A stretch of DNA of 64,000 nucleotides from an uncultured Pseudomonadales bacterium (lineage in GTDB: Bacteria; Pseudomonadota; Gammaproteobacteria; Pseudomonadales; UBA7434): positions 396,765 through 460,764 of the forward strand of contig CALSNL010000001.1 in assembly GCA_943787705.1 (NCBI GenBank), written 5' to 3'. The notes beneath the pieces were generated by a model. It searched no databases. It saw only the letters and a program-made list of their open reading frames with translations, and was not told the DNA's origin. Shown here piece by piece: positions 1 through 64,000 of this stretch. Within the stretch, counting starts at the first letter, position 1. Each line of letters opens with the position of its first letter. Both the position numbers and the translations under genes were made by a program.

Positions 1-1245
1 GTTGCTGAAGCGCTGACCATTAAAGGTTACCAATTAGATAAGGCGCAATTTGAAGCGCTTGATGCTGAGCGTAAGCACAGTGATATTGAATCGCAGTCGT
101 TATTAGCTAAGCGTAAGCAAGCCTCTAAGAAAATTGGAGAGTTGGTGCAGAGTGGATTATCGGTTGATGATGCCAAAGCGCAAGTGAATGAAACGTTGGC
201 GCTTATTGATAGCAGCCTCTCAACACTTAAGCAGCAAGCCAGTAATGTCGATGAAAAACTCCAGCAGTTTTTATATGACGTTCCTAATATTCCCGACGCT
301 GAAGTACCTGCCGGTAAAGATGAGTCAGATAATGTTGAAGTGCTTCGCTGGGGTACACCGCGTTCATTTGATTTTGATGTGCTTGATCATGTTGCACTCG
401 GTGCAAAAGCTCAAGGCTTAGATTTTGAAGTGGCAGCACAAATGACAGGCACTCGTTTTGCGGTTTTAAAAGGTGGTGTTGCACGTTTACATCGTGCCTT
501 GGCGCAATTTATGCTCGATCAACATACCGATGAGAATAACTATTTGGAAGTGAATGTGCCGTTAATTGTTAATGCGGAAGCGTTAACCGGAACTGGGCAG
601 CTACCTAAGTTTGAAGAGGACCTTTTTAAGCTAACGGTAGATTCTGACTATTACTTAATCCCAACAGCCGAAGTGCCTGTAACGAATCTTGTGCGTGACA
701 CGATTGTTGATGTCAAAACACTGCCGCTTAAGTTTGTTGCTCATACATCTTGTTTTCGAAGTGAAGCGGGCAGTCATGGTCGCGATACCCGCGGTTTAAT
801 TCGTCAGCATCAGTTTGAAAAAGTTGAGCTAGTGCAGGTGGTTAAAGCCGAAGATTCTGCTCAAGCACTCGAGACATTAACAGGGCATGCTGAGTCTATT
901 CTTCAAAAATTAGATTTGCCCTACCGTAAAGTGATTTTATGTGGCGGTGATTTGTCTTTTGGTTCTCGTAAAACCTATGACCTTGAAGTGTGGCTGCCAG
1001 CACAAGACTGTTATCGTGAAATTAGTTCATGCAGCAACTTTGGTGATTATCAAGCTCGACGATTAAAAGCGCGCACTCGCAGTGCGGAGTCAGCAAAGCC
1101 AGAACTGCTTCATACTTTAAACGGTTCGGGTTTGGCCGTGGGTCGTACCTTGGTTGCCGTACTTGAAAACCATCAAAATCAGGATGGCACTATTAGTATT
1201 CCTAAAGCCTTACAGCCTTATATGAACGGTTTACTTAGTATTTAA
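1..1245 (+). CDS. serS: seryl-tRNA synthetase, 5' end cut by window edge
   Basis: Frame 1 is open from nt 1, upstream of the tracked ORF 142..1245. Class II aaRS-like segments [21 protein letters not shown] and [19 protein letters not shown] are present. The size fits the C-terminal ~415 aa of SerRS. Confidence 0.95.
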
Positions 1246-1274
1246 TTTCAGCTTTTTTTTGATGGTCGTGTTCT

Positions 1275-2669
1275 TTGGATTATTTACCGCTGTGCTTTAA
1301 GGTTAAAAAAAGATCTTGCCTGATTATTGGCGGCGGCACCATCGCCTATAGAAAAGCGGTTTTGTTAAATAAAGCCGGTGCGACAATTAATGTTGTAGCG
1401 CCGAAAATTGACCCGAAATTAGCAGATTTAGCCGAGCAGTCTGGCGGTGTTCTAACGCGACGTGAATATCATTCCGATGATCTGCAGGGTCATATCTTTA
1501 TTATTGGCGCTACCGATATTGAACCTGTTAATCAACGTGTGGCGCATGATGCTAACGCATTAGGACTGTTGGTAAATATTGTTGACTCTCCCGATCTCTG
1601 TAATGTTATTTTCCCCGCATTAATTGATAGAACCCCATTATTAATTTCCGTCTCTAGTTCAGGCGCTGCGCCGGTGCTGGCTCGTGCTATACGCAGCCAG
1701 ATAGAAAGTAGTGTGGCAGCCAATATCGGTGAGCTTGGTGATTTTATTGCCGAGCGGCGATCGGCCGTTAGAGTAGCATTAGATAATAGCGAGTCCAGAG
1801 TGCGAGAGTTCTGGGAGAACATGCTAGACAGTGAAATATCTGAGCGAGTATTAGCCGGTCGTAATGATGAAGCCGACAAGTTGTTTAATCAATACCTTAA
1901 AGGTGTTTTAGATAAGTCGGATGTCATGAAGGGCGAGGTTTATTTAGTGGGTGCAGGGCCGGGTGATCCTGATCTTTTAACCTTTAAAGCGCTTCGTCTA
2001 ATGCAGCGTGCGGATGTTGTGCTTTATGATCGACTCGTTGCACCAGCTATTGTCGATATGACCCGTCGAGATGCCGAAAGAATTTATGTGGGTAAGGCAA
2101 GAAGTAACCATGCTTTACCGCAAGGTGAAATTAATCAACTACTTATTGATTTAGCAAAGGCGGGCAATAAAGTTGTTCGTCTAAAAGGCGGTGATCCTTT
2201 TATCTTTGGCCGCGGTGGTGAGGAGATAGAAGGGCTTACTGAGCATGGTATTCCTTTTCAAATTGTACCGGGTATTTCTGCGGCTAACGGTTGTGCTTGT
2301 TATTCGGGTATACCGTTAACGCATCGTGATCATGCGCAATCGGTACGGTTTTTGACAGGCCATTTAAAAGATGGATCGATGGATCTGCCTTGGCAAGAGC
2401 TCTTGCCAGATTCACAAACGGTCGTTATTTATATGGGCCTCATTGGCCTTGAAATTATCTGTAAGCAGCTGATAGCGCATGGCAAGTCTGCTGATACGCC
2501 CATTGCATTGGTTGAGCGTGGTACCACGCCGAACCAGCAAACCCATATTGGAACGTTAGAGACCATTCATGGCATTATTCAAGGCAAGGAGGTGCATGCG
2601 CCCACTTTGATTATTATTGGCAGTGTTGTTAGCCTTCATAGTCGATTAGAGTGGCTTAATCCTGTCTAG
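1275..2669 (+). CDS. cysG: siroheme synthase (precorrin-2 dehydrogenase/ferrochelatase + uroporphyrinogen-III C-methyltransferase)
   Basis: N-terminal Rossmann segment CLIIGGGTIAYRK. C-terminal methyltransferase segments VYLVGAGPGDPDLLT and VVRLKGGDPFIFGRG. The TTG start gives MDYLPL, resembling the E. coli CysG N-terminus. Confidence 0.93.
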   Translation: MDYLPLCFKVKKRSCLIIGGGTIAYRKAVLLNKAGATINVVAPKIDPKLADLAEQSGGVLTRREYHSDDLQGHIFIIGATDIEPVNQRVAHDANALGLLVNIVDSPDLCNVIFPALIDRTPLLISVSSSGAAPVLARAIRSQIESSVAANIGELGDFIAERRSAVRVALDNSESRVREFWENMLDSEISERVLAGRNDEADKLFNQYLKGVLDKSDVMKGEVYLVGAGPGDPDLLTFKALRLMQRADVVLYDRLVAPAIVDMTRRDAERIYVGKARSNHALPQGEINQLLIDLAKAGNKVVRLKGGDPFIFGRGGEEIEGLTEHGIPFQIVPGISAANGCACYSGIPLTHRDHAQSVRFLTGHLKDGSMDLPWQELLPDSQTVVIYMGLIGLEIICKQLIAHGKSADTPIALVERGTTPNQQTHIGTLETIHGIIQGKEVHAPTLIIIGSVVSLHSRLEWLNPV

Positions 2670-2698
2670 ACCTGTCTGGTTCACATTCTTGTAGTCAA

Positions 2699-2812
2699 TT
2701 GTTCCTGATTTCTTCTCTACTTAACTTTCTACTTCTACTTCTACTTTCTGCTTCACCTTCTGTTTTTATCCTTCTCTTGTTGATTTTTCTGCTTAACAAC
2801 TATCTCTACCTT
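2699..2812. repeat. polypyrimidine (C/T-rich on + strand) low-complexity tract containing (TTCTAC)x3 at 2727..2744
   Basis: Direct reading shows ttcctgatttcttctctacttaactttctacttctacttctactttctgcttcaccttctgtttttatccttctcttg, almost devoid of purines. The tracked ORF 2699..2914 is just its translation. Confidence 0.8.
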
Positions 2813-3058
2813 GTTGATTTACAAGTACTTAGCATCTTATGCGTGATTCGAATAAAGTTTTTTTATTGTTTGCCGATACCATTAATGAGCGGCGCAGCTA
2901 GCTTTATCCGTTAGAGCTTTTTAGCCTTAAGGTTAGCTTTGTATTGCTAAGTCTATTTTGAGATCAGATTTAAGTTAAGGGATACTTTTCTCGATGTTGT
3001 TTTTTAATGTTTCTACAAGATGTTGATAAAATCAGTCTGTTAAATTTAGAGCGAATTT

Positions 3059-3301
3059 ATGGTTAACATAACGAACGTGGGATCTACAGTAACCGCGCCA
3101 GCATCAGACAATAATCAGCGCTCACCAGCAGAAACGGCGAGATCGTCCGTCAATGCTCCAAATATTGATCCAACTAGGCAGCCGAAATTTGTCGACCGAC
3201 GCCGTAATCGTGATCGTAGAATAAAAAATCAAACCCCTTTGCTTGATACGCGCAGAAATGTTGATCGTCGCCGTACAGCAAGGTTAGATATCCAAGTCTG
3301 A
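3059..3301 (+). CDS. hypothetical small Arg-rich protein (80 aa), probably disordered
   Basis: ORF with duplicated basic motif DRRRNRDRR / TRRNVDRRR. The ribosome-binding site is weak and I recognise no family. Confidence 0.35.
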   Translation: MVNITNVGSTVTAPASDNNQRSPAETARSSVNAPNIDPTRQPKFVDRRRNRDRRIKNQTPLLDTRRNVDRRRTARLDIQV

Positions 3302-3480
3302 TTTTCTTCAATCTTTAAGTTCTCTCCTTTTTTACTTTGCCAATTCCCTCTGTTATTCATATATCTAAGAATTTTTTTTGGTCGCTAAGGTCTTACTAAG
3401 CGCTATATAATTCTCATGGCCTGTTATCATCATAATCTATGAGGTAATCTTGCTTTGCGATTTTTGTTTAAAGCTTATTC

Positions 3481-4848
3481 ATGATAGGAAAAATTATTTT
3501 GTTTGACTACGATTTATTTGTTATTGGTGCTGGTTCTGGTGGAGTGAGGGCTTCAAGAATGGCTGCCGCTACTGGTGCCAGAGTTGCTGTCGCTGAAGAG
3601 AAATATTTAGGCGGTACCTGTGTCAATGTAGGTTGTGTGCCTAAAAAATTATTTTATTACGGTTCGCATTTTCATGATGATTTTAATGATGCCAAAGGCT
3701 TTGGTTGGAATGTGTCGGCTACGGAATTTGACTGGCCAACATTACGTGATAATAAAAATACAGAAATAGCTCGCCTTAATGGTATTTATCAAAAGATGCT
3801 CGATAACGCAGCTGTCGTTATTATCGAAGGGCGCGCAACTATTATAGGTAAACATACAGTAAGCATTAACGGCCAATCGATTACCGCTGAACGCATTTTG
3901 ATAGCGGCGGGCGGCCGACCCTATGTGCCGACCTTCGATGGCGCCGAGCACGTTATTACCTCCGATGAGGTGTTTTATCTTGAGCGGCTGCCTACTAATG
4001 CCTTAGTTGTTGGTGGTGGTTATATAGCCGTTGAGTTCGCCGGTATTCTTAATGGCTTGGGTGTTAATACAGAGTTGTCTTATCGTGGTGCGCAATTATT
4101 AAAGCGCTTTGATCATGATCTTGGTTCAAGGCTAGCTGACGAGCTGGTTAAAAAAGGCGTTAAGCTCTCGTTAGAGTCGGACATAGAAAGCATAACTAAG
4201 CAGTCTAACGGTTCGTTGCAGGTTCTATTTAAGTCTGGAGAAGATCGCTGTTACGGCGAGGTCTTATATGCAACCGGTCGAAAAGCTTATACGGCTGACC
4301 TTGGTTTGGCGAACACGGCTGTAGTAACACGAGATAACGGTACCATTGTTGTCGATGACTATTTCCAATCGGCGGAGCCAAGCATTTATGCCTTAGGCGA
4401 TATTATTGGCACGCCTGAGTTAACACCAGTGGCTTTGGCACAGGGTATGGCTTTTGTTGATACTTATTATAAGGGTTCGCCACGTGTTGTTGATTACGAC
4501 AATATTGCTACCGCAGTTTTTTGTCAGCCGAATATTGCGACTGTTGGTCTTACTGAAAGTGAGGCGCGTGAGCAATACGCTGATATCGATATTTACCAAT
4601 CTGAATTTCGCCATCTAAAACATACTCTGAGTGGAAACACTGAGCGTACATTTATGAAGCTAATCGTCGATGTTGCCTCTGACAAAGTGTTAGGTGTTCA
4701 TATGCTAGGTGCCGAAGCTGGCGAGATTATTCAGGGCTTAGCTGTGGCTATAAAAGCAGGAGCGACTAAAGCTGATTTCGATAGCACTATTGGGATTCAT
4801 CCAACGGCCGCTGAAGAGTTTGTAACCATGCGCGATGCAGTGAGTTGA
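3481..4848 (+). CDS. gor: glutathione-disulfide reductase
   Basis: FAD motif VIGAGSGG, redox-active disulfide GGTCVNVGCVPKK, and a C-terminal HPTAAEE dimerisation/His-Glu motif. The start may be TTG at 3499. Confidence 0.92.
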   Translation: MIGKIILFDYDLFVIGAGSGGVRASRMAAATGARVAVAEEKYLGGTCVNVGCVPKKLFYYGSHFHDDFNDAKGFGWNVSATEFDWPTLRDNKNTEIARLNGIYQKMLDNAAVVIIEGRATIIGKHTVSINGQSITAERILIAAGGRPYVPTFDGAEHVITSDEVFYLERLPTNALVVGGGYIAVEFAGILNGLGVNTELSYRGAQLLKRFDHDLGSRLADELVKKGVKLSLESDIESITKQSNGSLQVLFKSGEDRCYGEVLYATGRKAYTADLGLANTAVVTRDNGTIVVDDYFQSAEPSIYALGDIIGTPELTPVALAQGMAFVDTYYKGSPRVVDYDNIATAVFCQPNIATVGLTESEAREQYADIDIYQSEFRHLKHTLSGNTERTFMKLIVDVASDKVLGVHMLGAEAGEIIQGLAVAIKAGATKADFDSTIGIHPTAAEEFVTMRDAVS

Positions 4849-4881
4849 TAGGGTAGGTGATTGTTAATGGCTAAAAAGATA

Positions 4882-4914
4882 ACAGTCTACCTTTTCTTTA
4901 AGAGGGTAGACTGT
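4882..4914 (-). terminator. hairpin downstream of prc, between convergent gor and prc
   Basis: acagtctacc / ggtagactgt form a 10-bp stem. A T-run follows only on the minus strand (atcttttt). Confidence 0.5.
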
Positions 4915-4989
4915 GTCCAAAGCCTTTTAATTCTTAATTCGCGCTTTTCATTAGTTGAATAGCGTCGAGCAGTATGTGGCTTGTTTCTG

Positions 4990-7146
4990 TTAGTAAGAAG
5001 TCAGTTCGCGGATCTGCTTCTGCTCTCTTTCTTCTGTTTCTTTTGTTTCAGATGTTTCTACTTTTTCTGAAATTTCACTACTATCATTTTCCGCCGTCTG
5101 TGTATCGGCGTCAGTGGTAGATTCTTCGTTTAAATCTTTTATTGGAAGCCCTTTAGCCAGTCGATGAGTATTCTCAATGGCATTACGTGCTTCAGTATCA
5201 TTGTCGATAATAGAGCGGCGGACCGCTTCATTAAGCGATAACTCTGTCATGTCAGCATATTTATCATTCAGCGCAATTTGCTCTGTTAAATAAATATAGT
5301 CAGGATCATCGGCGATACGTGCTTTATGTTGCGTAGTAAGTGTGTCGACCAAAGCGCTGTAATTGCCATAGTTTCTATGTCTAATGGGCTCTACGGTATC
5401 CCAGTTAAGAGCAAAGTCGAGAGTGTCTTCACCAATTTCTTGACTGTCATAAAGCGACGGTAAAACGATATCCGGAATAACACCGCGATGCTGAGTACTA
5501 CCGCCAGATATGCGATAAAATTTTGCCTCGGTAAGCTTTAAACTGCCGTGACTTAAATCAGCCAGCTGCTGCACGGTGCCTTTACCAAATGATTGACTAC
5601 CGACAATTAATCCGCGTTCGTAATCTTGAATGGCGCCAGCAAAGATTTCAGAAGCTGATGCACTTAGACGATCAATTAATACGGCAATAGGTTTTTTGTA
5701 GTAGTTTGGGTTAGGGTAGTTAGACTGTCTTGCTACGCGTCCATTAGGTGCTCTGATTTGCACCACTGCACCACGCTCAACAAACAAACCCGTTAACTGA
5801 TTCACTTCTTGAAGTGAGCCGCCACCGTTGCCACGCAGGTCAATAACAATGCCTTCTACATTTTTTTCTTCAAGCTCTGCGAGTAGTTTGCGAACATCAC
5901 GAGTGGTGCTCTTATAATCGGCATCACCGTTACGTGAACCTTCAAAGTCAATATAAAAGGTAGGTATAGAGATAACCCCGATTTTATGCACTTCATCATT
6001 ATGGTAAATATCCAATACCGATTGCTGCGCGGCTTGCTCTTCTAATTTAACGGTGTTTCTAACAATTTGAATTAGTTTGCTTTCATCAGGGTTAACAGAG
6101 ACTTCTGATAATACCTCTAAGGTGACGGTAGTATCTTTTTTGCCCCTAATAAGCTCCACAACTTCATCAAGTCTCCAGCCAATAACATCAACACGCTCAC
6201 CATCGGCGCCTTGTGCCACGCCAATGATTTTGTCAGCAGGTTGTAATTCACCTTGTTTGTCAGCAGGACCTGCAGTAATTAAACGCTCAACAACAGTATG
6301 TTCGCCATCGCGACGTAAAACAGCCCCTATGCCTTCAAGAGATAAACGCATATTGATAGAGAAGTTCTCAGAGGTGCGTGGTGATAAATAGTTGGTGTGC
6401 GGATCATAAAGGCCCGTCAGAGAGTTAATATAAATTTGGAATGCATCTTCTGCATTTAACTGCTTAATACGCTGACGTTGATTGGTATAACGTTTAGTCA
6501 ATGTTTCAATAATAGCGGCTTCATCTTTATCGGCAAGCATTAAACCCAGTGTCGTGTTTTTGAGTGACTTTCGCGCACGGTCAGCGAGTTCATTTTTATC
6601 AGCTGCCCATGGTTGATCTTCAGCTTCGAGTAATAAGCTTTCTTCAAGTGTGAAATCTAATGCTGCAATACGTTCAGGTAATTCGGCAATCAGGGAATCA
6701 AGATGCATGAGCAATTTTTCACGGTAGCGGTTAAACATAGTAAAGCTAGGGGTAAGGTTGCCGCGACGAATACCGTCATCCAAAATTAAGCGATAGGCTT
6801 CAAACTCATTAATATCCTTTTGGCTAAAATAGCTTTTTGATGGATCTAGGCGTTTTAAATAATTATCAAATAAAGCGGATGATAGTTCGTCATCAAACTC
6901 TCGCTGCGTGTAATGACGGCGCTGTAGCTTAAGAAGAATCTCTTCAGCGGTACGAATTTGTCGAATGCTAGGCTTGAGCTCGGCAAGAGGCTCTTCTTCA
7001 AGGACTTCATCTGCAGCCTCAGGCTGGTTGTTTAATGTACTTTCTGACAAGTCATCAGGGACATTGCTAAATGCTTGTGTCGCCGAGATTGGAAGTAACA
7101 GTAAAAGAGTAAGCCAGATGCGAAGAGAGCGTTGATTTTTAAGCAT
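4990..7146 (-). CDS. prc: tail-specific (C-terminal processing) protease, S41 family
   Basis: 718 aa with a signal peptide, a PDZ-like middle region and the S41 catalytic region IAVLIDRLSASASEIFAGAIQD. Acidic C-terminal tail. Confidence 0.92.
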   Translation of the reverse strand: MLKNQRSLRIWLTLLLLLPISATQAFSNVPDDLSESTLNNQPEAADEVLEEEPLAELKPSIRQIRTAEEILLKLQRRHYTQREFDDELSSALFDNYLKRLDPSKSYFSQKDINEFEAYRLILDDGIRRGNLTPSFTMFNRYREKLLMHLDSLIAELPERIAALDFTLEESLLLEAEDQPWAADKNELADRARKSLKNTTLGLMLADKDEAAIIETLTKRYTNQRQRIKQLNAEDAFQIYINSLTGLYDPHTNYLSPRTSENFSINMRLSLEGIGAVLRRDGEHTVVERLITAGPADKQGELQPADKIIGVAQGADGERVDVIGWRLDEVVELIRGKKDTTVTLEVLSEVSVNPDESKLIQIVRNTVKLEEQAAQQSVLDIYHNDEVHKIGVISIPTFYIDFEGSRNGDADYKSTTRDVRKLLAELEEKNVEGIVIDLRGNGGGSLQEVNQLTGLFVERGAVVQIRAPNGRVARQSNYPNPNYYKKPIAVLIDRLSASASEIFAGAIQDYERGLIVGSQSFGKGTVQQLADLSHGSLKLTEAKFYRISGGSTQHRGVIPDIVLPSLYDSQEIGEDTLDFALNWDTVEPIRHRNYGNYSALVDTLTTQHKARIADDPDYIYLTEQIALNDKYADMTELSLNEAVRRSIIDNDTEARNAIENTHRLAKGLPIKDLNEESTTDADTQTAENDSSEISEKVETSETKETEEREQKQIRELTSY

Positions 7147-7331
7147 ATAATAAGATCTTTTTTGTATGTTAAATGACTGAGTAAATTAGCGAATTATTTT
7201 AAGCCTTGCCATTGAGTTGTTTGTCTATTCTACCCTAAACTATAGACCCTCGCGCAGCACTGTGTAAGGCTTTTTTCGTGAAGTGTCTAGCTCGAGCTTT
7301 TTTAGTCTTTATTATCGATGAGATATTTAAA

Positions 7332-7850
7332 ATGCCTTACGTATTACTTCTTTTTATTGCCATCCCCATTGTTGAGATGTGGCTGTTAATTTCTGTAGGA
7401 AGGCATATTGGCGCCTTACTCACCATTACATTAGTCGTTGCAACGGCTGTTATTGGTGTTTATTGGTTACGTCAACAAGGGTTTTCGACGCTTTTAAAGT
7501 TAAATGAGCGATTATCAGCCGGCGAATTACCTGCTCGGGAAATGACAGAAGGCGTGATTTTAGCCGTAGGCGGGGCGCTTCTACTCACGCCTGGCTTTGC
7601 TACCGATGCTTTAGGCTTTGCTTGTTTATTTTCGCCAACCAGATCTCTTTTAGTCAAAGTCTTATTTTCACGTTTCCAAAATGCCTTTATGGCTAATGCT
7701 ATGTCATCTGGTTCTATGTCAGGACGGCAAGCTCCGCCCGATTCTAATGCTAATCCTGATTCTAGAGGGGGCATCAATGCCGTCTTCGGCAGTCGTGATA
7801 GCGTTAATGATAATGAAGTGATTGATGGCGAATATTCTCGCGAAGACTAA
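7332..7850 (+). CDS. fxsA: FxsA family inner-membrane protein
   Basis: From the ATG at 7332 the N-terminus is MPYVLLLFIAIPIVEMWLLISVGRHIG...VIGVYWLRQQGF, which parallels E. coli FxsA. The tracked GTG start at 7278 looks too far upstream. Confidence 0.85.
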   Translation: MPYVLLLFIAIPIVEMWLLISVGRHIGALLTITLVVATAVIGVYWLRQQGFSTLLKLNERLSAGELPAREMTEGVILAVGGALLLTPGFATDALGFACLFSPTRSLLVKVLFSRFQNAFMANAMSSGSMSGRQAPPDSNANPDSRGGINAVFGSRDSVNDNEVIDGEYSRED

Positions 7851-7948
7851 AGTGGTCACTATTTGTACAAATTATAGGCCCTTTTCTTAATGATTGAATA
7901 GGATTATTCAATTAAGCTGTAAAAATAATTATAAAGTTTTATCTGCCT

Positions 7949-7978
7949 CCCTTGAATTGTCAGCAATTGCCCTTATCT
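7949..7978 (+). promoter_or_regulatory. sigma-32 (heat-shock) type promoter upstream of groES
   Basis: cCCTTGAA (7949-7956), a 13-nt spacer, then CCCTTATCT (7970-7978). The consensus is CCCTTGAA-N13/14-CCCCATNT. Confidence 0.7.
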
Positions 7979-8032
7979 AGTCTGTTCGCTATTAATTGCG
8001 CCAAATGCCATTCTTTTATTGCGGCTTGGCGC

Positions 8033-8060
8033 TTGACGTGCGCGGTTTCGTTCCTACAAT
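8033..8060 (+). promoter_or_regulatory. sigma-70 type promoter upstream of groES
   Basis: TTGACG (8033-8038), a 16-nt spacer, then TACAAT (8055-8060). Confidence 0.6.
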
Positions 8061-8213
8061 TGGCTCACTCTTATTTAGAGCTTATTTGTAGTTTTAAAGT
8101 GGCAGTTTTTTGAGCGCTAAACCGTTCCTATTTCTGCGTTAACTATCAGGTTCAAGACCTCGAACACCTAATGTGTTCGCTGTATTAATATCAATATCAG
8201 GAGATTGAAAAAG

Positions 8214-8504
8214 ATGAAAATTCGTCCCTTACACGATCGTGTAATCGTTCGTCGCAAGGAGGAAGAAGCAACCTCTGCTGGTGGTATCGTGCTACCAGGT
8301 TCTGCTAAAGAAAAACCTAATCAAGGTGAAGTTATCGCCGTTGGTAACGGTAAAGTATTAGATAACGGTGATGTACGCGCTCTTGACGTTAAAGTCGGTG
8401 ATGTTGTGGTATTCGGAAAATATGCGGGTAGCGACACGATTGATGTTGAAGGCGAAGAGCTAGTGATATTGAGCGAGTCGGATATCAAAGCGATCATCGA
8501 TTAA
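8214..8504 (+). CDS. groES: co-chaperonin GroES
   Basis: [14 protein letters not shown]..., with GGAGA 8 nt upstream of the ATG at 8214. The tracked TTG start at 8205 is unlikely. Confidence 0.97.
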
Positions 8505-8584
8505 ATGGTTTCAACACGGTACTTCATATAAGTCGATACCGGTGTTGGCTCCAGTACAGATACAACAAACAATTTATTTTCTAG

Positions 8585-10261
<1,677 letters not shown>

Positions 10262-10280
10262 TTGCTAGCTTGTTTGACCA

Positions 10281-10318
10281 AAAACTCGGTGCTTTTTTAA
10301 GCACCGAGTTTTTTTTTG
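10281..10318 (+). terminator. rho-independent terminator of groESL
   Basis: aactcggtgc / gcaccgagtt stem followed by T9. Confidence 0.85.
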
Positions 10319-10499
10319 CTTGTTGCTTCTTCGATAACGATGATTTTAATGTCAATAAGCCGTTATTTATCTCACTTAGTTGCGACCAAGGGATATTAAT
10401 TACTGACGTTTGTGCATAGAATACGCGCTGTTACGGCAAAGATTTTTACCTGTATGGGTAGCCATTAATAAACGATTAATTAAAACAAGGTATTGCTTT

Positions 10500-11144
10500 A
10501 TGGATTCAGAAATTCTTAATTTTATTGTACGTTGGGGACACCTTTTATTTGGCATCACTTGGATTGGTTTGCTTTACTACTTTAACTTTATTCAAGGCGG
10601 CTATTTTAAAGCAGCTTCGCCTGAAGGCCTATCTGATGCGAAAGCAAAACTCGCTCCAGAAGCACTGTGGTGGTTCCGTTGGGGCGCAATGGCTACTTTT
10701 ATTACCGGTGTTATTTTATTAGGCATGATACATGGCAAGGGCTTATTAAATTCCTATATCGTTCTAGGCGCATTAATGGGTACATTTATGTTTTTAAATG
10801 TATGGCTAATTATTTGGCCAAACCAGAAAATCGCACTAGGTATGGTTGAAGGTGATGCTCCTGCCGCAGGTGCAAAAGCACTTTTAGCATCACGCACAAA
10901 CACCTTGTTCTCTGCGCCTATGGCTTACGGCATGTTGGGTTCTTCACATTTAGGCTACAGTGCCAATGGCTTGCTATCAGCCAATGGTCTGTCAACTGGC
11001 TTTTATATTGGCTTGGGTCTTATCGTTTTATTAGAACTTAATGCGATTTTCGGTAAGCTTGGTCCAATGGCATCGGTTAAAGGTGTTATCCATGCGAGCC
11101 TAGGTCTAACTGCGGTTATCTTTGCGATATTACATTACGTGTAG
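10500..11144 (+). CDS. hypothetical polytopic inner-membrane protein (possibly related to the membrane domain of PuuD-like proteins)
   Basis: From the ATG at 10500: MDSEILNFIVRWGHLLFGITWIGLLYYFNF, then about 5-6 hydrophobic segments. No CxxCH motif. The family assignment is from memory only. Confidence 0.6.
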   Translation: MDSEILNFIVRWGHLLFGITWIGLLYYFNFIQGGYFKAASPEGLSDAKAKLAPEALWWFRWGAMATFITGVILLGMIHGKGLLNSYIVLGALMGTFMFLNVWLIIWPNQKIALGMVEGDAPAAGAKALLASRTNTLFSAPMAYGMLGSSHLGYSANGLLSANGLSTGFYIGLGLIVLLELNAIFGKLGPMASVKGVIHASLGLTAVIFAILHYV

Positions 11145-11187
11145 TTCGTTTTTTGTACTGCTGACTATTGGTACTACTGAGAATCAG

Positions 11188-11216
11188 TAGATGCCACATA
11201 GATGCCACATAGATCG
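11188..11216. repeat. 11-bp tandem repeat (tagatgccaca x2.5)
   Basis: Direct reading of the intergenic sequence. Confidence 0.8.
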
Positions 11217-11363
11217 AGGAAAAGAGGGCGTTTACGCTCTCTTTTTTTTACAAATCAGTTTTTTACAGACCTTTTAACCATTGTCGGTTAGTCTAGTCTT
11301 ATCATTTATGCACTAAACTCTTATTTATTATTCATGAGTCATTATTAACAGGAATTATTAGCC

Positions 11364-12107
11364 ATGCCTACGCGTGACCCACGCAGAAATAACGATGATT
11401 TAAGCAATATACCTGCAATGAAGCCAGCTCATGACGAAGTCGTTAATCGGCGCAGGCAAGGGCGCTCTTCATCCAGTGCGGTTATCCCAACCCAAAGCTC
11501 AAATCGTTTAGGCTTACTCACACTCCTTATTGCTATTGCCGCTTCTGCTGCCGCTTATTATTTATATGAAGAAAATCGTGCTGCTGCCAAAGTGGCTATG
11601 CAAACTGAAATTCGTATTGCTGCTTTAGAAGCGCAGTTGGCAAACACCGGTGATGAAATGTCACAGTCTGATGCCGCTGTTAGAGTACGACTAAAAGAGC
11701 TTGATACAGAAGTGAGAAAACTTTGGGATAACGTTTGGAAAAAAAGTAAAGTATTACTTGATGAGCATAGCCTTAATATTAAAAATTTAACTACCCGAAC
11801 CGGCTCCTTAGGAAAAGACCAGAAAAAAGTGAATAAGCAGGTAGTAGAATTAAATGCCGAGTTAATGCGCTATGCAGCTTCGTTAGATGAAATTAATGAA
11901 GCGGTAGAAGAGTCACAGGTCAGCGCTAAACAATCAGCGGCCTTACAAGATAAGCTGCCTAAGTTAAGTCGAAAAATGGATAGTCACGAGCAGCGTATAA
12001 AAGCGAACGAAGAATGGGTTGAGTCTATAAATGCTTTTCGACGCCAAGTGAATAAGCAGCTAAATACGCTTAACCAGCCAGTCAATACTCAGCCAGAGTT
12101 ACAGTAG
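11364..12107 (+). CDS. hypothetical membrane-anchored coiled-coil protein
   Basis: Basic N-terminus, a single TM segment (LGLLTLLIAIAASAAAYYLY), then a long heptad-like Q/E/K-rich region. AGGAA lies upstream of the ATG. Confidence 0.6.
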   Translation: MPTRDPRRNNDDLSNIPAMKPAHDEVVNRRRQGRSSSSAVIPTQSSNRLGLLTLLIAIAASAAAYYLYEENRAAAKVAMQTEIRIAALEAQLANTGDEMSQSDAAVRVRLKELDTEVRKLWDNVWKKSKVLLDEHSLNIKNLTTRTGSLGKDQKKVNKQVVELNAELMRYAASLDEINEAVEESQVSAKQSAALQDKLPKLSRKMDSHEQRIKANEEWVESINAFRRQVNKQLNTLNQPVNTQPELQ

Positions 12108-12160
12108 GTATTAATAGTAGGTGTTAATAGTAGGTATTTAATAGTAGCCATTTAATAGCA
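12104..12160. repeat. 13-14 bp tandem repeat x4 (gtaggtattaata) overlapping the stop codon of the preceding gene
   Basis: gtaggtattaata gtaggtgttaata gtaggtatttaata gtagccatttaata. Confidence 0.85.
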
Positions 12161-12186
12161 GCCCTTTGGTTTAGGAGCATGATTCC

Positions 12187-13707
12187 ATGTCCGTGGTACA
12201 GCAAGAAGATCTAATTAGCAGTGTGGCCGATGCGCTGCAATATATTTCTTATTATCATCCGCTGGATTTTATTCAAGCGGTGAACGATGCTTATGAGCGC
12301 GAAGAATCGAAAGCCGCTAAAGATGCGATGGCTCAAATTCTAATTAACTCGCGTATGTGTGCCACCGGTCATCGACCGATTTGTCAGGATACTGGCATCG
12401 TGACGGTCTTTGTTCGTGTAGGAATGGACGTGCAGTGGGGCAATGCCACCATGAACGTTACCGATATGATTAACGAAGGTGTACGTCGGGCTTATCTTTT
12501 GCCTGATAATATTCTTCGTGCATCTATATTGGCGGACCCAGATGGCAAGCGAGAGAATACTAAAGATAATACGCCTGCTGTTATTCACTACGATATTGTC
12601 CAAGGCGATACCGTCGATATTCAAGTCGCTGCTAAAGGCGGTGGTTCAGAAGCTAAGTCTAAATTCGCTATGCTTAACCCTTCAGATTCAGTGGTTGATT
12701 GGGTGCTAGAACAGTTGCCTAAAATGGGCGCTGGTTGGTGCCCGCCCGGTATGCTTGGCATTGGTATTGGCGGCACGGCAGAAAAAGCCATGATTATGGC
12801 AAAAGAATCATTAATGGGTTCAATTGATATTAAGACACTGCAAGCTCGCGGTGCATCTAACAGAGCAGAAGAGCTGCGTTTAGAGCTATTCGAAAAAGTG
12901 AATCAGCTCGGCATTGGCGCTCAAGGCCTAGGCGGCTTAACAACAGTGTTAGACGTTAAGGTTATGGATTGCCCCACACATGCGGCAAATAAGCCGGTAG
13001 CGATGATTCCGAACTGTGCAGCAACACGCCATGCCCATATTACGCTTGATGGCTCTGGCCCTGTAGCTCTCACGCCACCGTCTATTGATCAGTGGCCCGA
13101 TATTACTTGGGAAGTTGGCGATTCGGTTCGTCGTGTTGATTTGAATACCGTTACTCCAGCGGATGTGTTGACTTGGCAGCCGGGTGAAACCTTATTGCTT
13201 AGTGGCAAGATGCTAACGGGTAGGGATGCGGCCCATAAAAAGCTGGTTGATATGTTAAACCGTGGTGAAGAGCTGCCCGTCGACCTTAAAGGACGCTTTA
13301 TTTATTATGTGGGCCCAGTAGATCCTATTGGTGATGAGGTGGTAGGCCCTGCAGGCCCTACTACAGCAACGCGAATGGATAAGTTTACTCGTCAGGTGCT
13401 TGACCAAACTGGACTGCTAGGGATGATAGGTAAGGCTGAGCGCGGACCAACTGCAATAGAGGCGATTAAGGATCATAAGTCGGTGTACTTAATGGCTGTA
13501 GGTGGTGCGGCTTATCTCGTTGCTCAAGCCATTAAAGCTGCGAAGGTCGTCGGCTTTGCTGAATTGGGTATGGAAGCCATTTATGAATTTGACCTTAAAG
13601 ATATGCCAGTAACTGTGGCTGTCGATAGTCAGGGTGAATCGGTGCATGTAACCGGTCCTGCTATTTGGAAGCAAAAAATTGCTGAACAAATTGTTAAGAT
13701 TGAATAG
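12187..13707 (+). CDS. fumA: class I (Fe-S dependent) fumarate hydratase, single-chain ~506 aa type
   Basis: The N-terminal catalytic region contains CQDTGIV. The C-terminal region (GRFIYYVGPVDP, GPTTATRMD, GKAERG) is typical of class I fumarase / tartrate dehydratase beta-type domains. Confidence 0.9.
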   Translation: MSVVQQEDLISSVADALQYISYYHPLDFIQAVNDAYEREESKAAKDAMAQILINSRMCATGHRPICQDTGIVTVFVRVGMDVQWGNATMNVTDMINEGVRRAYLLPDNILRASILADPDGKRENTKDNTPAVIHYDIVQGDTVDIQVAAKGGGSEAKSKFAMLNPSDSVVDWVLEQLPKMGAGWCPPGMLGIGIGGTAEKAMIMAKESLMGSIDIKTLQARGASNRAEELRLELFEKVNQLGIGAQGLGGLTTVLDVKVMDCPTHAANKPVAMIPNCAATRHAHITLDGSGPVALTPPSIDQWPDITWEVGDSVRRVDLNTVTPADVLTWQPGETLLLSGKMLTGRDAAHKKLVDMLNRGEELPVDLKGRFIYYVGPVDPIGDEVVGPAGPTTATRMDKFTRQVLDQTGLLGMIGKAERGPTAIEAIKDHKSVYLMAVGGAAYLVAQAIKAAKVVGFAELGMEAIYEFDLKDMPVTVAVDSQGESVHVTGPAIWKQKIAEQIVKIE

Positions 13708-13729
13708 TTTGTGCCTGAGTTAGCTGTTT

Positions 13730-13760
13730 AAAAAACACGCCCTTGCGTGTTTTTTTTTGC
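13730..13760 (+). terminator. rho-independent terminator after fumarase
   Basis: aacacgc cctt gcgtgtt followed by T9. Confidence 0.8.
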
Positions 13761-13937
13761 CTAAAAATAAAAACGGCTAAAGAGTTCAGGCTTATAGCCA
13801 AAATGGATATGGCTATAAAAAATTTGCCAGGTGACGGTTCTCAGGCAGAACTCGATAAGATCACAATCCTTGCTATACTTAAATTTGACCACTGGCATAG
13901 ACGCTAATTTCAGTCGTTAGCTAGAAATAGGACAATA

Positions 13938-14492
13938 ATGAAAGCAAGCCATCTACCCAATAATACCTGTACTGATCAAGTCATTGAACTGGCCAGTCGC
14001 GCTGATTATATCGATGCAATGTCGCGCGTCGCTAATAGTGTTAATGTCGTAACCACCAATGGTGTAGGTGGCCAGATAGGTGTGACTGTAAGTGCAGCAA
14101 CATCGGTGTCGGCCGAGCCACCGACCTTATTGGTTTGTATACATGAATTAAGCAAAGCGATTCCAGCCATTCAAAAAAATGGCGGTTTTTGTCTGAACGT
14201 ACTGGATTCAACTCAGCAAAAATTCGCAGAAATTTTTGCGGGTATGAGCTCAGATATTCCCGATGATTTATTTAGCTCTGAGCATTGGGGGACATTGAAA
14301 TCGACTTGCCCAGCGCTTAAAGACGGGCTGGCTGTGTTTGACTGCAAAGTGAATGCAGTACATAAAGAAGGCACACATTTTATTTTTATTGGCCAAGTGC
14401 TTGCTGCTAAAAAAGGTAAGGGAGCACCTTTGGTCTATTCGCAACGTGCTTATGCCAAACCTGATTGGGGCAACGCTAAGCCTTCTGAGTAG
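13938..14492 (+). CDS. flavin reductase domain protein (HpaC/RutF-like NAD(P)H-flavin oxidoreductase)
   Basis: 184 aa. Segments MSRVANSVNVVTT...GVTVSAATSVSAEPPTLLVCI and FDCKV...GTHFIFIGQV fit the flavin_reduct fold pattern. Confidence 0.8.
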   Translation: MKASHLPNNTCTDQVIELASRADYIDAMSRVANSVNVVTTNGVGGQIGVTVSAATSVSAEPPTLLVCIHELSKAIPAIQKNGGFCLNVLDSTQQKFAEIFAGMSSDIPDDLFSSEHWGTLKSTCPALKDGLAVFDCKVNAVHKEGTHFIFIGQVLAAKKGKGAPLVYSQRAYAKPDWGNAKPSE

Positions 14493-14552
14493 TCTCAAGA
14501 GCCCATTACATTAATATAAAAATTATCTATTTTAATAAAAGAGTTATGTATC

Positions 14553-15458
14553 TTGAATAATGCTGCTATCACAAACCCATTAACGCCAGTGTTCTCTTGG
14601 CAGCAAATAGTACTGCTTACTGCTGCGGTATTATCTATCCCCTTTTTTATTCTATCTCTATTTGTCGAAAACCCTATACAGCTTATCTCTGAATATGGAC
14701 AGTTTTTCTTCTTAGGTTTGGCGGGCGCTATTGTGGCTAACTCTACGGGCGCAGGCGGGGGTATTGTCTTTATTCCAGCATTTACATCAATGGGTGTTGT
14801 TGGCGTGTCAGCCTTAGGTACTAGCCTTGCCATCCAATGTTTTGGCATGACAGCGGGGAGCTTATCTTGGTTGCACTCTATGTACAGCCAACGATTAGAC
14901 GGCAAAGGGACGCTCCAACTTATTTATCAACTGCTTGTACTGGCTGGCATAAGCTCAGTGTTAGGTATGCTAAGTGCGCAGTATTTTTTCTCGCCGCCGG
15001 CTTGGCCTATAGAGGAAATTTTTAAGTATTTTTCTATTGTTTTTGGCATTGTCTTATTGTTTGCCGTATTAAGACGAAATAAAAACAAACAATCGCATAG
15101 CCGTTTACGCCGTCGAGATATCCCTATCATTACGGTCGTTTGCTTTTTAGGTGGTGTGATTACTAGCTGGATATCGATAGGCGTAGGCGAGTGGCTAGCT
15201 ATTCTATTATTCTTTTTGGGCTATCCAACAATGGCGGTTGTCTGTGTTGCCGTTTGTATTTCTTCTATCGTTGTACTGGCGGGCATCCCTTACCATATCT
15301 GGGTGGTCGATAGCATTTCATGGCAGATACTGTTATTTGCTGCTCCCGCTGCAATAGTGGGTGGCAGTGTTGCTCGCTTGCTTTCTGAGCGGCTAGGGCC
15401 TGTTAGATTGAAAATATTCTTTTCTATTTGGGTTCTTGTTACTGGTTTGCTTATGTAA
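14553..15458 (+). CDS. TauE/SafE (TSUP) family anion-export permease
   Basis: About 8 TM segments with duplicated Gly-rich segments (GAGGGIVFIPA, later GVGEWL) typical of TSUP proteins. TTG start. Confidence 0.7.
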   Translation: MNNAAITNPLTPVFSWQQIVLLTAAVLSIPFFILSLFVENPIQLISEYGQFFFLGLAGAIVANSTGAGGGIVFIPAFTSMGVVGVSALGTSLAIQCFGMTAGSLSWLHSMYSQRLDGKGTLQLIYQLLVLAGISSVLGMLSAQYFFSPPAWPIEEIFKYFSIVFGIVLLFAVLRRNKNKQSHSRLRRRDIPIITVVCFLGGVITSWISIGVGEWLAILLFFLGYPTMAVVCVAVCISSIVVLAGIPYHIWVVDSISWQILLFAAPAAIVGGSVARLLSERLGPVRLKIFFSIWVLVTGLLM

Positions 15459-15490
15459 TAACAGCTGGTAAAAGATTTTTGCTAACATTA

Positions 15491-15518
15491 AGAACCGCTT
15501 CAATTAGGCGGTTTTTTT
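15491..15518 (+). terminator. rho-independent terminator
   Basis: aaccgc ttcaattag gcggtt followed by T7. Confidence 0.75.
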
Positions 15519-15543
15519 ATAAATGTTTTTTGATAAGCTATTT

Positions 15544-15625
15544 GAAATAGCTATTCTAAAAAGTCATTCGAAATAGTCATTCGGAATAGTCATTCGAAAT
15601 AGTCATTTGGAATAGTCATTTATTT
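15544..15625. repeat. 13-bp tandem repeat, about 6 copies (gaaatagtcattc)
   Basis: gaaatagtcattc ggaatagtcattc gaaatagtcattt ggaatagtcattt, plus two degenerate leading copies. Confidence 0.9.
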
Positions 15626-15773
15626 GAATAAACAGACAAGCAAGCAAGAGAGAAGAAATAGACTTTAAGCTAAGAACGTATAGCGAGAAAAGGCGCTAAC
15701 GAGTAAGCTAGCTGCAGTAATAAAGAATAAAGGCGATTGCTATCCTTTATTACCGCAATAGTTCTTTCTAGCT

Positions 15774-17294
15774 CTAACCTTTACCCACGCTCGATTTGCA
15801 ATGACGATCAATAAACTCTTCATGAGTCGGCATAGCTTTAGTGGCTCGAACAAAAGATGACTTCACATCGGATAAAAAACCACCAACGGTGTCTTTATTA
15901 TGGCAATCGGCTAGTGGGTCGTATCCATTAGGCGTAATACCTTGCCCATGCAACACCGCTAACCAGCTATCCAATCTAAAGAGATTTTCTTCTTCAACAG
16001 ATATCCGTCCTCGATTCTTAAACAAAGCAATTTTATGCTTGAGGCTATCGGGCACATCCATCGTTCTACAATGCTTCCAAAAATCCTCTGTTCGTTCATT
16101 CAGATGATAGTGCAAAATAAGGAAATCACGAATGAGTTCATAATCCCTTGAATTGATATTGTTGAATTCATCTATTTCCGCTCGATTGAATTCTTTCCCT
16201 GGCATTGAGGTAATTAAGTGGGTAATCGATTTTTGAATAAGATGAATACTGGTTGATTCCAGTGGCTCCATAAATCCTGCAGATAGACCAATAGCAATAC
16301 AGTTTTTATTCCAGAATTTTTTTCTACGACCTGTAGTGAATTTTAATTGTCTTGGCTCACCTAACGCCTTCCCTTCGAGGTTAGCCAGCAATGTGCTTGC
16401 TGCCTCATCATCTGAAGTGTATTTGCTGCAATAAACGTGTCCATTACCCGTTCTATGTTGAAGCGGAATACGCCACTGCCAGCCAGCTTTATGAGCTGTA
16501 CACATAGTGTAGGGGCGGGGAGTGTCAATATTCTCAGACGGCACGGCAAGCGCTTTATCGCATAGCAAATAGTGAGACCAATCTTCATATCCAGTTTTGA
16601 GTGCTTCTTCAATGAGTAAGCCGCGAAAGCCTGAGCAATCGATAAACAAGTCGCCTGCAATAACTTTAGAAGATTCTAGTGTTACAGATTGAATAAAACC
16701 ATCTGGCTCACGCAAGGTCACATCAATAACTTTTCCTTCTACTCGTTTAACCCCTTTTTTCTCCGCATTTTTTCTTAAAAACTTGGCGTATAGTCCGGCA
16801 TCTAAGTGGTAAGCATAACCGGTTGTTGATAATACCGATTTAGGATCCGGACTTGTCGGTGCGAATTTTTTAGTCCTCGCCATTATTTCACACAATGAAT
16901 ATTCACCTAACTTGGCAGCTGTGCCGCGCTTGTTAGCGCGAAGCCAGTATTGGTGGAAAGGGGTAGCATCAAGTTTTCGTCCGTATTGTCCAAACGGGTG
17001 AAAGTAATGCTCGCCTTGCTTCTTCCAGTTATGAAACTCTATGCCAAGTTTAAATGTTGCCCCCGTTTCTTTTATAAACTCATCTTCTTTTATGCCGATT
17101 TCTCTATTAAACAGTTGCATCGGTGGAATAGTCGCTTCACCTACGCCTATGGTTCCAATTTGGTCAGATTCTATTAGTGTAATGTCGTAGGCATTGGCGG
17201 GGAGTAGTGCGCTCATTGCTGCGGCCGTCATCCACCCGGATGTACCTCCACCAACTATAACTATACGTCTAATTTTATTGTTATTCATGACCAT
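15774..17294 (-). CDS. flavin-dependent halogenase family protein (tryptophan-halogenase-like)
   Basis: FAD motif IVIVGGGTSGW, GVGEATIP, and the halogenase signature WxWxIP as GWQWRIPL. 506 aa. Confidence 0.88.
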   Translation of the reverse strand: MVMNNNKIRRIVIVGGGTSGWMTAAAMSALLPANAYDITLIESDQIGTIGVGEATIPPMQLFNREIGIKEDEFIKETGATFKLGIEFHNWKKQGEHYFHPFGQYGRKLDATPFHQYWLRANKRGTAAKLGEYSLCEIMARTKKFAPTSPDPKSVLSTTGYAYHLDAGLYAKFLRKNAEKKGVKRVEGKVIDVTLREPDGFIQSVTLESSKVIAGDLFIDCSGFRGLLIEEALKTGYEDWSHYLLCDKALAVPSENIDTPRPYTMCTAHKAGWQWRIPLQHRTGNGHVYCSKYTSDDEAASTLLANLEGKALGEPRQLKFTTGRRKKFWNKNCIAIGLSAGFMEPLESTSIHLIQKSITHLITSMPGKEFNRAEIDEFNNINSRDYELIRDFLILHYHLNERTEDFWKHCRTMDVPDSLKHKIALFKNRGRISVEEENLFRLDSWLAVLHGQGITPNGYDPLADCHNKDTVGGFLSDVKSSFVRATKAMPTHEEFIDRHCKSSVGKG

Positions 17295-17522
17295 GGTCCT
17301 TAGAGACTTTATGTATTGATGATTGAGAGTTACATCTTATGGAATATGACAAAAACTCATCTATAAAGAGTAAAAAACTGAATACTCATATGCGTTAAGT
17401 AATGATTAGTGATTAAGTATTCAATAAGTATAGCATCTGATTTGAGAACGATATTGAATTCTTCATATACTTATTAAATACGATTGGTACCTGCTGTGGA
17501 TCATATTATTTAAGTGTCTATT

Positions 17523-17556
17523 TAGAATCAAATAGAATCAAATAGAATCGAATCGA
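17523..17556. repeat. 10-bp tandem repeat x3 (tagaatcaaa)
   Basis: Direct reading of the sequence. Confidence 0.8.
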
Positions 17557-17611
17557 TTTTAAGAAGGGCAGTGCTTTTCACATACAGTGCTTGAAAACGA
17601 ATTTTAAAGCA

Positions 17612-17646
17612 AAAAAAAGACCGCTCAATGAGCGGCCTTTTTTATG
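17612..17646 (-). terminator. rho-independent terminator of the PEP-CTERM gene
   Basis: The minus strand reads aaaaaaggccgctcattgagcggtctttttttt. Confidence 0.85.
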
Positions 17647-17659
17647 TCGAAAATAAAAC

Positions 17660-18238
17660 TTACTTATTACGACGTACTGCTACTAAGCCAGCTAATGCTG
17701 AACCGAATAACCATGCAGCTGCAGGAACTGGAACTGCAGAAGCTACTTGAATACCAACGTTATCAAACGAAGTTTGAGCGCCTACATTACCAAGTAATAC
17801 AATTTTAAATGCATCTGAACCAGCAGCAATTGTATAGTCGTAAGTGTAAGTTTCCCAGGTTTCTCCGTTACCGTTGAAGTCAATTTCACCAGAGTTGTCG
17901 ATGCCTGCACCAGCAGCCCATGACTCAACTTTAATACCAGTTACACCATCTGTACCAGAAATCATATCAAACTGGAAAGTGTAAGTTTCGCCAGCAGTTA
18001 AGCCCATTGAAGCAAGAGAAGGTGCGTCGTCTTTATAAACGAAACCACCACCCCAACCAGCGCCGTCGATAAGACCGTAACCGCCACCGTCAGAGAAAGT
18101 TGTACCAGCATCGTTATAAACGCCGTAACCGTCAAGACCGTTAGAGAAATCACCATTTTCAACTAATTGAAGAGCAGCGAAAGAAGTAGCTGACATTGAA
18201 AGAGCTAAAGTTGCTGTTGCTAGATTTTTGATTTTCAT
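17660..18238 (-). CDS. secreted PEP-CTERM-anchored protein with beta-sandwich (CBM-like) domain
   Basis: Signal peptide MKIKNLATATLALSMSATSFA. NGDFSNGLDGYG resembles the opening of a CBM4/9-type domain. The C-terminus VPVPAAAWLFGSALAGLVAVRRNK gives a PEP-CTERM-type motif, a TM segment and a basic tail. Confidence 0.8.
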   Translation of the reverse strand: MKIKNLATATLALSMSATSFAALQLVENGDFSNGLDGYGVYNDAGTTFSDGGGYGLIDGAGWGGGFVYKDDAPSLASMGLTAGETYTFQFDMISGTDGVTGIKVESWAAGAGIDNSGEIDFNGNGETWETYTYDYTIAAGSDAFKIVLLGNVGAQTSFDNVGIQVASAVPVPAAAWLFGSALAGLVAVRRNK

Positions 18239-18483
18239 AAAATACTCCAGAGTTATTATTATTTACAGGGGTTTTAAAATAGTAGCAGCTAAATTATAAA
18301 TTGCTGCGTTTTTTCAGTCTAAAAATTAATCATCCATAATGCAAGTCTTTCTTTTCTAAACCAACCGAACTTATCGGGAGAGATGAGCTGGTGGAATTTT
18401 TTTGATGCGCGACCGTCCATGATCGCGCCACTTAATTTTTTATAACTTTAAAAAAATAAGTTCAATAAAGCTAAATTAAAGTG

Positions 18484-19371
18484 TTATGACAAACGTTTTC
18501 TAATTGAGCTCATACCTGACCAAGCTAATAGAGCACCAAAACCTAGGAGCGCAATAGTTGGAATAGGGACGCTAGCGCTAGTAGGCTCAGCATCATCACC
18601 AGTAACGGTTAATACTATATTGTCGTAGTAAACACCGGTATTGGCGTCGTTAGTTGTGAAAGATTCAAAACCGACTTGTAATAATTGCCCCTCTAAAAGA
18701 GGGTCAGTTAGATCAAGCGTTATTGTGTAGCTAGTCCACTCAGATTGCGAAATAGCAGTAGTGTCTACAAGCAAATAGTTTGTAGTATTGTAGTTATTGG
18801 CTGGATCAAGTGTCTTAATAAATGCGTCTGCAGTACATTGAACAGCACCACAACCATTGCCGGCAGCAGCACTAGCATCACCACCAAGGCCATCATCTTC
18901 AAAATCAGGACGCTTAGCATCAAAGGTTAGAGTAACTGTCTTACCAATTTCTGATGCATCAATGGTGTATTCTTGGGCAAGAATCGCATTGGTGATTTGA
19001 CCAGACTCTTGTGCTTCACGGGCATCATAGTTGTTATAAACGTTTAGGTAGTTAGTGCCTGAATTATTTGCAGAGACATCATCATTAGCAATTGCAGAGA
19101 AGCCACCGCCGCCATTGTTTGGAGCTACAAACCAACCGTAGAAATAAAGGTAGTTGCCAGGATATGGGTTTACTGACGTATCACCGTCATAAACGTTACC
19201 AGCTACTTCCCAACCAGCATTAGAAAGGTCGTCAAGACCATTCTCACCGTCTGCAGCAGTTAAAGCCTCAAAGTCTTCAGAAAATTCAGTAATGGCAGCA
19301 TGGCTTGAAGCGCCAACAAGTAAAAGTGCAGTACCTGTTGCAATAGCGAGTTTATGAGTAGATTTAAACAT
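18484..19371 (-). CDS. secreted protein with PEP-CTERM-like C-terminal sorting signal
   Basis: Signal peptide ending SSHA|A. The C-terminus is SVPIPTIALLGFGALLAWSGMSSIRKRLS. Acidic, Asn/Gly/Thr-rich body. Confidence 0.7.
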   Translation of the reverse strand: MFKSTHKLAIATGTALLLVGASSHAAITEFSEDFEALTAADGENGLDDLSNAGWEVAGNVYDGDTSVNPYPGNYLYFYGWFVAPNNGGGGFSAIANDDVSANNSGTNYLNVYNNYDAREAQESGQITNAILAQEYTIDASEIGKTVTLTFDAKRPDFEDDGLGGDASAAAGNGCGAVQCTADAFIKTLDPANNYNTTNYLLVDTTAISQSEWTSYTITLDLTDPLLEGQLLQVGFESFTTNDANTGVYYDNIVLTVTGDDAEPTSASVPIPTIALLGFGALLAWSGMSSIRKRLS

Positions 19372-20291
19372 GTAGTAGCTCCGTAAAAATTTAAATTTAT
19401 TTTTTGATCGTTAGTTTTAATTATTTTTTGCTTATCTTGCTTAGTAAAGGCTGAGCCTTATCTTTATATTATTCTTATATTGCTGAGCATTTTTTAATCT
19501 TTAAATAAAGCTGTATTGATCATACCTTGAGCAAGCATATTGTCTATGACTTTGCGGTAAGTGGGCGTATTTAAGGGTTAAAGTGTTGATGTCTTAAATA
19601 ATCCTTAATAATCAGTAGCTTATGATTGTTTTTTTGTTTGGTATTTATCAAGCTAACCATTTAATTGAGCAAGCTGTTATTTTTAATATCGCAATAGCCT
19701 CTAGCTATAAGTAATTGAGACTGAAGGGTTAAATGACTTTCAATCTTTGTGCTTGCGATCAATCTATAAACAATTATAGTCTTAGTTTAAAAGTTTATCA
19801 GTGCCTTTATCCTATATGCAGGCCATTTCATCGCAAGATCAAGTGTTTTTGTCTGTACTATTGAATAAAAAACCCAAAACGCTACTTATTTACACTTTAG
19901 GCGACTTATATATGTCATGTCGTTAGATATTCAAAATATAGACTATTGAGGTATTAGGGTAATGAGCTTTGCTTATAAGGATGCTCTGCTATCCAAAAAA
20001 CCGGTTAAGTTTTTGATCTTATTCTCGGGAGTAGGCCGGGCTTGCGACTCTATGTGCTTGTTAGAATGATGATGTTAAAAAGAATGATTAAAAAGGGTTG
20101 TTACGAAAATATCCCTCTTTAATATTGGCGCTAGCCTCAATCTAGCCATATTCTCTTTTTATGAGCCTATAATAGAACGCGCTTAATTATCAGCTGCCCG
20201 AATAACTGTAGAAAAACTAACCGCTTATAAAATTCTTCTTTCGCTCACTGGGCCTGAGTACGCGTTAAGTTGGAGTGGGCCGGTTTCTTAA

Positions 20292-21494
20292 ATGCTCTTT
20301 ACCTGCGTGCTTTCTAGTATCATATATATAAATGGTGTAATAATTAAAAGCATGAATAATAAAATAACAGTTGATCACACTGAAGTTCGCCCAATAGTGC
20401 TAAAGCTATGGTTTATGCAGGCGATTTTTTGGACGCTGCTGACTGTTTTTTCTTTTTTTAGTTTAACGCTTTGGTATGCCTCTCCAGATATTTCGCATAT
20501 TGTTTATGATTTGCTGCAATCACTTATTGGCTTGGCTCTTACCATCCCCATGCATTGGATTTACCGTTCAATGCTCAAGCAAACGGGTTCTGTTGTTCTT
20601 CTTGTCTGGTCGCTTGCGGTTGTTTTAGTTTTTTCGTTCATCTGGTCAATATTAAGGATAAGTACATTTATTCTGGTGACAGAAGAAGGACATCAGTTAT
20701 GGGATGATTTTGGCGGCTGGTATTTCAGTGGCTTTTTTGTTTTCTTATGTTGGACAGCAATTTACTATAGCCTTTATTTCTACAGTGTTGCTACTGCAGA
20801 AAAATACCGCCGTATTAAGCAGGTAGAGCGATCGCGAGGTGAGCGTGTTAAACGGCTAAGTGCTGAAAAAAGCGCCGCAGAAGCCAAGATGCAAATGTTG
20901 AGATATCAACTGAATCCACATTTTTTATTCAACACCTTAAATGCAGTTAACGCGCTTATTACCTCAAACGAATCAGCGCAGGCAAGGGAGACGATTGAAA
21001 AATTGAGTATGTTCCTTAGGTTTGCATTAAAAGAGGAAAAAACAGGCTGGGTTTCTCTTGCTAGTGAGATAGAAGCTTTAGAATTGTATTTGGGAATAGA
21101 GTTAATTCGATTTGCTGATCGTTTAACTATTGAGTTTGATATTGATGATGCGGCGCTTAATGTGAAAGTGCCGAGTCTTTTGTTGCAGCCAATGGCCGAA
21201 AATTCAATAAAGCACGCTGTTAATGTTTGCGAAGATACATGCCTTATTCGTGTTTCAGCGAGCGTGACAGATGACTTTCTTACCTTAATGGTGAGCGATA
21301 ATGGACCAGGTATTGCGTCTTTAGAGGACGGTACTTTCACTCAGGAAGATTTTGAATTTAGTGGTTTGGGTATACGCAATATTATTGAAAGAGTAGATAA
21401 TGTCTACGGTGATAAAGCCAGCGTTACTTTAGAGAATAAAAAAACGGTTGGTCTTAGTGTCTTTGTCAGCTTACCTATAAGAAATAATTTATGA
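20292..21494 (+). CDS. LytS/YehU-type sensor histidine kinase (start possibly ATG 20352)
   Basis: The N-terminal half has several hydrophobic TM segments. LRYQLNPHFLFNTLN is the His_kinase PF06580 signature. The HATPase region contains VSDNGPGI and GLGIRNI. Confidence 0.88.
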   Translation: MLFTCVLSSIIYINGVIIKSMNNKITVDHTEVRPIVLKLWFMQAIFWTLLTVFSFFSLTLWYASPDISHIVYDLLQSLIGLALTIPMHWIYRSMLKQTGSVVLLVWSLAVVLVFSFIWSILRISTFILVTEEGHQLWDDFGGWYFSGFFVFLCWTAIYYSLYFYSVATAEKYRRIKQVERSRGERVKRLSAEKSAAEAKMQMLRYQLNPHFLFNTLNAVNALITSNESAQARETIEKLSMFLRFALKEEKTGWVSLASEIEALELYLGIELIRFADRLTIEFDIDDAALNVKVPSLLLQPMAENSIKHAVNVCEDTCLIRVSASVTDDFLTLMVSDNGPGIASLEDGTFTQEDFEFSGLGIRNIIERVDNVYGDKASVTLENKKTVGLSVFVSLPIRNNL

Positions 21495-22339
21495 TAAATA
21501 AGCAAGAAATCGATAAAAATCAAAGCTCTCCTTTTCGGGTTATCGTTGTAGACGATGAGCCATTAGCGCGACGCTTAATTATTGCTAGCTTAATTGATCA
21601 CCCTGAGTTTGAAGTTGTTGCTGAATGCGGGAATGGCCGTCAAGCCGTTGATGCTGTTGATAAATTATCACCTGATTTAATGTTTCTCGATATTCAGATG
21701 CCAGGATTAGGCGGCTTTGATGTGATTCGTTCACTTGGCTCAGATAAAATGCCTGCGGTTATATTCGTGACTGCTTTTGATGCCTTTGCTATTGATGCTT
21801 TTGACGCCAATGCAATCGACTATCTTCTTAAACCTATTAGTGAGGAGCGGTTTTCTCGCGCACTAGGTCGAGCGTTAGTGAGATTAAGGCAAGATAAAGC
21901 ATCTCATGCAGAGAAGCGTAATTTGTTTGGTGCTCTTAATGCGATAGCTGATAGGGTAAGAGAGAAGTCTGAGGCGCAAACCGTTGGTCAGTCTAACGAT
22001 CAAGATGAGAGGAAGATATCGATAAAAGATGGTGATTCGGTTATGCTGGTCATCGAAAGTGATATTGATTGGATAGACGCTGCTGGTGATTATATGTGTA
22101 TTCATGTGGATGGAAAAACGCATGTTATTCGATCTACCATGCATGATTTACTCAGTCGATTGGATCAGGACAAGTTTAAGCGTGTTCATCGCTCAACTGT
22201 AGTGAATACCGATCGTATCGTTAGAATTCAAAAGCATATGAAGGGTGAGTACTTTTTACACCTTGATTGTGATGAGATTATTAAGGTGAGTCGACATTAC
22301 AAAGAAGTAATAAGAGACTTTATTGATCGGCAACCCTAA
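21491..22339 (+). CDS. LytTR-family response regulator
   Basis: Receiver domain (VVDDEPLAR...LDIQMPGLGG...AIDYLLKP) plus a C-terminal LytTR domain (IHVDGKTHVIRSTMHDLLSRL...FKRVHRSTVVN). ATGA overlap with the kinase gene. Confidence 0.9.
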   Translation: MINKQEIDKNQSSPFRVIVVDDEPLARRLIIASLIDHPEFEVVAECGNGRQAVDAVDKLSPDLMFLDIQMPGLGGFDVIRSLGSDKMPAVIFVTAFDAFAIDAFDANAIDYLLKPISEERFSRALGRALVRLRQDKASHAEKRNLFGALNAIADRVREKSEAQTVGQSNDQDERKISIKDGDSVMLVIESDIDWIDAAGDYMCIHVDGKTHVIRSTMHDLLSRLDQDKFKRVHRSTVVNTDRIVRIQKHMKGEYFLHLDCDEIIKVSRHYKEVIRDFIDRQP

Positions 22340-22638
22340 TTTTTAACATTGTTGCCTTGTGAGGTAGTCAGTCCACCTTGTCTACAGATGGCTCCCAGTT
22401 AGCGCAATCAATTTGTTTGATGTGTGCTGTTAGTGCAAAGTGCCGCAAACTTTAATTATTAAAGAAATCAACTTCATAAAAAATTTACAGTTTGATGCTT
22501 TATTAGTATTTCCCTGACAAAAATCCAAAAAGTCATCAGGTCGGTATTAATTAGTGTGACGTTTAAAATAATAGATAAAAATATTTAATAAATCACTGCT
22601 GCAAAGCAGGTTTCCCGTACTAAGCAATTGGAATCAGA

Positions 22639-25600
22639 ATGTATAAGCTATTAAAAGAAGCATCATTATTAACCTTGGTGGCCTTTTTGTTAAGCGCATG
22701 TGGTGGCAGCTTGAACGAAGGCAATACTGATGTCGCAGACGATGGTCCTTCACCTTCTCGCGAATGGCAGCTGGTCTGGAGTGATGAGTTCGAAGGAACA
22801 GAGCTTGACCTTGCTAACTGGGAAATACAGCTTGGTGATGGTAAGTTTTATGGTCTTAGCGGATGGGGTAACGGTGAAGATCAATACTATACCGACTCGC
22901 CAGATAATATTCGCGTTGAAGACGGCAACATGGTTATTACATCACTCGGTGATGGCGTGCCAATGTCAGAAGTTGACCCTGAATACGGCAACCCTAATAC
23001 GGACTATGATTTTACATCAGCTCGTGTAACAACCAGTGAGCGATTTGAGTTTACTTATGGCCGTGTTGAAGCAAACATAAAAATCCAAACTGTCGATGGC
23101 TTGTGGCAGGCTTTTTGGTTGTTAGGCTCAAACTCTTCACCTTATGGCTCTTGGCCGCAAAAAGGTGAAATCGATATTATGGAAACCTATTCGCCGGGAA
23201 GCCAAATAGTCGGCGGAGCCGCTCATTTCGGTACTACTTTCCCTCTAAATCAGTACGTGTCAAAAAATGCTGTAGGTGATTATGATGATGGTGAATACCA
23301 TCTTTATGCTGTTGAGTGGGATGCGGAGCAGATTCGTTGGTATTTTGATGGCAAGCATTTTTACACTTTAACGCAAAAAAGTTATTGGAATTACTATGAA
23401 GATTCGACCAATGGTTGGATGGGCTATGTTGATAAAAATGGCGATGATATCGATGATAATCTAGAAGTAAATAAGTATCTTCAATATAGCGTTGCAACAG
23501 CTAATGCTCCGTTTGATCAAGACCAGTATATTATTTTAAATACGGCTGTTAATGGAAATTTACCAGAAGGTGCTGGTCATTCTGCAGATACTAATCTCGC
23601 TCTATTTAGGAGAGATGTTAGTTGACTACGTGCGAGTCTATCAGTGTGAATCAGACCCTCTTATTCCTGAAGGCACAGGTTGCAAGTCGTATATTGATAC
23701 TGATGTAAATGAGCCATACTACTCAAGCCCTGCTTTCCGAAGAGATATACCTGCCGAAATAAGTTCTTTTGCTGCCTTCAATGATTTATATATTGACGGC
23801 CCAGGACCTGAAAATATTCTAGGTAATGAATTGAAGTTTTTGGTTACCGATACCGCTTCACTTAATGAGGCTGTTGATCCAGACGACGCTTCAAATACTT
23901 ACTTACACCTTGAGTCACTCGGCATCATAGGTGGGGTTATACCAACTGTCGGATTTGCTCGAGAAGATGATGAGACTTCTATTCTAGCCGGCTTTGAAGG
24001 CTCTCCTGTTGCCTCTGGTGACATCAAATTTGACTTATATGTCGAGAGCTTTGATGAAGAAGCTAGTAACCCCTTATTTTTTGTGGGGATGGCTAATGCG
24101 CCGGACCAGAGAAAATTCACCTCATTATCTTTCAATGATTACGCTGTAGGTGAGTGGCATCGTGTGACTGTGCCCATTGCTGATATTCTTACGGGCTCTG
24201 GTCAGAAGCTAAATACCAAGGTCATATCTGAAGTACTACGTTTTATGGTAAACGCTGAGGCAGTGGTTCGCATTGATAATGTTCAATTTGCTTGCGGTGG
24301 TATAGCGTGCGGCATTATCGATGAAGTGCCTGTGTTTATAGATAGCATTGATCCATTATGGACACGTGGTATTCGCGGTAATGATTCCCAACAAAAATCC
24401 TCTGCCTTTGAAAATCCTGATTACACCGAAAATGATCAGCACCATGTTCAGTGGGAGATTATTGATACCGGTGAAGAAGGTCATGACAATGTCATTCAAA
24501 CGACCATTGGTCCCGGCCGATCAGCTACTGATCCTCTGTTCCCTAGCGAAGCGGTAAACTTTATTGGCTCTTTAAATGCCATTTCAGCGATCGCTGCTTT
24601 AAGTGAGGGTGAGTTCCGCTTTGATATTCGCATGTTACGCAATCCTAATAACGTTGATCTCTATTTTAAAGTGGATGGTGCTTTCAGTTCTACTGGTGAG
24701 CAGCCGTTAACGCTTTCAACACCGGTTGGCGACTGGGTAACTTATCGTTGTTCAATTAAAAACCTAAAATCTCAAGGCCTTGGATGTTGGTACGATTACA
24801 GCGCCTTTTGTTATGGTGCCTGGTCTGAATGGGGCAGGTAAAGATCTTACTTTCCAGTGGGATAATGTTGAGTTTTCACCGGTTAAAGAGGGTGACTCTC
24901 CAAGCTTGCAGTTACCCATCCTGTTTAATGAAGGCGGATTTCTGCTTACCTATTTCACCTTTCTCAGGTGGCTCATTTGGCTTAGTTAATAATCCAGACA
25001 CTGTCGGCCATCCAGCCGATAGTGCAGAAGATGATAATAGTAAGGTGGGTAAGACTATTAAGTCTGATTACGGCGTTACCTTCGGTGGCATTACTCTAAA
25101 TTTAGAAGAGAATATTGTATTTGGTGGTACATCATCAGGTGCTAACAAGCTATTTAAATTAAAAGCCTTTACGCCACGAGATCCTACTTCGAGTTACTCA
25201 AATCCAGCTAATGATGAGCCACCACGCCCATTGGGCAACATGAGAGTTTCGTTTAAATTAGAAGGTGCTCCAGGACTGGGTTCAGACATTGAGAGGGAAT
25301 TTACACTCTCTCAGGAATCGCAATGGGAAGATATTACTATCGATTTCAACGGCGCAGGCGCTGGTGAGTTTAATGGTATAACTATGATCATTGATAACGG
25401 CTATCGTACAAATGGTTTCGTAGATGATTGGACTTTGTACTTCGATAATATCACTCAAGAAGATTCAACTTCGGTTATTGCTAGTTTAAGTGATGATATT
25501 AACGGTGATTCGACGACTTACACCTTTGATGATCAGGTAAATTTCTTTTATCCATCGCCATCAGGTGTTTGTGGTGCACGCGCCACGATTGTTAATGACC

Positions 25601-26063
25601 CTGAAGATATCAATGGCCGAGTAGGTCAGGTTGTTTACGATGTTATTGAGCCATCTTGTGGTAAAGGTGTTACGTTTATTGGTGCGGCGGGCGGCTTCCC
25701 ATGCAGCGATTCCTTTTGAAGCCGGAAGAACGACTGTGAGTATTGATGTTTATACAGATCAAGCCGGTTCTGAAGTGACTATGAAGGTTGAAGATGCGCA
25801 AGACTCTTTTCGTTCTGCTGAGGTAATTGCTGTAACACAGTCGGCGGGTTGGTCAACGTTAGAATTTGATTTCTGCTACGATGGGTATTCAAGTTAATGA
25901 ATCATTTGAAAAAATGATGTTGATTTTTGAACCGAATAAGTGTGTTCAGAATCCTGAATTTGATCCAACGTGTACCAATTTACCGGCCACTGATGTTTAT
26001 TACTTCGATAACATGTTCACGTACTGCCAGCCTATAAAAATTAAGTTACACCTTCTTCGCTGA
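22639..26063 (+). pseudogene. GH16 beta-1,3-glucanase (laminarinase) lipoprotein with four C-terminal beta-sandwich modules, broken by 5 frameshifts (pseudogene or sequencing errors)
   Basis: Lipobox LLSAC and GH16 catalytic motif GEIDIMET. The conserved end of the domain, MLVDYVRVYQ, lies in the next frame. ORFs 22639-23625, 23552-24841, 24780-24989, 24829-25719, 25631-25897 and 25866-26063 join end to end into about 1140 codons. Confidence 0.85.
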
Positions 26064-26143
26064 CTTATGATGCGAAGTAGTGGGGATTAAAATTAAGTAC
26101 GACTGATTATTATCGCTAAAAAATTATAGCTTCGGAATAACAT

Positions 26144-28815
26144 ATGAAACGCGTTAACTTTTTAAAATTATTTTTATTATCGGCCGCCACACTGTTTTTG
26201 TCTGTCTTTGCTATCGCTCAGGAAGATGATGAAGACGGTTACGGTATCGAAGAGGTCATCGTCACCGTAGAGCGTCGTCAAACGAGTCTACAAGACTATG
26301 CTGGAACAGCGGTAAGTATTAGCGCTGAAGAACTCGATATGGGCGGTATTATTAATATCGCTGATTTGGCAGAAAACGTTCCAGGTCTTGATATTGGTCA
26401 AAGTGGCGGTAACTTAGAAGTTTGGGTACGCGGTATTGGTTCATCAAACAATACTGAGCTAGGTGACCCCGCAGCCGCCTTCCATTTTAATGGCGTTTAT
26501 ATTCCACGTCCCTCAGGTATCGGTTCAGCATTTTTCGATATTGCTCGAGTAGAAGTAAACGTTGGACCACAGGGTACGCTTCGTGGTCGTAACGCAATGG
26601 CGGGCTCTATCAATGCCATTACCTGGGATCCGTGGTTAGATAACTATGTTGCTAATGTTGAAGCTGAGATTGGCACTTATGGTCAAAAAGTTTTTCGTGG
26701 TGTGGTTAACGTTCCTGTTGGTGATAGTTTTGCCGCACGTTTAGCCGTTTATAAAATGGATCACGACTCTTACTTTAAAGATGTTAGTGAGAAAAACTTA
26801 GGCGTTTCTGAAAAAGAAGATAATTTTGGAACACGTTTATCTTTCCTTTACGAGCCAAATGATGATTTACGCGTTCTGTTTTCTGCAGACTATTTGCTAG
26901 AAGAAGGTACGGGTTGGACCGGTTCTAACTACGCTAATTTATTAGGTAATGATATCGATCCACAATCAGTTGATAACCCACGTACCGTTTATGCCCGTGG
27001 TTTTGAGCCAGAGCTTTACAACCCGCATTGGGGTATTAAGTTTCAAGTTAATTATGAGTTAGGTTTTGCTAATCTTGAGTATATGTTTGGTCATCGAGAT
27101 CTGCTCGCTAATTACCGTGCCGCTACACCTTTAACGCCTGATTACCCTGGTGTACGAGGAAGTTTAGCGCCTATAGAAGAAGCTTTAGATAATTGGTCGT
27201 TCTATCAAAGTTCTACGGGTTCAGTGTCTAATATCCATGAATTAAGATTGGTTTCTCCGTTTGATCAAACCGTTTCTTACACGATTGGTTTATTTTACTT
27301 TGAAGAAGATCAGCACAGCTTCTTAGCTTCAACTGGCGATAGAGCAACTTATTTCCAAGGCTTCGAATTTAATCAGCCAAATACTAATTCCGATTCTGTC
27401 TCTATTTATACAGATGTTACATGGAACATTTCAGACAGCACTCGTCTAACGGGTGGTTTACGCTTCTCTGATGACCACAAAGAACGTCAAGGTGTAAATG
27501 CTTCATACCGCTTTTGCTTAGGCGCAGAGAACGAAGACGGTAATGCTGGTGTTTGTCAGGGCGCTAGAGTAGGTACTCCTGGGTTTGAATTTACCGGCCT
27601 AGACAGAACCATTTATGATCCTGATATCAATGGCGATGGTAGTGTATCTGATGATGAGTTCTTAGCCTTTTACTACGATGGCATTAAAAGCTTTGGTGTC
27701 AATGACACTATCGACGATATTCTTGCTGGTGGTACATTTGTTACAGGTAGCAACCCAACACCTCCAGATTGTCCTGATGTAGACAGCACAGATGGTATTT
27801 ACACACAAGCGGATGGCAAGTGTGGCGAAATTTATATTATTGATCCAGGCAATGCCATAACAGTTCAGGATGGTGAAATCGATGATAATTTTGTTGATTG
27901 GCGCATTCGTCTTGAGCATGATTTTGATGACGACCTTCTTACCTATGGTTTAATTGCCACTGGTCATAAAACTGGTGGTTTTAATGATAACTTTCCAGGT
28001 TTAGATCGCCCGGTTAGTTATGGTACTGAGCAGGTTACACTGTATGAGTTAGGTTTTAAAAATACCTTCGATGTAGGCTCAATTCCTACCCAACTTAATG
28101 GTTCGCTTTTTTACAATGATTATACTGACCAAGTATTTTGTAATGTTGTTACTGTAGAGCAGGCCATTGAAATTGCTGAAGAAGGCAGTTCATCGACTGA
28201 TGAAGCGCCAAGATCTTCTTTAGGTGTTAACTTCTGTTTTAATGCTGCCAGCTCAAGCATTAAAGGTTTCCAGCTTGATGGTAAGTTCTTATTCCCTTGG
28301 GACTTAACGTTCACGTGGACTTATTTGTATTTGGATGCAACTATCGATCAGGCTGATCCGATTCAAGATTCTCGTTACCAAGCAGATATTGATCCACTCA
28401 ATGCTCGATTTATTGATATCTCAGGTAACCGATTACCAAGAACGGCTGAAAATCAATTTAACTTCTCTCTAGGTCCAGTCGCTAGATGTAGCTACTGGCC
28501 GCTTTCGATTATTTATTATCAGTCGGTTATCGAGATGATCATTTCTTATCCATCTATAACAGCTTGGATTATAGCCGCGAATTTGAAGAAACCGGTATAG
28601 TTGATCCTCGCTTAGATGATTTGGTTAAAGGTTACTGGACGGTTGACCTAGGTATTGGTTATAACCATGGTGATACTAACTTGCGCCTTGAAGGTTATGT
28701 TAACAACCTTACTGATGTTGTTCAGCCTACAGCCATGCTAATTACCCAAGACAGTAATACGCGTTTCTTTACACGTCCTAAAATATACGGTTTCCGTATT
28801 AAATGGGGTTTATAG
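26144..28815 (+). pseudogene. TonB-dependent outer-membrane receptor, interrupted by two frameshifts about 28 bp apart near the C-terminus
   Basis: Signal peptide, plug region (EEVIVTVERRQTSLQD...) and a long beta-barrel. The last ~110 residues (LDVATGRF / DYLLSVGYRDDHF...YGFRIKWGL) continue in other frames (28482.. then 28507..). Confidence 0.85.
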
Positions 28816-28846
28816 AAGTCGCTTTAGTTTAGTGTTAGTGTGTTCT

Positions 28847-28875
28847 AACGGCAGGCCTTTGGGTCTGCCGTTTTC
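28847..28875 (+). terminator. rho-independent terminator after the receptor gene
   Basis: aacggcag gcctttgggt ctgccgtt followed by a T-run. Confidence 0.75.
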
Positions 28876-28998
28876 ATTTAAGCGTCGTTTTTTTGCCTCG
28901 TTTGCCTAAGTATTTTCTTGTATTTCATTTTTTATTCGCTATTTATTTTCATTTGTGTAGAATCCCGCCTCAAATAATAACCCTTTGAGGCATTACTG

Positions 28999-30228
28999 AT
29001 GACTAACTCCTCCGCTACTCAAAAACAAAATGGCTATGGCTTTGCCCTTGTGTCGTTAACGTCACTATTTTTTATGTGGGGTTTAATTACTAGCCTCAAT
29101 GATGTGTTAATACCGCGTTTAAAGGCAGTATTTGAACTTAGCTATACCGAAGCAATGATGGTGCAGTTTTGTTTTTTCTTTGCTTATTTTGTTGTTTCAC
29201 TACCCGCCGGAAACTTAGTTAAGAGAATAGGTTATAAATCAGGCATTATTATCGGTTTAATTATTGCCGGTATCGGCTGCGCATGCTTTTATCCCGCGGC
29301 CGCTTTTCAGTCATATAACTACTTTTTAGCTGCGTTATTCATCATGGCTTCCGGTATTACCTTGTTGCAAGTTGCTGCCAACCCTTATGTGACTGTATTA
29401 GGAGATTCTGAAACAGCCAGTAGTCGATTAACTATGACACAGGCGTTTAACGCTTTAGGTACAACGATTGGGCCATGGATAGGGGGTATATTAATTCTTG
29501 GTTCAGCGACTAGTGCAGTAGAGAATTCGGTAGCCGATGCCAGTTCAGTGCAAATGCCATATCTTGCTTTAGCGGGTGCATTAATTTTAATGGCAGCCAT
29601 TTTCTCAATATTAAGACTACCTACGGTAGATGTTGAAGATGATTCAGCAGCAGTTGATCCGTCGGAAGGCTCCGCTTGGACATACTCACACTTAGTCTTA
29701 GGCGCGTTAGCTATCTTTTTATATGTTGGTGCTGAAGTGTCTATTGGTAGCTTTTTAATTAACTTTTTAGGTGAAGCAAATATTGCTGGTCTTGAAGAAT
29801 CTGATGCTGCCAAATACGTTTCTTTTTATTGGGGTGGTGCAATGATAGGCCGCTTTATAGGTGCGGCGGCTATGCAGTTTATTCCTGCTGGTAAGGCCTT
29901 AGCGTTTAATGCGCTAGCAGCATCTGTCCTGGTTGCGTTAGCCGTATTTACCGATGGTCAAGTAGCTATGTGGTCTATCTTGTTTGTCGGCCTATTTAAT
30001 TCAATTATGTTCCCAACTATCTTTAGTTTAGCCATTAAAGGATTAGGTCAGCATACCAGTCAAGGCTCTGGCATATTATGTCTAGCGATTGTCGGTGGCG
30101 CTATTGTGCCTTTATTACAAGGTGTATTGGCTGATACTTACGGTGTGCAGCCAGCGTTTTTATTGGCTATTGCCTGTTATGTTTACATCATATTTTATGG
30201 CTTAAAAGGTTCAGTGCCTAAAGCATGA
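28999..30228 (+). CDS. gluP: glucose/galactose MFS transporter (FucP/GluP family)
   Basis: [19 protein letters not shown] is a signature of the GluP/FucP subfamily. 12 TM segments, 409 aa. Confidence 0.85.
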
Positions 30229-30289
30229 TTCGAGTAAAAATTTTATGAGTAATGATTTAAACGTCATTCCTCATATAATAAAACGCACA

Positions 30290-30318
30290 AAAAAAGACGG
30301 CTAAGGCCGTCTTTTTTG
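30290..30318. terminator. bidirectional terminator between convergent gluP and glk
   Basis: An A-run, then agacggc taag gccgtct, then a T-run. Confidence 0.8.
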
Positions 30319-30348
30319 TATTCAAATATTAAAAATATAAACGATTAA

Positions 30349-31400
30349 TTACTCTGGGCTATAAGCTGCTGCACCAATTAAACCAGGCTGTGGTTCAATG
30401 ATTAAGTGCGTTGAAATTGCCTTATTATAATCTGACATAACACCCTTACTTTCAAAGCGATGACGAAAATTACTGGCCGATAAAAACTCAACAAACTTCG
30501 GCAAAATTCCACCCGCCAAAATCAAACCACCCTGAGCACCTGTACAAAGTGCTTGATCCCCCGCAGCACTGCCTAACAAAGTACAAAAGGCGTGCATCGC
30601 TTGTCGGCAATAATTATCTTTAGTCGTTGTACCATCTCCACAGCCACGTTGCTGAATTTGTGGAGCCGTTAAAGATTTTGCATCGTCGAGTGGCGCGCCA
30701 TTATTATTAATAGCAACAATCGCCTCATACAAACGCTCAATGCCAGCACCACAAACAAAGAACTCGCGGTTAATACGGCTTCCCTTAGCGCGCCAATAAT
30801 CAAAAATGGAAAGCTCAAGAGAGCTGCGTGCACTTATAGCTGCGTGTCCACCTTCGGTCGCGACTACTTTATAGCTTGGCTTTTCAGTATTACTTGGCTT
30901 TTCAGTATTACTGATAACGGAATTAATAATGCTGCACCAAGACCAGTGCCTGGACCAAATAAAGAAATCGGTGCACCAGGATTAGCTTTGCCCTCACCAA
31001 TAGAAATTAATTGCGAATCATCGAGATAGGGCACAGAATGAGCAATCGCCGCAAAATCATTTATTAACCAAGCATGCTGGATATTTAAAATATCTTTTAA
31101 TAAATCAGTCGATATTTCCCAATCGTAGTTAGTCATCTTTACTTTATTATCAAAGATCGCGCCGGCAACGGCAAAGCAGCAAGACTTTATTTTTTGAGTG
31201 TCATCGTTGAGGTTTTTATTCGCTAAGTAATGAGTAATTAAGTGCTTAAGATCTTCATAATCACGTAAGCTAAACTGCTCAATTTCACGCAACGCGACTT
31301 TACTATTGTCCGTGTTATCAACACCGTCGCAAATCGCAAAACGGATATTAGTGCCACCAAGATCGGCAACTAATCGAGGGAAGACATTTTCGTTTGTCAT
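30349..31400 (-). pseudogene. glk: glucokinase, split by one frameshift (about 30919-30926)
   Basis: The N-terminal ORF has LVADLGGTNIRFA and GPGTGLGAA. The other frame is open from about 30960 and reads SVISNTEKPSNTEKPSYKVVATEGGHAAISAR...CGAGIERLYEAI. Confidence 0.85.
30875..30910. repeat. perfect 18-bp tandem duplication inside glk (cttggcttttcagtatta x2)
   Basis: Direct reading of the sequence. The duplication is in-frame and encodes NTEKPS twice in the glucokinase frame. Confidence 0.95.
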
Positions 31401-31427
31401 TATACTAATCCTATAAAATGCGAGGAA

Positions 31428-33251
31428 CTAAACGGTTTCCCAGTGTTGAAAAACCGTTGCACCTTGTTCTGCACCATTCACTTGACCGCGCATAAAGCCA
31501 AATAACTCACGCCCTGTACCAAACTGAGATCCAGTAGGGTTGTAAGCGACTAACTCGCGACTCTGCCATTCGGCTTCATCAACTAAGGCTGCAACCTCGC
31601 CAGTATGCGCATTAAGACGAACAATATCACCGTCTCTTAATTTTGCTAACGGCCCGCCGCAGGCTGCTTCTGGTGTTATATGAATGGCCGAAGGTACTTT
31701 ACCTGATGCGCCAGACATACGTCCGTCAGTAATTAGCGCAACCTTAAGGCCTTTATCTTGTAAGATGCCAAGGAAAGGTGTCATCTTATGAAGCTCAGGC
31801 ATACCGTTAGCTTGCGGGCCTTGAAAGCGCACAACAGCTACAACATCTTTTTCCATTAAGCCTTGTTCAAAAGCCGTTTGTAATTCTTGCTGGCTATCAA
31901 AGATCATCGCCGGTGCTTCTATAACGCGATGCTCTTCAGCAACAGCTGAAACTTTTATAACGCTTCGGCCTAAGTTGCCTTTTAATAAACGTATGCCGCC
32001 ATCAGCCTGAAAAGGCTTTGATGCTGTAGCCACGACTGTAGGATCGCCACTGACTTCATTAATATCTGACCATTGGACTTTGTTATTCTCCCAATGAGGG
32101 CGTTGTGTAAAGTGCTTAAGGCCTTTGCCCCAAACGGTCATTACATCGTTATGTAAAAAGCCTGCATCAAGTAATTCACGAATAACAAATTCACTGCCAC
32201 CAGCGGCATGAAAATGATTCACATCGGCTGTCCCGTTAGGGTACACACGAGTGAGTAGGGGGGTTACAGCTGAAAGATCAGAGAAGTCTTCCCAGTCAAT
32301 AATAATGCCTGCAGCGCGGGCAATGGCCACCCAGTGAATGGTATGGTTAGTTGAGCCGCCAGTAGCCATTAAGCCTACTAGTGCATTAACAATAGTTTTT
32401 TCATTAACCACTTCACATAAAGGTGTATAGTTTTTTCCTAAGTCAGAAATTTTGCAAGCTTGCTCGGTAGCGGCTTCAACTAAACCGGTACGAAGGTCTT
32501 CACTTGGATGAACAAAGGCAGAGCCGGGCACATGAAGCCCCATCACTTCCATAAGCATTTGGTTACTGTTGGCAGTGCCGTAAAACGTACAAGTGCCGGC
32601 GCTATGATAGGCCGCAGATTCAGCCTCCAATAATTCATCATCGCCCACTTCGCCTTTAGCATATTGTTGACGTACTTTTGCTTTTTCACCGTTGGATAAG
32701 CCAGAACCCATTGGTCCTGCAGGCACCATAACCATAGGCAGGTGACCAAAGCTAAGTGCGCCAATTAATAAGCCAGGAACAATTTTATCGCAAACGCCAA
32801 GACAGACAACGGCATCAAACATATTGTGGCTAAGAGAGACTGCGGTCGCTGTAGCAATAACATCACGGCTAAATAAGCTTAGCTCCATGCCTGCGGTACC
32901 CTGAGTTACGCCATCACACATGGCCGGAACACCACCAGCAAATTGTGCAGTACAACCCATTTTATGTGCGGATTTTTTAATAACTTCTGGATACTCAGCA
33001 AACGGTTGATGTGCTGATAACATATCGTTATAGGCGCTAACAATGCCAATGTTCGCGGCGTTTTCAAGACGCATGGTGTCTTTGTCGTCACTGCTACAGG
33101 CGGCAAAGCCATGAGCTAAATTACTACAGCCTAGCGCACCACGTTGCGGGCCGTTATCGCGCATTTCTTCGCAGCGAGCTAAATAGTCGGCTCGTGTTTT
33201 TACAGAGCGATCAATAATGCGTTGGGTAATTTTTTCTACTGTGGGGTTCAT
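31428..33251 (-). CDS. edd: phosphogluconate dehydratase (Entner-Doudoroff)
   Basis: The N-terminus [30 protein letters not shown] parallels E. coli Edd. IlvD/Edd family, 607 aa. Confidence 0.95.
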
Positions 33252-33343
33252 GCTGTGGCCTATTAAATATGATGGGCTGTAAATATAAATTATGGATAGT
33301 TTATCTTGCTAAAAAGATAAACTAATAAATACTAAGCTAGCTT

Positions 33344-34072
33344 TTAGCTAGCCCAGTAAATATTAACCGCTTGCTCTAATTGAGAAAGGGTTCGATGAAT
33401 AGGTAGGGCATCATTTGTATTAAGCCCGCTCTCTAATACTTGACGCTTATCATCGCCAGTAATATGAAGGTAAAGATGTTTTGCTGCTGCAACGCAGGGA
33501 TAGCTTAAAGTAATGCGAGGCATTGGCTGCGACGGCGGTAAGGTGCTCAGAGTTAAACTGCCACCTGTCGCATCTAATGCACAATCGATCTCTGGCGCAT
33601 CAGGAAACCAAGAAGCTGTATGACCATCGCCACCCATACCTAAGATAACAACATCAAAAGGTTGTTTAATCTCAGTTGCAAGTTTGTTGTTGTAATCAAT
33701 GACACCTGAAGCGACATCATCATGCGCTGATTTCATACCAATAAAATTGGCCGCTGCCGCATGGTTAATTAGAAAACATTCGCGAAGCATGCGCTCATTA
33801 CTTTGATCACTGTCGGGTTCTACCCAGCGTTCATCGACCAGAGTGATATCGACCTTTGACCAGTCGATATCAACTTGGCTTAACGCTGAAAATAAAGCCT
33901 TAGGCGTTGAGCCGCCAGAAACAGCAATACTTGCTTTGCCATCATCATTAATAGCTTGGGTCAGTTGTTTAACAATAGAAGCTGTTAATGCTGACTCTAG
34001 CTCTGCGCGATTATCAAAATGAAGCTGCTTATGCTTATTAATGATTTGCTCTATCGTTTGAATGCTACTCAT
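33344..34072 (-). CDS. pgl: 6-phosphogluconolactonase
   Basis: SGGSTP and GMGGDGHTAS motifs. ATGA overlap with zwf. Confidence 0.92.
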   Translation of the reverse strand: MSSIQTIEQIINKHKQLHFDNRAELESALTASIVKQLTQAINDDGKASIAVSGGSTPKALFSALSQVDIDWSKVDITLVDERWVEPDSDQSNERMLRECFLINHAAAANFIGMKSAHDDVASGVIDYNNKLATEIKQPFDVVILGMGGDGHTASWFPDAPEIDCALDATGGSLTLSTLPPSQPMPRITLSYPCVAAAKHLYLHITGDDKRQVLESGLNTNDALPIHRTLSQLEQAVNIYWAS

Positions 34073-35592
34073 GATTCGTGCCAGCTTCTGTCATCACGCT
34101 CAGGAAGCGCAAGTGACTTAGTCGGGCCCATGGTGCCAGATGCATAAGGTTTAACTTTCAAACCGACATCGGTCCAGCTACTAATAATACTATCTGTCCA
34201 GCGCCATGCAGCTTCAACTTCATCGCTACGCATAAAGAGTGTTTGGTCACCATTAACAACATCCAATAATAAACGCTCGTAGGCATCATAGCTTTGTGAG
34301 CCATCTTCTGGATCAACACTTAAATCTAGCGCAACAGGCTGTAATTTTAATTTACCTGAAAGGCCAGGTTTTTTATGCAGTGTATGCAAACGGATATTTT
34401 CATCTGGCTGAATAGTGATAACCATTTTGTTGGCGAAGTCATTTGGATCATCTTCAAATAAAGAGAACGGTTGGCGTTTAAATTCAATCACGATTTCAGA
34501 ATATCGACGACGCAGACGCTTGCCGGTACGCAGATAAAATGGAACGCCTGCCCAGCGCCAGTTATGCACTTCGGCTTTAAGCGCAACAAAGGTTTCAGTG
34601 TTAGCAAATTGACTGCTTTCACCCTCGTTATCTTTGTAATCGTCTTCTTCTAAAAAGCCAACGACTGATTCGCTATCAACCGCGCCGCCTGTATATTGAC
34701 CGCGTACAACGTTATCTCTCACACTTTCTGAAGTGATAGGGCTTAACGCCTCAAGCACTTTAACTTTTTCATTACGAATAGCATCGGCATTGAGTTTTGA
34801 TGGTGGCTCCATAGCTACCATGCTGAGTATTTGTAATAAATGGTTTTGAACCATATCACGCAGTGCGCCTGTTTTACCGTAAAAAGCGGCTCGGCCTGCA
34901 ACGCCAATGGATTCAGCAACAGTAATTTGAACATTGTCGATATAGCGGTTATTCCATAGTGGATTAAAGAGCGCGTTACTAAATCGAAGTGTTAGCAAAT
35001 TCTGTACAGTTTCTTTGCCTAAATAGTGGTCAATACGGAAAGTTTTGGATTCATCGAAAACTTTACCCACTGCGGTATGTATTTCATTACAGGTTTCAAG
35101 ATTATTACCCAGCGGTTTCTCAAGTACTACTTGATCTATATCGGTAGCCAAACCATGTGATTTTAAATTTTCACAAATTGCACCATAAAGGGACGGCACG
35201 GTACTTAAATAATATGTTACCGGTGCGCGATTACCATCAATGGTTATCATCTCTGCTAGATCATCATATTGCGCTGAATTGGTAGCTTCGAGTTTGCAAT
35301 AATCCACTAGCTTAATGAATTTTTGCCACTCAGCTTCAACTGCTGCATTTTCAGCGTCGGAGTTACCTGAGAATAGTTTTCTTTTCTCGTCAACTAGGGC
35401 TATATATCCGTCGCGATCAAGCGCTGCACGACCAGTGCCAATAATTTTACCTACCGAATCGAGTAAGCTGCGTTGATTAAGGCCAAATAATGCAGGAAGA
35501 AGTTTACGAAGGGCAAGGTCGCCGTTGCCACCAACAATAACAATTGTTGATTTTAATTCGGTGTTGATTTTAGCTGTCATAGAGCAATCCAA
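34069..35592 (-). CDS. zwf: glucose-6-phosphate 1-dehydrogenase (start probably ATG at 35580)
   Basis: GGNGDLALRKLLPAL, RIDHYLGKE and EKPLG motifs. Confidence 0.95.
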   Translation of the reverse strand: MDCSMTAKINTELKSTIVIVGGNGDLALRKLLPALFGLNQRSLLDSVGKIIGTGRAALDRDGYIALVDEKRKLFSGNSDAENAAVEAEWQKFIKLVDYCKLEATNSAQYDDLAEMITIDGNRAPVTYYLSTVPSLYGAICENLKSHGLATDIDQVVLEKPLGNNLETCNEIHTAVGKVFDESKTFRIDHYLGKETVQNLLTLRFSNALFNPLWNNRYIDNVQITVAESIGVAGRAAFYGKTGALRDMVQNHLLQILSMVAMEPPSKLNADAIRNEKVKVLEALSPITSESVRDNVVRGQYTGGAVDSESVVGFLEEDDYKDNEGESSQFANTETFVALKAEVHNWRWAGVPFYLRTGKRLRRRYSEIVIEFKRQPFSLFEDDPNDFANKMVITIQPDENIRLHTLHKKPGLSGKLKLQPVALDLSVDPEDGSQSYDAYERLLLDVVNGDQTLFMRSDEVEAAWRWTDSIISSWTDVGLKVKPYASGTMGPTKSLALPERDDRSWHES

Positions 35593-35977
35593 TGGAGTTT
35601 TTTCAATAGTTCATTATGTAATGCTGTGTATCAAATATTTTTTATCAATTAATACTTTATGATATTGAACACAGACTTGTATTTAGGCTGATTATTATAG
35701 ACTTTAATGACGTAGATTAGGTGTTTTATGTTATTGCTGCCAGAAAAATACGTCAAGCACCTATTATTGTCTGTTAGTTTAAACAAAAACCCGAAGTATA
35801 AACATTATATTAGAGGCTATTCACCCGTATAATGTCACATAAGCAGATGCTGTTTCGTCAGGGCTTTACTCGATTTAAGATGGCAGACGGTCTTTGGTTT
35901 ATAATTTGTAGTTGTTTATTTCCAAAACCGACAATTATTCGTTTATTTTTAAGACTCAATAACAGGAAAATCCATAC

Positions 35978-36613
35978 ATGCACGATCCATCTCAAGAACA
36001 AAATAAGCAATTATTAAGTACTATTGGTCCCGTTGTCCCGGTTGCAGATTTTATCGATGAAGGGCATGCAAGTGCTTGTTGCGAGCTTTATACAGAGTGC
36101 GGCGTGCCAAGTGTCGAAGTAACACTTAGACGGCCTAACGCTTGGGATAGTGTGCGTAAATGTATTGAATTAATGCCCAATGCCCATATCGGTATTGGTA
36201 CGGTTATTGAGGCCGATCAATTAAGACAGGCTAAAGATCTAGGGGCTGCGTTCGCAATAAGCCCAGGTATTTCAGAAGAGCTAGTGTTATTAGCTCAGCA
36301 GTTAGATTTACCTTATTACCCAGGTATTGCAACGGCTAGTGAATTAATGAAAGCTCGCAGTTTAGGCCTTAGAGCCGTTAAGTTTTTCCCAGCTGAAGCG
36401 GCTGGCGGTATTCCCATGCTAAAGAGTCTGGGATCACCTTTTCCTGATATGGTCTTTTGTCCAACAGGCGGCATTAGTGTCAAAAACTATCAGGATTACC
36501 TAGCACTTGGCAATGTCAGCTGTGTTGGTGGTAGCTGGGTGGTGCCTAGTCAGGCTGCTTTAGCAGAATCGCCAGATACGGTTATTGCCGAATTAAAACA
36601 GCTTTACGGCTAG
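35978..36613 (+). CDS. eda: KDPG / KHG aldolase
   Basis: GPVVPV, VEVTLR and the Schiff-base region VKFFPAEAAGG. AGGAAA ribosome-binding site. Confidence 0.92.
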   Translation: MHDPSQEQNKQLLSTIGPVVPVADFIDEGHASACCELYTECGVPSVEVTLRRPNAWDSVRKCIELMPNAHIGIGTVIEADQLRQAKDLGAAFAISPGISEELVLLAQQLDLPYYPGIATASELMKARSLGLRAVKFFPAEAAGGIPMLKSLGSPFPDMVFCPTGGISVKNYQDYLALGNVSCVGGSWVVPSQAALAESPDTVIAELKQLYG

Positions 36614-36781
36614 CCATTAATGACACTTGGTTTAACGATTTAACTGGGTGTGACAGCTACTATTTATTGATATTTTTTTAACTCATTAATGTTTCATTTT
36701 TCGCGTACAAGGTCTGCTTATCTTCAATATCCTTGTTCGTATTAATATATTAATTTATTTCACTTAGGTTTAAAGTATTTT

Positions 36782-38236
36782 ATGACACCCAAAGAAATTC
36801 GCAAAAGAAGAACTAAAATTGTTGCTACATTAGGTCCAGCTTCAAGTACGCCAGACGTTATTGGTGAGTTAATTGAGAATGGCGTTAATGTCTTTCGATT
36901 AAATTTCTCTCATGGCACCCATGATCAGCATCGTCAGAATGCTAATACCGTTAGAGCTGAGTCTGAAAAGCGTAATCGTCATGTCGGTATTCTTGGTGAC
37001 TTACAAGGCCCGAAAATTCGTATTGGTGAATTGCAGACCGAGCAAAAACAATTGCATGAAGATCAAGCGATTGTTCTAACTACCGATAAAAGCACTGCTG
37101 ATAGCGAAAAAGACCGTGTTTATGTGGTTTATACGCCTTTACCAGAAAGTGTAGGAGCGGGCGATACGCTTTTACTCGATGACGGTCTAATCCGTATGCA
37201 AGTCGAATCTGTTGAAGGCAAAGATGTTAATTGTCGAGTTTCTCAAGCCGGCGTTTTAAAGTCTCGTAAGGGTATTAATCGCTTAGGTGGTGGTTTATCG
37301 GCTGACGCGATTACCGAGAAAGACCTTGAAGATCTTCAGGTTATTATTGACTTGAATCTTGAATACGTTGCGGTTTCTTTTCCTTGCTGTGGTGACGATT
37401 TGTTGCCCGTTAAAAACGCGCTTAAAGAAGCTAATTGCAATGCCAAGATTATTGCCAAAATTGAACGTGCAGAAGCCGTTGAATCTGAAGAGAGCGTGAA
37501 AGAGCTTATTGATGCAGCCGATGCAGTGATGGTTGCACGCGGTGATTTAGGCGTTGAAATCGGTGATGCTCAGCTAATCAGTATTCAAAAGCGAATTATC
37601 CGTTTGTCACGCCAGGCCAATAAGCCCGTTATTACTGCAACGCAGATGATGGAGTCGATGATTACTAACCCAGTGCCAACACGTGCTGAAGTTTTTGATG
37701 TCGCTAATGCTGTTTTAGATGGGACAGATGCAGTTATGTTATCGGGCGAAACTGCTGCAGGTAAGTTTCCTGTTAAGGTTGTTAAGGCCATGGCTGAAAC
37801 AGCACTGGGTGCAGAAAAACATCCTATGATGCGTCAGTCGAGCTACCGTGTTGATCGCACCTTTGACCTGGTTGATGAATCAATAGCCATGTCAGCTATG
37901 TATGCGGCAAACCATGTGAGCGGAGTGACCGCTATTATCTGTCTTACTGAGTCGGGTATTACGCCGTTATTAGCTTCACGCTTAAGCTCAATTTTGCCTA
38001 TTTTTGCTATTTCGCCGCATGTTGCTACCTGTAGAAGAATGGCGCTTTATCGTGGCGTTATCCCTATTTATTACGATGTTATGGCTGGTGAATCTGATCT
38101 TTGGGCAAAAGCGATTGAGTTAGTTGCTGAGCGTGGAGCCCTTGAAGTGGGTGATAGAGTTGCGATTACCTGTGGTGATTTGCACGGTAAAGGTGGTTCT
38201 ACCAATACGCTTAAAATTTTGGAATATAAGGGTTAG
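36782..38236 (+). CDS. pykA: pyruvate kinase (PykA-like)
   Basis: RRTKIVATLGPAS, NFSHG and MVARGDLGVE motifs. Confidence 0.94.
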   Translation: MTPKEIRKRRTKIVATLGPASSTPDVIGELIENGVNVFRLNFSHGTHDQHRQNANTVRAESEKRNRHVGILGDLQGPKIRIGELQTEQKQLHEDQAIVLTTDKSTADSEKDRVYVVYTPLPESVGAGDTLLLDDGLIRMQVESVEGKDVNCRVSQAGVLKSRKGINRLGGGLSADAITEKDLEDLQVIIDLNLEYVAVSFPCCGDDLLPVKNALKEANCNAKIIAKIERAEAVESEESVKELIDAADAVMVARGDLGVEIGDAQLISIQKRIIRLSRQANKPVITATQMMESMITNPVPTRAEVFDVANAVLDGTDAVMLSGETAAGKFPVKVVKAMAETALGAEKHPMMRQSSYRVDRTFDLVDESIAMSAMYAANHVSGVTAIICLTESGITPLLASRLSSILPIFAISPHVATCRRMALYRGVIPIYYDVMAGESDLWAKAIELVAERGALEVGDRVAITCGDLHGKGGSTNTLKILEYKG

Positions 38237-38305
38237 CATTTAACCTCTATTTCTTTTCCTTCCTCGCGGGTAAGCTTCTTACCCGCATATGCATTTATTT
38301 AATGT

Positions 38306-38325
38306 CTTGTCACATTTCTGTCATA
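38306..38325 (+). promoter_or_regulatory. Pho box upstream of phoBR
   Basis: CTTGTCAC ATTT CTGTCATA, two 7-bp half-sites with 11-bp phasing. The consensus is CTGTCATA(A/T)A(A/T)CTGTCA(C/T). Confidence 0.7.
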
Positions 38326-38423
38326 TTGCTAGTCTAGCCTTAATGCCTGTTTCATTGTTCTAATCACTATTTACTTCTGTTTTAAGCAGATGTTCAAATG
38401 TGCGTTGCTATAGTTAACTATCT

Positions 38424-38462
38424 GGTTATTTATAGGGTTATTTATAGGGCTATCTATATAGT
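38424..38462. repeat. 12-bp tandem repeat about x3 (ggttatttatag) in the phoB leader
   Basis: Direct reading of the sequence. Confidence 0.8.
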
Positions 38463-38544
38463 CCGCTTTTAGTTAATTCATGAATAGGCTGTAGAGAATC
38501 TGTAGCCATAAACGTCTTTTTTAATATATAAAGATTACTGATAA

Positions 38545-39258
38545 ATGATTGCTTATAAAATTCTTGTTGTTGATGACGAAGACGCTATTAGAGAGATGAT
38601 TAAAATTTCTCTGGAGTTAGCGGGGTTTCAATGTCTTGAAGCTGCCACGGCAATGGATGCGATGCCCTTAATTGTTGATGAGCGGCCAGATCTTATATTA
38701 CTTGATTGGATGATGCCTGAGGTCAGTGGTATTGAATTGCTGCGCCGACTTCGTCGCAATGATATGACTAAAGACATTCCAGTGATTCTTTTAACGGCGA
38801 AGGCCGAAGAGCAGAATGCTGTCCAGGCTCTCGATTCTGGTGCCGATGACTTTATCACTAAGCCTTTTAGGCCGCGTGAGTTAACGGCTAGAATAAAGTC
38901 GCTACTTCGCCGCACCGAAACAGTGACTGTTAATAAATTGATCGCCGTTAAAGGCTTGAGTCTTGACCCCATTGGCCATCTTGTTCTTATAAATGATAAA
39001 CCTGTGAGTATTGGCCCTACCGAATTTAAGTTACTTAAATTCTTTATGTGTCATCAAGAGCGGGTTTATACCCGCGGGCAGCTGCTTGATCAAGTATGGG
39101 GGGCTAATATTTATATAGAGGAGCGCACCGTTGATGTGCATATACGGCGGCTTCGTAAGGTATTAATGTCTTTTGATAGTGACGATTTTAAACTCGGCGA
39201 TTTTATTCAAACAGTACGTGGTACTGGCTACCGTTTTTCGGCTACACTAGCGACTTAG
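38545..39258 (+). CDS. phoB: phosphate regulon response regulator
   Basis: OmpR-family receiver plus winged helix (VDVHIRRLRK, VRGTGYRF). Adjacent to phoR and pst. Confidence 0.93.
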   Translation: MIAYKILVVDDEDAIREMIKISLELAGFQCLEAATAMDAMPLIVDERPDLILLDWMMPEVSGIELLRRLRRNDMTKDIPVILLTAKAEEQNAVQALDSGADDFITKPFRPRELTARIKSLLRRTETVTVNKLIAVKGLSLDPIGHLVLINDKPVSIGPTEFKLLKFFMCHQERVYTRGQLLDQVWGANIYIEERTVDVHIRRLRKVLMSFDSDDFKLGDFIQTVRGTGYRFSATLAT

Positions 39259-39357
39259 TTTGGCGGCACATTTATCTATTCTATAATGTGTACACTCTTT
39301 ATTCTTTGACGGTAAATAGTAGATGCACTCTCATTCCTTCGCTGACTCAATACGGTC

Positions 39358-40686
39358 ATGAAATCCTTATTTAGTAGTGAGCTGTCTAAGATATCCTTTC
39401 TATCTTTTATGGGTATTTTGGTTGGCTATCAGTTAGGTAATATCTGGCTAGGCCTCTCTATAGCTCTAAGTATTTATCTTATTAGTCACCTCTATTATTA
39501 TCGCCGCTTAGATGAATGGTTAGCTAAGGGTGGCCGCGTAGAAAAGCCTTTTACTAATTTATTCTGGTCAACCATTATGGATCAGGTACTGCGCTTACTT
39601 AATCAGTTGCGTAGAGATAAAATTCAGCTTAAATCTGATTTAGATTATTTTAAAGAGTCATTCCAAGCGTTGGACAGTGGTGTGGTAGTTGTCGATATTA
39701 AAGGCTCTATCGACTGGTGCAATATAGCGTCTTCACCCTTGTTAGGGCTTGATCTTGAGCGTGATAGAAAGCAGCCTTTTCATAACTTAGTGCGCGCTCC
39801 CGAAGTGCTTACTTATCTTGAAGCGCGTGATTTTGAAAAGCCACTGTATATTGTATCGCCTTGCTCTCTAGACCTTCATCTAGAGCTTCAAGCAACCACC
39901 TTTCGTCAAAACTACACGCTCATTTTTGCCAGAAATGTCACTGATGTCTTTAAGTTAGAAACAATGCGTCGAGATTTTGCAGCTAATGTGTCGCATGAGC
40001 TTCGCACGCCATTAACGGTTATTAAAGGCTATTTAGAAACGCTGCGTGATCATAGTGATGAGTTGCCAGATATTTGGCCGCGAGCGATAGATCAAATGTT
40101 AGATCAATCGGATCGAATGGACTCTATGGTAGAGGATCTTATTTGGCTATCTCGTCTTGAGGCGCTTCCCGTCAAAGAGGATGATATCGAATTGATCGAC
40201 CTCAGCGCTATTCTCGCCAGTGTAATTAATGATGCTCAGGTCTCTGCTCCTAATAAGTCTATTCAAGTGGATATTGCCGTTGATCAATTCAGTGCTTTGA
40301 ATCAACCGCCCACTGAACCACTGCAGATTACTGGTTGTTATCTTGAGTTACGAAGTGCCTTTAGTAACTTGGTGCAAAACGCAGTTAAGTACACTGCTAA
40401 GGATGGTCAAATACAAGTTCAGTGCTTTCCTCATAACGATAACCTTGTGGTTCGAGTTGTTGATAATGGTGATGGCATCGATTCCTTGCATATCCCTAGA
40501 CTGACTGAGCGGTTTTATCGGGCAGATGCGAGCAGAACATCATCAACGGGTGGTACTGGCCTTGGCCTAGCCATTGTTAAGCATATATTGGCTCGGCATG
40601 AGGCTGAACTAGATATTAAAAGTGAGGTGGGGGTAGGTAGTCAGTTCTCTTGTCTGTTTCCATTAGCGCAGCTTTATCGGCCATAA
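39358..40686 (+). CDS. phoR: phosphate regulon sensor kinase
   Basis: Two N-terminal TM segments, a PAS-like region, H-box SHELRTPLTV, and HATPase segments (DNGDGI, GGTGLGLAIV). Confidence 0.92.
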   Translation: MKSLFSSELSKISFLSFMGILVGYQLGNIWLGLSIALSIYLISHLYYYRRLDEWLAKGGRVEKPFTNLFWSTIMDQVLRLLNQLRRDKIQLKSDLDYFKESFQALDSGVVVVDIKGSIDWCNIASSPLLGLDLERDRKQPFHNLVRAPEVLTYLEARDFEKPLYIVSPCSLDLHLELQATTFRQNYTLIFARNVTDVFKLETMRRDFAANVSHELRTPLTVIKGYLETLRDHSDELPDIWPRAIDQMLDQSDRMDSMVEDLIWLSRLEALPVKEDDIELIDLSAILASVINDAQVSAPNKSIQVDIAVDQFSALNQPPTEPLQITGCYLELRSAFSNLVQNAVKYTAKDGQIQVQCFPHNDNLVVRVVDNGDGIDSLHIPRLTERFYRADASRTSSTGGTGLGLAIVKHILARHEAELDIKSEVGVGSQFSCLFPLAQLYRP

Positions 40687-40856
40687 AGGGTTATTGCTAG
40701 GTTTGCTAAGCACTTCTTATGTGACTAGCTTACCTTGTGACGTGTTCCATTTAGCTTTCTCGTATTTTATGGGCGGTCTTCTATCAATTCACCTCTGTAA
40801 GTAGTTGTTTTTAAATAACTTTTATTTTTTTAAAGTTTTTTCCTTTCTTCTCAGTT

Positions 40857-40890
40857 ATTTCATAAAAGTGTCATATTCTTTTCATATGAT
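40857..40890 (+). promoter_or_regulatory. tandem Pho-box half-sites upstream of pstS
   Basis: TTTCATA (40858), TGTCATA (40869) and TTTCATA (40880), with exact 11-bp phasing. Confidence 0.7.
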
Positions 40891-41004
40891 GTCCTCGTTC
40901 TAATGCATTCAGTAGATACTTAGTTATTTGATGCGACGTCTAATTGACTGCGCTCGTGCTAATGCATTTAAGTAAACTGCTTATAATTTATATTTGTCGA
41001 GGAA

Positions 41005-42051
41005 ATGAAAATGAAAATAACTTCTATAGTTGCATCGGTAGTATTACTTGCCTCAAGTAGTCTTAACGCAGCCAGTAATCGTGATTATATTGAAATTGTT
41101 GGTTCTTCAACCGTTTATCCTTTTGCGATTGCAGTTGCTGAACGTTTTGGTAAGCGCTCTAAATTCAAAACACCAAAAATTGAGTCAACCGGCTCGGGCG
41201 GTGGTTTAAAATTATTTTGTAATGGTGTTGGTGTCGCGCATCCGGATATGACTAATTCATCACGACGAATTAAACAAAAAGAATTTGAAATGTGTCAGAA
41301 AAACGGTGTCACTGACATTATAGAAGTATTGATTGGCTTCGACGGTATTGCTTTTGCTAACTCAAAAAAATCTGAGCAGTACTCACTCACACGTCGCGAT
41401 ATCTATTTAGCGCTTGCTAAAGATATTCCGAACCCAGATGGTTCAGAAACATTTATTGTTAATCCTCATAAAACATGGAATGACGTTAACAGCTCGTTGC
41501 CTGCCACTGCTATAGAAGTGTTAGGTCCTCCACCAACGTCGGGTACTCGTGATGCCTTTGCTGAATTGGCTTTAGAAGGTGGCTGTAAGTCTTTCCCATG
41601 GGTTAAAGCGTTTAAAAAGGTTGATAAAGGAGCCTATAAAGCTCGTTGTCACACTATTCGTGAAGATGGTCCTTATGTAGAAGCAGGTGAAAATGATAAT
41701 CTTATCGTTAATAAGCTAAATGCTAACCCATCTGCCTTTGGTGTGTTCGGTTATAGCTTTCTTGACCAAAATACCGACAAAGTACAAGGGTCTTTAATCG
41801 AAGGTTTTGAACCAACATTTGATTCAATTGCAGAAGGTGATTACAGCATCTCACGTCCCTTATACTTCTATGTTAAAAAAGCGCACATTGGCGTTGTTCC
41901 TGGCATAGAAGGTTACTTACGTGAATTTACTTCAGAGGCTACTTGGGGTGATGAAGGTTATTTAACTGATCGCGGAATGATTCCACTAAATGATGTAAAA
42001 CGTAAAGCGATTGGCGATGCAGTAAGAAATCAAACACCGTTAGAGTTATAA
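41005..42051 (+). CDS. pstS: phosphate ABC transporter substrate-binding protein
   Basis: Signal peptide, GSSTVYPF and SGSGGG motifs. First gene of the pst operon. Confidence 0.92.
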   Translation: MKMKITSIVASVVLLASSSLNAASNRDYIEIVGSSTVYPFAIAVAERFGKRSKFKTPKIESTGSGGGLKLFCNGVGVAHPDMTNSSRRIKQKEFEMCQKNGVTDIIEVLIGFDGIAFANSKKSEQYSLTRRDIYLALAKDIPNPDGSETFIVNPHKTWNDVNSSLPATAIEVLGPPPTSGTRDAFAELALEGGCKSFPWVKAFKKVDKGAYKARCHTIREDGPYVEAGENDNLIVNKLNANPSAFGVFGYSFLDQNTDKVQGSLIEGFEPTFDSIAEGDYSISRPLYFYVKKAHIGVVPGIEGYLREFTSEATWGDEGYLTDRGMIPLNDVKRKAIGDAVRNQTPLEL

Positions 42052-42221
42052 TTAATCGACGATAGTGGATTAGCTAAATTTGTTACTTGGCTAATGGTTA
42101 TAGAGGGCGACTTATAAAGTCGTCCTTTATTTTAGGTATTTTTTTATGGCTAGGTTCTTTTTAATGGTGTCTTTCAAACAGTATAATTGTGATTCATTAG
42201 TTTTTTGGTTATCGATATAGC

Positions 42222-43598
42222 ATGCCTTTTAATACGCTTTTCACAATATTTGTCGTTGTCATTGCTTTTTGTTTCTTTGCCGGTCAGCGCAGAGCACTTA
42301 AGCTAAAAAGTGATGGGTCTTCATTGCACTCATTGCCTTTTTATCATGGTACTTGGTTAATTATTGTGGGTGTTTTACCTGCACTTATCATTTTACTTGT
42401 TTGGTCTTTAGTCGAAAGTAGCATTATTAGAGCGGTTATCTTATCGGAACTTCCTGCTAATTTAATGCTTGTATCGGCTGCTGAAAAATCACTTTTATTC
42501 AGCGAGGTGGCTAATCTTGCGAATGGTCAAAGTTTATCGCCTAATGCCGAGCAATTAGCACCTTTAGCGAATCGTTATACGTTACTTGAATCATTAAGTG
42601 GCAAGCTTAAGCTCGGCTTAGCTCTAATAATATCAGTAATTGGCTTTGGCCTAGGCTGGTTACGCTTAAAGCCTGACTTCCGTGCTCGTAATCGTTTCGA
42701 GAGTACGGTAAGAATTATTTTAATGTCCTGTGCTAGCTTGGCCGTGTTAACGACGGTAGGCATTGTGTTCTCTGTATTATTTGAGGCTATGCGCTTTTTT
42801 GATACTGTTTCAATATTTGAATTTATATTCGGTACACATTGGAGCCCACAAATAGCGATTAGAGAGGGGCAGGTAGGCTCTTCAGGTGCCTTTGGAGCTG
42901 TCCCCTTATTCGTGGGTACCATGTTAATTTCTACAGTGGCGATGATAGTGGCTGTGCCTATAGGCTTAATGTCAGCTATTTACTTATCAGAATATGCCAG
43001 TCCTAAATTCCGTGCCTTTGCCAAGCCCTTATTAGAGGTTTTAGCAGGTGTGCCAACCGTTGTTTATGGCTTTTTCGCAGCTATTACCGTTGCGCCTATG
43101 CTTCGAGATTTTGGTGAGGCCTTGGGCTTAAGTGTGTCATCCGAAAGTGCACTTGCCGCTGGTCTTGTCATGGGCGTTATGATTATTCCTTTTGTTTCAT
43201 CGCTTTCAGACGATGTCATTAATGCTGTACCACAATCACTTCGTGACGGTTCATTTGGGCTAGGTGCAACACAATCAGAGACCATTCGACGCGTTATTAT
43301 TCCAGCTGCGTTACCGGGTATTGTTGGCGCTATATTACTTGCCGTATCGCGTGCAATTGGTGAGACGATGATCGTTGTTATGGCTGCAGGTTTGTCGGCT
43401 AACTTAACGATTAACCCATTAGAGACGGTGACTACGGTGACCGTACAAATAGTGACTTTACTCGTGGGTGACCAAGAGTTTGATTCGCCTAAGACTTTAG
43501 CGGCTTTTGCGCTTGGTCTTATGTTGTTTGTTACTACGCTTTGCTTAAATGTTGTTGCTCTATACGTGGTGAGAAGATACCGAGAGCAATACGATTAA
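42222..43598 (+). CDS. pstC: phosphate ABC transporter permease PstC (long form)
   Basis: Permease EAA-type loop (SRAIGETMIVVMAAG). Position in the operon. Confidence 0.92.
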   Translation: MPFNTLFTIFVVVIAFCFFAGQRRALKLKSDGSSLHSLPFYHGTWLIIVGVLPALIILLVWSLVESSIIRAVILSELPANLMLVSAAEKSLLFSEVANLANGQSLSPNAEQLAPLANRYTLLESLSGKLKLGLALIISVIGFGLGWLRLKPDFRARNRFESTVRIILMSCASLAVLTTVGIVFSVLFEAMRFFDTVSIFEFIFGTHWSPQIAIREGQVGSSGAFGAVPLFVGTMLISTVAMIVAVPIGLMSAIYLSEYASPKFRAFAKPLLEVLAGVPTVVYGFFAAITVAPMLRDFGEALGLSVSSESALAAGLVMGVMIIPFVSSLSDDVINAVPQSLRDGSFGLGATQSETIRRVIIPAALPGIVGAILLAVSRAIGETMIVVMAAGLSANLTINPLETVTTVTVQIVTLLVGDQEFDSPKTLAAFALGLMLFVTTLCLNVVALYVVRRYREQYD

Positions 43599-43633
43599 TT
43601 CAATTTTTTTAGAAGCTTTTACTGAGTTTATAT

Positions 43634-44911
43634 ATGAGTCGTTCTACCATCGACATCGTTAATAGGAATCTTGCTAAGCGTTACGCGAAAGAAAAGCGTT
43701 TTCGTCTTTTTGGCTTGGCTTCTATTTTAGCTGGCCTTACTGCGCTGTGCTTTTTATTGGTGACTATTGTCAGCAATGGCTGGGGTGCGTTTACTCAGAG
43801 CTATGTTCAGTTGACGCTAGACCTTGATCCAGAAATGTTATCGATTACTGATCCTTTAGATGATGATCAGTGGAGTTATGCAAATTATACTGGCGTAATT
43901 AAAAAATCATTACGTGAGCGCTTCCCCGATGTTACATCACGTAAAGACAAAAAACGTTTGTACCGCATTATTAGTCCTGGTGCTGGTTATCAAGTCAATC
44001 TACTTATGAAAGATCGTTCGTTACTCGGGCAAACGGTGACTGTTTGGTTGCCGGCTGATGATGACGTTGACTCAGTTATTAAAGGACATATTGACCGAAA
44101 CCGTCCTGAAAATGAACGCCGCGTGACGGATAAAACACTTGCTCTTATTGATGAGTTGGTTAATAACGGCGAGCTAGAGCGTAAATTTAATAACGTATTT
44201 TTTACCGCGGGTGATTCGAGTGAGCCTGAGCAGGCGGGTATAAAAGGTGCCATGTTAGGCTCCTTTTTTACTCTTATTGTTGCCTTGCTGCTGTCATTCC
44301 CTATAGGTATTGCCGCAGCTATTTATCTTGAAGAATTTGCACCAAAGAATAAATGGACCGATTTTATTGAGGTTAATATTAATAATCTTGCGGCAGTTCC
44401 CTCTATTGTTTTTGGTTTGTTAGGCTTGGCGGTTTTCTTAAATTGGTTTGGCTTACCGCGTTCTGTGCCATTAGTTGGCGGCATTGTGTTAACGCTTATG
44501 ACATTGCCTACGATTATTATTTCAAGTCGTGTAGCGCTTAAATCGGTTCCGCCATCTATTAGAGAGGCGGCATTAGGTCTTGGCGCTTCAAAAATGCAAA
44601 CCATTTTTGATCATGTACTGCCATTAGCACTGCCTGGAATGTTAACCGGTGGCATTATTGGTATGGCACAAGCGTTAGGCGAAACAGCCCCGTTATTAAT
44701 GATTGGTATGGTAGCGTTTATTGTCGATGTTCCTGGCTCCTTTACCGATCCAGCGACAGTGTTACCGGTACAGATTTTCTTGTGGTCAGACAGTCCAGAA
44801 CGCGCATTTGTAGAGCGAACTTCTGGTGCGATCATGGTATTACTGATGTTCTTAATTTTAATGAATTCTATTGCAGTGCTTCTACGTAAACGCTTTGAGC
44901 GTCGCTGGTAG
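43634..44911 (+). CDS. pstA: phosphate ABC transporter permease PstA (long form)
   Basis: Permease core (AQALGETAPLLMIG). Position in the operon. Confidence 0.92.
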   Translation: MSRSTIDIVNRNLAKRYAKEKRFRLFGLASILAGLTALCFLLVTIVSNGWGAFTQSYVQLTLDLDPEMLSITDPLDDDQWSYANYTGVIKKSLRERFPDVTSRKDKKRLYRIISPGAGYQVNLLMKDRSLLGQTVTVWLPADDDVDSVIKGHIDRNRPENERRVTDKTLALIDELVNNGELERKFNNVFFTAGDSSEPEQAGIKGAMLGSFFTLIVALLLSFPIGIAAAIYLEEFAPKNKWTDFIEVNINNLAAVPSIVFGLLGLAVFLNWFGLPRSVPLVGGIVLTLMTLPTIIISSRVALKSVPPSIREAALGLGASKMQTIFDHVLPLALPGMLTGGIIGMAQALGETAPLLMIGMVAFIVDVPGSFTDPATVLPVQIFLWSDSPERAFVERTSGAIMVLLMFLILMNSIAVLLRKRFERRW

Positions 44912-45004
44912 CCTTTAATTAAAGTTCTAATCTGATTTCTAATTTAATTTTTAATATAGTTGCTTAATGGGCCTAGAGTCCAAAATCGTACGAAGAGATA
45001 ATGT

Positions 45005-45880
45005 ATGAGTACAATGACGGTTGATACCAATTCCAGTTCGCTATCGAGTAATGCGCTTTCTTCCGATGATGCGCGTGACACTTCACGTGATTATCGAACG
45101 ACAGTTGGCAAGATAGAAGTTGCCGATACTAAAATGTCGATGCGTAATGTGAATGTTTCTTATGGTGATAAACAAGCCGTTTTTGGTGTCGACTTAGATA
45201 TTGCCAAAAACGAAGTTATTGCAATGATAGGGCCGTCGGGTTGCGGTAAATCTACGTTTCTTCGTTGTATGAATCGCATGAATGACACTATTGAAGGTTG
45301 TGTTGTGTCTGGTTCTTTGAAGCTAGATGACCAAGATATTTATGATCCAAAGTTAGATGTTGTGCCGCTTAGGGCACGAGTGGGGATGGTTTTTCAGAAG
45401 CCAAATCCTTTTCCTAAATCTATTTATGATAACGTTGCCTACGGTCCTCAGATTCATGGCTTGGCAAGCAGTAAAGTTGAGCTTGATGAAATAGTTGAGA
45501 ACAGCCTAAAAAAAGCAGGTTTATGGAATGAAGCTAAAGATCGTCTTGATCAGCCGGGTACTGGCTTATCGGGCGGACAACAGCAGCGTTTATGTATTGC
45601 TAGGACCATTGCGGTTAGTCCTGAAGTTATTCTCATGGATGAGCCTTGTTCAGCCCTGGATCCAATTGCTACAGCGCGTATAGAAGAGTTAATTGACGAG
45701 TTAAGCGCTAATTTCACCATCGCCATTGTTACGCATTCTATGCAGCAGGCGGCACGTGTATCGCACCGAACAGCTTATTTTCACTTAGGTTATTTAGTTG
45801 AAATTGGTGCAACCGACGATATCTTTACCAATCCTCGTCATCGTCTAACAGAAGACTATATTACTGGTCGTTTTGGTTAA
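45005..45880 (+). CDS. pstB: phosphate ABC transporter ATPase
   Basis: Walker [10 protein letters not shown], signature LSGGQQQRL, Walker B ILMDEP. Confidence 0.96.
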
Positions 45881-45906
45881 GCCAACAAATAAGGGGTTAA
45901 TATTTA

Positions 45907-46623
45907 ATGACAATTAAAAGAAGTTCATCGCATATTTCACAGCGTTATGATGACGAGCTAGCAGCGGTTAAAAGTCAGCTGTTTGAAATGGGTGGCATTG
46001 TTGAAAAGCAAGTGACTGATGCGATTAAAGCCTTGCTTGAAGTTGACAGTGAATTAGCTGAGCGCGTGGTGGTTGATGATGAGCATATCAATACTATGGA
46101 AGTTACCATTGACGAAGATTGCGGTTTAATCCTCGCTCGTCGTCAGCCAGCAGCTAAAGACCTTCGCTTAGTGCTTACCATTATTAAAGCGACTACTGAC
46201 CTTGAGCGTATTGGTGATGAGGCCAGAAAGATGGCTAAGCAAGCAATTACCTTGGCAGAAGAAGGGAAGGCGCCTAGAGGCTATGTAGAGATTCGTCACA
46301 TAGGTCAGATTGTTGCTAACATGTTATCTCAGGCGTTAGATTGTTTTGTTCGTCAAGACGTTGAGCTTGCCCTTAAAGTAGCTCAAGAAGATAAGACCGT
46401 TGATCTTGAATATGCGTCTGCTATTCGTGAGATGATGACTTATATGATGGAAGACCCGCGCAGCATATCAAGAGTTATGAGTATTATGTGGTCATTGCGA
46501 GCGCTGGAGCGTATTGGTGATCATGCACGTAATATTGCTGAGCATGTTATCTACTTAGTTAAAGGTGATGACGTTCGTCACGTTGGATTAAAGCAAATGG
46601 CAAAAACCGTTCACGATCAATAG
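45907..46623 (+). CDS. phoU: phosphate signalling complex protein PhoU
   Basis: Duplicated PhoU repeats with the ERIGD motif present twice (DLERIGDEA, ALERIGDHA). Confidence 0.95.
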   Translation: MTIKRSSSHISQRYDDELAAVKSQLFEMGGIVEKQVTDAIKALLEVDSELAERVVVDDEHINTMEVTIDEDCGLILARRQPAAKDLRLVLTIIKATTDLERIGDEARKMAKQAITLAEEGKAPRGYVEIRHIGQIVANMLSQALDCFVRQDVELALKVAQEDKTVDLEYASAIREMMTYMMEDPRSISRVMSIMWSLRALERIGDHARNIAEHVIYLVKGDDVRHVGLKQMAKTVHDQ

Positions 46624-46788
46624 TCGCTAACGGCTTTTCTGTCGTGGCCTTATCAATAGCTTTTTCTATTTATGCTCTAAGACATTCTGAATTAGAGCAA
46701 AATCAAATTCTATTTAAATTCTTTCTGTTACCTTTCTGCATACGCTTTTCTTGCTTCTCTGCTGTTCTATTAATAACTGGCTAAAAAA

Positions 46789-46823
46789 AACGTTATGCAA
46801 CTATTAGGCTGCATAACGTTTTT
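46789..46823. terminator. bidirectional terminator between convergent phoU and pit
   Basis: An A8 run, then aacgttatgca / tgcataacgtt (11-bp stem), then T5. Confidence 0.85.
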
Positions 46824-46869
46824 GACTGCGGGCGAAAGAGATCTGCTACAAGGCTAGCTAATAACTCGC

Positions 46870-48153
46870 TTAGCTAAAGACACCCTTAAAGAAGAAGAAG
46901 AATAATATTGCCAAGCCAGCACCAGCGGGCAGGGTAATTAGCCATGACATAAATATGGTACTTACAACGCGAAGATTCAACGCACCAATCCCTCGCGCTA
47001 AGCCCACACCGAGTACCGCTCCCACTAAAGTATGCGTTGTTGAAATAGGTAAGCCAGTAGCCGATGCAAGTACGACGGTAGTCGCCGCACCTAGTTCAGC
47101 AGCAAAACCTCTGCTGGGAGTTAACTCTGTAATTTTTCTGCCTATGGTAGCCATAACTTTAAAACCATAAGTCGCCAAACCTAAGACAATACCGCCACCA
47201 CCTAATAAAAGTATCCAAGGTGGCATAGCTGATTTAGCGACAACATCGCCACCACTACTAATAACACCTACAACAGCCGCAATAGGACCAACGGCATTGG
47301 CGACATCATTAGAGCCATGAGCAAAGGCCATTGCGCAAGCGGTAAATACCATTAACACAGCGAATATTTTTTCTACATTCGCAAAGCGATTAGCGGAAAA
47401 GTCGATAGGCGTATCTTTAATACCCTTTAAAAAGTATTTGCCGATTAATGCAACGATAATACCTAGGACAATAGCGGCAGGAATAGCATTGGCAAACTTG
47501 GATTCAAAGCCAAAATCTAATTCGATACCAACATGTTTTAAGCCTTTAAGTAGCGTTACCATGGCAATCATAAAGCCCACGGCAAACATATAAATAGGCA
47601 CGTATTTTTTTGCGTTAGCGAAAGGGTCTTTAGTGTCTAAGATTAATCGCTGGACACTCATAAATAGCCAATAAGAAATAGTCCCTGCCATTACTGGCGA
47701 AACAACCCAGCTAGCTACAATTTTCCCGACCTTTGGCCAAGCTACTGCATCGACGCCAATACCGACCGCTGCAAAACCAACTAAGGCACCGACAATAGAG
47801 TGGGTTGTCGAAACAGGCCAGCCTTTCATGCTAGCTATAAATAACCAGGTGCCAGCAGCAAGTAGGGCAGACATCATGCCGTAGACTAGAAGCTGTGGTG
47901 AATCCGTTAGAATGGCAGGGTCAATAATGCCTTTACGAATGGTTGATGTGACTTCACCGCCTGCTAAATAGGCACCGGCAAATTCAAATATCATAGCGAT
48001 AATAATCGCTTGTTTAACCGTAATGGCTTTTGAGCCGACAGATGTGCCCATCGCATTAGCGACATCGTTAGCACCAACGCCCCACGCCATAAACAAACCA
48101 AAACAACAAGTCAGGATTAAAAGTAAGTGACCGTGCTGAGCAATAATATCCAT
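46870..48153 (-). CDS. pit: inorganic phosphate transporter, PiT family
   Basis: The GANDVANA signature occurs twice (N- and C-terminal halves). Likely start ATG at 48153 (MDIIAQHG...). Confidence 0.92.
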   Translation of the reverse strand: MDIIAQHGHLLLILTCCFGLFMAWGVGANDVANAMGTSVGSKAITVKQAIIIAMIFEFAGAYLAGGEVTSTIRKGIIDPAILTDSPQLLVYGMMSALLAAGTWLFIASMKGWPVSTTHSIVGALVGFAAVGIGVDAVAWPKVGKIVASWVVSPVMAGTISYWLFMSVQRLILDTKDPFANAKKYVPIYMFAVGFMIAMVTLLKGLKHVGIELDFGFESKFANAIPAAIVLGIIVALIGKYFLKGIKDTPIDFSANRFANVEKIFAVLMVFTACAMAFAHGSNDVANAVGPIAAVVGVISSGGDVVAKSAMPPWILLLGGGGIVLGLATYGFKVMATIGRKITELTPSRGFAAELGAATTVVLASATGLPISTTHTLVGAVLGVGLARGIGALNLRVVSTIFMSWLITLPAGAGLAILFFFFFKGVFS

Positions 48154-48216
48154 AAACAACGACCTATCATATGAACAAATTAGATTAAAAGAATTTTGTT
48201 TTATTAATTATTATTG

Positions 48217-48894
48217 TTAACTAGCAATCAGTAACTGCATGCGTGAGCCAACTTTTTGAGCGCGATCTGCGAGCTCGCCAATGCCATCGATAATGCGGTA
48301 TAGAAACATAACATCGATGGGAGAGAGTTTGCTTTCTAGCTTAAAGAGCTTTGCACGAACAGCTATTTGCAGCTTATCATTTTTATTTTCGAGGTCATCG
48401 AGTTCTTCAATGAGGCCTTCTACTAAAATAAGTTCGCGCCCTCTAAAGCCCGTTGATAGCAATTCATCCATTTCATTAATAGCTTTGAGTGCCTGTGCTG
48501 ATGTAGCGACAGCGGTTTCAGCATATTCAAGAATAATTTCGGCCATGGATTCAGGAATAACCATTTTTCGGCCCATCATAATGCCGCTAATGTCTTTAGT
48601 GCAGTTAGCGATTTTATCTTGTCGGCCAATAAGGTCGAGCATGTCCGAACGATGGACAGGCATTAATAAGTTCTTAGGCAGATTTAGACGTAAATCTTTT
48701 TTGATTTTATCGGCTTTAGCTTCGAGCTTAGAGATAGTGCTTCGAATTTGCTTGGCTGTAGCCCAGTCATCTTGCAGGCTGGCTTCTATAAACGGAATTA
48801 GCTGTTGGGCGCATTCATGTACGCGGGCCATATGAGTTTGGATGGGGCGTATAGGTGATTGACCAAATAGATTGGAAAAGGGGTTGCCTGCCAT
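48217..48894 (-). CDS. DUF47 / PhoU-like Pit accessory protein
   Basis: 225-aa helical protein directly upstream of pit in the same operon, the arrangement typical of the TIGR00153-type family. Confidence 0.8.
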   Translation of the reverse strand: MAGNPFSNLFGQSPIRPIQTHMARVHECAQQLIPFIEASLQDDWATAKQIRSTISKLEAKADKIKKDLRLNLPKNLLMPVHRSDMLDLIGRQDKIANCTKDISGIMMGRKMVIPESMAEIILEYAETAVATSAQALKAINEMDELLSTGFRGRELILVEGLIEELDDLENKNDKLQIAVRAKLFKLESKLSPIDVMFLYRIIDGIGELADRAQKVGSRMQLLIAS

Positions 48895-48977
48895 AATTAT
48901 CTCTCTCTTGCTTTATAATGCGTGTAATTACGCTTAGGCTGGCAATTATAGATATTCTGCCGGCCGCGTACAGCGTT

Positions 48978-48997
48978 TTATTACATTTTTATGACAG
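48978..48997 (-). promoter_or_regulatory. Pho box upstream of the DUF47-pit operon
   Basis: The minus strand reads CTGTCATAAAAATGTAATAA, about 85-100 nt upstream of the start codon. Confidence 0.65.
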
Positions 48998-49325
48998 TTA
49001 GGGGCTGCCCTTATTGGGCGTTTATTGATCTATTTGTTGTTGAGAATTAAGGGTTCTGACTGCGTAAGTGAGTTGGTCGAGAATAAATACTTATTCCAAC
49101 ATTTTAGTATAAGCTTTGTTAATGAATACTTTGTAGCTTGAAATGATTCTTTTTAACGGCTGGGTCTATTCAGCATTACTAGATATGATGCATTATTGTT
49201 AATAGGGTGCCACACTCATAGAGCCTTAAGGCTCGTTTAATGCTCGATTTTATAACGAGTGCTAATAAAAAATTATTTTCGCCTTATCTTTTTATTCGTT
49301 TAAGATGAGACTTTCCTTTTATTGA

Positions 49326-51194
49326 TTGAGTAATAAAATTTTGCAGTTTAGAAAAGATATAAATGGACTAAGAGCCATTGCAGTTATAGCTGTCGTACTT
49401 TTTCATTTTAATGCATCTTGGATGCCCGGTGGCTTTGCTGGTGTAGATGTGTTTTTTGTTATTTCCGGTTTCTTAATGACAGGAATAATATTTAGGGGCA
49501 TAGAACAAGAAAACTTTTCTATTTTAAGATTTTATCTGGCTCGTGCCGACAGGATTATTCCTGCTCTCGCCGCGCTCTGTTTTGTCATCCTCGTTTTTGG
49601 TTATTTCTTTTTGACACCATGGGATTATAAGACGGTTGGTCGTGATATCGCGACAAGTATGTTTTTTGTCAGTAGCATTATGTTTAGTTTAGCCGGAGGA
49701 TATTTTGATACTGGCGATAATTTTTTATTACATACTTGGTCTCTGTCGACTGAATGGCAGTTTTATATAATATATCCGCTGCTGCTAGTAATTATGCGGA
49801 AGTTCATGCCTCTAAAAGCGCTCAAAATAACTGTCTTATTCGTGATGGTTTTGGGCTTTATATTTAGCGCTATAGCAACTTCTATATGGCCTACTGGCTC
49901 ATATTATTTATTGCCTATGAGAGCGTGGGAAATGATGTTGGGTGGGGTCGCATACCTTTATCCTTTCACTGTTCGAGAGAAATATAAAAAACTAATTGAA
50001 ATTACTGGCATATTGCTAATTGTTTGTTCATATTTTCTAGTATCAAAAGAAAACCCGTGGCCTGGTTATTTAGCAATGTTTCCAGTGCTTGGCACTTTTT
50101 TTATTATTCAATCTCAGCGGAATAATAGCTTTTTTACGAGTAATGCTTTATTTCAGAGAATAGGTATTTGGTCTTATTCTATTTATCTTTGGCATTGGCC
50201 TATAGCTGTGTCATTTAGTTACTATGCTATCAATGAAAAGTACAAAATCATTGGCATTGTACTTTCTATATTTATTGGCTATTTAAGCTACTACTTCATT
50301 GAGAGTAAAGTCAGAAAGAGCTCATCATTAATAAAAGGGTTACTTAAGTATTCTGTCATGGTATTTTTATTTGCTGTGGTGGGAAGTCTTATATTTAAAA
50401 CTCAGGGTCTTGTACAAAGAGAGAGTCTCGTGTCGAATCCACTGATACAAGGCGGAACCATGAATGACTATCGGATTAGAGACGGTGTATCGATTTTAAA
50501 TTCACAAGAAAAATATGACTATATCCTTATCGGTGATAGCTACTCTAACCATTATGTTCGTGGGATTATGCACGCAGGCTCTAAGGTCAAGCACTCTTGG
50601 TACCCAACTTGTTTGTCTTTCCCTAATTCAGTGTCTACAAGAAGTGGTATGTTTCTTAACATTGCAGAGGATTGCAAAAACAATTACCTGTTAGGTTTAA
50701 GCGAACACGCGAAAACAATAATAGCTCAGAGTTGGGATAGAGCAGAAGAGGGAAGTCTGGAATGTAAAAATAAGAAATGCAATCTAACAGGATCTTATTC
50801 CATAGACTTAAAGGCGCAATTAAAAGAATTGTTTGAGTTTTATAGTAGTAATAAACATATCTATTTAATTGGCGAGCTACCAAAGGCTAGTACCAATAAA
50901 ATAATGCAATGTTTAAAAACCAATCGGTTATTGGGATTAGGTCTAAAGTGTGAGCAGCAAGCTGAACATAAAGAATCGGTGGCTAATATAAATAGCATAT
51001 TAAATGATACTGCATCAGCTTATGACAATGTTACTTTTATAGATCCGGTAAAAGCCATTTGTATTGATAATCTATGTAATTACTCTGTCAATGGTAAGTC
51101 TATATTTATGCCTGATGCGGGGCATTTATCAGGGTTTGGTTCCGAGCTTGTGTGGAATTATATTATCAATGAAATCAAAGGATTTAATGAATAA
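49326..51194 (+). CDS. acyltransferase-3 family O-acyltransferase with C-terminal SGNH-like domain (OafA-like)
   Basis: N-terminal RKDINGLRAIAVIAVVLFH motif and about 10 TM segments, then a soluble C-terminal domain (ILIGDSYSNH). 622 aa. Confidence 0.85.
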   Translation: MSNKILQFRKDINGLRAIAVIAVVLFHFNASWMPGGFAGVDVFFVISGFLMTGIIFRGIEQENFSILRFYLARADRIIPALAALCFVILVFGYFFLTPWDYKTVGRDIATSMFFVSSIMFSLAGGYFDTGDNFLLHTWSLSTEWQFYIIYPLLLVIMRKFMPLKALKITVLFVMVLGFIFSAIATSIWPTGSYYLLPMRAWEMMLGGVAYLYPFTVREKYKKLIEITGILLIVCSYFLVSKENPWPGYLAMFPVLGTFFIIQSQRNNSFFTSNALFQRIGIWSYSIYLWHWPIAVSFSYYAINEKYKIIGIVLSIFIGYLSYYFIESKVRKSSSLIKGLLKYSVMVFLFAVVGSLIFKTQGLVQRESLVSNPLIQGGTMNDYRIRDGVSILNSQEKYDYILIGDSYSNHYVRGIMHAGSKVKHSWYPTCLSFPNSVSTRSGMFLNIAEDCKNNYLLGLSEHAKTIIAQSWDRAEEGSLECKNKKCNLTGSYSIDLKAQLKELFEFYSSNKHIYLIGELPKASTNKIMQCLKTNRLLGLGLKCEQQAEHKESVANINSILNDTASAYDNVTFIDPVKAICIDNLCNYSVNGKSIFMPDAGHLSGFGSELVWNYIINEIKGFNE

Positions 51195-51215
51195 GTTTAT
51201 GGTGTGTAATTTAGA

Positions 51216-51243
51216 TAAAAAAAAGAGGGCGATTAAGCCCTCT
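51216..51243 (-). terminator. rho-independent terminator of the porin gene
   Basis: The minus strand reads gagagggc ttaatc gccctct followed by T8. Confidence 0.8.
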
Positions 51244-51279
51244 CAAAAACACTATAAATAAAAGAATATAAATTAACAA

Positions 51280-52229
51280 TTAAAACTTAATTTCATAACC
51301 TAATGCAAAAGTATTGGCATCAGTGGTAACGCCGTCATCTGCTTCAACTTTTGCGTAATAGCTAAAGATTTTAGACTTTTTACCTAGCTTGTAATCAACA
51401 CCAACTGCTGTTTGTGTGATCTCTTTTGTTTCGTCATCTGATTCAGCATACTGTCCTTTAAGGATAAGGCCATTCGATAACTTATACTCGCCGCTAAGTA
51501 CAAAGCCGTCTTCATCATTGCTGCCTTCATCGGCAACTTGATAGAGTGCGCCAAGCTTGAATCCATCACCTTTATACTCACCAACTAAGCGAGTTAACGA
51601 TTCAACACTGCTGTCAATCGTTTCGCCGTCGTCATGTGCAACAGTAAACGAATAACCGTTAGCTTTGTAGGATATAGCAGCTGAAACACCGTCTGTAACA
51701 TCACCGTCATCTTCTTCACCTGGAACAAAGGCTACAGTCGCTGATAAGCCATTCATTTTTGGTGTTGTATACATAATGATATTTTTAGCGCGGTTTTCAC
51801 CTTGAATAACATTTTTGATGTCGCCCAATACTAAATCATTAAAGCGATCAATTTTTCCTTGCGCTAATTTAGTAGGGGTGTCGTGGTTACCTGCAATGAT
51901 AGTACCAAAGCCACCTTGAAAACCGGCATAAATATTACGCTGCTTAAATTCGCTATTACTATCTTCTTTTCCATCATCGCCATCATCAATAAAAGTTTCA
52001 TATTCAAACTTATAAATAGCTTTAATTGAATCCGAAGCATCAAAAGAACCTTTAATACCAAAGCGTGATGCATTGCTGTTTAAGCTTTCCTAGTGTCGCT
52101 GCTGCCTTCGTCGTCAGTCTGGTTTAGGCTTAGATTCGCTTTGCCATAGACCTTAGGGTCGCCTGCTAAAACGGTTGTTGCATTTAAGCTTGCTGCAATT
52201 ATTGCTAAAGATAGAATTTTTTGTTTCAT
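51280..52229 (-). pseudogene. Gram-negative porin with Pho-box promoter, split by one frameshift near 52086-52091
   Basis: GGAGA ribosome-binding site plus MKQKILSLAIIAASLNATTVLA signal peptide from 52229, running into a stop after ...GSSDTRKA. The next frame continues SLNSNASRFGIKGSFD...FALGYEIKF, with the terminal Phe typical of OM beta-barrels. Confidence 0.8.
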
Positions 52230-52310
52230 CTTTGTACGTCTCCACATAAGTTATGTCTTTTTTTGACCCATCAACAGGTCGGGCTAACGAGATGCATATT
52301 ATGACCGAAC

Positions 52311-52330
52311 TATTACATTTATATGACAAG
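52311..52330 (-). promoter_or_regulatory. Pho box upstream of the porin gene
   Basis: The minus strand reads CTTGTCATATAAATGTAATA, about 82 nt upstream of the ATG. Confidence 0.6.
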
Positions 52331-52452
52331 TTGATATTTTTAAGTCATTTTTATGGCATTTTTGTGTCTTTTATACTTTTATAGAGTCTATCGTGTGTAA
52401 GTCTCTAATTTTGCTCTTTTTTTTTCATTACTAAACAGAGTAACATCTCTTT

Positions 52453-53352
52453 ATGCAAAATCATGATGAAATTATAAGCCAGTTAACTACTATTCGAGAC
52501 TATGCACGCTGGAGCATGGGCCGGTTCACGGAATCTAATATATTCTATGGTCATGGTACAGATAACGCTTGGGATGAGGCGCTAACGCTCATTTTCCATT
52601 TATTGCATCTGCCTCCAGAGGCCAATCAGCATGTGCTTGATGCTGTTCTTACCAAAGCTGAGCGTCAGCTTATACTGCGTGTGGTCGAAGCTCGCTGCTT
52701 AGATAGAATGCCGCTACCTTATTTAACTAATGAAGCATGGTTTACAGGCATGCCATTTATTGTTGATGAACGGGTGTTAATTCCTCGCTCACCCATTGGC
52801 GAGCTTATTGAGAATGGTTTTTTTCCTTGGGCCCCGCAAACAACATCAAAAGTGTTAGATATGTGTACTGGCAGTGGCTGTATTGGCTTAGCCTGTGTGA
52901 ATCATCTTGATGTTGAAGCCGATTTAGTTGATCTCTCCGAAGGTGCTTTAGCTGTTGCAGCGAAGAATATTACTAAGCATGGTATGTCAGAGAGTGCACG
53001 TATTATACAATCTGATTTATTCGCTGAAGTGAATGATCATTACGATATTATCGTTACAAACCCTCCCTATGTTGATGCCGCCGATTTAGACGCTATGCCC
53101 CCAGAGTTTCATCATGAGCCTCGCGTTGCACTAGCCGCAGGCGATGATGGCCTCGATTTAGCTCATAGGATATTGGCTGAAGCGAGCAGTTATTTGACAG
53201 AACAGGGCATCTTGGTCATGGAGGTTGGTAATAGCTGGGTTGCTTTAGAGAAGGCTTATCCATCTATTCCATTTACTTGGATAGAGTTTGAGCGCGGTGG
53301 GCACGGTGTTTGTGTGTTTAATCGTCAAGAGCTTGTTCAGTACTTTACATAG
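52453..53352 (+). CDS. prmB: 50S ribosomal protein L3 glutamine N5-methyltransferase
   Basis: SAM motif LDMCTGSGCIG and catalytic NPPY. Located upstream of aroC, as in enterobacteria. Confidence 0.9.
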   Translation: MQNHDEIISQLTTIRDYARWSMGRFTESNIFYGHGTDNAWDEALTLIFHLLHLPPEANQHVLDAVLTKAERQLILRVVEARCLDRMPLPYLTNEAWFTGMPFIVDERVLIPRSPIGELIENGFFPWAPQTTSKVLDMCTGSGCIGLACVNHLDVEADLVDLSEGALAVAAKNITKHGMSESARIIQSDLFAEVNDHYDIIVTNPPYVDAADLDAMPPEFHHEPRVALAAGDDGLDLAHRILAEASSYLTEQGILVMEVGNSWVALEKAYPSIPFTWIEFERGGHGVCVFNRQELVQYFT

Positions 53353-53382
53353 TTTTTATTACGAGCGATTTAATTAAAGCCT

Positions 53383-53423
53383 GTTGTTGTAGATTGATGT
53401 GTTGTTGTAGATTAATGTGTTGA
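53383..53423. repeat. 18-bp tandem repeat x2.2 (gttgttgtagattgatgt)
   Basis: Direct reading of the sequence. Confidence 0.85.
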
Positions 53424-53594
53424 GGACTGTCGGTTGAGTGGTAGTTAATCGCTTATTAATTCCTAATAATTGTCTTTTTAAAGTTCATTTAAGGTTCATT
53501 TCACGTCTATAATGATCAAACGGCGTCGATAATCTCGTATAATAACGCCATTAAATTTCCATAATCGGTTTAACACAATAGAGGCGCTTCAAGC

Positions 53595-54695
53595 ATGTCC
53601 GGCAATACCATTGGCAAGCTTTTCACAGTCACCAGTTTTGGTGAAAGTCATGGACTCGCACTAGGCGCAGTAGTTGATGGCTGCCCACCAGGTTTATCGA
53701 TTACAGAAGCCGATTTGCAAATTGATTTAGATCGTCGCAAGCCCGGACAATCACGGTTTACAACGCAGCGACGTGAAGCCGATGAAATCAAAATTCTTTC
53801 TGGCGTATTTGAAGGCAAAACAACAGGCACTTCTATTGGTTTGTTGATTGAAAATACCGATCAAAAATCGAAAGACTACTCAAAAATTCAAGATCAGTTT
53901 CGTCCTGCCCATGCCGATTATACCTATCAGCAAAAATATGGCCTACGTGACTATCGTGGCGGCGGTCGTTCTTCGGCACGCGAAACAGCAATGCGTGTTG
54001 CTGCTGGCGCCATTGCTAAAAAATATCTGCTTGAGCATTTTGGCATTACGATTAAAGGGTACTTGTCTCAACTAGGCCCATTAGCTATTAATAATGTTGA
54101 TTGGGACGAAATTGAAAACAATGCGTTTTTCTGTCCTGATGCCGCCTTAGTGCCACAGTTAGAAGATTACATGGCCAATCTCAATAAAGAGGGCGATTCA
54201 ATTGGTGCCAAAATCACCGTAACAGCAACCTCAATGCCAGTCGGTTTAGGTGAGCCTGTATTTGATCGCTTAGACGCCGAAGTTGCCCATGCACTAATGG
54301 GTATTAACGCGGTTAAAGGTGTAGAGATTGGTGCTGGCTTTGATGTGGTTGCGCAGAAGGGCAGTGAACATCGTGACGAATTGACGCCAGAGGGCTTTAA
54401 AAGTAATAACTCCGGCGGTATTTTAGGCGGTATATCTTCTGGCCAAGATATTGTTGCGCATATTGCTTTAAAGCCGACATCCAGTATTCGTTTACCGGGT
54501 GATAGCATTAATGAAAAAGGCGAGGCCGTTGAGGTTATTACCACTGGCAGACATGATCCCTGTGTTGGCATTCGTGCCGTGCCTATTGCTGAAGCCATGC
54601 TCGCGATTGTTTTGATGGATCATATGCTTCGGCATCGTGGCCAGAATGCTGATGTTGTGTCGGCAACGCCAATAATCCCTGGTTCTACTAATTAA
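53595..54695 (+). CDS. aroC: chorismate synthase
   Basis: [20 protein letters not shown] and [11 protein letters not shown] motifs. Confidence 0.96.
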
Positions 54696-54724
54696 TAATA
54701 GTTTTTTAACTGGTTAAACCGTTC

Positions 54725-55882
54725 ATGCCTTATTGGCGTCTCTCAAGTTTTTATTTTTCTTATTTCGCCTTGTTAGGCGCAATCATTCCTTTCTGGACAC
54801 TGTATTTAAGTGATCTCGGTTTTGATCCATTAGAAATTGGCATGTTGGCTGCCATTATGATGGGGACCAAAATCGTATCGCCATATTTACTCGGTTGGTT
54901 AGCCGATAAAAGTCGACGACCAATGCGTGTAATACGCTGGTCAGCTTTCCTTTCCTTTGTTTTCTTTCTCGGTATGTTTTTATCTAGCGGCTTTTATTAT
55001 GTAGCGGTAATTATTGCGAGCTTCACTTTTTTTTGGAATGCAGTAATAGGTCAGTTTGAATCGGTCACGTTATCGCAGCTGGGCAAGCACCATTCGCAAT
55101 ATGGCAAAGTGCGCGCTTGGGGTTCTATTGGTTTTATAGTTGCCGTGCTAATCCTTGGTTGGCTTTTTAATACAATTGCTATTAGTTATTTGCCGATAAT
55201 TATGGCGGTATTATTATTCAGTATTTGGCTATGCAGCTTACTGGTTAAAGATCAAAGACATGATCAGATACAAGCGCATGACAAAGAAAGTACAGATGGG
55301 CTCTTTGATATTCTTAAGCGCCCAGCGGTTATCGCTTTTTTCTCAGCTTGCTTTTTATTGCAATTATCTCATGGTCCTTATTATACGTTTTACTCGTTAT
55401 ATTTAGCTGATATCGGTTATTCGAAATTGATTATTGGCTTGCTATGGGGCGCTGGCGTTGTTGCCGAGCTACTATTATTTCTCGTTATGTCTCGGATATT
55501 ACGTCGATTCACTGTTCGCGTTATCCTTTTAATTAGTTTGTTTTTCTGCTTTGTTAGATGGCCAATAATCGGGGTTTTTCCGGACTATTTAGCGGTGTTA
55601 TTAATGGCTCAAGTGATGCATGCATTCACCTTTGCGAGTTTTCATGCTGTGGCAGTTCAATGGGTTCGGCAAGCGTTTGGCAATGCTCATCAAGGGCAGG
55701 GGCAGGCGCTCTATTCTGCTGTAGGTTTTGGTGCTGGCGGCGCTGCTGGTGCATTGATTAGCGGGATTATCTGGAGCTATAACCCTTTGTTGGTTTGGTT
55801 GCTAGCTGGCATTGCTGGCGGCTTAGGCTTTATTATTATCTGGCGTTTTATTGCTGACATACCAACAGAGATTAGTTACTAG
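54725..55882 (+). CDS. MFS transporter (HcaT/PPP-like subfamily, substrate unknown)
   Basis: 12 hydrophobic segments, 385 aa. N-terminal YWRLSSFYFSYFALLG is typical of MFS_1_like proteins. Confidence 0.75.
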   Translation: MPYWRLSSFYFSYFALLGAIIPFWTLYLSDLGFDPLEIGMLAAIMMGTKIVSPYLLGWLADKSRRPMRVIRWSAFLSFVFFLGMFLSSGFYYVAVIIASFTFFWNAVIGQFESVTLSQLGKHHSQYGKVRAWGSIGFIVAVLILGWLFNTIAISYLPIIMAVLLFSIWLCSLLVKDQRHDQIQAHDKESTDGLFDILKRPAVIAFFSACFLLQLSHGPYYTFYSLYLADIGYSKLIIGLLWGAGVVAELLLFLVMSRILRRFTVRVILLISLFFCFVRWPIIGVFPDYLAVLLMAQVMHAFTFASFHAVAVQWVRQAFGNAHQGQGQALYSAVGFGAGGAAGALISGIIWSYNPLLVWLLAGIAGGLGFIIIWRFIADIPTEISY

Positions 55883-55893
55883 CTGTGCATATT

Positions 55894-55916
55894 AGGCATG
55901 CTTTATGCCTTTTTAT
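55894..55916 (+). terminator. rho-independent terminator
   Basis: aggcat gcttt atgcct followed by a T-run. Confidence 0.7.
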
Positions 55917-55938
55917 TAATCTATTAAAATAGATTTTG

Positions 55939-56862
55939 TCATATTTTTATAGGTGATAAAAGTTCGGTATCAGAGCCGTATTTTTTTACATACGCAGAGT
56001 TTAAACCGAGGCAATCTTCTGCTTTACACTGCTCACGATATTCACATTGATAAAAACCATTCTTAGAAAATTCATTCCAGAAATCATCATCAATGAAAAG
56101 CTGAGGCTGACCGTTGACAACCGTATGGCCATATTCTCCAAGCATGCAAACAGGAAAGTTTTTCACTTCTACTGTGCGTCCGTAACTAAAAGCTAGCTCA
56201 ATAGCTTCGCGTAAATAGGGAAGTATTTCAGCATGTGAAACCATTAAATCTTTTTTGTCATCTTCTTGCATGGGCCAATAAACCCAAAATTCCATTTGCA
56301 CTAACTGTTTTAAATGGCTGAGGCGTCTAACTAAGTCGGGTAACTGTCTATAGCTGTGTTGCGTGACAACTGTATTGGTAATAGAAATTGCATTTTCTAG
56401 GCTGTCAATATTCTCAAGACCTTTGACGGTTTTATCAAATGAACCACCAACAACCGTTATCATATCGTGAGTACTGGCATCAGAGCCGGCAACACTCACA
56501 AAGTATTCATCTACTCCCGCGGCATATAGAGTTTGACAATAGCTTTGTTGAGCTAAATGCATACCATGCGTCTGGATTCTAATATGCTCAAAACCTGAAG
56601 CTTTAGCTTTTCTTGCTAGCTCTGGAAGTTTTTTTGATAAAGTGATTTCAGAGCCGGTTAAGATTAAACCTCGCCATTGTTTGCGCTGCCGATTATAGGC
56701 CATGAGTTGGTCAAATTTTTCATCGGTTTCGGGCTTAAGTCGATCCATCGTGTCTTCTATCATGCAGTGCACACATTTTAGATTGCACCTAAACTCCATC
56801 GTCATAGAGACATACTGAGCATGATTAAATCGATCTTCATAGAGGCTTAATGTTTTATCCAT
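55939..56862 (-). CDS. radical SAM enzyme, unassigned subfamily
   Basis: CX3CX2C cluster FRCNLKCVHCM, a SAM-binding-like segment LILTGSEITL, and a C-terminal Cys cluster CEYREQCKAEDC (C-X5-C-X4-C). Confidence 0.85.
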   Translation of the reverse strand: MDKTLSLYEDRFNHAQYVSMTMEFRCNLKCVHCMIEDTMDRLKPETDEKFDQLMAYNRQRKQWRGLILTGSEITLSKKLPELARKAKASGFEHIRIQTHGMHLAQQSYCQTLYAAGVDEYFVSVAGSDASTHDMITVVGGSFDKTVKGLENIDSLENAISITNTVVTQHSYRQLPDLVRRLSHLKQLVQMEFWVYWPMQEDDKKDLMVSHAEILPYLREAIELAFSYGRTVEVKNFPVCMLGEYGHTVVNGQPQLFIDDDFWNEFSKNGFYQCEYREQCKAEDCLGLNSAYVKKYGSDTELLSPIKI

Positions 56863-56888
56863 TGAGGTAAGACCTATTTAACGGTGAG

Positions 56889-57752
56889 CTAAAAAAAACC
56901 ATAGTAAGCACTTTTAAGAATGTTGATATTTCCATCTTCCATGACATAGTCGATACCAACGTCATAGAGCATATGATCAAGTTGATCTCTGTTTTTTTCA
57001 GCATGCTCAATAATGGCTTTCGGATAATGACACTTTTTTAAAAACTGAATAAGTTGATCGATATTGATTCTAGAGAAATATATGCCATCATTATTTTTTT
57101 TGTTGGCGACTACAATCGTTTGGCAGTCTGTTAATTCTGGCCAAAGAAGCGATTTCAATGCTAGATGAGATAAATTGATATGAGCTGAGCAGGCAACTTT
57201 GCCAACAATATCATCCCAATGCTCTTGACGATCAAAAAAATAATAAAGGTTGCCGAGCTTGAGACCTTGATTATTAAGTGTATAACTTATACCTGAAGAG
57301 ACTGCATTACTTGGGTTGCCGATGTAAATATTGACTTCGTCGAGATTGCTAGCTTCATTAATCGTTTGTTCCGTGAGATCAATTGAAAACATGAAATACG
57401 GTTTATCATTATCAAAATGTAATGGGCAGCTGATCTCAGGTTTAATGATTTCAATGATACGTTCGAGCGATGCTTTTCGCTCCAATCGATTATAGTCATA
57501 AAAATACAATTCCCAGCTAATTTTGCCATTGGCAAATTTTACTCCCCAGACTGTCTGATTAGCTCCTAACTCTCGACGTATTTTATGGCAGAGACGAAGT
57601 GCTTTTTCGGAATTGGCATTCGATGTATTAAAAGATTGCTGCAAGAGATTGATAGAACGAATTTTCCCTTCAACATTACACAGCGGTGAGTACTCCCAAA
57701 GACAGAAATCTTTGAAGGTATCCTTGCTGTCACAATGTTCAAATGAGGGCAT
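56889..57752 (-). CDS. hypothetical protein (287 aa), co-operonic with the radical SAM gene
   Basis: Long ORF ending 26 nt upstream of the radical SAM start. I recognise no motif. It shows a repeated aromatic beta-strand-like pattern (WGVKFANGKISWELYFYDY, YFMFSIDL, NLYYFF, NILKSAYYGFF). Confidence 0.65.
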   Translation of the reverse strand: MPSFEHCDSKDTFKDFCLWEYSPLCNVEGKIRSINLLQQSFNTSNANSEKALRLCHKIRRELGANQTVWGVKFANGKISWELYFYDYNRLERKASLERIIEIIKPEISCPLHFDNDKPYFMFSIDLTEQTINEASNLDEVNIYIGNPSNAVSSGISYTLNNQGLKLGNLYYFFDRQEHWDDIVGKVACSAHINLSHLALKSLLWPELTDCQTIVVANKKNNDGIYFSRINIDQLIQFLKKCHYPKAIIEHAEKNRDQLDHMLYDVGIDYVMEDGNINILKSAYYGFF

Positions 57753-58012
57753 AAGCGGGCTGCGGTTTTTTATAATTAACGTTAGTTTTTATTTTGCAAT
57801 CTGGCTAAATCATAAAAGAATAATATCAGAATTGATGTGTTGTTGTGCATTCTATCGAGTAAAAGCTAAGTTAATTCGTTATAAAATATCAATATCACTT
57901 TATCTATTGCTGCTGGCTGATTAACATGTCAGCCTTTGTAGACATTATCTACTTTAGAATAATCAAAAAGTTAGGGCTGCAAAGTGAGCAATAGAGACAA
58001 AGGCGGAATATC

Positions 58013-58708
58013 TTGAGCATCTATCCAAATATTATTGCTATTTCTGGTTGCCCGGGTGGAGGTAAATCTTCATTGTGCCAAGCATTAGCTAGCCATTATT
58101 CCGTATCAGACGGCTTATCTTCGAGCCAGTTATTAACGGCTCCTGTGCCATTAGCTGAATCGGCATTAAGTATTATTCATTACGATCACTTTCAGCAGGT
58201 TACTGAGCAATCAATAGAGACACTTTCTAAATGGTCAGAAGAGGGGGGTGATTATGATGATTTAAAGCTCCCTTTACTTGAGCGTGCACTCAGTGAGATT
58301 AGTTCTGGTAGGGGGGTTGTAGACCCAGTGTCAGGGCTGGATATAAGTCCAACTAAGACTGTCTTTTTTGAAACGCCTTTAGGTCGAGATCATTCGAAGA
58401 CTGCGCAATATATCGATACGCTTATATGGATAGACACACCCCTAGATGTCGCATTAGCTAGAAATATAACAGATATTATTAGTCGTTTTGCTGAGTCTGT
58501 AAGGCTAAGCGATAGTAATAAAATACAGACGCTTGATTTTTTAGACTGGCAGAAAGGCTATGTTAGTCATTATTTATCGACTGTTCGTGAGCTACTAGTA
58601 TCACAAAGAGAAAAATCAATTGCGCAGGCTGATATTATCCTTGATGGTACCCAATCTATGGATAAAGTATTTGAGCAAGCTGTTGCTTTATTAGGTGAGT
58701 TTTCGTGA
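58013..58708 (+). CDS. P-loop NTPase, uridine-kinase/PRK-like nucleoside(tide) kinase fold
   Basis: Walker A AISGCPGGGKSS, with IIHYDHF and IWIDTPLDVALARN resembling the Udk/PRK layout. TTG start. Confidence 0.65.
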   Translation: MSIYPNIIAISGCPGGGKSSLCQALASHYSVSDGLSSSQLLTAPVPLAESALSIIHYDHFQQVTEQSIETLSKWSEEGGDYDDLKLPLLERALSEISSGRGVVDPVSGLDISPTKTVFFETPLGRDHSKTAQYIDTLIWIDTPLDVALARNITDIISRFAESVRLSDSNKIQTLDFLDWQKGYVSHYLSTVRELLVSQREKSIAQADIILDGTQSMDKVFEQAVALLGEFS

Positions 58709-59787
58709 CTAAAAGTAATGAGTTTTTACCTATAAATTCGAGCTATGACTATTTAATCGCGAATAGTTTCTTGCATGATTTTTCAATTACGCAGGCATTA
58801 TCTGCAGCGTTTAATATTCAACTTATTGATTTACTTTTAAGCCAGCAATCGCTAACAGTTAAAGAGCTAGTGTTTAAAACAAGTGCTGATACGCAGGGCA
58901 TGCAGTATCTATTGGGTATTTTAGTCGCAGGTAATATTGTTAGAAAAAATGGTAATAATGTTTCGTTATCTTTAGAGTTTAAACGCGCGCTGTCTTATCG
59001 CGACTTTATTGAAGCTCAGATAGCATTCGCTAATTTAGTTGCTGGCGATATAGTAAAGTTTTTTCCTTTACTGCTCGAAAGCAGTGAAAAATTTATGTCT
59101 GAAGCCGCCTTATTTGAACTGTTTGATTATAGCCGTGCTATAGAATTTTCTGAAGATAATTTGGCTTTTACGCGTCGTTGGATGCACTTCACAACAGCGC
59201 TAACGCGTTATGAAGGCAAGGTTTGCGGTAGCCATCATGACTTTAGTCACTACCAAACGATGATGGATATTGGTGGTAACAGCGGTGAGTTTGTTTTTCA
59301 GCTTTGTAGGCAGTTTCCTAACTTGCACGCTACCGTAGTTGACTTACCGTTGGTCTGTGATATTGGTCGCGGTCATGTCGATAAGCATCCTCAAGGCAAT
59401 CATCTAGCTGCAAGCACGCGGATTAATTTTTGTAAGGCCAACGCCTTGGTTGATACGTTGCCTGGTGGCTATGATTTAATTAGTTTTAAATCAATCCTAC
59501 ATGACTGGCCAGAACCAGCCGTACGCCAGTTTATTCGCAATTCGGTAAGCAGTTTGCGTCCTGGCGGAAAGTTACTTATTTTTGAGCGTGACCTAATAGA
59601 TCCGGCAGCTAATAACACAGCGTTCTTTTTACTACCGATGTTATTGTTCTTTCGATCTTTTAGGAATCCATGTCTTTATGAGCAGATTTTAAAAGAAGAA
59701 GGCTTTGTAGATATTCAAATTGATTATTTGCAGTTAGAAACACCATTTTTCCTATTAACTGCTGTTAAAGGAGATTCGCTTGAATAG
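58705..59787 (+). CDS. class I SAM-dependent O-methyltransferase (small-molecule OMT family 2 type)
   Basis: N-terminal winged-helix/dimerisation-like region, SAM motif I MMDIGGNSGEF, and later DLISFKSILHDW and GGKLLIFE. GTGA overlap with the upstream gene. Confidence 0.85.
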   Translation: MTKSNEFLPINSSYDYLIANSFLHDFSITQALSAAFNIQLIDLLLSQQSLTVKELVFKTSADTQGMQYLLGILVAGNIVRKNGNNVSLSLEFKRALSYRDFIEAQIAFANLVAGDIVKFFPLLLESSEKFMSEAALFELFDYSRAIEFSEDNLAFTRRWMHFTTALTRYEGKVCGSHHDFSHYQTMMDIGGNSGEFVFQLCRQFPNLHATVVDLPLVCDIGRGHVDKHPQGNHLAASTRINFCKANALVDTLPGGYDLISFKSILHDWPEPAVRQFIRNSVSSLRPGGKLLIFERDLIDPAANNTAFFLLPMLLFFRSFRNPCLYEQILKEEGFVDIQIDYLQLETPFFLLTAVKGDSLE

Positions 59788-60055
59788 CGCTCTAAGAGCG
59801 CAAAACAACTGTCTAGACGGTATCCCTGTTAGTACATAAGCATCTATTTAACATAATATACATTATGCGCATAGTTATGCATTACTTGTTAGAGGCCCAG
59901 CCTTCTATCTTTCATGTGAATCTCCTTATTAAAGTTAATTATCAGGCCAATAATTTCCTAATTAGCGCTATCTTGCTGCTCTCTGAGATTAAAAAAGGTA
60001 TTATCCGTAAGTTATTGAATTTTAAATAATCGACGCTATTCTTTAGCTATAGACT

Positions 60056-62095
60056 TTGATTGGCTTTGTGCCCTTTAGATCGTGTTATCCAATACTGAGA
60101 ACAGTAACATTGAAAGCTTTGACCAATAATTTATTTTCCGTTGCGAGCTACGGTCAGATTGCCGCTAAGATTTTGACTGTAAAGTTGCTAGCTGGCCTGT
60201 GCGTTTTCGCAGCTATGCTCGTGACGCTTGATGTTTACGCCCAAACTCAGGCTCAGATCAAAGCTACGCAACCTTCTGCTGATTCAGCCGATGTCCGTAT
60301 CAACATGAATAACGCTGAGATTCGCTCGGTTATTCAATGGGTCGCTGAAAAAACCAATAAAAACTTTATTATTGATCCTCGTGTTAAAGGCCGTATTTCG
60401 GTTCTGTCTAATCAACCCATGTCTATGGATCAAGCTTACCAAGTATTCTTAACGGCGCTCGATGTATACGGTTTTGCGGCTGTCGAGTCTGGTAACAACG
60501 TCAAAATAATACCTAACGCGCAAGCACGCTCTGCGGGCTTACCGATTGTTGAAACTTTTAATAACCCCGAAGCTGATAACTCAGAACTCGTGCTACATGT
60601 TATTAAAGTGAATAATATTTCTGCTAATGAGGTTGTCACCATATTGCGACCGTTAGTGCCTCAGACTGGTCATTTAGGCGCTTTTCCTAGCAGTAATAGC
60701 GTTATCATTGCCGATAGAGCCAATAATATTAATCGCCTATCTAAACTCGTTAGTTATATTGATAGCACGGGTGATCTTGATATTGAAGTTATTCAATTAA
60801 CGCATGCAACTGCTGATGATGTTGTCAGTGTGCTTCAGCCACTATTAAAAACCGGCAAAGCGGCCTCTGATGTTACTGGCATTAACTTTGCCACCGACGC
60901 TCGCTCTAACAGTATTTTAATGACGGGTAATGAAGATAAGCGCGCCCTCGTTCGTGATTTGATTGACAGTCTTGATAGACCCTTGCAAGGTACCGGCAAT
61001 ACCAAAGTCGTTTTTCTAAATTATATAGATGCTGATGAGATTAAGCCTATTCTTGATGGCATGACGGGCTCGATAAGCAAAGATGAAAAAAATGTTTCTT
61101 TAGTGGATGCGGATATTAATATCCAATCATCAGAAACCAATAATGCATTAATTATTACCGCGCCTCCTTCTATACTTGAATCGATAGAAACCGTTATTAC
61201 TGAGCTCGACGTTAAGCGCTCTCAAGTTATGATTGAGGCGATTATCGTTGAGGTTACCGATAGCTTTTCTAATACACTGGAGATTCTTTGGGGTACTTCA
61301 CCAACACTTAGCGGCGGCGTTAGCAGTGCTAATCTATTGGGCTCAACGACATCGACACTTGCTGTTAGTGATAATCCAGGTGCTGCATTGGTTCAGTCTG
61401 GTTTGAACTGGGGTTTCTTTAGAAACGGAAGCTTACGCTCCCTACTCCACGCCGTAGCCAGTGATAACAACAATAATGTGTTATCTACGCCGTCTATTAT
61501 TACGATTGATAACGAAGAAGCTGAAATACTTGTGGGAAGTAACGTGCCTTTTGTTACTGGCAGTCAAACATCAGCCGCAACATCAACGAACAATCCGTTT
61601 AGAACAATTCAGCGCGAAGATATTGGTATTACCCTTAAAATAACGCCTAAAGTGAGCAAGCAAAGAACTATTACACTGGCAGTTGAGCAAGAGGTTGAAT
61701 CCGTTCGTGAAGAGCAAATATCTGCGGCGCAAGATTTAATTACCGATAAGCGTAGCATTAAAACGAATGTGCTCGTTGATGATGGCACTATTTTAGTCCT
61801 CGGTGGATTAATTGAAGATCGCACAACGAGAAACCAGACAAAAGTACCTTTACTAGGTGACATTCCATTGCTCGGTCGATTTTTTAGCAGTGATACGAAA
61901 ACGACGAGAAAGCAAAACTTAATGGTTTTTATTAAAACAACTATTATTGATGACTTAAGTCTTGCTGAGAAGAAAACGCGCGAAAGTTATAACGATATAC
62001 GCGACAAACAAAAAGGTTTAGGTGATCGCAAAGAGAAGCTAACACTGCCTGATTTTGAATCTCAAAAGCCAGCTGATAAAGCTGCCGTCAATTAA
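60056..62095 (+). CDS. gspD: GspD-type secretin (type II secretion outer-membrane channel), orphan
   Basis: N0/N1-N3 domain pattern (INMNNAEIRSVIQWVAEKTNKNFIIDPRVKGRISV...) and a secretin core (VLSTPSIITIDNEEAEILVGSNVPF, VPLLGDIPLLGRFF). There is no in-frame ATG before the signal peptide. Candidate TTG starts are 60056, 60110 and 60173. Confidence 0.88.
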   Translation: MIGFVPFRSCYPILRTVTLKALTNNLFSVASYGQIAAKILTVKLLAGLCVFAAMLVTLDVYAQTQAQIKATQPSADSADVRINMNNAEIRSVIQWVAEKTNKNFIIDPRVKGRISVLSNQPMSMDQAYQVFLTALDVYGFAAVESGNNVKIIPNAQARSAGLPIVETFNNPEADNSELVLHVIKVNNISANEVVTILRPLVPQTGHLGAFPSSNSVIIADRANNINRLSKLVSYIDSTGDLDIEVIQLTHATADDVVSVLQPLLKTGKAASDVTGINFATDARSNSILMTGNEDKRALVRDLIDSLDRPLQGTGNTKVVFLNYIDADEIKPILDGMTGSISKDEKNVSLVDADINIQSSETNNALIITAPPSILESIETVITELDVKRSQVMIEAIIVEVTDSFSNTLEILWGTSPTLSGGVSSANLLGSTTSTLAVSDNPGAALVQSGLNWGFFRNGSLRSLLHAVASDNNNNVLSTPSIITIDNEEAEILVGSNVPFVTGSQTSAATSTNNPFRTIQREDIGITLKITPKVSKQRTITLAVEQEVESVREEQISAAQDLITDKRSIKTNVLVDDGTILVLGGLIEDRTTRNQTKVPLLGDIPLLGRFFSSDTKTTRKQNLMVFIKTTIIDDLSLAEKKTRESYNDIRDKQKGLGDRKEKLTLPDFESQKPADKAAVN

Positions 62096-62205
62096 AATTC
62101 ACTCATCGGGCGACAGTAATCAATACCCTCAAAATAAAAAACTACGTTGACTTAAAGTCGCGTCTTGATCAATTTGTCGAGAGCCATCTGCCATTAGGCC
62201 GTGCT

Positions 62206-62637
62206 ATGGGCCTTGAGGTTAGTCATTATGATGGTCAGTCTCTTTCGCTAACCGCGCCGCTAAATTTGAATGATAACGATAAAGGAACTGCTTTTGGCGG
62301 AAGCCTATATTGTGCGGCAGTTATGGCGGGATGGGGTTATTTTTATTTGCGGTGCCTGCAATATAATCTTAACGAGGGCGCGCCTAATATTGTTATCTCT
62401 AAATCTGATATTGAATATTTGGCGCCGGTAGATGCAAGTATTATTACAGCTACTTGCAGTGATGCTGATCCAGTAATATGGGATGGTTTCTTAAGCCGTT
62501 ACCAAGAGCGAGGCAAGGCAAAAGTACAGCTGTCTGCTACGATTATGGCCAACATAGATGGTGTAGAAAAAGCAGCCGTTAAGTTTACGGGCACTTTCGC
62601 TCTCATTGGTTTTACAAGCCCTACTCCCATTATTTAA
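62206..62637 (+). CDS. hot-dog fold thioesterase-like protein (YiiD C-terminal-domain type)
   Basis: APLNLNDNDKGTAFGGSLYCAAVMAGWG fits my recollection of the YiiD_C putative thioesterase family. The reading frame is open from 62080 but has no canonical start before 62206. Confidence 0.7.
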   Translation: MGLEVSHYDGQSLSLTAPLNLNDNDKGTAFGGSLYCAAVMAGWGYFYLRCLQYNLNEGAPNIVISKSDIEYLAPVDASIITATCSDADPVIWDGFLSRYQERGKAKVQLSATIMANIDGVEKAAVKFTGTFALIGFTSPTPII

Positions 62638-62644
62638 AAAAATC

Positions 62645-63841
62645 CTAACTTAAAACACCATTCACATAACTTACTCTTCGGTACTGCTGCTTCATTGAAT
62701 ACTCTAGTGCTTTCAGCTGATGCTTTAAATTATGTAAATCCAAAGACGCTTGCATGCTTTGAGATGCTTCTGCAAGCTGCTCTCTTTTCGCGAGTACCCA
62801 CTGTGAATGGGTTGCCTTCCAGTCATTGAGTAATTCAGTTAACTGCTGATGTTCATGGTCAATTTGTTTTTCTAGAGCTGTTCGCCAATGAATATATTCT
62901 ATGGCACCTATACGCATTTTTATGGTGTTAATAAAAGTAGGGTTTGTCAGTTTCTCTCGCGCTATTTCTAGCTGTCTGGCAACCATCGCTTGGCGAATTT
63001 TGAACTTAGGTGTTACTCGTAAATCAGAACTTAATCCAAGCCATGAGCTACTTTTAATTAACCACTTAGTAGGATCATAATGATACCAACGAACACCATT
63101 ACGGTAGTCATTTTGAAAGATATGATGGTAGTTATGATAACCCTCACCATAAGTAAGTAGCGCTAAAAAGCCATTATCGCGAGCCGTGTTAGTACTGCAA
63201 TAAGGTCTTCGGCCCCAGTAATGTGCAAGCGAATTAATAAAGAAAGTGGTGTGATGAGAGTAAACCAGTCGTAATACACCCATTAATAAAAAATAAGCCA
63301 AGTACTGACCGGTAATGGCTCCCAAAATAAGCGGCGGCATTATATTCATCAACAAGGCGATAGAATAATAGTATTTATGCTGCCACATAACGATTTTGTC
63401 ACGCTGTAGGTCTTTTGCATTACTAAAATCGTCAACGCCGTTTTCGTATTTACGAAGCATCCAACCGATATGTGAAAACCATAAGCCAAGATTAGCGGAG
63501 TAAGGATCTTTTTCGTTATCATCGACATGACGATGATGGCGACGATGTTGTGAACACCACACTAATATACTGTTTTGAAATGAGGCGGCACCAAATAATG
63601 CTAACAATACACGCATAAATGGATGCGCCTTATAGGCATTGTGTGCCCAGAGGCGGTGATAGCCAGCCGTAATAGCTAAGCCATTAGAGGCTGCGAATAG
63701 TAGAAAGGCTAGCCAGTGAGTCCATTCAAAGCCCACGGCTATTTGATACCAAGGCACAGCTATTAACGCGATTAAGCCTGTAATACTCAGCATTAACGCC
63801 GTTGGCCAAACAATACCCGGTTTTATTTTTTTATCTGACAT
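62645..63841 (-). CDS. acyl-CoA (delta-9 type) fatty acid desaturase
   Basis: Three His boxes (HRLWAH, HRRHHRH, HNYHH) and N-terminal TM hairpins. Confidence 0.9.
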   Translation of the reverse strand: MSDKKIKPGIVWPTALMLSITGLIALIAVPWYQIAVGFEWTHWLAFLLFAASNGLAITAGYHRLWAHNAYKAHPFMRVLLALFGAASFQNSILVWCSQHRRHHRHVDDNEKDPYSANLGLWFSHIGWMLRKYENGVDDFSNAKDLQRDKIVMWQHKYYYSIALLMNIMPPLILGAITGQYLAYFLLMGVLRLVYSHHTTFFINSLAHYWGRRPYCSTNTARDNGFLALLTYGEGYHNYHHIFQNDYRNGVRWYHYDPTKWLIKSSSWLGLSSDLRVTPKFKIRQAMVARQLEIAREKLTNPTFINTIKMRIGAIEYIHWRTALEKQIDHEHQQLTELLNDWKATHSQWVLAKREQLAEASQSMQASLDLHNLKHQLKALEYSMKQQYRRVSYVNGVLS

Positions 63842-63852
63842 CTTATAACTCG

Positions 63853-64000
63853 TTAATCATTTTCTGCTAAGAACAACCATGTATCTAAAACGCTATCAGG
63901 GTTCAGCGAAACACTGTCTATGCCCTGCTCCATTAGCCAACGTGCAAAATCAGGGTGATCAGACGGGCCTTGACCACAAATACCAACGTATTTTCCTTCT
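63853..64000 (-). CDS. ppsA: phosphoenolpyruvate synthase, 3' end only (cut by window edge)
   Basis: The minus-strand translation EGKYVGICGQGPSDHPDFARWLMEQGIDSVSLNPDSVLDTWLFLAEND* matches the conserved PpsA C-terminus. Confidence 0.85.
   Translation of the reverse strand, partial: EGKYVGICGQGPSDHPDFARWLMEQGIDSVSLNPDSVLDTWLFLAEND

Follow-up and report, generated by a model that had tools for sequence, protein, structure and literature searches.

The window, a 64,000 nt stretch of DNA from an uncultured Pseudomonadales bacterium, carries between positions 20292 and 38236 genes for a LytTR two-component system, a GH16 enzyme, a TonB-dependent receptor, an MFS transporter and glucokinase, followed by edd, pgl, zwf, eda and pyk (Table 1). 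Gene content and order resemble those of the laminarin/β-glucan loci of gammaproteobacteria. The same order was kept in the sister lineage L031, and also in L032 save for an N-run that interrupts the GH16 gene; this N-run is the cause of the split of GH16 in L032 (471 and 711 aa, in a short-read MAG), which was rejected as a case of genuine inactivation. The GH16 gene product belongs to glycoside hydrolase family 16; its lipoprotein signal is LSAC, and its catalytic ExDxxE motif reads EIDIME in the sequence. Its activity and substrate are predictions. Judged from the family, the locus would act on a laminarin-type substrate or β-glucan. The MFS transporter protein was identical to that of at least 21 other contigs.

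The window was compared with 12 contigs at 99.2–99.6 % identity, which included both short-read-style and long-read-style assemblies. L031 and the more distant L032 were used as the source of alternative alleles. Relatives are entered in public records as Cellvibrionales or Pseudomonadales, and the bacterium, which is marine, may belong to the SAR92 clade.

Table 1. Genes, frame lesions and other features in the window
Position	Strand	Feature	Details
22639..26063	+	GH16 β-glucanase gene, laminarinase-like (predicted)	Pfam PF00722, E=2.4e-15, above cut-off
23601	+	Extra T	GCC TAT to GC-T-C TAT; sister L031 has GCT
24703..28506	.	Strain-specific haplotype tract ('allele B')	3.8 kb; private SNPs and stacked insertions
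24778	+	Extra C, window-private	Leu codon TTG to CTTG; L032 has CTT
24942	+	Extra C, window-private	Phe codon TTT to TTT-C; L032 has TTC
25703	+	Extra G, window-private	CCA TCA to CCAT-G-CA
25875	+	Extra G, window-private	TTC TCT to TTCT-G-CT; sisters have G at codon position 1 (GGT/GGC, Gly)
26011..26036	+	GH16 3' tail lesion	Mosaic of the common tail (..DNVQLLPPIQN, then stop) and the L031/L002-type tail (..DNIVLP..)
26066..26104	+	Intergenic private indels 3' of GH16	-AA after 26066; +1 at 26103/26104
26144..28815	+	TonB-dependent receptor gene (Plug and barrel)	889 aa in relatives; broken near 3' end
28474	+	Extra T, window-private	GGC to GG-T-C; L031 and L032 have GGT
28506	+	Extra C, window-private	TTT to TTT-C; L031 has TTC
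28999..30228	+	MFS transporter gene	Intact, member of the β-glucan locus
30349..31400	-	Glucokinase gene (glk)	350 aa in relatives; two pieces in the window
30911..30912	+	Missing T, window-private	TT to T
51280..52229	-	Porin gene	314 aa in relatives; single frame break, N-terminal variable stretch
52078..52112	-	Chimeric stretch in porin	5 nt too long; two in-frame alleles merged

Over positions 22639–26063 the reading frame of the GH16 gene followed the path 0>1>2>0>1>2, giving six frame pieces and five breaks. Intact orthologues of 1132 aa were found in L001, L003, L005, L006, L009 and L031, and deletion of the five true extra bases yielded a protein that matched that of L001 save for two residues and the tail. 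The insertion at 23601 was the only lesion that was also found in other contigs (L002, L004, L007 and L010, all of long-read style). At 25703 the allele match was through L032 alone, making this the weakest of the eight insertion sites, and the residue encoded at 25875 was variable (S/G) among cluster members; read as variants, the insertions at these two positions would be non-synonymous. The tail lesion (net +2) altered the last nine GH16 codons and lengthened the ORF. Natural tail variants among the cluster members comprised NVQLLPPIQN, NIVLP and NITILPL. Downstream of the gene, the extra base at 26103/26104 formed a stacked T/C pair at a position where the sister lineages have C.

In the TonB-dependent receptor gene, a net shift of +2 was located near 28474–28506. 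After repair the protein was that of L001 except for G783A and I784T. Exact copies of the common receptor protein were present on 88 contigs; the repaired form (A783, T784) was not found in a collection of 15 billion proteins, and residues 783–784 were GI or PT, never AT, among the receptor cluster members listed. The two glk pieces lay at 30349–30732 and 30864–31400, and putting back one T gave a glucokinase identical to that of L001. Position 30911 adjoins the edge of an 18 nt tandem duplication, which the sister lineages do not have. This lesion is a plain TT-to-T change, for which the stacking of alleles described below does not account.

The porin gene contained one frame change, near 52080–52110. 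The anchored segment 52030–52170 was 141 nt long in the window, compared with 136 nt in each of two porin alleles, A and B. The window sequence was the exact union of the two, with a base present in all 10 indel columns, and it switched at least eight times between A-specific and B-specific states. Each allele was seen in short-read assemblies (A in L017 and L019, B in L016 and L018), and the porin was whole (314 aa) in short-read contigs. Hybrid segments of 137–142 nt were present in five of six long-read contigs, and the form of the break differed from one long-read contig to the next.

An earlier note on this DNA had listed nine frame breaks, five in GH16, two in the receptor and one each in glucokinase and the porin, and had described each as repairable by one base in a short homopolymer. 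All nine breaks were present, but the list was incomplete, since the GH16 tail holds a tenth frame-affecting lesion (26011–26036) and the intergenic indels at 26066 and 26103/4 must be added. Its placement of the sites stood at 24778 only; the true GH16 sites were otherwise 23601 (placed at 23605-07), 24942 (placed 18 nt away, at 24960-62), 25703 (25698-700) and 25875 (25870-72), and those in the receptor were 28474 (28475-76) and 28506 (28503-05). It was right that glk is one base short, although the T is missing at 30911 rather than at about 30921-24, whereas the porin, also described as one base short, is instead 5 nt too long over 52078–52112.

Only two lesions, 24778 (C to CC) and 30911 (TT to T), change the length of a run, so that the proposed signature of homopolymer-length error was not borne out. 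Six of the eight single-base insertions were not homopolymer extensions, the added base differing from those on either side (as in TTTT to TTTCT). Runs of at least 2 nt accounted for 48 % of bases (20.6 runs per 100 nt), and because runs are this dense a run in which to 'repair' a break is always at hand, which makes such repair uninformative as a criterion. The repairs in homopolymers wrote 10 wrong residues into GH16, including the motif GFHAAIPFEAG, which is truly GFPSAIPFEAG.

The private lesions were absent from the 10–12 contigs with 99.2–99.6 % identity, and every lesion in the window except 23601 was private. All short-read-style relatives from independent samples, at the same level of identity, had intact GH16 (1132 aa), receptor (889 aa) and glucokinase (350 aa) proteins; the comparison with orthologues in the closest genomes, which had been proposed earlier as a check, found all four genes whole in short-read relatives. 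There were eight single extra bases in total, of which seven were private and one was shared with sibling long-read contigs only. No window-private indels occurred in 1–15500, 31000–38100 or 52150–63300. Between 19000 and 38100, private indel columns numbered 10 in the window, 0–1 in five short-read contigs and 0–20 in seven long-read siblings; outside this region the short-read contigs had only multi-base block or 3 nt indels. Lesions of this class were present, at other positions, in long-read contigs from the sample series of the window, and fumarase, PhoU and PhoR were fragmented in other long-read siblings. In L008, private insertions at 23727 and 23863 fell exactly on known SNPs and bore the other allele, and four of six further insertions in this contig matched sister-lineage states.

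Most of the lesions were confined to the tract 24703–28506, which contained 12 of the 14 window-private SNPs and seven of the eight stacked insertions. Nine of 11 private coding SNPs were synonymous, whereas random changes would be synonymous in 22 % of cases (P=4.7e-5). The co-located substitutions are therefore real variants and not noise, and selection in the tract is not relaxed. Nine of 12 private tract alleles matched L031 or L032. In all eight single-base insertions, the inserted base was the base of L031 and/or L032 at the adjacent homologous position, one at which the main population has another base (null 0.20 per site, P=2.6e-6); the match with L031 alone was five of eight (null 0.07, P=8.7e-5). 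All seven coding lesions of the GH16 and receptor genes were +1 insertions (P=0.008), and the ratio of indels to SNPs in the tract was approximately 1:1. Counted against stacking, the haplotypes differ at 20 or more sites of the tract, of which only about eight were stacked and the other 12 were resolved. At the codon level, an insertion could be read as a synonymous SNP at 4–5 of seven sites (33 % expected, P ~0.1–0.17); this result was only suggestive, and the sister-lineage allele test was used in its place.

Independent assemblies thus lacked the lesions, and every inserted base corresponded to an alternative allele. We conclude that the frameshifts are very probably consensus artefacts arising from mixed haplotypes in a long-read metagenome assembly, and not real mutations. 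Two closely related strains of one bacterium would have co-occurred in the sample, and reads of their two haplotypes would have been merged into a single consensus at 24703–28506, at 23601 and in the variable porin loop, with two read populations expected at each site. Where the haplotypes differed by a substitution, both bases would sometimes have been written side by side, producing a false +1 insertion; where they differed by a short indel, the longer state of each would have been kept. During polishing, indels may have been cheap and mismatches expensive, a setting that would favour 'both bases, each read missing one'. The platform and assembler were probably PacBio HiFi and Flye; a paper from the laboratory that probably produced the data describes how PacBio Sequel II HiFi reads were put together by Flye --meta (PMC10108472). 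The window itself would come from a very long contig: its 296 aa GH16 fragment was represented in the protein collection from a single contig of 688,934 bp. In a separate index, neither this fragment nor the 408 and 818 aa fragments and the 622 aa acyltransferase of the window had an entry. Three features that would mark a mixed-haplotype consensus were found together: absence of the lesions from independent assemblies, both states at haplotype-variable sites and co-location with the strain tract. On this reading, both strains most likely have whole genes for GH16, the TonB-dependent receptor, glucokinase and the porin, and the predicted β-glucan (laminarin-type) uptake and Entner–Doudoroff locus is most likely functional.

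The insertion at 23601 was considered separately, as it might be a genuine frameshift allele that segregates in the bloom population and splits GH16. The same extra T was found in the window and in four contigs from different samples (L002, L004, L007 and L010), it was partly linked to the SNP 23553T, and gene callers gave ORFs of 328 aa and 814/807 aa in L004 and L010. However, all contigs with the insertion were long-read ones from a single series; five short-read contigs lacked it, as did L003 and L009, which are long-read contigs too, and it occurred on two haplotype backgrounds that are approximately 3 % apart. The exact 328 aa truncated GH16 product was likewise found in two long-read contigs only. 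The sister codon is GCT, so that GC-T-C is an exact stacked C/T pair, and the truncated ORF would drop the conserved last strand YLGEMLVDYVRVYQ, which was kept in all full-length variants. A scan of JGI metagenomes at this site, with GC, CT or GCT allowed between constant flanking sequences, gave just two matching contigs, each with the intact GC. The recurrence of the insertion fits the same pair of alleles co-occurring through the time series and would fit a real allele too; taken together, a real allele at this one site seems very unlikely. The in-frame 'CT' of L008 at 23601 was also considered as a real Leu allele and was dropped, the CT form not having been found in the JGI scan.

Ordinary read error, in which random or homopolymer-length indels survive in a stretch of thin coverage, would account for the bunching of lesions in one 3.8 kb stretch, a length roughly covered by a single long read or by a few. 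The changes at 24778 and 30911 are formally of homopolymer length, and local clusters of errors were seen in the long-read siblings. Random errors would not be expected, however, to insert the sister-lineage allele at eight of eight sites, and most of the insertions do not extend a run; as the extra bases are non-homopolymeric and match alternative alleles, they point to a mixture of strains and not to read noise. The synonymous excess marks the neighbouring substitutions as real variants, and two known alleles together account exactly for the porin stretch. Read error is accordingly a very improbable source of the pattern. The earlier suggestion of a sequencing or assembly artefact named the right kind of cause, though not one of homopolymer miscounts.

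A recent and genuine pseudogenisation, in which the strain lost GH16, the TonB receptor, glucokinase and one porin by repeated frameshifts, is hardly credible. In its favour, the genes hit by lesions are functionally linked members of a single catabolic locus, the remaining ORFs of 100 aa or more appeared intact, and the tract that bears the lesions is a real strain-specific haplotype. The concentration in the catabolic island was thereby confirmed, but it loses its force as a hint of inactivation, since the lesions sit in the strain-specific 3.8 kb tract. Seven +1 insertions, no deletions and nearly as many indels as SNPs are far from natural mutation spectra, and the tract shows purifying and not relaxed selection. 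Glucokinase was otherwise 100 % identical to that of relatives, in which the genes are intact in short-read assemblies, and GH16 differed by 2 aa. Every 'mutation' would have inserted precisely the alternative allele of the neighbouring base, and we know of no mutational process that does so. Siblings of the same series broke other genes (fumarase and PhoU) in the same way, and eight of the nine listed breaks were either unique to the window or, in the porin, formed differently in each long-read contig. A phase-variable contingency locus was rejected because the runs at the lesion sites are 1–4 nt with no long repeats, and programmed ribosomal frameshifting because the orthologues are single uninterrupted ORFs.

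The frameshift-truncated ORFs of long-read (PacBio/Nanopore) metagenomes are a comparable artefact: there too, single-base indels split conserved genes, and short-read assemblies of the population in question do not show them. Protein-length tests, IDEEL among them, gauge this class of artefact, and frameshift-correcting tools patch it. Collapse of two haplotypes into one sequence also produces consensus errors, at sites that are heterozygous or vary between strains. The lesions of the window were likewise at haplotype-variable sites with both states kept, and were likewise mosaic over a few bases (porin and GH16 tail). The usual account of long-read artefacts is homopolymer miscounting or low coverage, whereas the bases added in the window are non-homopolymeric and correspond to alternative alleles. 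Frameshift artefacts have been acknowledged for long-read metagenome data (PMC10877868, PMC13087279, PMC8864044), and a companion of the HiFi and Flye paper (PMC10877868) explained its use of a frameshift-tolerant gene caller on PacBio assemblies as 'due to a higher number of frameshifts'. Several broken genes in one functional locus are also a feature of bacterial frameshift pseudogenes in gene loss; in contrast to true pseudogenes, the lesions of the window were not reproduced in near-identical genomes, were biased to +1, matched alleles and lay where selection was not relaxed. With the artefacts taken out, the locus is an ordinary one in comparison with known laminarin/β-glucan utilization loci.

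With a mixed-haplotype consensus as the preferred explanation, no pseudogenes should be annotated in the laminarin-type uptake locus of this gammaproteobacterium, an abundant marine organism; the locus should be entered as intact. A false +1 insertion in a long-read contig from a metagenome can flag a hidden SNP between co-assembled strains, and frameshifts produced by stacking cluster in strain-variable tracts, where they can mimic targeted gene loss. Repair by hand in the nearest homopolymer restores the frame at the price of wrong residues; comparison with sister lineages reveals both the true site of a lesion and its cause. Should the extra T at 23601 be real, the catalytic domain would be made as a protein of its own, apart from the C-terminal part, and this abundant marine polysaccharide degrader would have a natural polymorphism for a split enzyme.

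The region 20292–38236 of the window constitutes a conserved sugar-utilisation locus. A walk through the reading frames confirmed that nine breaks in four genes (GH16, TonB receptor, glucokinase and porin), as described in the earlier note, are present in the sequence: the GH16 frame ran 0>1>2>0>1>2, the receptor underwent a net +2 shift close to its 3' end, and glucokinase and porin showed one frame change each. The lesions were placed by multiple alignment and by pairwise alignments of the window with its relatives.

Genes and sequence lesions in the window, with the states of stacked sites in the main population, a sister lineage and the window
Feature	Position	Gene or region	Remark	Main population	Sister lineage	Window
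LytTR-type two-component system	20292–22339	locus	first in locus order			
Large GH16 glucanase	22639–26063	locus	lipoprotein signal; catalytic motif EIDIME			
TonB-dependent receptor	26144–28815	locus	after GH16			
MFS transporter	28999–30228	locus	after receptor; intact			
Glucokinase (glk)	30349–31400	locus	minus strand			
edd, pgl, zwf, eda, pyk	within 20292–38236	locus	after glk; Entner-Doudoroff and associated genes			
Porin	51280–52229		minus strand			
+T	23601	GH16	common to window, L002, L004, L007, L010	GCC	GCT	GCTC
+C	24778	GH16	private to window			
+C	24942	GH16	private to window	TTT	TTC	TTTC
+G	25703	GH16	private to window			
+G	25875	GH16	private to window			
3' tail mosaic	26011–26036	GH16				
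-AA	26066	intergenic				
+1 base	26103/4	intergenic	states given for 26104	T	C	CT
+T	28474	TonB receptor	private to window	GGC	GGT	GGTC
+C	28506	TonB receptor	private to window	TTT	TTC	TTTC
-T	30911	glk	private to window			
5-nt excess	52078–52112	porin				

Once aligned to relatives, the break positions originally read from the window did not hold. Each break had been regarded as repairable by one base in a run of 2–3 nt, the signature of homopolymer error, but the length of a homopolymer was altered at 24778 and 30911 only, and because runs of at least 2 nt cover 48 % of bases, such repairability is uninformative. The proposed repairs did restore the frame, although they introduced ten wrong residues into GH16. 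With the true extra bases removed, GH16 differed from the near-identical contig L001 by two residues and the tail, and the receptor by G783A and I784T only; glucokinase with its lesion corrected was identical to the L001 protein.

The exact MFS protein, the methyltransferase adjoining the porin and GroEL were each found on many public metagenome contigs, and 32 fetched stretches were aligned to the window (99.2–99.6 % identical for contigs carrying the GH16 locus, mostly 98–99.9 % for the others). Assembly type was judged by contig name, with SPAdes NODE_, MEGAHIT k141_, JGI Ga... and scaffold_ names taken as short-read. Comparison with orthologues, suggested in the earlier note as a check, found all four genes whole in near-identical relatives: every short-read-named contig carried GH16 as a single ORF of 1132 aa, the receptor of 889 aa, glucokinase of 350 aa and the porin of 314–315 aa. 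All genes of the locus were also intact in L031, a sister species with 89 % nucleotide identity. The seeming division of GH16 into two ORFs in L032, a short-read MAG from another sister lineage, was due to a run of N (11300–11325 of L032) and not to a frameshift.

In a four-way alignment of the window, L001, L031 and L032 (75 % identical), the extra base at all eight single-base insertions (8/8) was the base of a sister lineage at the adjacent homologous position, the main population differing there. A random insertion satisfies this adjacent-allele criterion in 20 % of cases (P=2.6e-6 for 8/8); with L031 alone, five of the eight sites matched, against a null of 7 % (P=8.7e-5). Eight sites were stacked, with both alleles of one SNP written side by side as a false +1 insertion, and 12 were resolved, with one allele kept. 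The lesions, 23601 aside, were absent elsewhere, were located at variable sites and held both states. The breaks had rightly been read as artefacts, but of the wrong kind, the extra bases being alternative alleles and not homopolymer errors. It is improbable that the +T at 23601 represents a real segregating frameshift allele. Five contigs, of different sample origin, carry it, but stacking would also explain this if the same GCC/GCT pair was present together over the time series; in L031 the site indeed reads GCT.

A private-SNP scan of all window positions covered by at least five relatives identified only 14 substitutions distinguishing the window from all covering relatives, 12 of which lay within 24703–28495, where the insertions also cluster. 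Of the 11 coding private substitutions, nine were synonymous third-position changes, compared with 22 % expected at random (P=4.7e-5), and nine of the 12 tract substitutions were states seen in a sister lineage. Being mostly synonymous and in sister-lineage states, the tract substitutions are true variants of a second haplotype, not noise. The clustering of breaks, earlier thought a possible sign of inactivation, has a technical cause, since the insertions are co-located with this strain-specific tract. That the locus as a whole has really been inactivated is very improbable, given that seven of the seven coding lesions counted were +1 insertions, that the indel-to-SNP ratio was about 1:1, that selection was not relaxed and that no mutational process is known to insert the neighbouring allele.

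The window's 296-aa GH16 fragment in the protein collection derived from one 688,934-bp contig (NCBI, ENA), a length implying a long-read assembly. Thirty PacBio Sequel II HiFi metagenomes containing several co-occurring SAR92 genomes have been assembled with Flye --meta --pacbio-hifi (PMC10108472). In a companion paper of that group, genes on PacBio assemblies were called with a frameshift-tolerant program ‘due to a higher number of frameshifts’ (PMC10877868). There are hints that the window belongs to this project and to the sample of L003/L025; in that case its assembly would also contain another contig of the same species whose genes are intact, which would directly show that two strains had been assembled together. 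Stacking could arise during consensus polishing under an error model in which indels are cheap and mismatches expensive; a mixed T/C read pile would then be best fitted by writing both bases, with each read ‘missing’ one. The biological interest of the breaks is low, and the methodological lesson is modest.

Among sibling long-read contigs (named ‘contig_N’, in a series of consecutive ENA assembly accessions) fragmented genes were common, the gene and the position differing per contig; GH16 was broken in L002, L004, L007, L008 and L010. Two private insertions in L008 (23727 and 23863) fell exactly on SNPs between a divergent and the common haplotype, the inserted base being the other allele, and four of six further L008 insertions were sister-lineage states. 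Over 19000–38100, private indel columns numbered 0–1 in five short-read contigs, 0–20 in seven long-read siblings and 10 in the window; in the remaining compared regions, short-read contigs had multi-base block or 3-nt indels only. Genes intact in the window were found in pieces elsewhere, namely fumarase (four pieces in L030, 13551–15071), PhoU (three pieces in L013, 4075–4791, and L014, 3447–4167) and PhoB/PhoR (L004 and L010, 19478–21100).

A 136-nt stretch of the porin gene occurred as two in-frame alleles, A (L017/L019) and B (L016/L018), each confirmed in short-read assemblies. The window version was 141 nt long, had a base in all 10 columns gapped in either allele (10/10) and switched at least eight times between A-specific and B-specific states; judged from these alignments, the porin break is of the same nature as the stacked insertions. 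In the GH16 3' tail, too, the window combined two naturally occurring variants as a mosaic. Among the intact GH16 proteins compared (P0016–P0027), the last 5–10 residues (26000–26063) varied (NVQLLPPIQN, NIVLP, NITILPL). The N-terminal variable stretch of the porin (52078–52112) had at least two natural alleles, SGSSDTW and DDEGTDTT, and in L016 the C-terminal strands (51313–51430) took a third form; the variable segments probably correspond to loops exposed at the cell surface and subject to diversifying pressure.

The sole single deletion, at 30911, lay at the edge of an 18-nt tandem duplication (30881–30916), in which TTTTCAGTATTACTTGGC stands twice on the minus strand and encodes SNTEKP twice. 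All 99 %-identical relatives carried the duplication; L031 and L032 lacked it, and their glucokinase has 344 aa compared with 350 aa in carriers. The edge of the duplication is a plausible misalignment site that could account for the deletion.

Site patterns over 19–38 kb were incompatible with one another, a sign that recombination may be frequent in the population. A divergent GH16 haplotype common to L007 and L008 (23259–23871; ~20 SNPs in 600 nt, ~3 %) covered the last part of the catalytic domain together with the linker after it. At the 3' end of the pyruvate kinase gene there was a sharp haplotype boundary (38134–38342 and 38528–40273), beyond which only L002 and L009 followed the window; L004 and L010 matched again at just 92–93 % over phoB/phoR, and the others stopped aligning. 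A stretch of ~650 nt (17540–18188), overlapping most of a 192-aa ORF (17660–18238; weak CBM_4_9 match in L025), was missing from the short-read contigs L021, L022 and L024 and present in the others, and is therefore a presence/absence polymorphism. The only true homopolymer-length differences seen were outside genes, in intergenic poly-A/poly-T runs at 30289 and 28888 that varied among contigs, one JGI contig included. An 11-nt intergenic indel (11188–11198) was common to six of 10 relatives, and the short-read scaffolds L022 and L024 carried larger block insertions of ~150 to 900 nt (about 3202).

What the first reader, a model, noticed from the sequence alone, without database searches (positions are those of the whole stretch)
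55939..59787. Divergent four-gene cassette: radical SAM + 287-aa orphan / P-loop kinase-like + O-methyltransferase, a candidate uncharacterised biosynthetic or modification system
- Two tightly packed two-gene operons diverge from a 260-bp AT-rich region (57753-58012).
- Minus arm: a 287-aa protein with no motif I can name, followed 26 nt later by a radical SAM enzyme. That enzyme has CX3CX2C (CNLKCVHC) and an extra C-terminal cysteine cluster, C-X5-C-X4-C, which could hold an auxiliary Fe-S cluster (twitch/SPASM-like).
- Plus arm: a Walker-A protein with uridine-kinase/PRK-like layout, translationally coupled (GTGA overlap) to a family-2-type small-molecule O-methyltransferase.
- None of the four belongs to a pathway suggested by the flanking housekeeping genes (aroC, MFS, desaturase, ppsA).
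- The 287-aa orphan has a recurring aromatic beta-hairpin pattern, loosely reminiscent of repeated alpha-beta-beta-alpha (PT-barrel) folds. This is speculation only.
- The combination radical chemistry + phosphorylation + O-methylation + unknown scaffold protein is what a compact natural-product or RiPP-like tailoring locus would look like.
Basis: partly seen in the sequence, partly recalled or inferred. Interest (0 to 1): 0.78.

Follow-up and report, generated by a model that had tools for sequence, protein, structure and literature searches.

The report
Prenyltransferase-fold plus radical-SAM enzyme module
This is a real, conserved four-gene enzyme module built around an unannotated prenyltransferase-fold protein paired with a radical SAM enzyme; in almost every other bacterium that has it, it sits beside genes for giant secreted RTX proteins, which suggests it tailors those proteins or makes something they need, whereas here it stands alone among housekeeping genes.

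Summary

- **The "orphan" is not an orphan.** It belongs to a compact, strongly conserved family (258 species genomes; 47 invariant columns) with no Pfam or NCBIfam model.
- **Obligate partner.** The radical SAM gene accompanies it in 48 of 48 well-flanked loci, and some organisms fuse the two into one polypeptide. The rSAM has four extra invariant Cys, enough for one auxiliary cluster.
- **Optional genes.** The O-methyltransferase is nearby in 33 of 48 loci and the nucleoside-kinase-like P-loop protein in 23 of 48.
- **Unexpected context.** In 47 of 48 loci the pair lies within loci for giant LEPR-XLL/RTX exoproteins (up to 17,800 aa) or their export genes.
- **This window is the exception.** The module is detached from any giant gene but under purifying selection (dN/dS 0.05–0.14).

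Best reading: a tailoring module linked to giant exoproteins. Its chemistry and substrate are unknown. No searchable paper describes it.

The parts
55939..56862 (-). Radical SAM enzyme, 307 aa. It has a CX3CX2C SAM cluster (C26/C30/C33) and four further invariant Cys (C239, C273, C279, C284), which fits one twitch-like auxiliary [4Fe-4S] cluster.
   Evidence: ORF. PF04055 at 62.7 bits; no NCBIfam family reaches its cutoff (best is HxsC4, 92 of 500 bits). More than 100 invariant columns in 26 homologs. AF2 pLDDT 88.1. Foldseek best hits are BlsE, GDGT-MAS, SkfB, MoaA and viperin at TM 0.5-0.58, with no specific match. dN/dS 0.05.
56889..57752 (-). PT-barrel (ABBA-fold) protein, 287 aa, from an unannotated family. 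It is the obligate partner of the rSAM gene that starts 26 nt downstream.
   Evidence: No Pfam or NCBIfam hit. 47 invariant columns in 38 homologs. AF2 pLDDT 92.8, pTM 0.91, ten strands in five hairpins. The top 37 Foldseek PDB hits are all ABBA prenyltransferases. rSAM adjacent in 82 of 84 loci. Natural rSAM-barrel fusions exist. dN/dS 0.09.
57753..58012 (.). Divergent 260-bp promoter region at 32% GC. It contains blocks conserved down to relatives with 75% protein identity: 57815-57834, 57862-57909 and 57917-57928.
   Evidence: GC content. Alignment of the window with L011 and L094. Promoter-like hexamers on both strands, at 57849->57820 (-) and 57921-57948 (+), though no more numerous than in shuffled sequence. 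No Rfam match.
58013..58708 (+). P-loop nucleoside/NMP-kinase-like protein, 231 aa, TTG start. It is a facultative module member and carries a lineage-specific insert of about 20 aa after the Walker A helix.
   Evidence: Sub-threshold PRK/udk and NF006085 hits. Conserved Walker A, LGR and W-x-D-x-P-x-D-x-ALAR motifs. Present in 23 of 48 well-flanked loci. Fused to the M268 family in L021, L022, L036, L044 and L051. Auto-named 'uridine kinase' by some sources. dN/dS 0.14.
58705..59787 (+). Family-2 (COMT-type) SAM-dependent O-methyltransferase, 360 aa, GTG start overlapping the P-loop stop (GTGA). It is a facultative module member.
   Evidence: PF00891 at 69.1 bits plus PF08100 at 31.8 bits. 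The nearest solved relatives are small-molecule phenol or hydroxyindole methyltransferases: MmcR, AlpH, DnrK, ASMT, SibL. The DIGG SAM motif and the LHDW catalytic-His motif are visible in the sequence. Present in 33 of 48 well-flanked loci. dN/dS 0.08.
55894..55910 (+). GC-rich hairpin flanked by A- and T-runs, lying between the convergent MFS (+) and rSAM (-) genes. It is a probable bidirectional terminator that closes the minus arm.
   Evidence: Terminator-like site; sequence context.

Best explanation
**What it is (shown)**
- A conserved enzyme module whose invariant core is a two-protein unit.
  - One part is a PT-barrel (ABBA prenyltransferase-fold) protein.
  - The other is a radical SAM enzyme with one extra four-Cys iron-sulfur site.
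- The two are always encoded together and are sometimes fused into one chain.
- The module is decorated in some lineages by a COMT-type O-methyltransferase and a nucleoside-kinase-like P-loop protein, as it is here.
- Outside this lineage the module is part of loci that encode giant LEPR-XLL/RTX exoproteins and their export genes.

**How it most likely works (inferred)**
- It is a tailoring module for that giant-exoprotein system and follows RiPP-like logic. There is no scaffold synthase, only tailoring-type enzymes.
- These enzymes sit next to a ribosomal product with a conserved leader-like N-terminus (MAFPF, then a basic stretch, then LEPRxLL).
- They also sit next to an exporter or protease that carries a PqqD-like recognition domain.
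- The barrel would bind an aromatic side chain or group, together with a diphosphate-activated alkyl (prenyl-type) donor, in its Tyr/Lys/Asp-lined lumen and alkylate it.
- The partner rSAM would then perform radical chemistry on the same substrate, such as a C-C or C-X cross-link or modification of an unactivated carbon.
- Where present, the OMT would cap a hydroxyl and the kinase would phosphorylate a hydroxyl or help supply the donor.

**In this genome**
- The module has been separated from any giant gene: none lies within -56 kb or +10 kb.
- It is still under purifying selection, so it must act in trans on an unlinked substrate.
For: - **Pairing.** rSAM next to the barrel gene in 82 of 84 loci, and the two exceptions end at a contig edge. 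In well-flanked loci it is 48 of 48.
- **Fusions.**
  - rSAM-barrel: P0295, P0358, P0317, P0339.
  - M268-barrel: P0294, P0298, P0299, P0307.
  - 2OG-dioxygenase-barrel: P0425.
- **Fold.** AF2 pLDDT 92.8, five beta-hairpins. Foldseek top 37 PDB hits are all ABBA prenyltransferases, after which probability collapses below 0.1.
- **Enzyme-like conservation.** Conserved polar residues alternate along the strands, consistent with a lined lumen: K72, E81, Y83, Y85, Y119, S123, Y143, Y157, N168, Y170, K218, Y225, D264, D268, K280, Y284.
- **Auxiliary cluster.** Four invariant C-terminal Cys.
- **Giant context.**
  - An ORF of at least 1,500 aa within 10 kb in 37 of 48 loci.
  - 10 of the other 11 carry SecA-like, M50-HlyD and DUF3467 genes.
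  - The giants are RTX/LEPR-XLL proteins of 9,328 to 17,800 aa.
  - 35 of 35 giants whose N-terminus lies in the locus carry the LEPRxLL motif.
- **RiPP-like accessories.** A PqqD + M50 + HlyD fusion whose best NCBIfam hit is the daptide HExxH protease.
- **Same module layout next to a giant.** Relatives at 61-62% identity have the same divergent layout followed by export genes and a 9,328-aa ORF.
- **Maintained here.** dN/dS 0.05-0.14. The detached layout is already present at 75% identity.
Against: - No substrate, product or activity has been observed. The link to the giant protein is guilt by association.
- The window has no giant gene, no LEPRxLL or MAFPF ORF, and no exporter genes. The module therefore clearly can persist without a linked giant.
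- The OMT and P-loop families are typical small-molecule enzymes.
- Known ABBA enzymes act mostly on small aromatics.
- The fold match is specific but loose: TM 0.38-0.52, rmsd about 7 A, 7-13% identity.
- There is no sequence-level link to PF11468 or PF11991, even at E <= 10.
- Lumen orientation of the conserved residues is inferred from strand periodicity, not measured on coordinates.
Confidence: 0.42

Rival explanations
1. A self-contained small-molecule pathway. The barrel prenylates a free aromatic metabolite such as an indole, phenol or hydroxybenzoate. The rSAM rearranges or cyclises the product, the OMT methylates a phenolic OH, and the kinase phosphorylates the product or precursor. 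The resulting meroterpenoid-like compound works alongside giant exoproteins, for example as a signal, an envelope lipid or an anchor, but is not attached to them.
For: - The OMT's nearest solved relatives are all small-molecule methyltransferases: MmcR, DnrK, ASMT, SibL.
- The P-loop protein is nucleoside-kinase-like.
- All characterised structural neighbours of the barrel are aromatic prenyltransferases, mostly of small molecules. The best hits are indole prenyltransferases.
- The rSAM's closer relatives include BlsE, MoaA and the isoprenoid-lipid enzymes Tes/GDGT-MAS.
- The window's module is kept under selection with no giant gene within reach.
- OMT and kinase are facultative, like decoration steps.
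- Iyer et al. 2010 (PMC2938197) read related SapC / Trp-halogenase / 2OG-oxygenase neighbourhoods as metabolite synthesis.
Against: - No scaffold-forming or precursor-supplying enzyme, and no dedicated small-molecule transporter, is conserved with the pair.
- The near-universal embedding in giant-exoprotein loci across at least six phyla or classes, whatever the exporter type, is not explained by a free metabolite.
- The PqqD-like domain on the neighbouring protease/exporter points to peptide recognition.
Confidence: 0.3
2. The barrel is not a catalyst. It is a substrate-binding or presenting partner for the rSAM, functionally like an RRE/PqqD domain or PlpY, that has reused the PT-barrel fold. 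All the chemistry is done by the rSAM.
For: - The barrel is found fused to three different redox or radical enzymes: rSAM, M268 and a PhyH-like dioxygenase. Recognition domains behave this way.
- There is no sequence similarity to any catalytic ABBA family.
- The structural match is loose.
Against: - 47 invariant columns are dominated by polar or ionisable residues that alternate along the barrel strands. That is more than a binding module usually needs.
- The set includes the Lys/Arg/Tyr/Asp types that ABBA enzymes use for diphosphate and Mg2+ binding (established knowledge of NphB, CloQ and DMATS; not tested here).
Confidence: 0.15
3. A viperin-like (pVip plus kinase) nucleotide-modifying anti-phage system.
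For: - Weak PADLOC hits of the rSAM to pVip models (33.5 and 26.4 bits).
- Viperins appear among the Foldseek hits.
- A nucleoside-kinase-like gene lies in the module.
Against: - The hits cover only the generic rSAM core. HxsC4 (92 bits) and MoaA (62 bits) score higher.
- This rSAM has a four-Cys auxiliary site that viperins lack.
- The kinase is absent from half the loci, while the barrel never is.
- The genomic context is export and giant-protein genes, not defence islands.
Confidence: 0.03
4. A housekeeping RNA-modification or cofactor (MoaA-like) enzyme set that happens to lie next to unrelated genes.
For: - Sub-threshold NCBIfam similarity to MoaA, AhbD and NirJ.
- The flanking genes here are housekeeping.
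Against: - Every one of those hits is far below the curated cutoff.
- The family occurs in only 258 of about 185,600 species genomes. That is incompatible with a core function.
- The flanking genes differ completely in other taxa.
Confidence: 0.03

Closest known systems
ABBA / PT-barrel aromatic prenyltransferases (NphB/Orf2, CloQ, EpzP, FamD1, AmbP1/P3, TleC, CymD, CdpNPT; also the cyanobactin peptide prenyltransferases)
   Same: - Size of about 290 aa.
- Ten antiparallel strands arranged as five alpha-beta-beta-alpha units.
- These are the only structural neighbours in the PDB.
- Abundant conserved Tyr, Lys, Arg and Asp on the strands.
   Different: - No detectable sequence relationship.
- TM-score only 0.38-0.52.
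- Obligately paired or fused with a radical SAM enzyme, which I did not find reported for any ABBA enzyme in the searchable literature.
- The genomic context is giant exoprotein loci rather than natural-product clusters.
- Prenyl transfer has not been shown.
Twitch/SPASM-type radical SAM enzymes (BlsE, MoaA, SkfB, HxsC, Tes/GDGT-MAS)
   Same: - CX3CX2C core.
- Partial TIM-barrel fold.
- An extra C-terminal Cys-ligated cluster site.
   Different: - No family reaches its curated cutoff.
- The Cys pattern is C-x33-C-x5-C-x4-C, not the SPASM seven-Cys motif.
- The substrate is unknown.
- It is paired with a PT-barrel protein rather than a PqqD-type RRE.
RiPP biosynthetic logic (leader peptide, RRE, tailoring enzymes, protease/exporter), e.g. 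the daptide HExxH membrane protease
   Same: - Tailoring enzymes with no scaffold synthase.
- A neighbouring PqqD-like + M50 + HlyD protein.
- A conserved leader-like N-terminus on the adjacent ribosomal product.
   Different: - The candidate substrate is a protein of roughly 9,000 to 17,800 aa, not a short peptide.
- No modification has been observed.
- The window itself contains no candidate precursor.
RTX toxin activation by a co-encoded modifying enzyme (the HlyC-type acyltransferase of HlyA-type toxins)
   Same: A dedicated modifying enzyme is encoded beside an RTX secretion substrate and its exporter. This comparison rests on established knowledge; the RTX identity of the giants comes.
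   Different: - Entirely different enzyme families.
- The chemistry is unknown.
- Many loci have a SecA-like ATPase plus M50-HlyD proteins among the conserved export genes; no ABC transporter emerged in my neighbour clustering, though I did not search for one specifically.
SapC / tryptophan-halogenase / 2OG-oxygenase neighbourhoods (Iyer, Aravind and colleagues 2010, PMC2938197), and SapC-TolC next to LEPRxLL giants in Chlorochromatium (bioRxiv 10.64898/2026.03.19.712371)
   Same: - SapC is present in 35 of 48 loci.
- Trp-halogenase-family and PF13759 oxygenase genes recur next to the module.
- The LEPRxLL giant class is the same.
   Different: Neither paper mentions the barrel family, its rSAM partner or the M268 family.
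COMT-type family-2 O-methyltransferases (MmcR, DnrK, ASMT)
   Same: - PF00891 plus the dimerisation domain.
- SAM motif and LHDW His motif.
   Different: - Only 43.7 bits to the best NCBIfam equivalog (BchU, cutoff 276).
- The substrate is unknown.

Membership tests
ABBA / PT-barrel prenyltransferase superfamily | Ten-stranded antiparallel barrel built from five alpha-beta-beta-alpha repeats | tested here: met
ABBA / PT-barrel prenyltransferase superfamily | Sequence membership in a known ABBA family (PF11468 PTase_Orf2, PF11991 Trp_DMAT) | tested here: not met
   None of the 38 family members hits these models even at E <= 10. A profile search against PDB sequences finds no ABBA chain.
ABBA / PT-barrel prenyltransferase superfamily | Basic and Tyr residues lining the lumen that bind the prenyl diphosphate | tested here: inconclusive
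   Invariant K72, K218, K280, R89, R92 and many Tyr alternate along the strands.
ABBA / PT-barrel prenyltransferase superfamily | Prenyl-transfer activity | not testable with these tools
   This needs an enzyme assay.
Radical SAM superfamily | CX3CX2C motif and the PF04055 core | tested here: met
   CNLKCVHC with C26/C30/C33 invariant. PF04055 at 62.7 bits against a 29.5 cutoff. rSAM folds top the Foldseek list.
Twitch/SPASM auxiliary-cluster radical SAM enzymes | Additional conserved Cys in a C-terminal extension able to ligate an auxiliary [4Fe-4S] cluster | tested here: met
   C239, C273, C279 and C284 are invariant in 26 homologs. The count fits one cluster (twitch-like), not the seven-Cys SPASM pattern. 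Cluster binding itself is untested.
Named rSAM equivalogs (HxsC/HxsC4, MoaA, BlsE, Tes, AhbD, NirJ, PqqE) | Score at or above the curated NCBIfam cutoff | tested here: not met
   The best hit is HxsC4 at 91.9 bits against a 500 cutoff. MoaA scores 62 against 284 and BlsE 57 against 400.
Family-2 (COMT-type) O-methyltransferases | PF00891 catalytic domain plus N-terminal dimerisation domain, with SAM motif and catalytic His | tested here: met
   PF00891 at 69.1 bits (cutoff 22.3) and PF08100 at 31.8 bits (cutoff 25.6). DIGG and LHDW motifs are in the sequence. 72 PDB relatives, all O-, C- or S-methyltransferases of small molecules.
Uridine kinase / PRK family | Score above the PF00485 or udk cutoffs | tested here: not met
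   PF00485 scores 17.5 against 22. udk TIGR00235 scores 21.8 against 220. NF006085 scores 88.6 against 198. Walker A and the kinase-like ALAR motif are conserved. It is kinase-like in layout but not a member.
Prokaryotic viperin (pVip) defence systems | pVip model match and the viperin C-terminal NTP-binding extension without an auxiliary cluster | tested here: not met
   Only 33.5 bits, over the generic core. The four-Cys auxiliary site is present.
RiPP-type pathway | An identifiable ribosomal precursor next to the tailoring enzymes | tested here: inconclusive
   Other genomes have an adjacent giant with a conserved MAFPF...LEPRxLL N-terminus. The window has no such ORF. Modification has not been shown.

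The most novel reading that the evidence does not exclude
The barrel-rSAM pair, naturally fused in some bacteria, is a new bifunctional enzyme class. It installs a covalent modification, such as prenyl-type alkylation followed by a radical cross-link, on the leader-like N-terminus of LEPR-XLL giant exoproteins. That would be RiPP-style maturation applied to proteins of roughly 9,000 to 17,800 aa in the loci seen here, the class that also includes the 20,000-37,000-aa Chlorochromatium symbiosis proteins. In lineages such as this one the module has been freed to act in trans.
Probability: 0.25. Interest if true: 0.9.

Novelty: new variant of a known kind. Interest (0 to 1): 0.78.

Why it matters
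- **A new clade of a known fold.** The barrel family is an unannotated, sequence-orphan clade of a fold so far known only from aromatic prenyltransferases.
- **An unusual partnership.** It is tied, by adjacency in every locus and by natural fusions, to a new auxiliary-cluster radical SAM subfamily. I found no description of that combination.
- **A lead on giant proteins.** It gives a concrete, testable entry point into LEPR-XLL/RTX giant exoproteins, the largest bacterial proteins known. Almost nothing is known about their maturation and export.
- **Experimentally tractable.** The module occurs in culturable bacteria, including Neptuniibacter, Aminobacter, Mesorhizobium, Methylobacterium, Maricurvus and Anabaena.
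- **Either outcome is new.** If the product is a metabolite instead, this is a compact route to a new prenylated or methylated aromatic scaffold.

Tried and rejected
- **M268 as a barrel paralog.** Its C-terminus "...YYGV" resembles the barrel's "...YYGFF". The profile-profile comparison gave probability 0.7%, so I rejected this.
- **P-loop protein homologous to M268.** My single-linkage clustering merged them. BLASTP shows no similarity; they were linked only through fusion proteins.
- **Hidden giant, exporter or precursor in the window.**
  - tblastn with SapC, TolC-like, SecA-like, M50-HlyD, DUF3467 and giant queries found nothing.
  - A six-frame motif scan for LEPRxLL and MAFPF found nothing.
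- **Small ORFs.**
  - The 54-aa ORF at 59865-60029 is not conserved in the 94% relative and is spurious.
  - A 26-30-aa ORF in the divergent region is conserved at the DNA level, but its substitutions show no clear codon-position pattern (3, 1 and 4 at positions 1, 2 and 3, by my reading of the alignment). It more likely marks an operator.
- **Riboswitch or other known RNA.** None found.
- **Recent horizontal transfer.** GC3 of the four genes (0.29-0.34) is close to that of the neighbours (0.36-0.39).
- **Viperin-type defence and MoaA-like housekeeping.** Both rejected.
- **Artefacts in my analysis.**
  - Clusters c9, c10 and c14 in my ORF clustering are antisense artefacts of GC-rich loci.
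  - The gspD dN/dS value is an alignment artefact and was ignored.
- **Literature.** Four targeted searches found no description of the pair.

Full report
**1.

| Gene | Coordinates | Strand | Length | Start |
|---|---|---|---|---|
| Radical SAM | 55939-56862 | - | 307 aa | ATG |
| 287-aa protein | 56889-57752 | - | 287 aa | ATG |
| P-loop protein | 58013-58708 | + | 231 aa | TTG |
| O-methyltransferase | 58705-59787 | + | 360 aa | GTG |

- The 287-aa gene and the rSAM gene are 26 nt apart. The P-loop and OMT genes overlap by GTGA.
- The divergent spacer is 260 bp at 32.3% GC, against 41.1% for the window.
- A GC-rich hairpin at 55894-55910 separates the rSAM from the convergent MFS gene.
- Pfam recognises the rSAM core (PF04055) and the OMT (PF00891 plus the dimerisation domain PF08100).
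- The P-loop protein has only sub-threshold PRK/uridine-kinase similarity.
- The 287-aa protein matches nothing in Pfam or NCBIfam.
- All four genes are under purifying selection against a 94%-identical relative: dN/dS is 0.05, 0.09, 0.14 and 0.08. Flanking aroC and MFS give 0.02 and 0.07.
- GC3 resembles that of the neighbours, so this is not a fresh insertion.

**2. The "orphan" is a conserved family with a prenyltransferase fold**

- The indexed search returned 815 homologs, all unnamed. Identity is about 50% across Alpha-, Beta- and Gammaproteobacteria, Desulfobacterota and Chitinivibrionales.
- An exhaustive profile search of 1.84 billion cluster representatives found 578 at E <= 1e-3 and 211 at E <= 1e-30. 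The family is compact.
- A scan of one genome per species found it in 258 species, also including Cyanobacteria, Rokubacteria and Acidobacteria.
- An alignment of 38 members has 47 invariant columns. Many are polar residues that alternate along predicted strands.
- AlphaFold gives a confident model (pLDDT 92.8, pTM 0.91) with ten strands in five hairpins separated by helices.
- Foldseek against the PDB returns only ABBA/PT-barrel aromatic prenyltransferases in the first 37 places: FamD1, AmbP1/P3, NphB, TleC, EpzP, CloQ, CymD and CdpNPT. After them the probability falls below 0.1.
- The match is specific but loose: TM 0.38-0.52 and 7-13% identity.
- There is no sequence-level link to the known ABBA families, even at E <= 10.
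- I therefore call it PT-barrel-fold, not a demonstrated prenyltransferase.

**3. The radical SAM enzyme is its obligate partner**

- tblastn finds the rSAM next to the barrel gene in 82 of 84 loci. The two exceptions end at a contig edge.
- In loci with at least 8 kb on both sides it is 48 of 48.
- The rSAM is even better conserved than the barrel, at 57-67% identity across phyla. A second subtype at about 35% identity occurs in Desulfobacterota.
- C26/C30/C33 plus C239, C273, C279 and C284 are invariant. This gives one SAM cluster and one four-Cys auxiliary site, which is twitch-like rather than SPASM.
- No NCBIfam equivalog comes near its cutoff: HxsC4 scores 92 of 500, MoaA 62 of 284.
- The predicted structure (pLDDT 88) resembles BlsE, GDGT-MAS, SkfB, MoaA and viperin about equally.
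- Natural fusion proteins exist in which this rSAM and the barrel form one chain: P0295 (600 aa), P0358, P0317, and P0339 with two rSAM domains.
- The barrel is also found fused to the M268 family and to a PhyH-like 2OG dioxygenase.
- Together, the adjacency and the fusions are strong evidence that the barrel and the rSAM act as one unit on one substrate.

**4. The OMT and the P-loop protein are facultative members**

- In well-flanked loci the OMT is present in 33 of 48, the P-loop protein in 23 of 48, and both in 23 of 48.
- The OMT's solved relatives are small-molecule phenol or hydroxyindole methyltransferases.
- The P-loop family conserves Walker A, an LGR motif and a nucleoside-kinase-like W-x-D-x-P-x-D-x-ALAR motif. 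It is small, with 53 indexed homologs, and some sources auto-name it "uridine kinase".
- A fifth family of about 260-290 aa, which I call M268, has no Pfam or NCBIfam model. It sits just upstream of the barrel in 39 of 48 loci but is absent here.
- M268 is fused to the P-loop protein in Mesorhizobium and Devosia, to DUF3467 in Desulfobacterota, and to the barrel itself.
- M268 is not detectably homologous to the barrel.

**5. The unexpected context: giant exoproteins**

- In Methylococcus, Devosia and a Thermodesulfobacteriota MAG the module abuts ORFs of 9,996 aa, 1,744 plus 2,577 aa, and 17,800 aa.
- Of the 48 well-flanked loci, 37 have an ORF of at least 1,500 aa within 10 kb, usually running off the fetched DNA. 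Ten of the other 11 carry the associated export genes.
- The giants are RTX proteins with the LEPR-XLL N-terminal domain.
- 36 of 38 giant N-termini cluster together, and 35 of 35 of those tested carry a LEPRxLL-type motif. Many begin MAFPF or MAYPF, followed by a basic stretch.
- The recurrent accessory genes are:
  - SapC
  - a TolC-family protein
  - a truncated SecA-like ATPase of about 660 aa
  - a PqqD-like + M50 + HlyD fusion, whose best NCBIfam hit is the daptide HExxH protease (below cutoff)
  - DUF3467
  - sometimes a PF13759 oxygenase and Trp-halogenase-family enzymes
- This is the protein class that includes the 20,647- and 36,806-aa Chlorochromatium symbiosis proteins, which also have SapC and TolC neighbours.
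- None of the papers I could search mentions the barrel, its rSAM partner or M268.

**6. This window is the exception**

- Relatives at 61-62% identity keep the same divergent layout (OMT <- P-loop | barrel -> rSAM). There it is followed directly by HlyD-like, SecA-like and GAF/HlyD genes and a 9,328-aa ORF.
- In the window, and already in a 75%-identity relative, the rSAM is instead followed by MFS, aroC and prmB.
- The window has no giant ORF, no exporter homolog and no LEPRxLL or MAFPF ORF in 64 kb. The metagenomic contigs show none in a further ~6 kb.
- The module is therefore a detachable unit that stays under selection when it is unlinked from a giant gene.

**7. How it probably works**

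- *Shown:* the composition, the fold, the cofactor-site conservation, the pairing and fusions, and the genomic association.
- *Inferred:* the conserved neighbourhood offers only tailoring-type enzymes and no scaffold synthase. It also offers a ribosomal product with a leader-like N-terminus and a PqqD-bearing protease/exporter. On that basis I favour (about 0.42) a RiPP-like tailoring role on the giant exoprotein or on another ribosomal substrate.
  - The barrel would bind an aromatic group and a diphosphate-activated alkyl donor.
  - The rSAM would perform radical chemistry on the same substrate.
  - The OMT and kinase would add optional decoration.
- *Main rival (about 0.30):* a free prenylated and methylated aromatic metabolite. 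It is supported by the small-molecule character of the OMT and kinase families and by the module's persistence here without a giant gene.
- *Sub-variant (about 0.15):* the barrel is a non-catalytic substrate-presenting domain.
- *Rejected:* viperin-type defence and MoaA-like housekeeping.

**8. Verdict**

- The enzymes belong to known superfamilies, so I file it as a new variant of known kinds.
- The barrel clade, its coupling to an rSAM and its link to giant exoproteins appear to be undescribed.

**Limits**

- No substrate or product is known.
- The flanks examined are at most 10 kb.
- My ORF calling in the fetched loci is crude, so presence counts rest on tblastn.
- Lumen geometry was not measured.

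Noticed in passing
window 15774-17294 (-), with 13938-14492 (+): A tryptophan-halogenase-family gene (PF04820, 652 bits) lies near a flavin reductase gene, 40 kb from the module. The same family (about 40% identity) sits next to the barrel/rSAM module in roughly 7 distant loci (L033, L034, L047, L053, L072, L073, L086). A functional link is possible but unproven.
   Followed up: partly
window 60056-62095 (+): A GspD secretin (TIGR02517, 524 bits) lies directly downstream of the OMT. No other T2SS gene occurs in the 64-kb window, and an unidentified partial ORF occupies the corresponding position in the 75%-identity relative (L094). This is a lone secretin beside a module that elsewhere accompanies export machinery, which may be coincidence or a relic.
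   Followed up: partly
window 57862-57909 (also 57815-57834 and 57917-57928): Sequence blocks in the divergent spacer are conserved down to relatives with 75% protein identity. They lie between the two promoter-like -35 elements. The main block can also be read as a 26-30-aa ORF (57832-57924, +) with the same stop codon in all three lineages. Its substitutions show no clear codon-position pattern, so an operator is more likely than a peptide.
   Followed up: partly
L007 7137-7943; L064 9069-9920; alignment A2 (not in the window): The 'M268' family is 257-290 aa, has no Pfam or NCBIfam model and has 21 invariant residues. It lies immediately upstream of the barrel in most loci. It is found fused to the P-loop protein, to DUF3467 and to the barrel. 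It is a third uncharacterised core component that this window lacks.
   Followed up: partly
L010 8876-16198; L091 5580-12339; L092 11949-16289: A recurrent gene set lies next to LEPR-XLL giants. It comprises a truncated SecA-like ATPase (~660 aa), HlyD-like proteins, a PqqD + M50 + HlyD fusion, an unannotated protein of ~713 aa and DUF3467. It looks like an undescribed export apparatus: no ABC transporter emerged among the conserved neighbours in my clustering, though I did not search for one specifically. No paper was found that mentions both DUF3467 and SecA.
   Followed up: partly
giant ORF N-termini, e.g. L018 from 12765, L015 from 12846, L088 from 14740: Giants next to the module begin with MAFPF or MAYPF, followed by a basic stretch and then LEPRLLLSAD. 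All 24 loci with this N-terminal motif also have M268. The five betaproteobacterial loci that lack both carry a PF13759 oxygenase instead. The pattern is confounded by phylogeny.
   Followed up: partly
P0375 (3,798 aa, from the representative library): A LEPR-XLL giant N-terminus runs straight into residues 114-290 of the barrel, that is, mid-domain. This is probably an assembly or gene-calling chimera rather than a true fusion.
   Followed up: no
window 58013-58708, residues ~31-52: The window's P-loop protein carries an insert of about 20 aa after the Walker A helix that is absent from most homologs aligned (only the closest relative, L011, shares it). It also evolves faster than its three partners: 83.5% identity to the closest relative, against 94-95% for the others.
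   Followed up: partly
window 59865-60029 (+): A 54-aa ORF is called by gene finders on the metagenomic contigs, between the OMT and gspD. It is not conserved in the 94%-identity relative and is probably spurious.
   Followed up: yes
L009 / L017 (Devosia aurantiaca), rSAM at 8871-9440 and 9437-9772: In this genome the module's rSAM is split into two ORFs of 189 and 111 aa. This may be a frameshift or pseudogene, or a sequencing error.
   Followed up: no
window 22639-30228: A GH16 glycoside hydrolase, two unannotated ORFs, a TonB-dependent receptor and an MFS transporter form what looks like a beta-glucan (laminarin-type) uptake cluster. Together with the pst/phoU and Entner-Doudoroff genes, this fits a marine heterotrophic gammaproteobacterium.
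   Followed up: no
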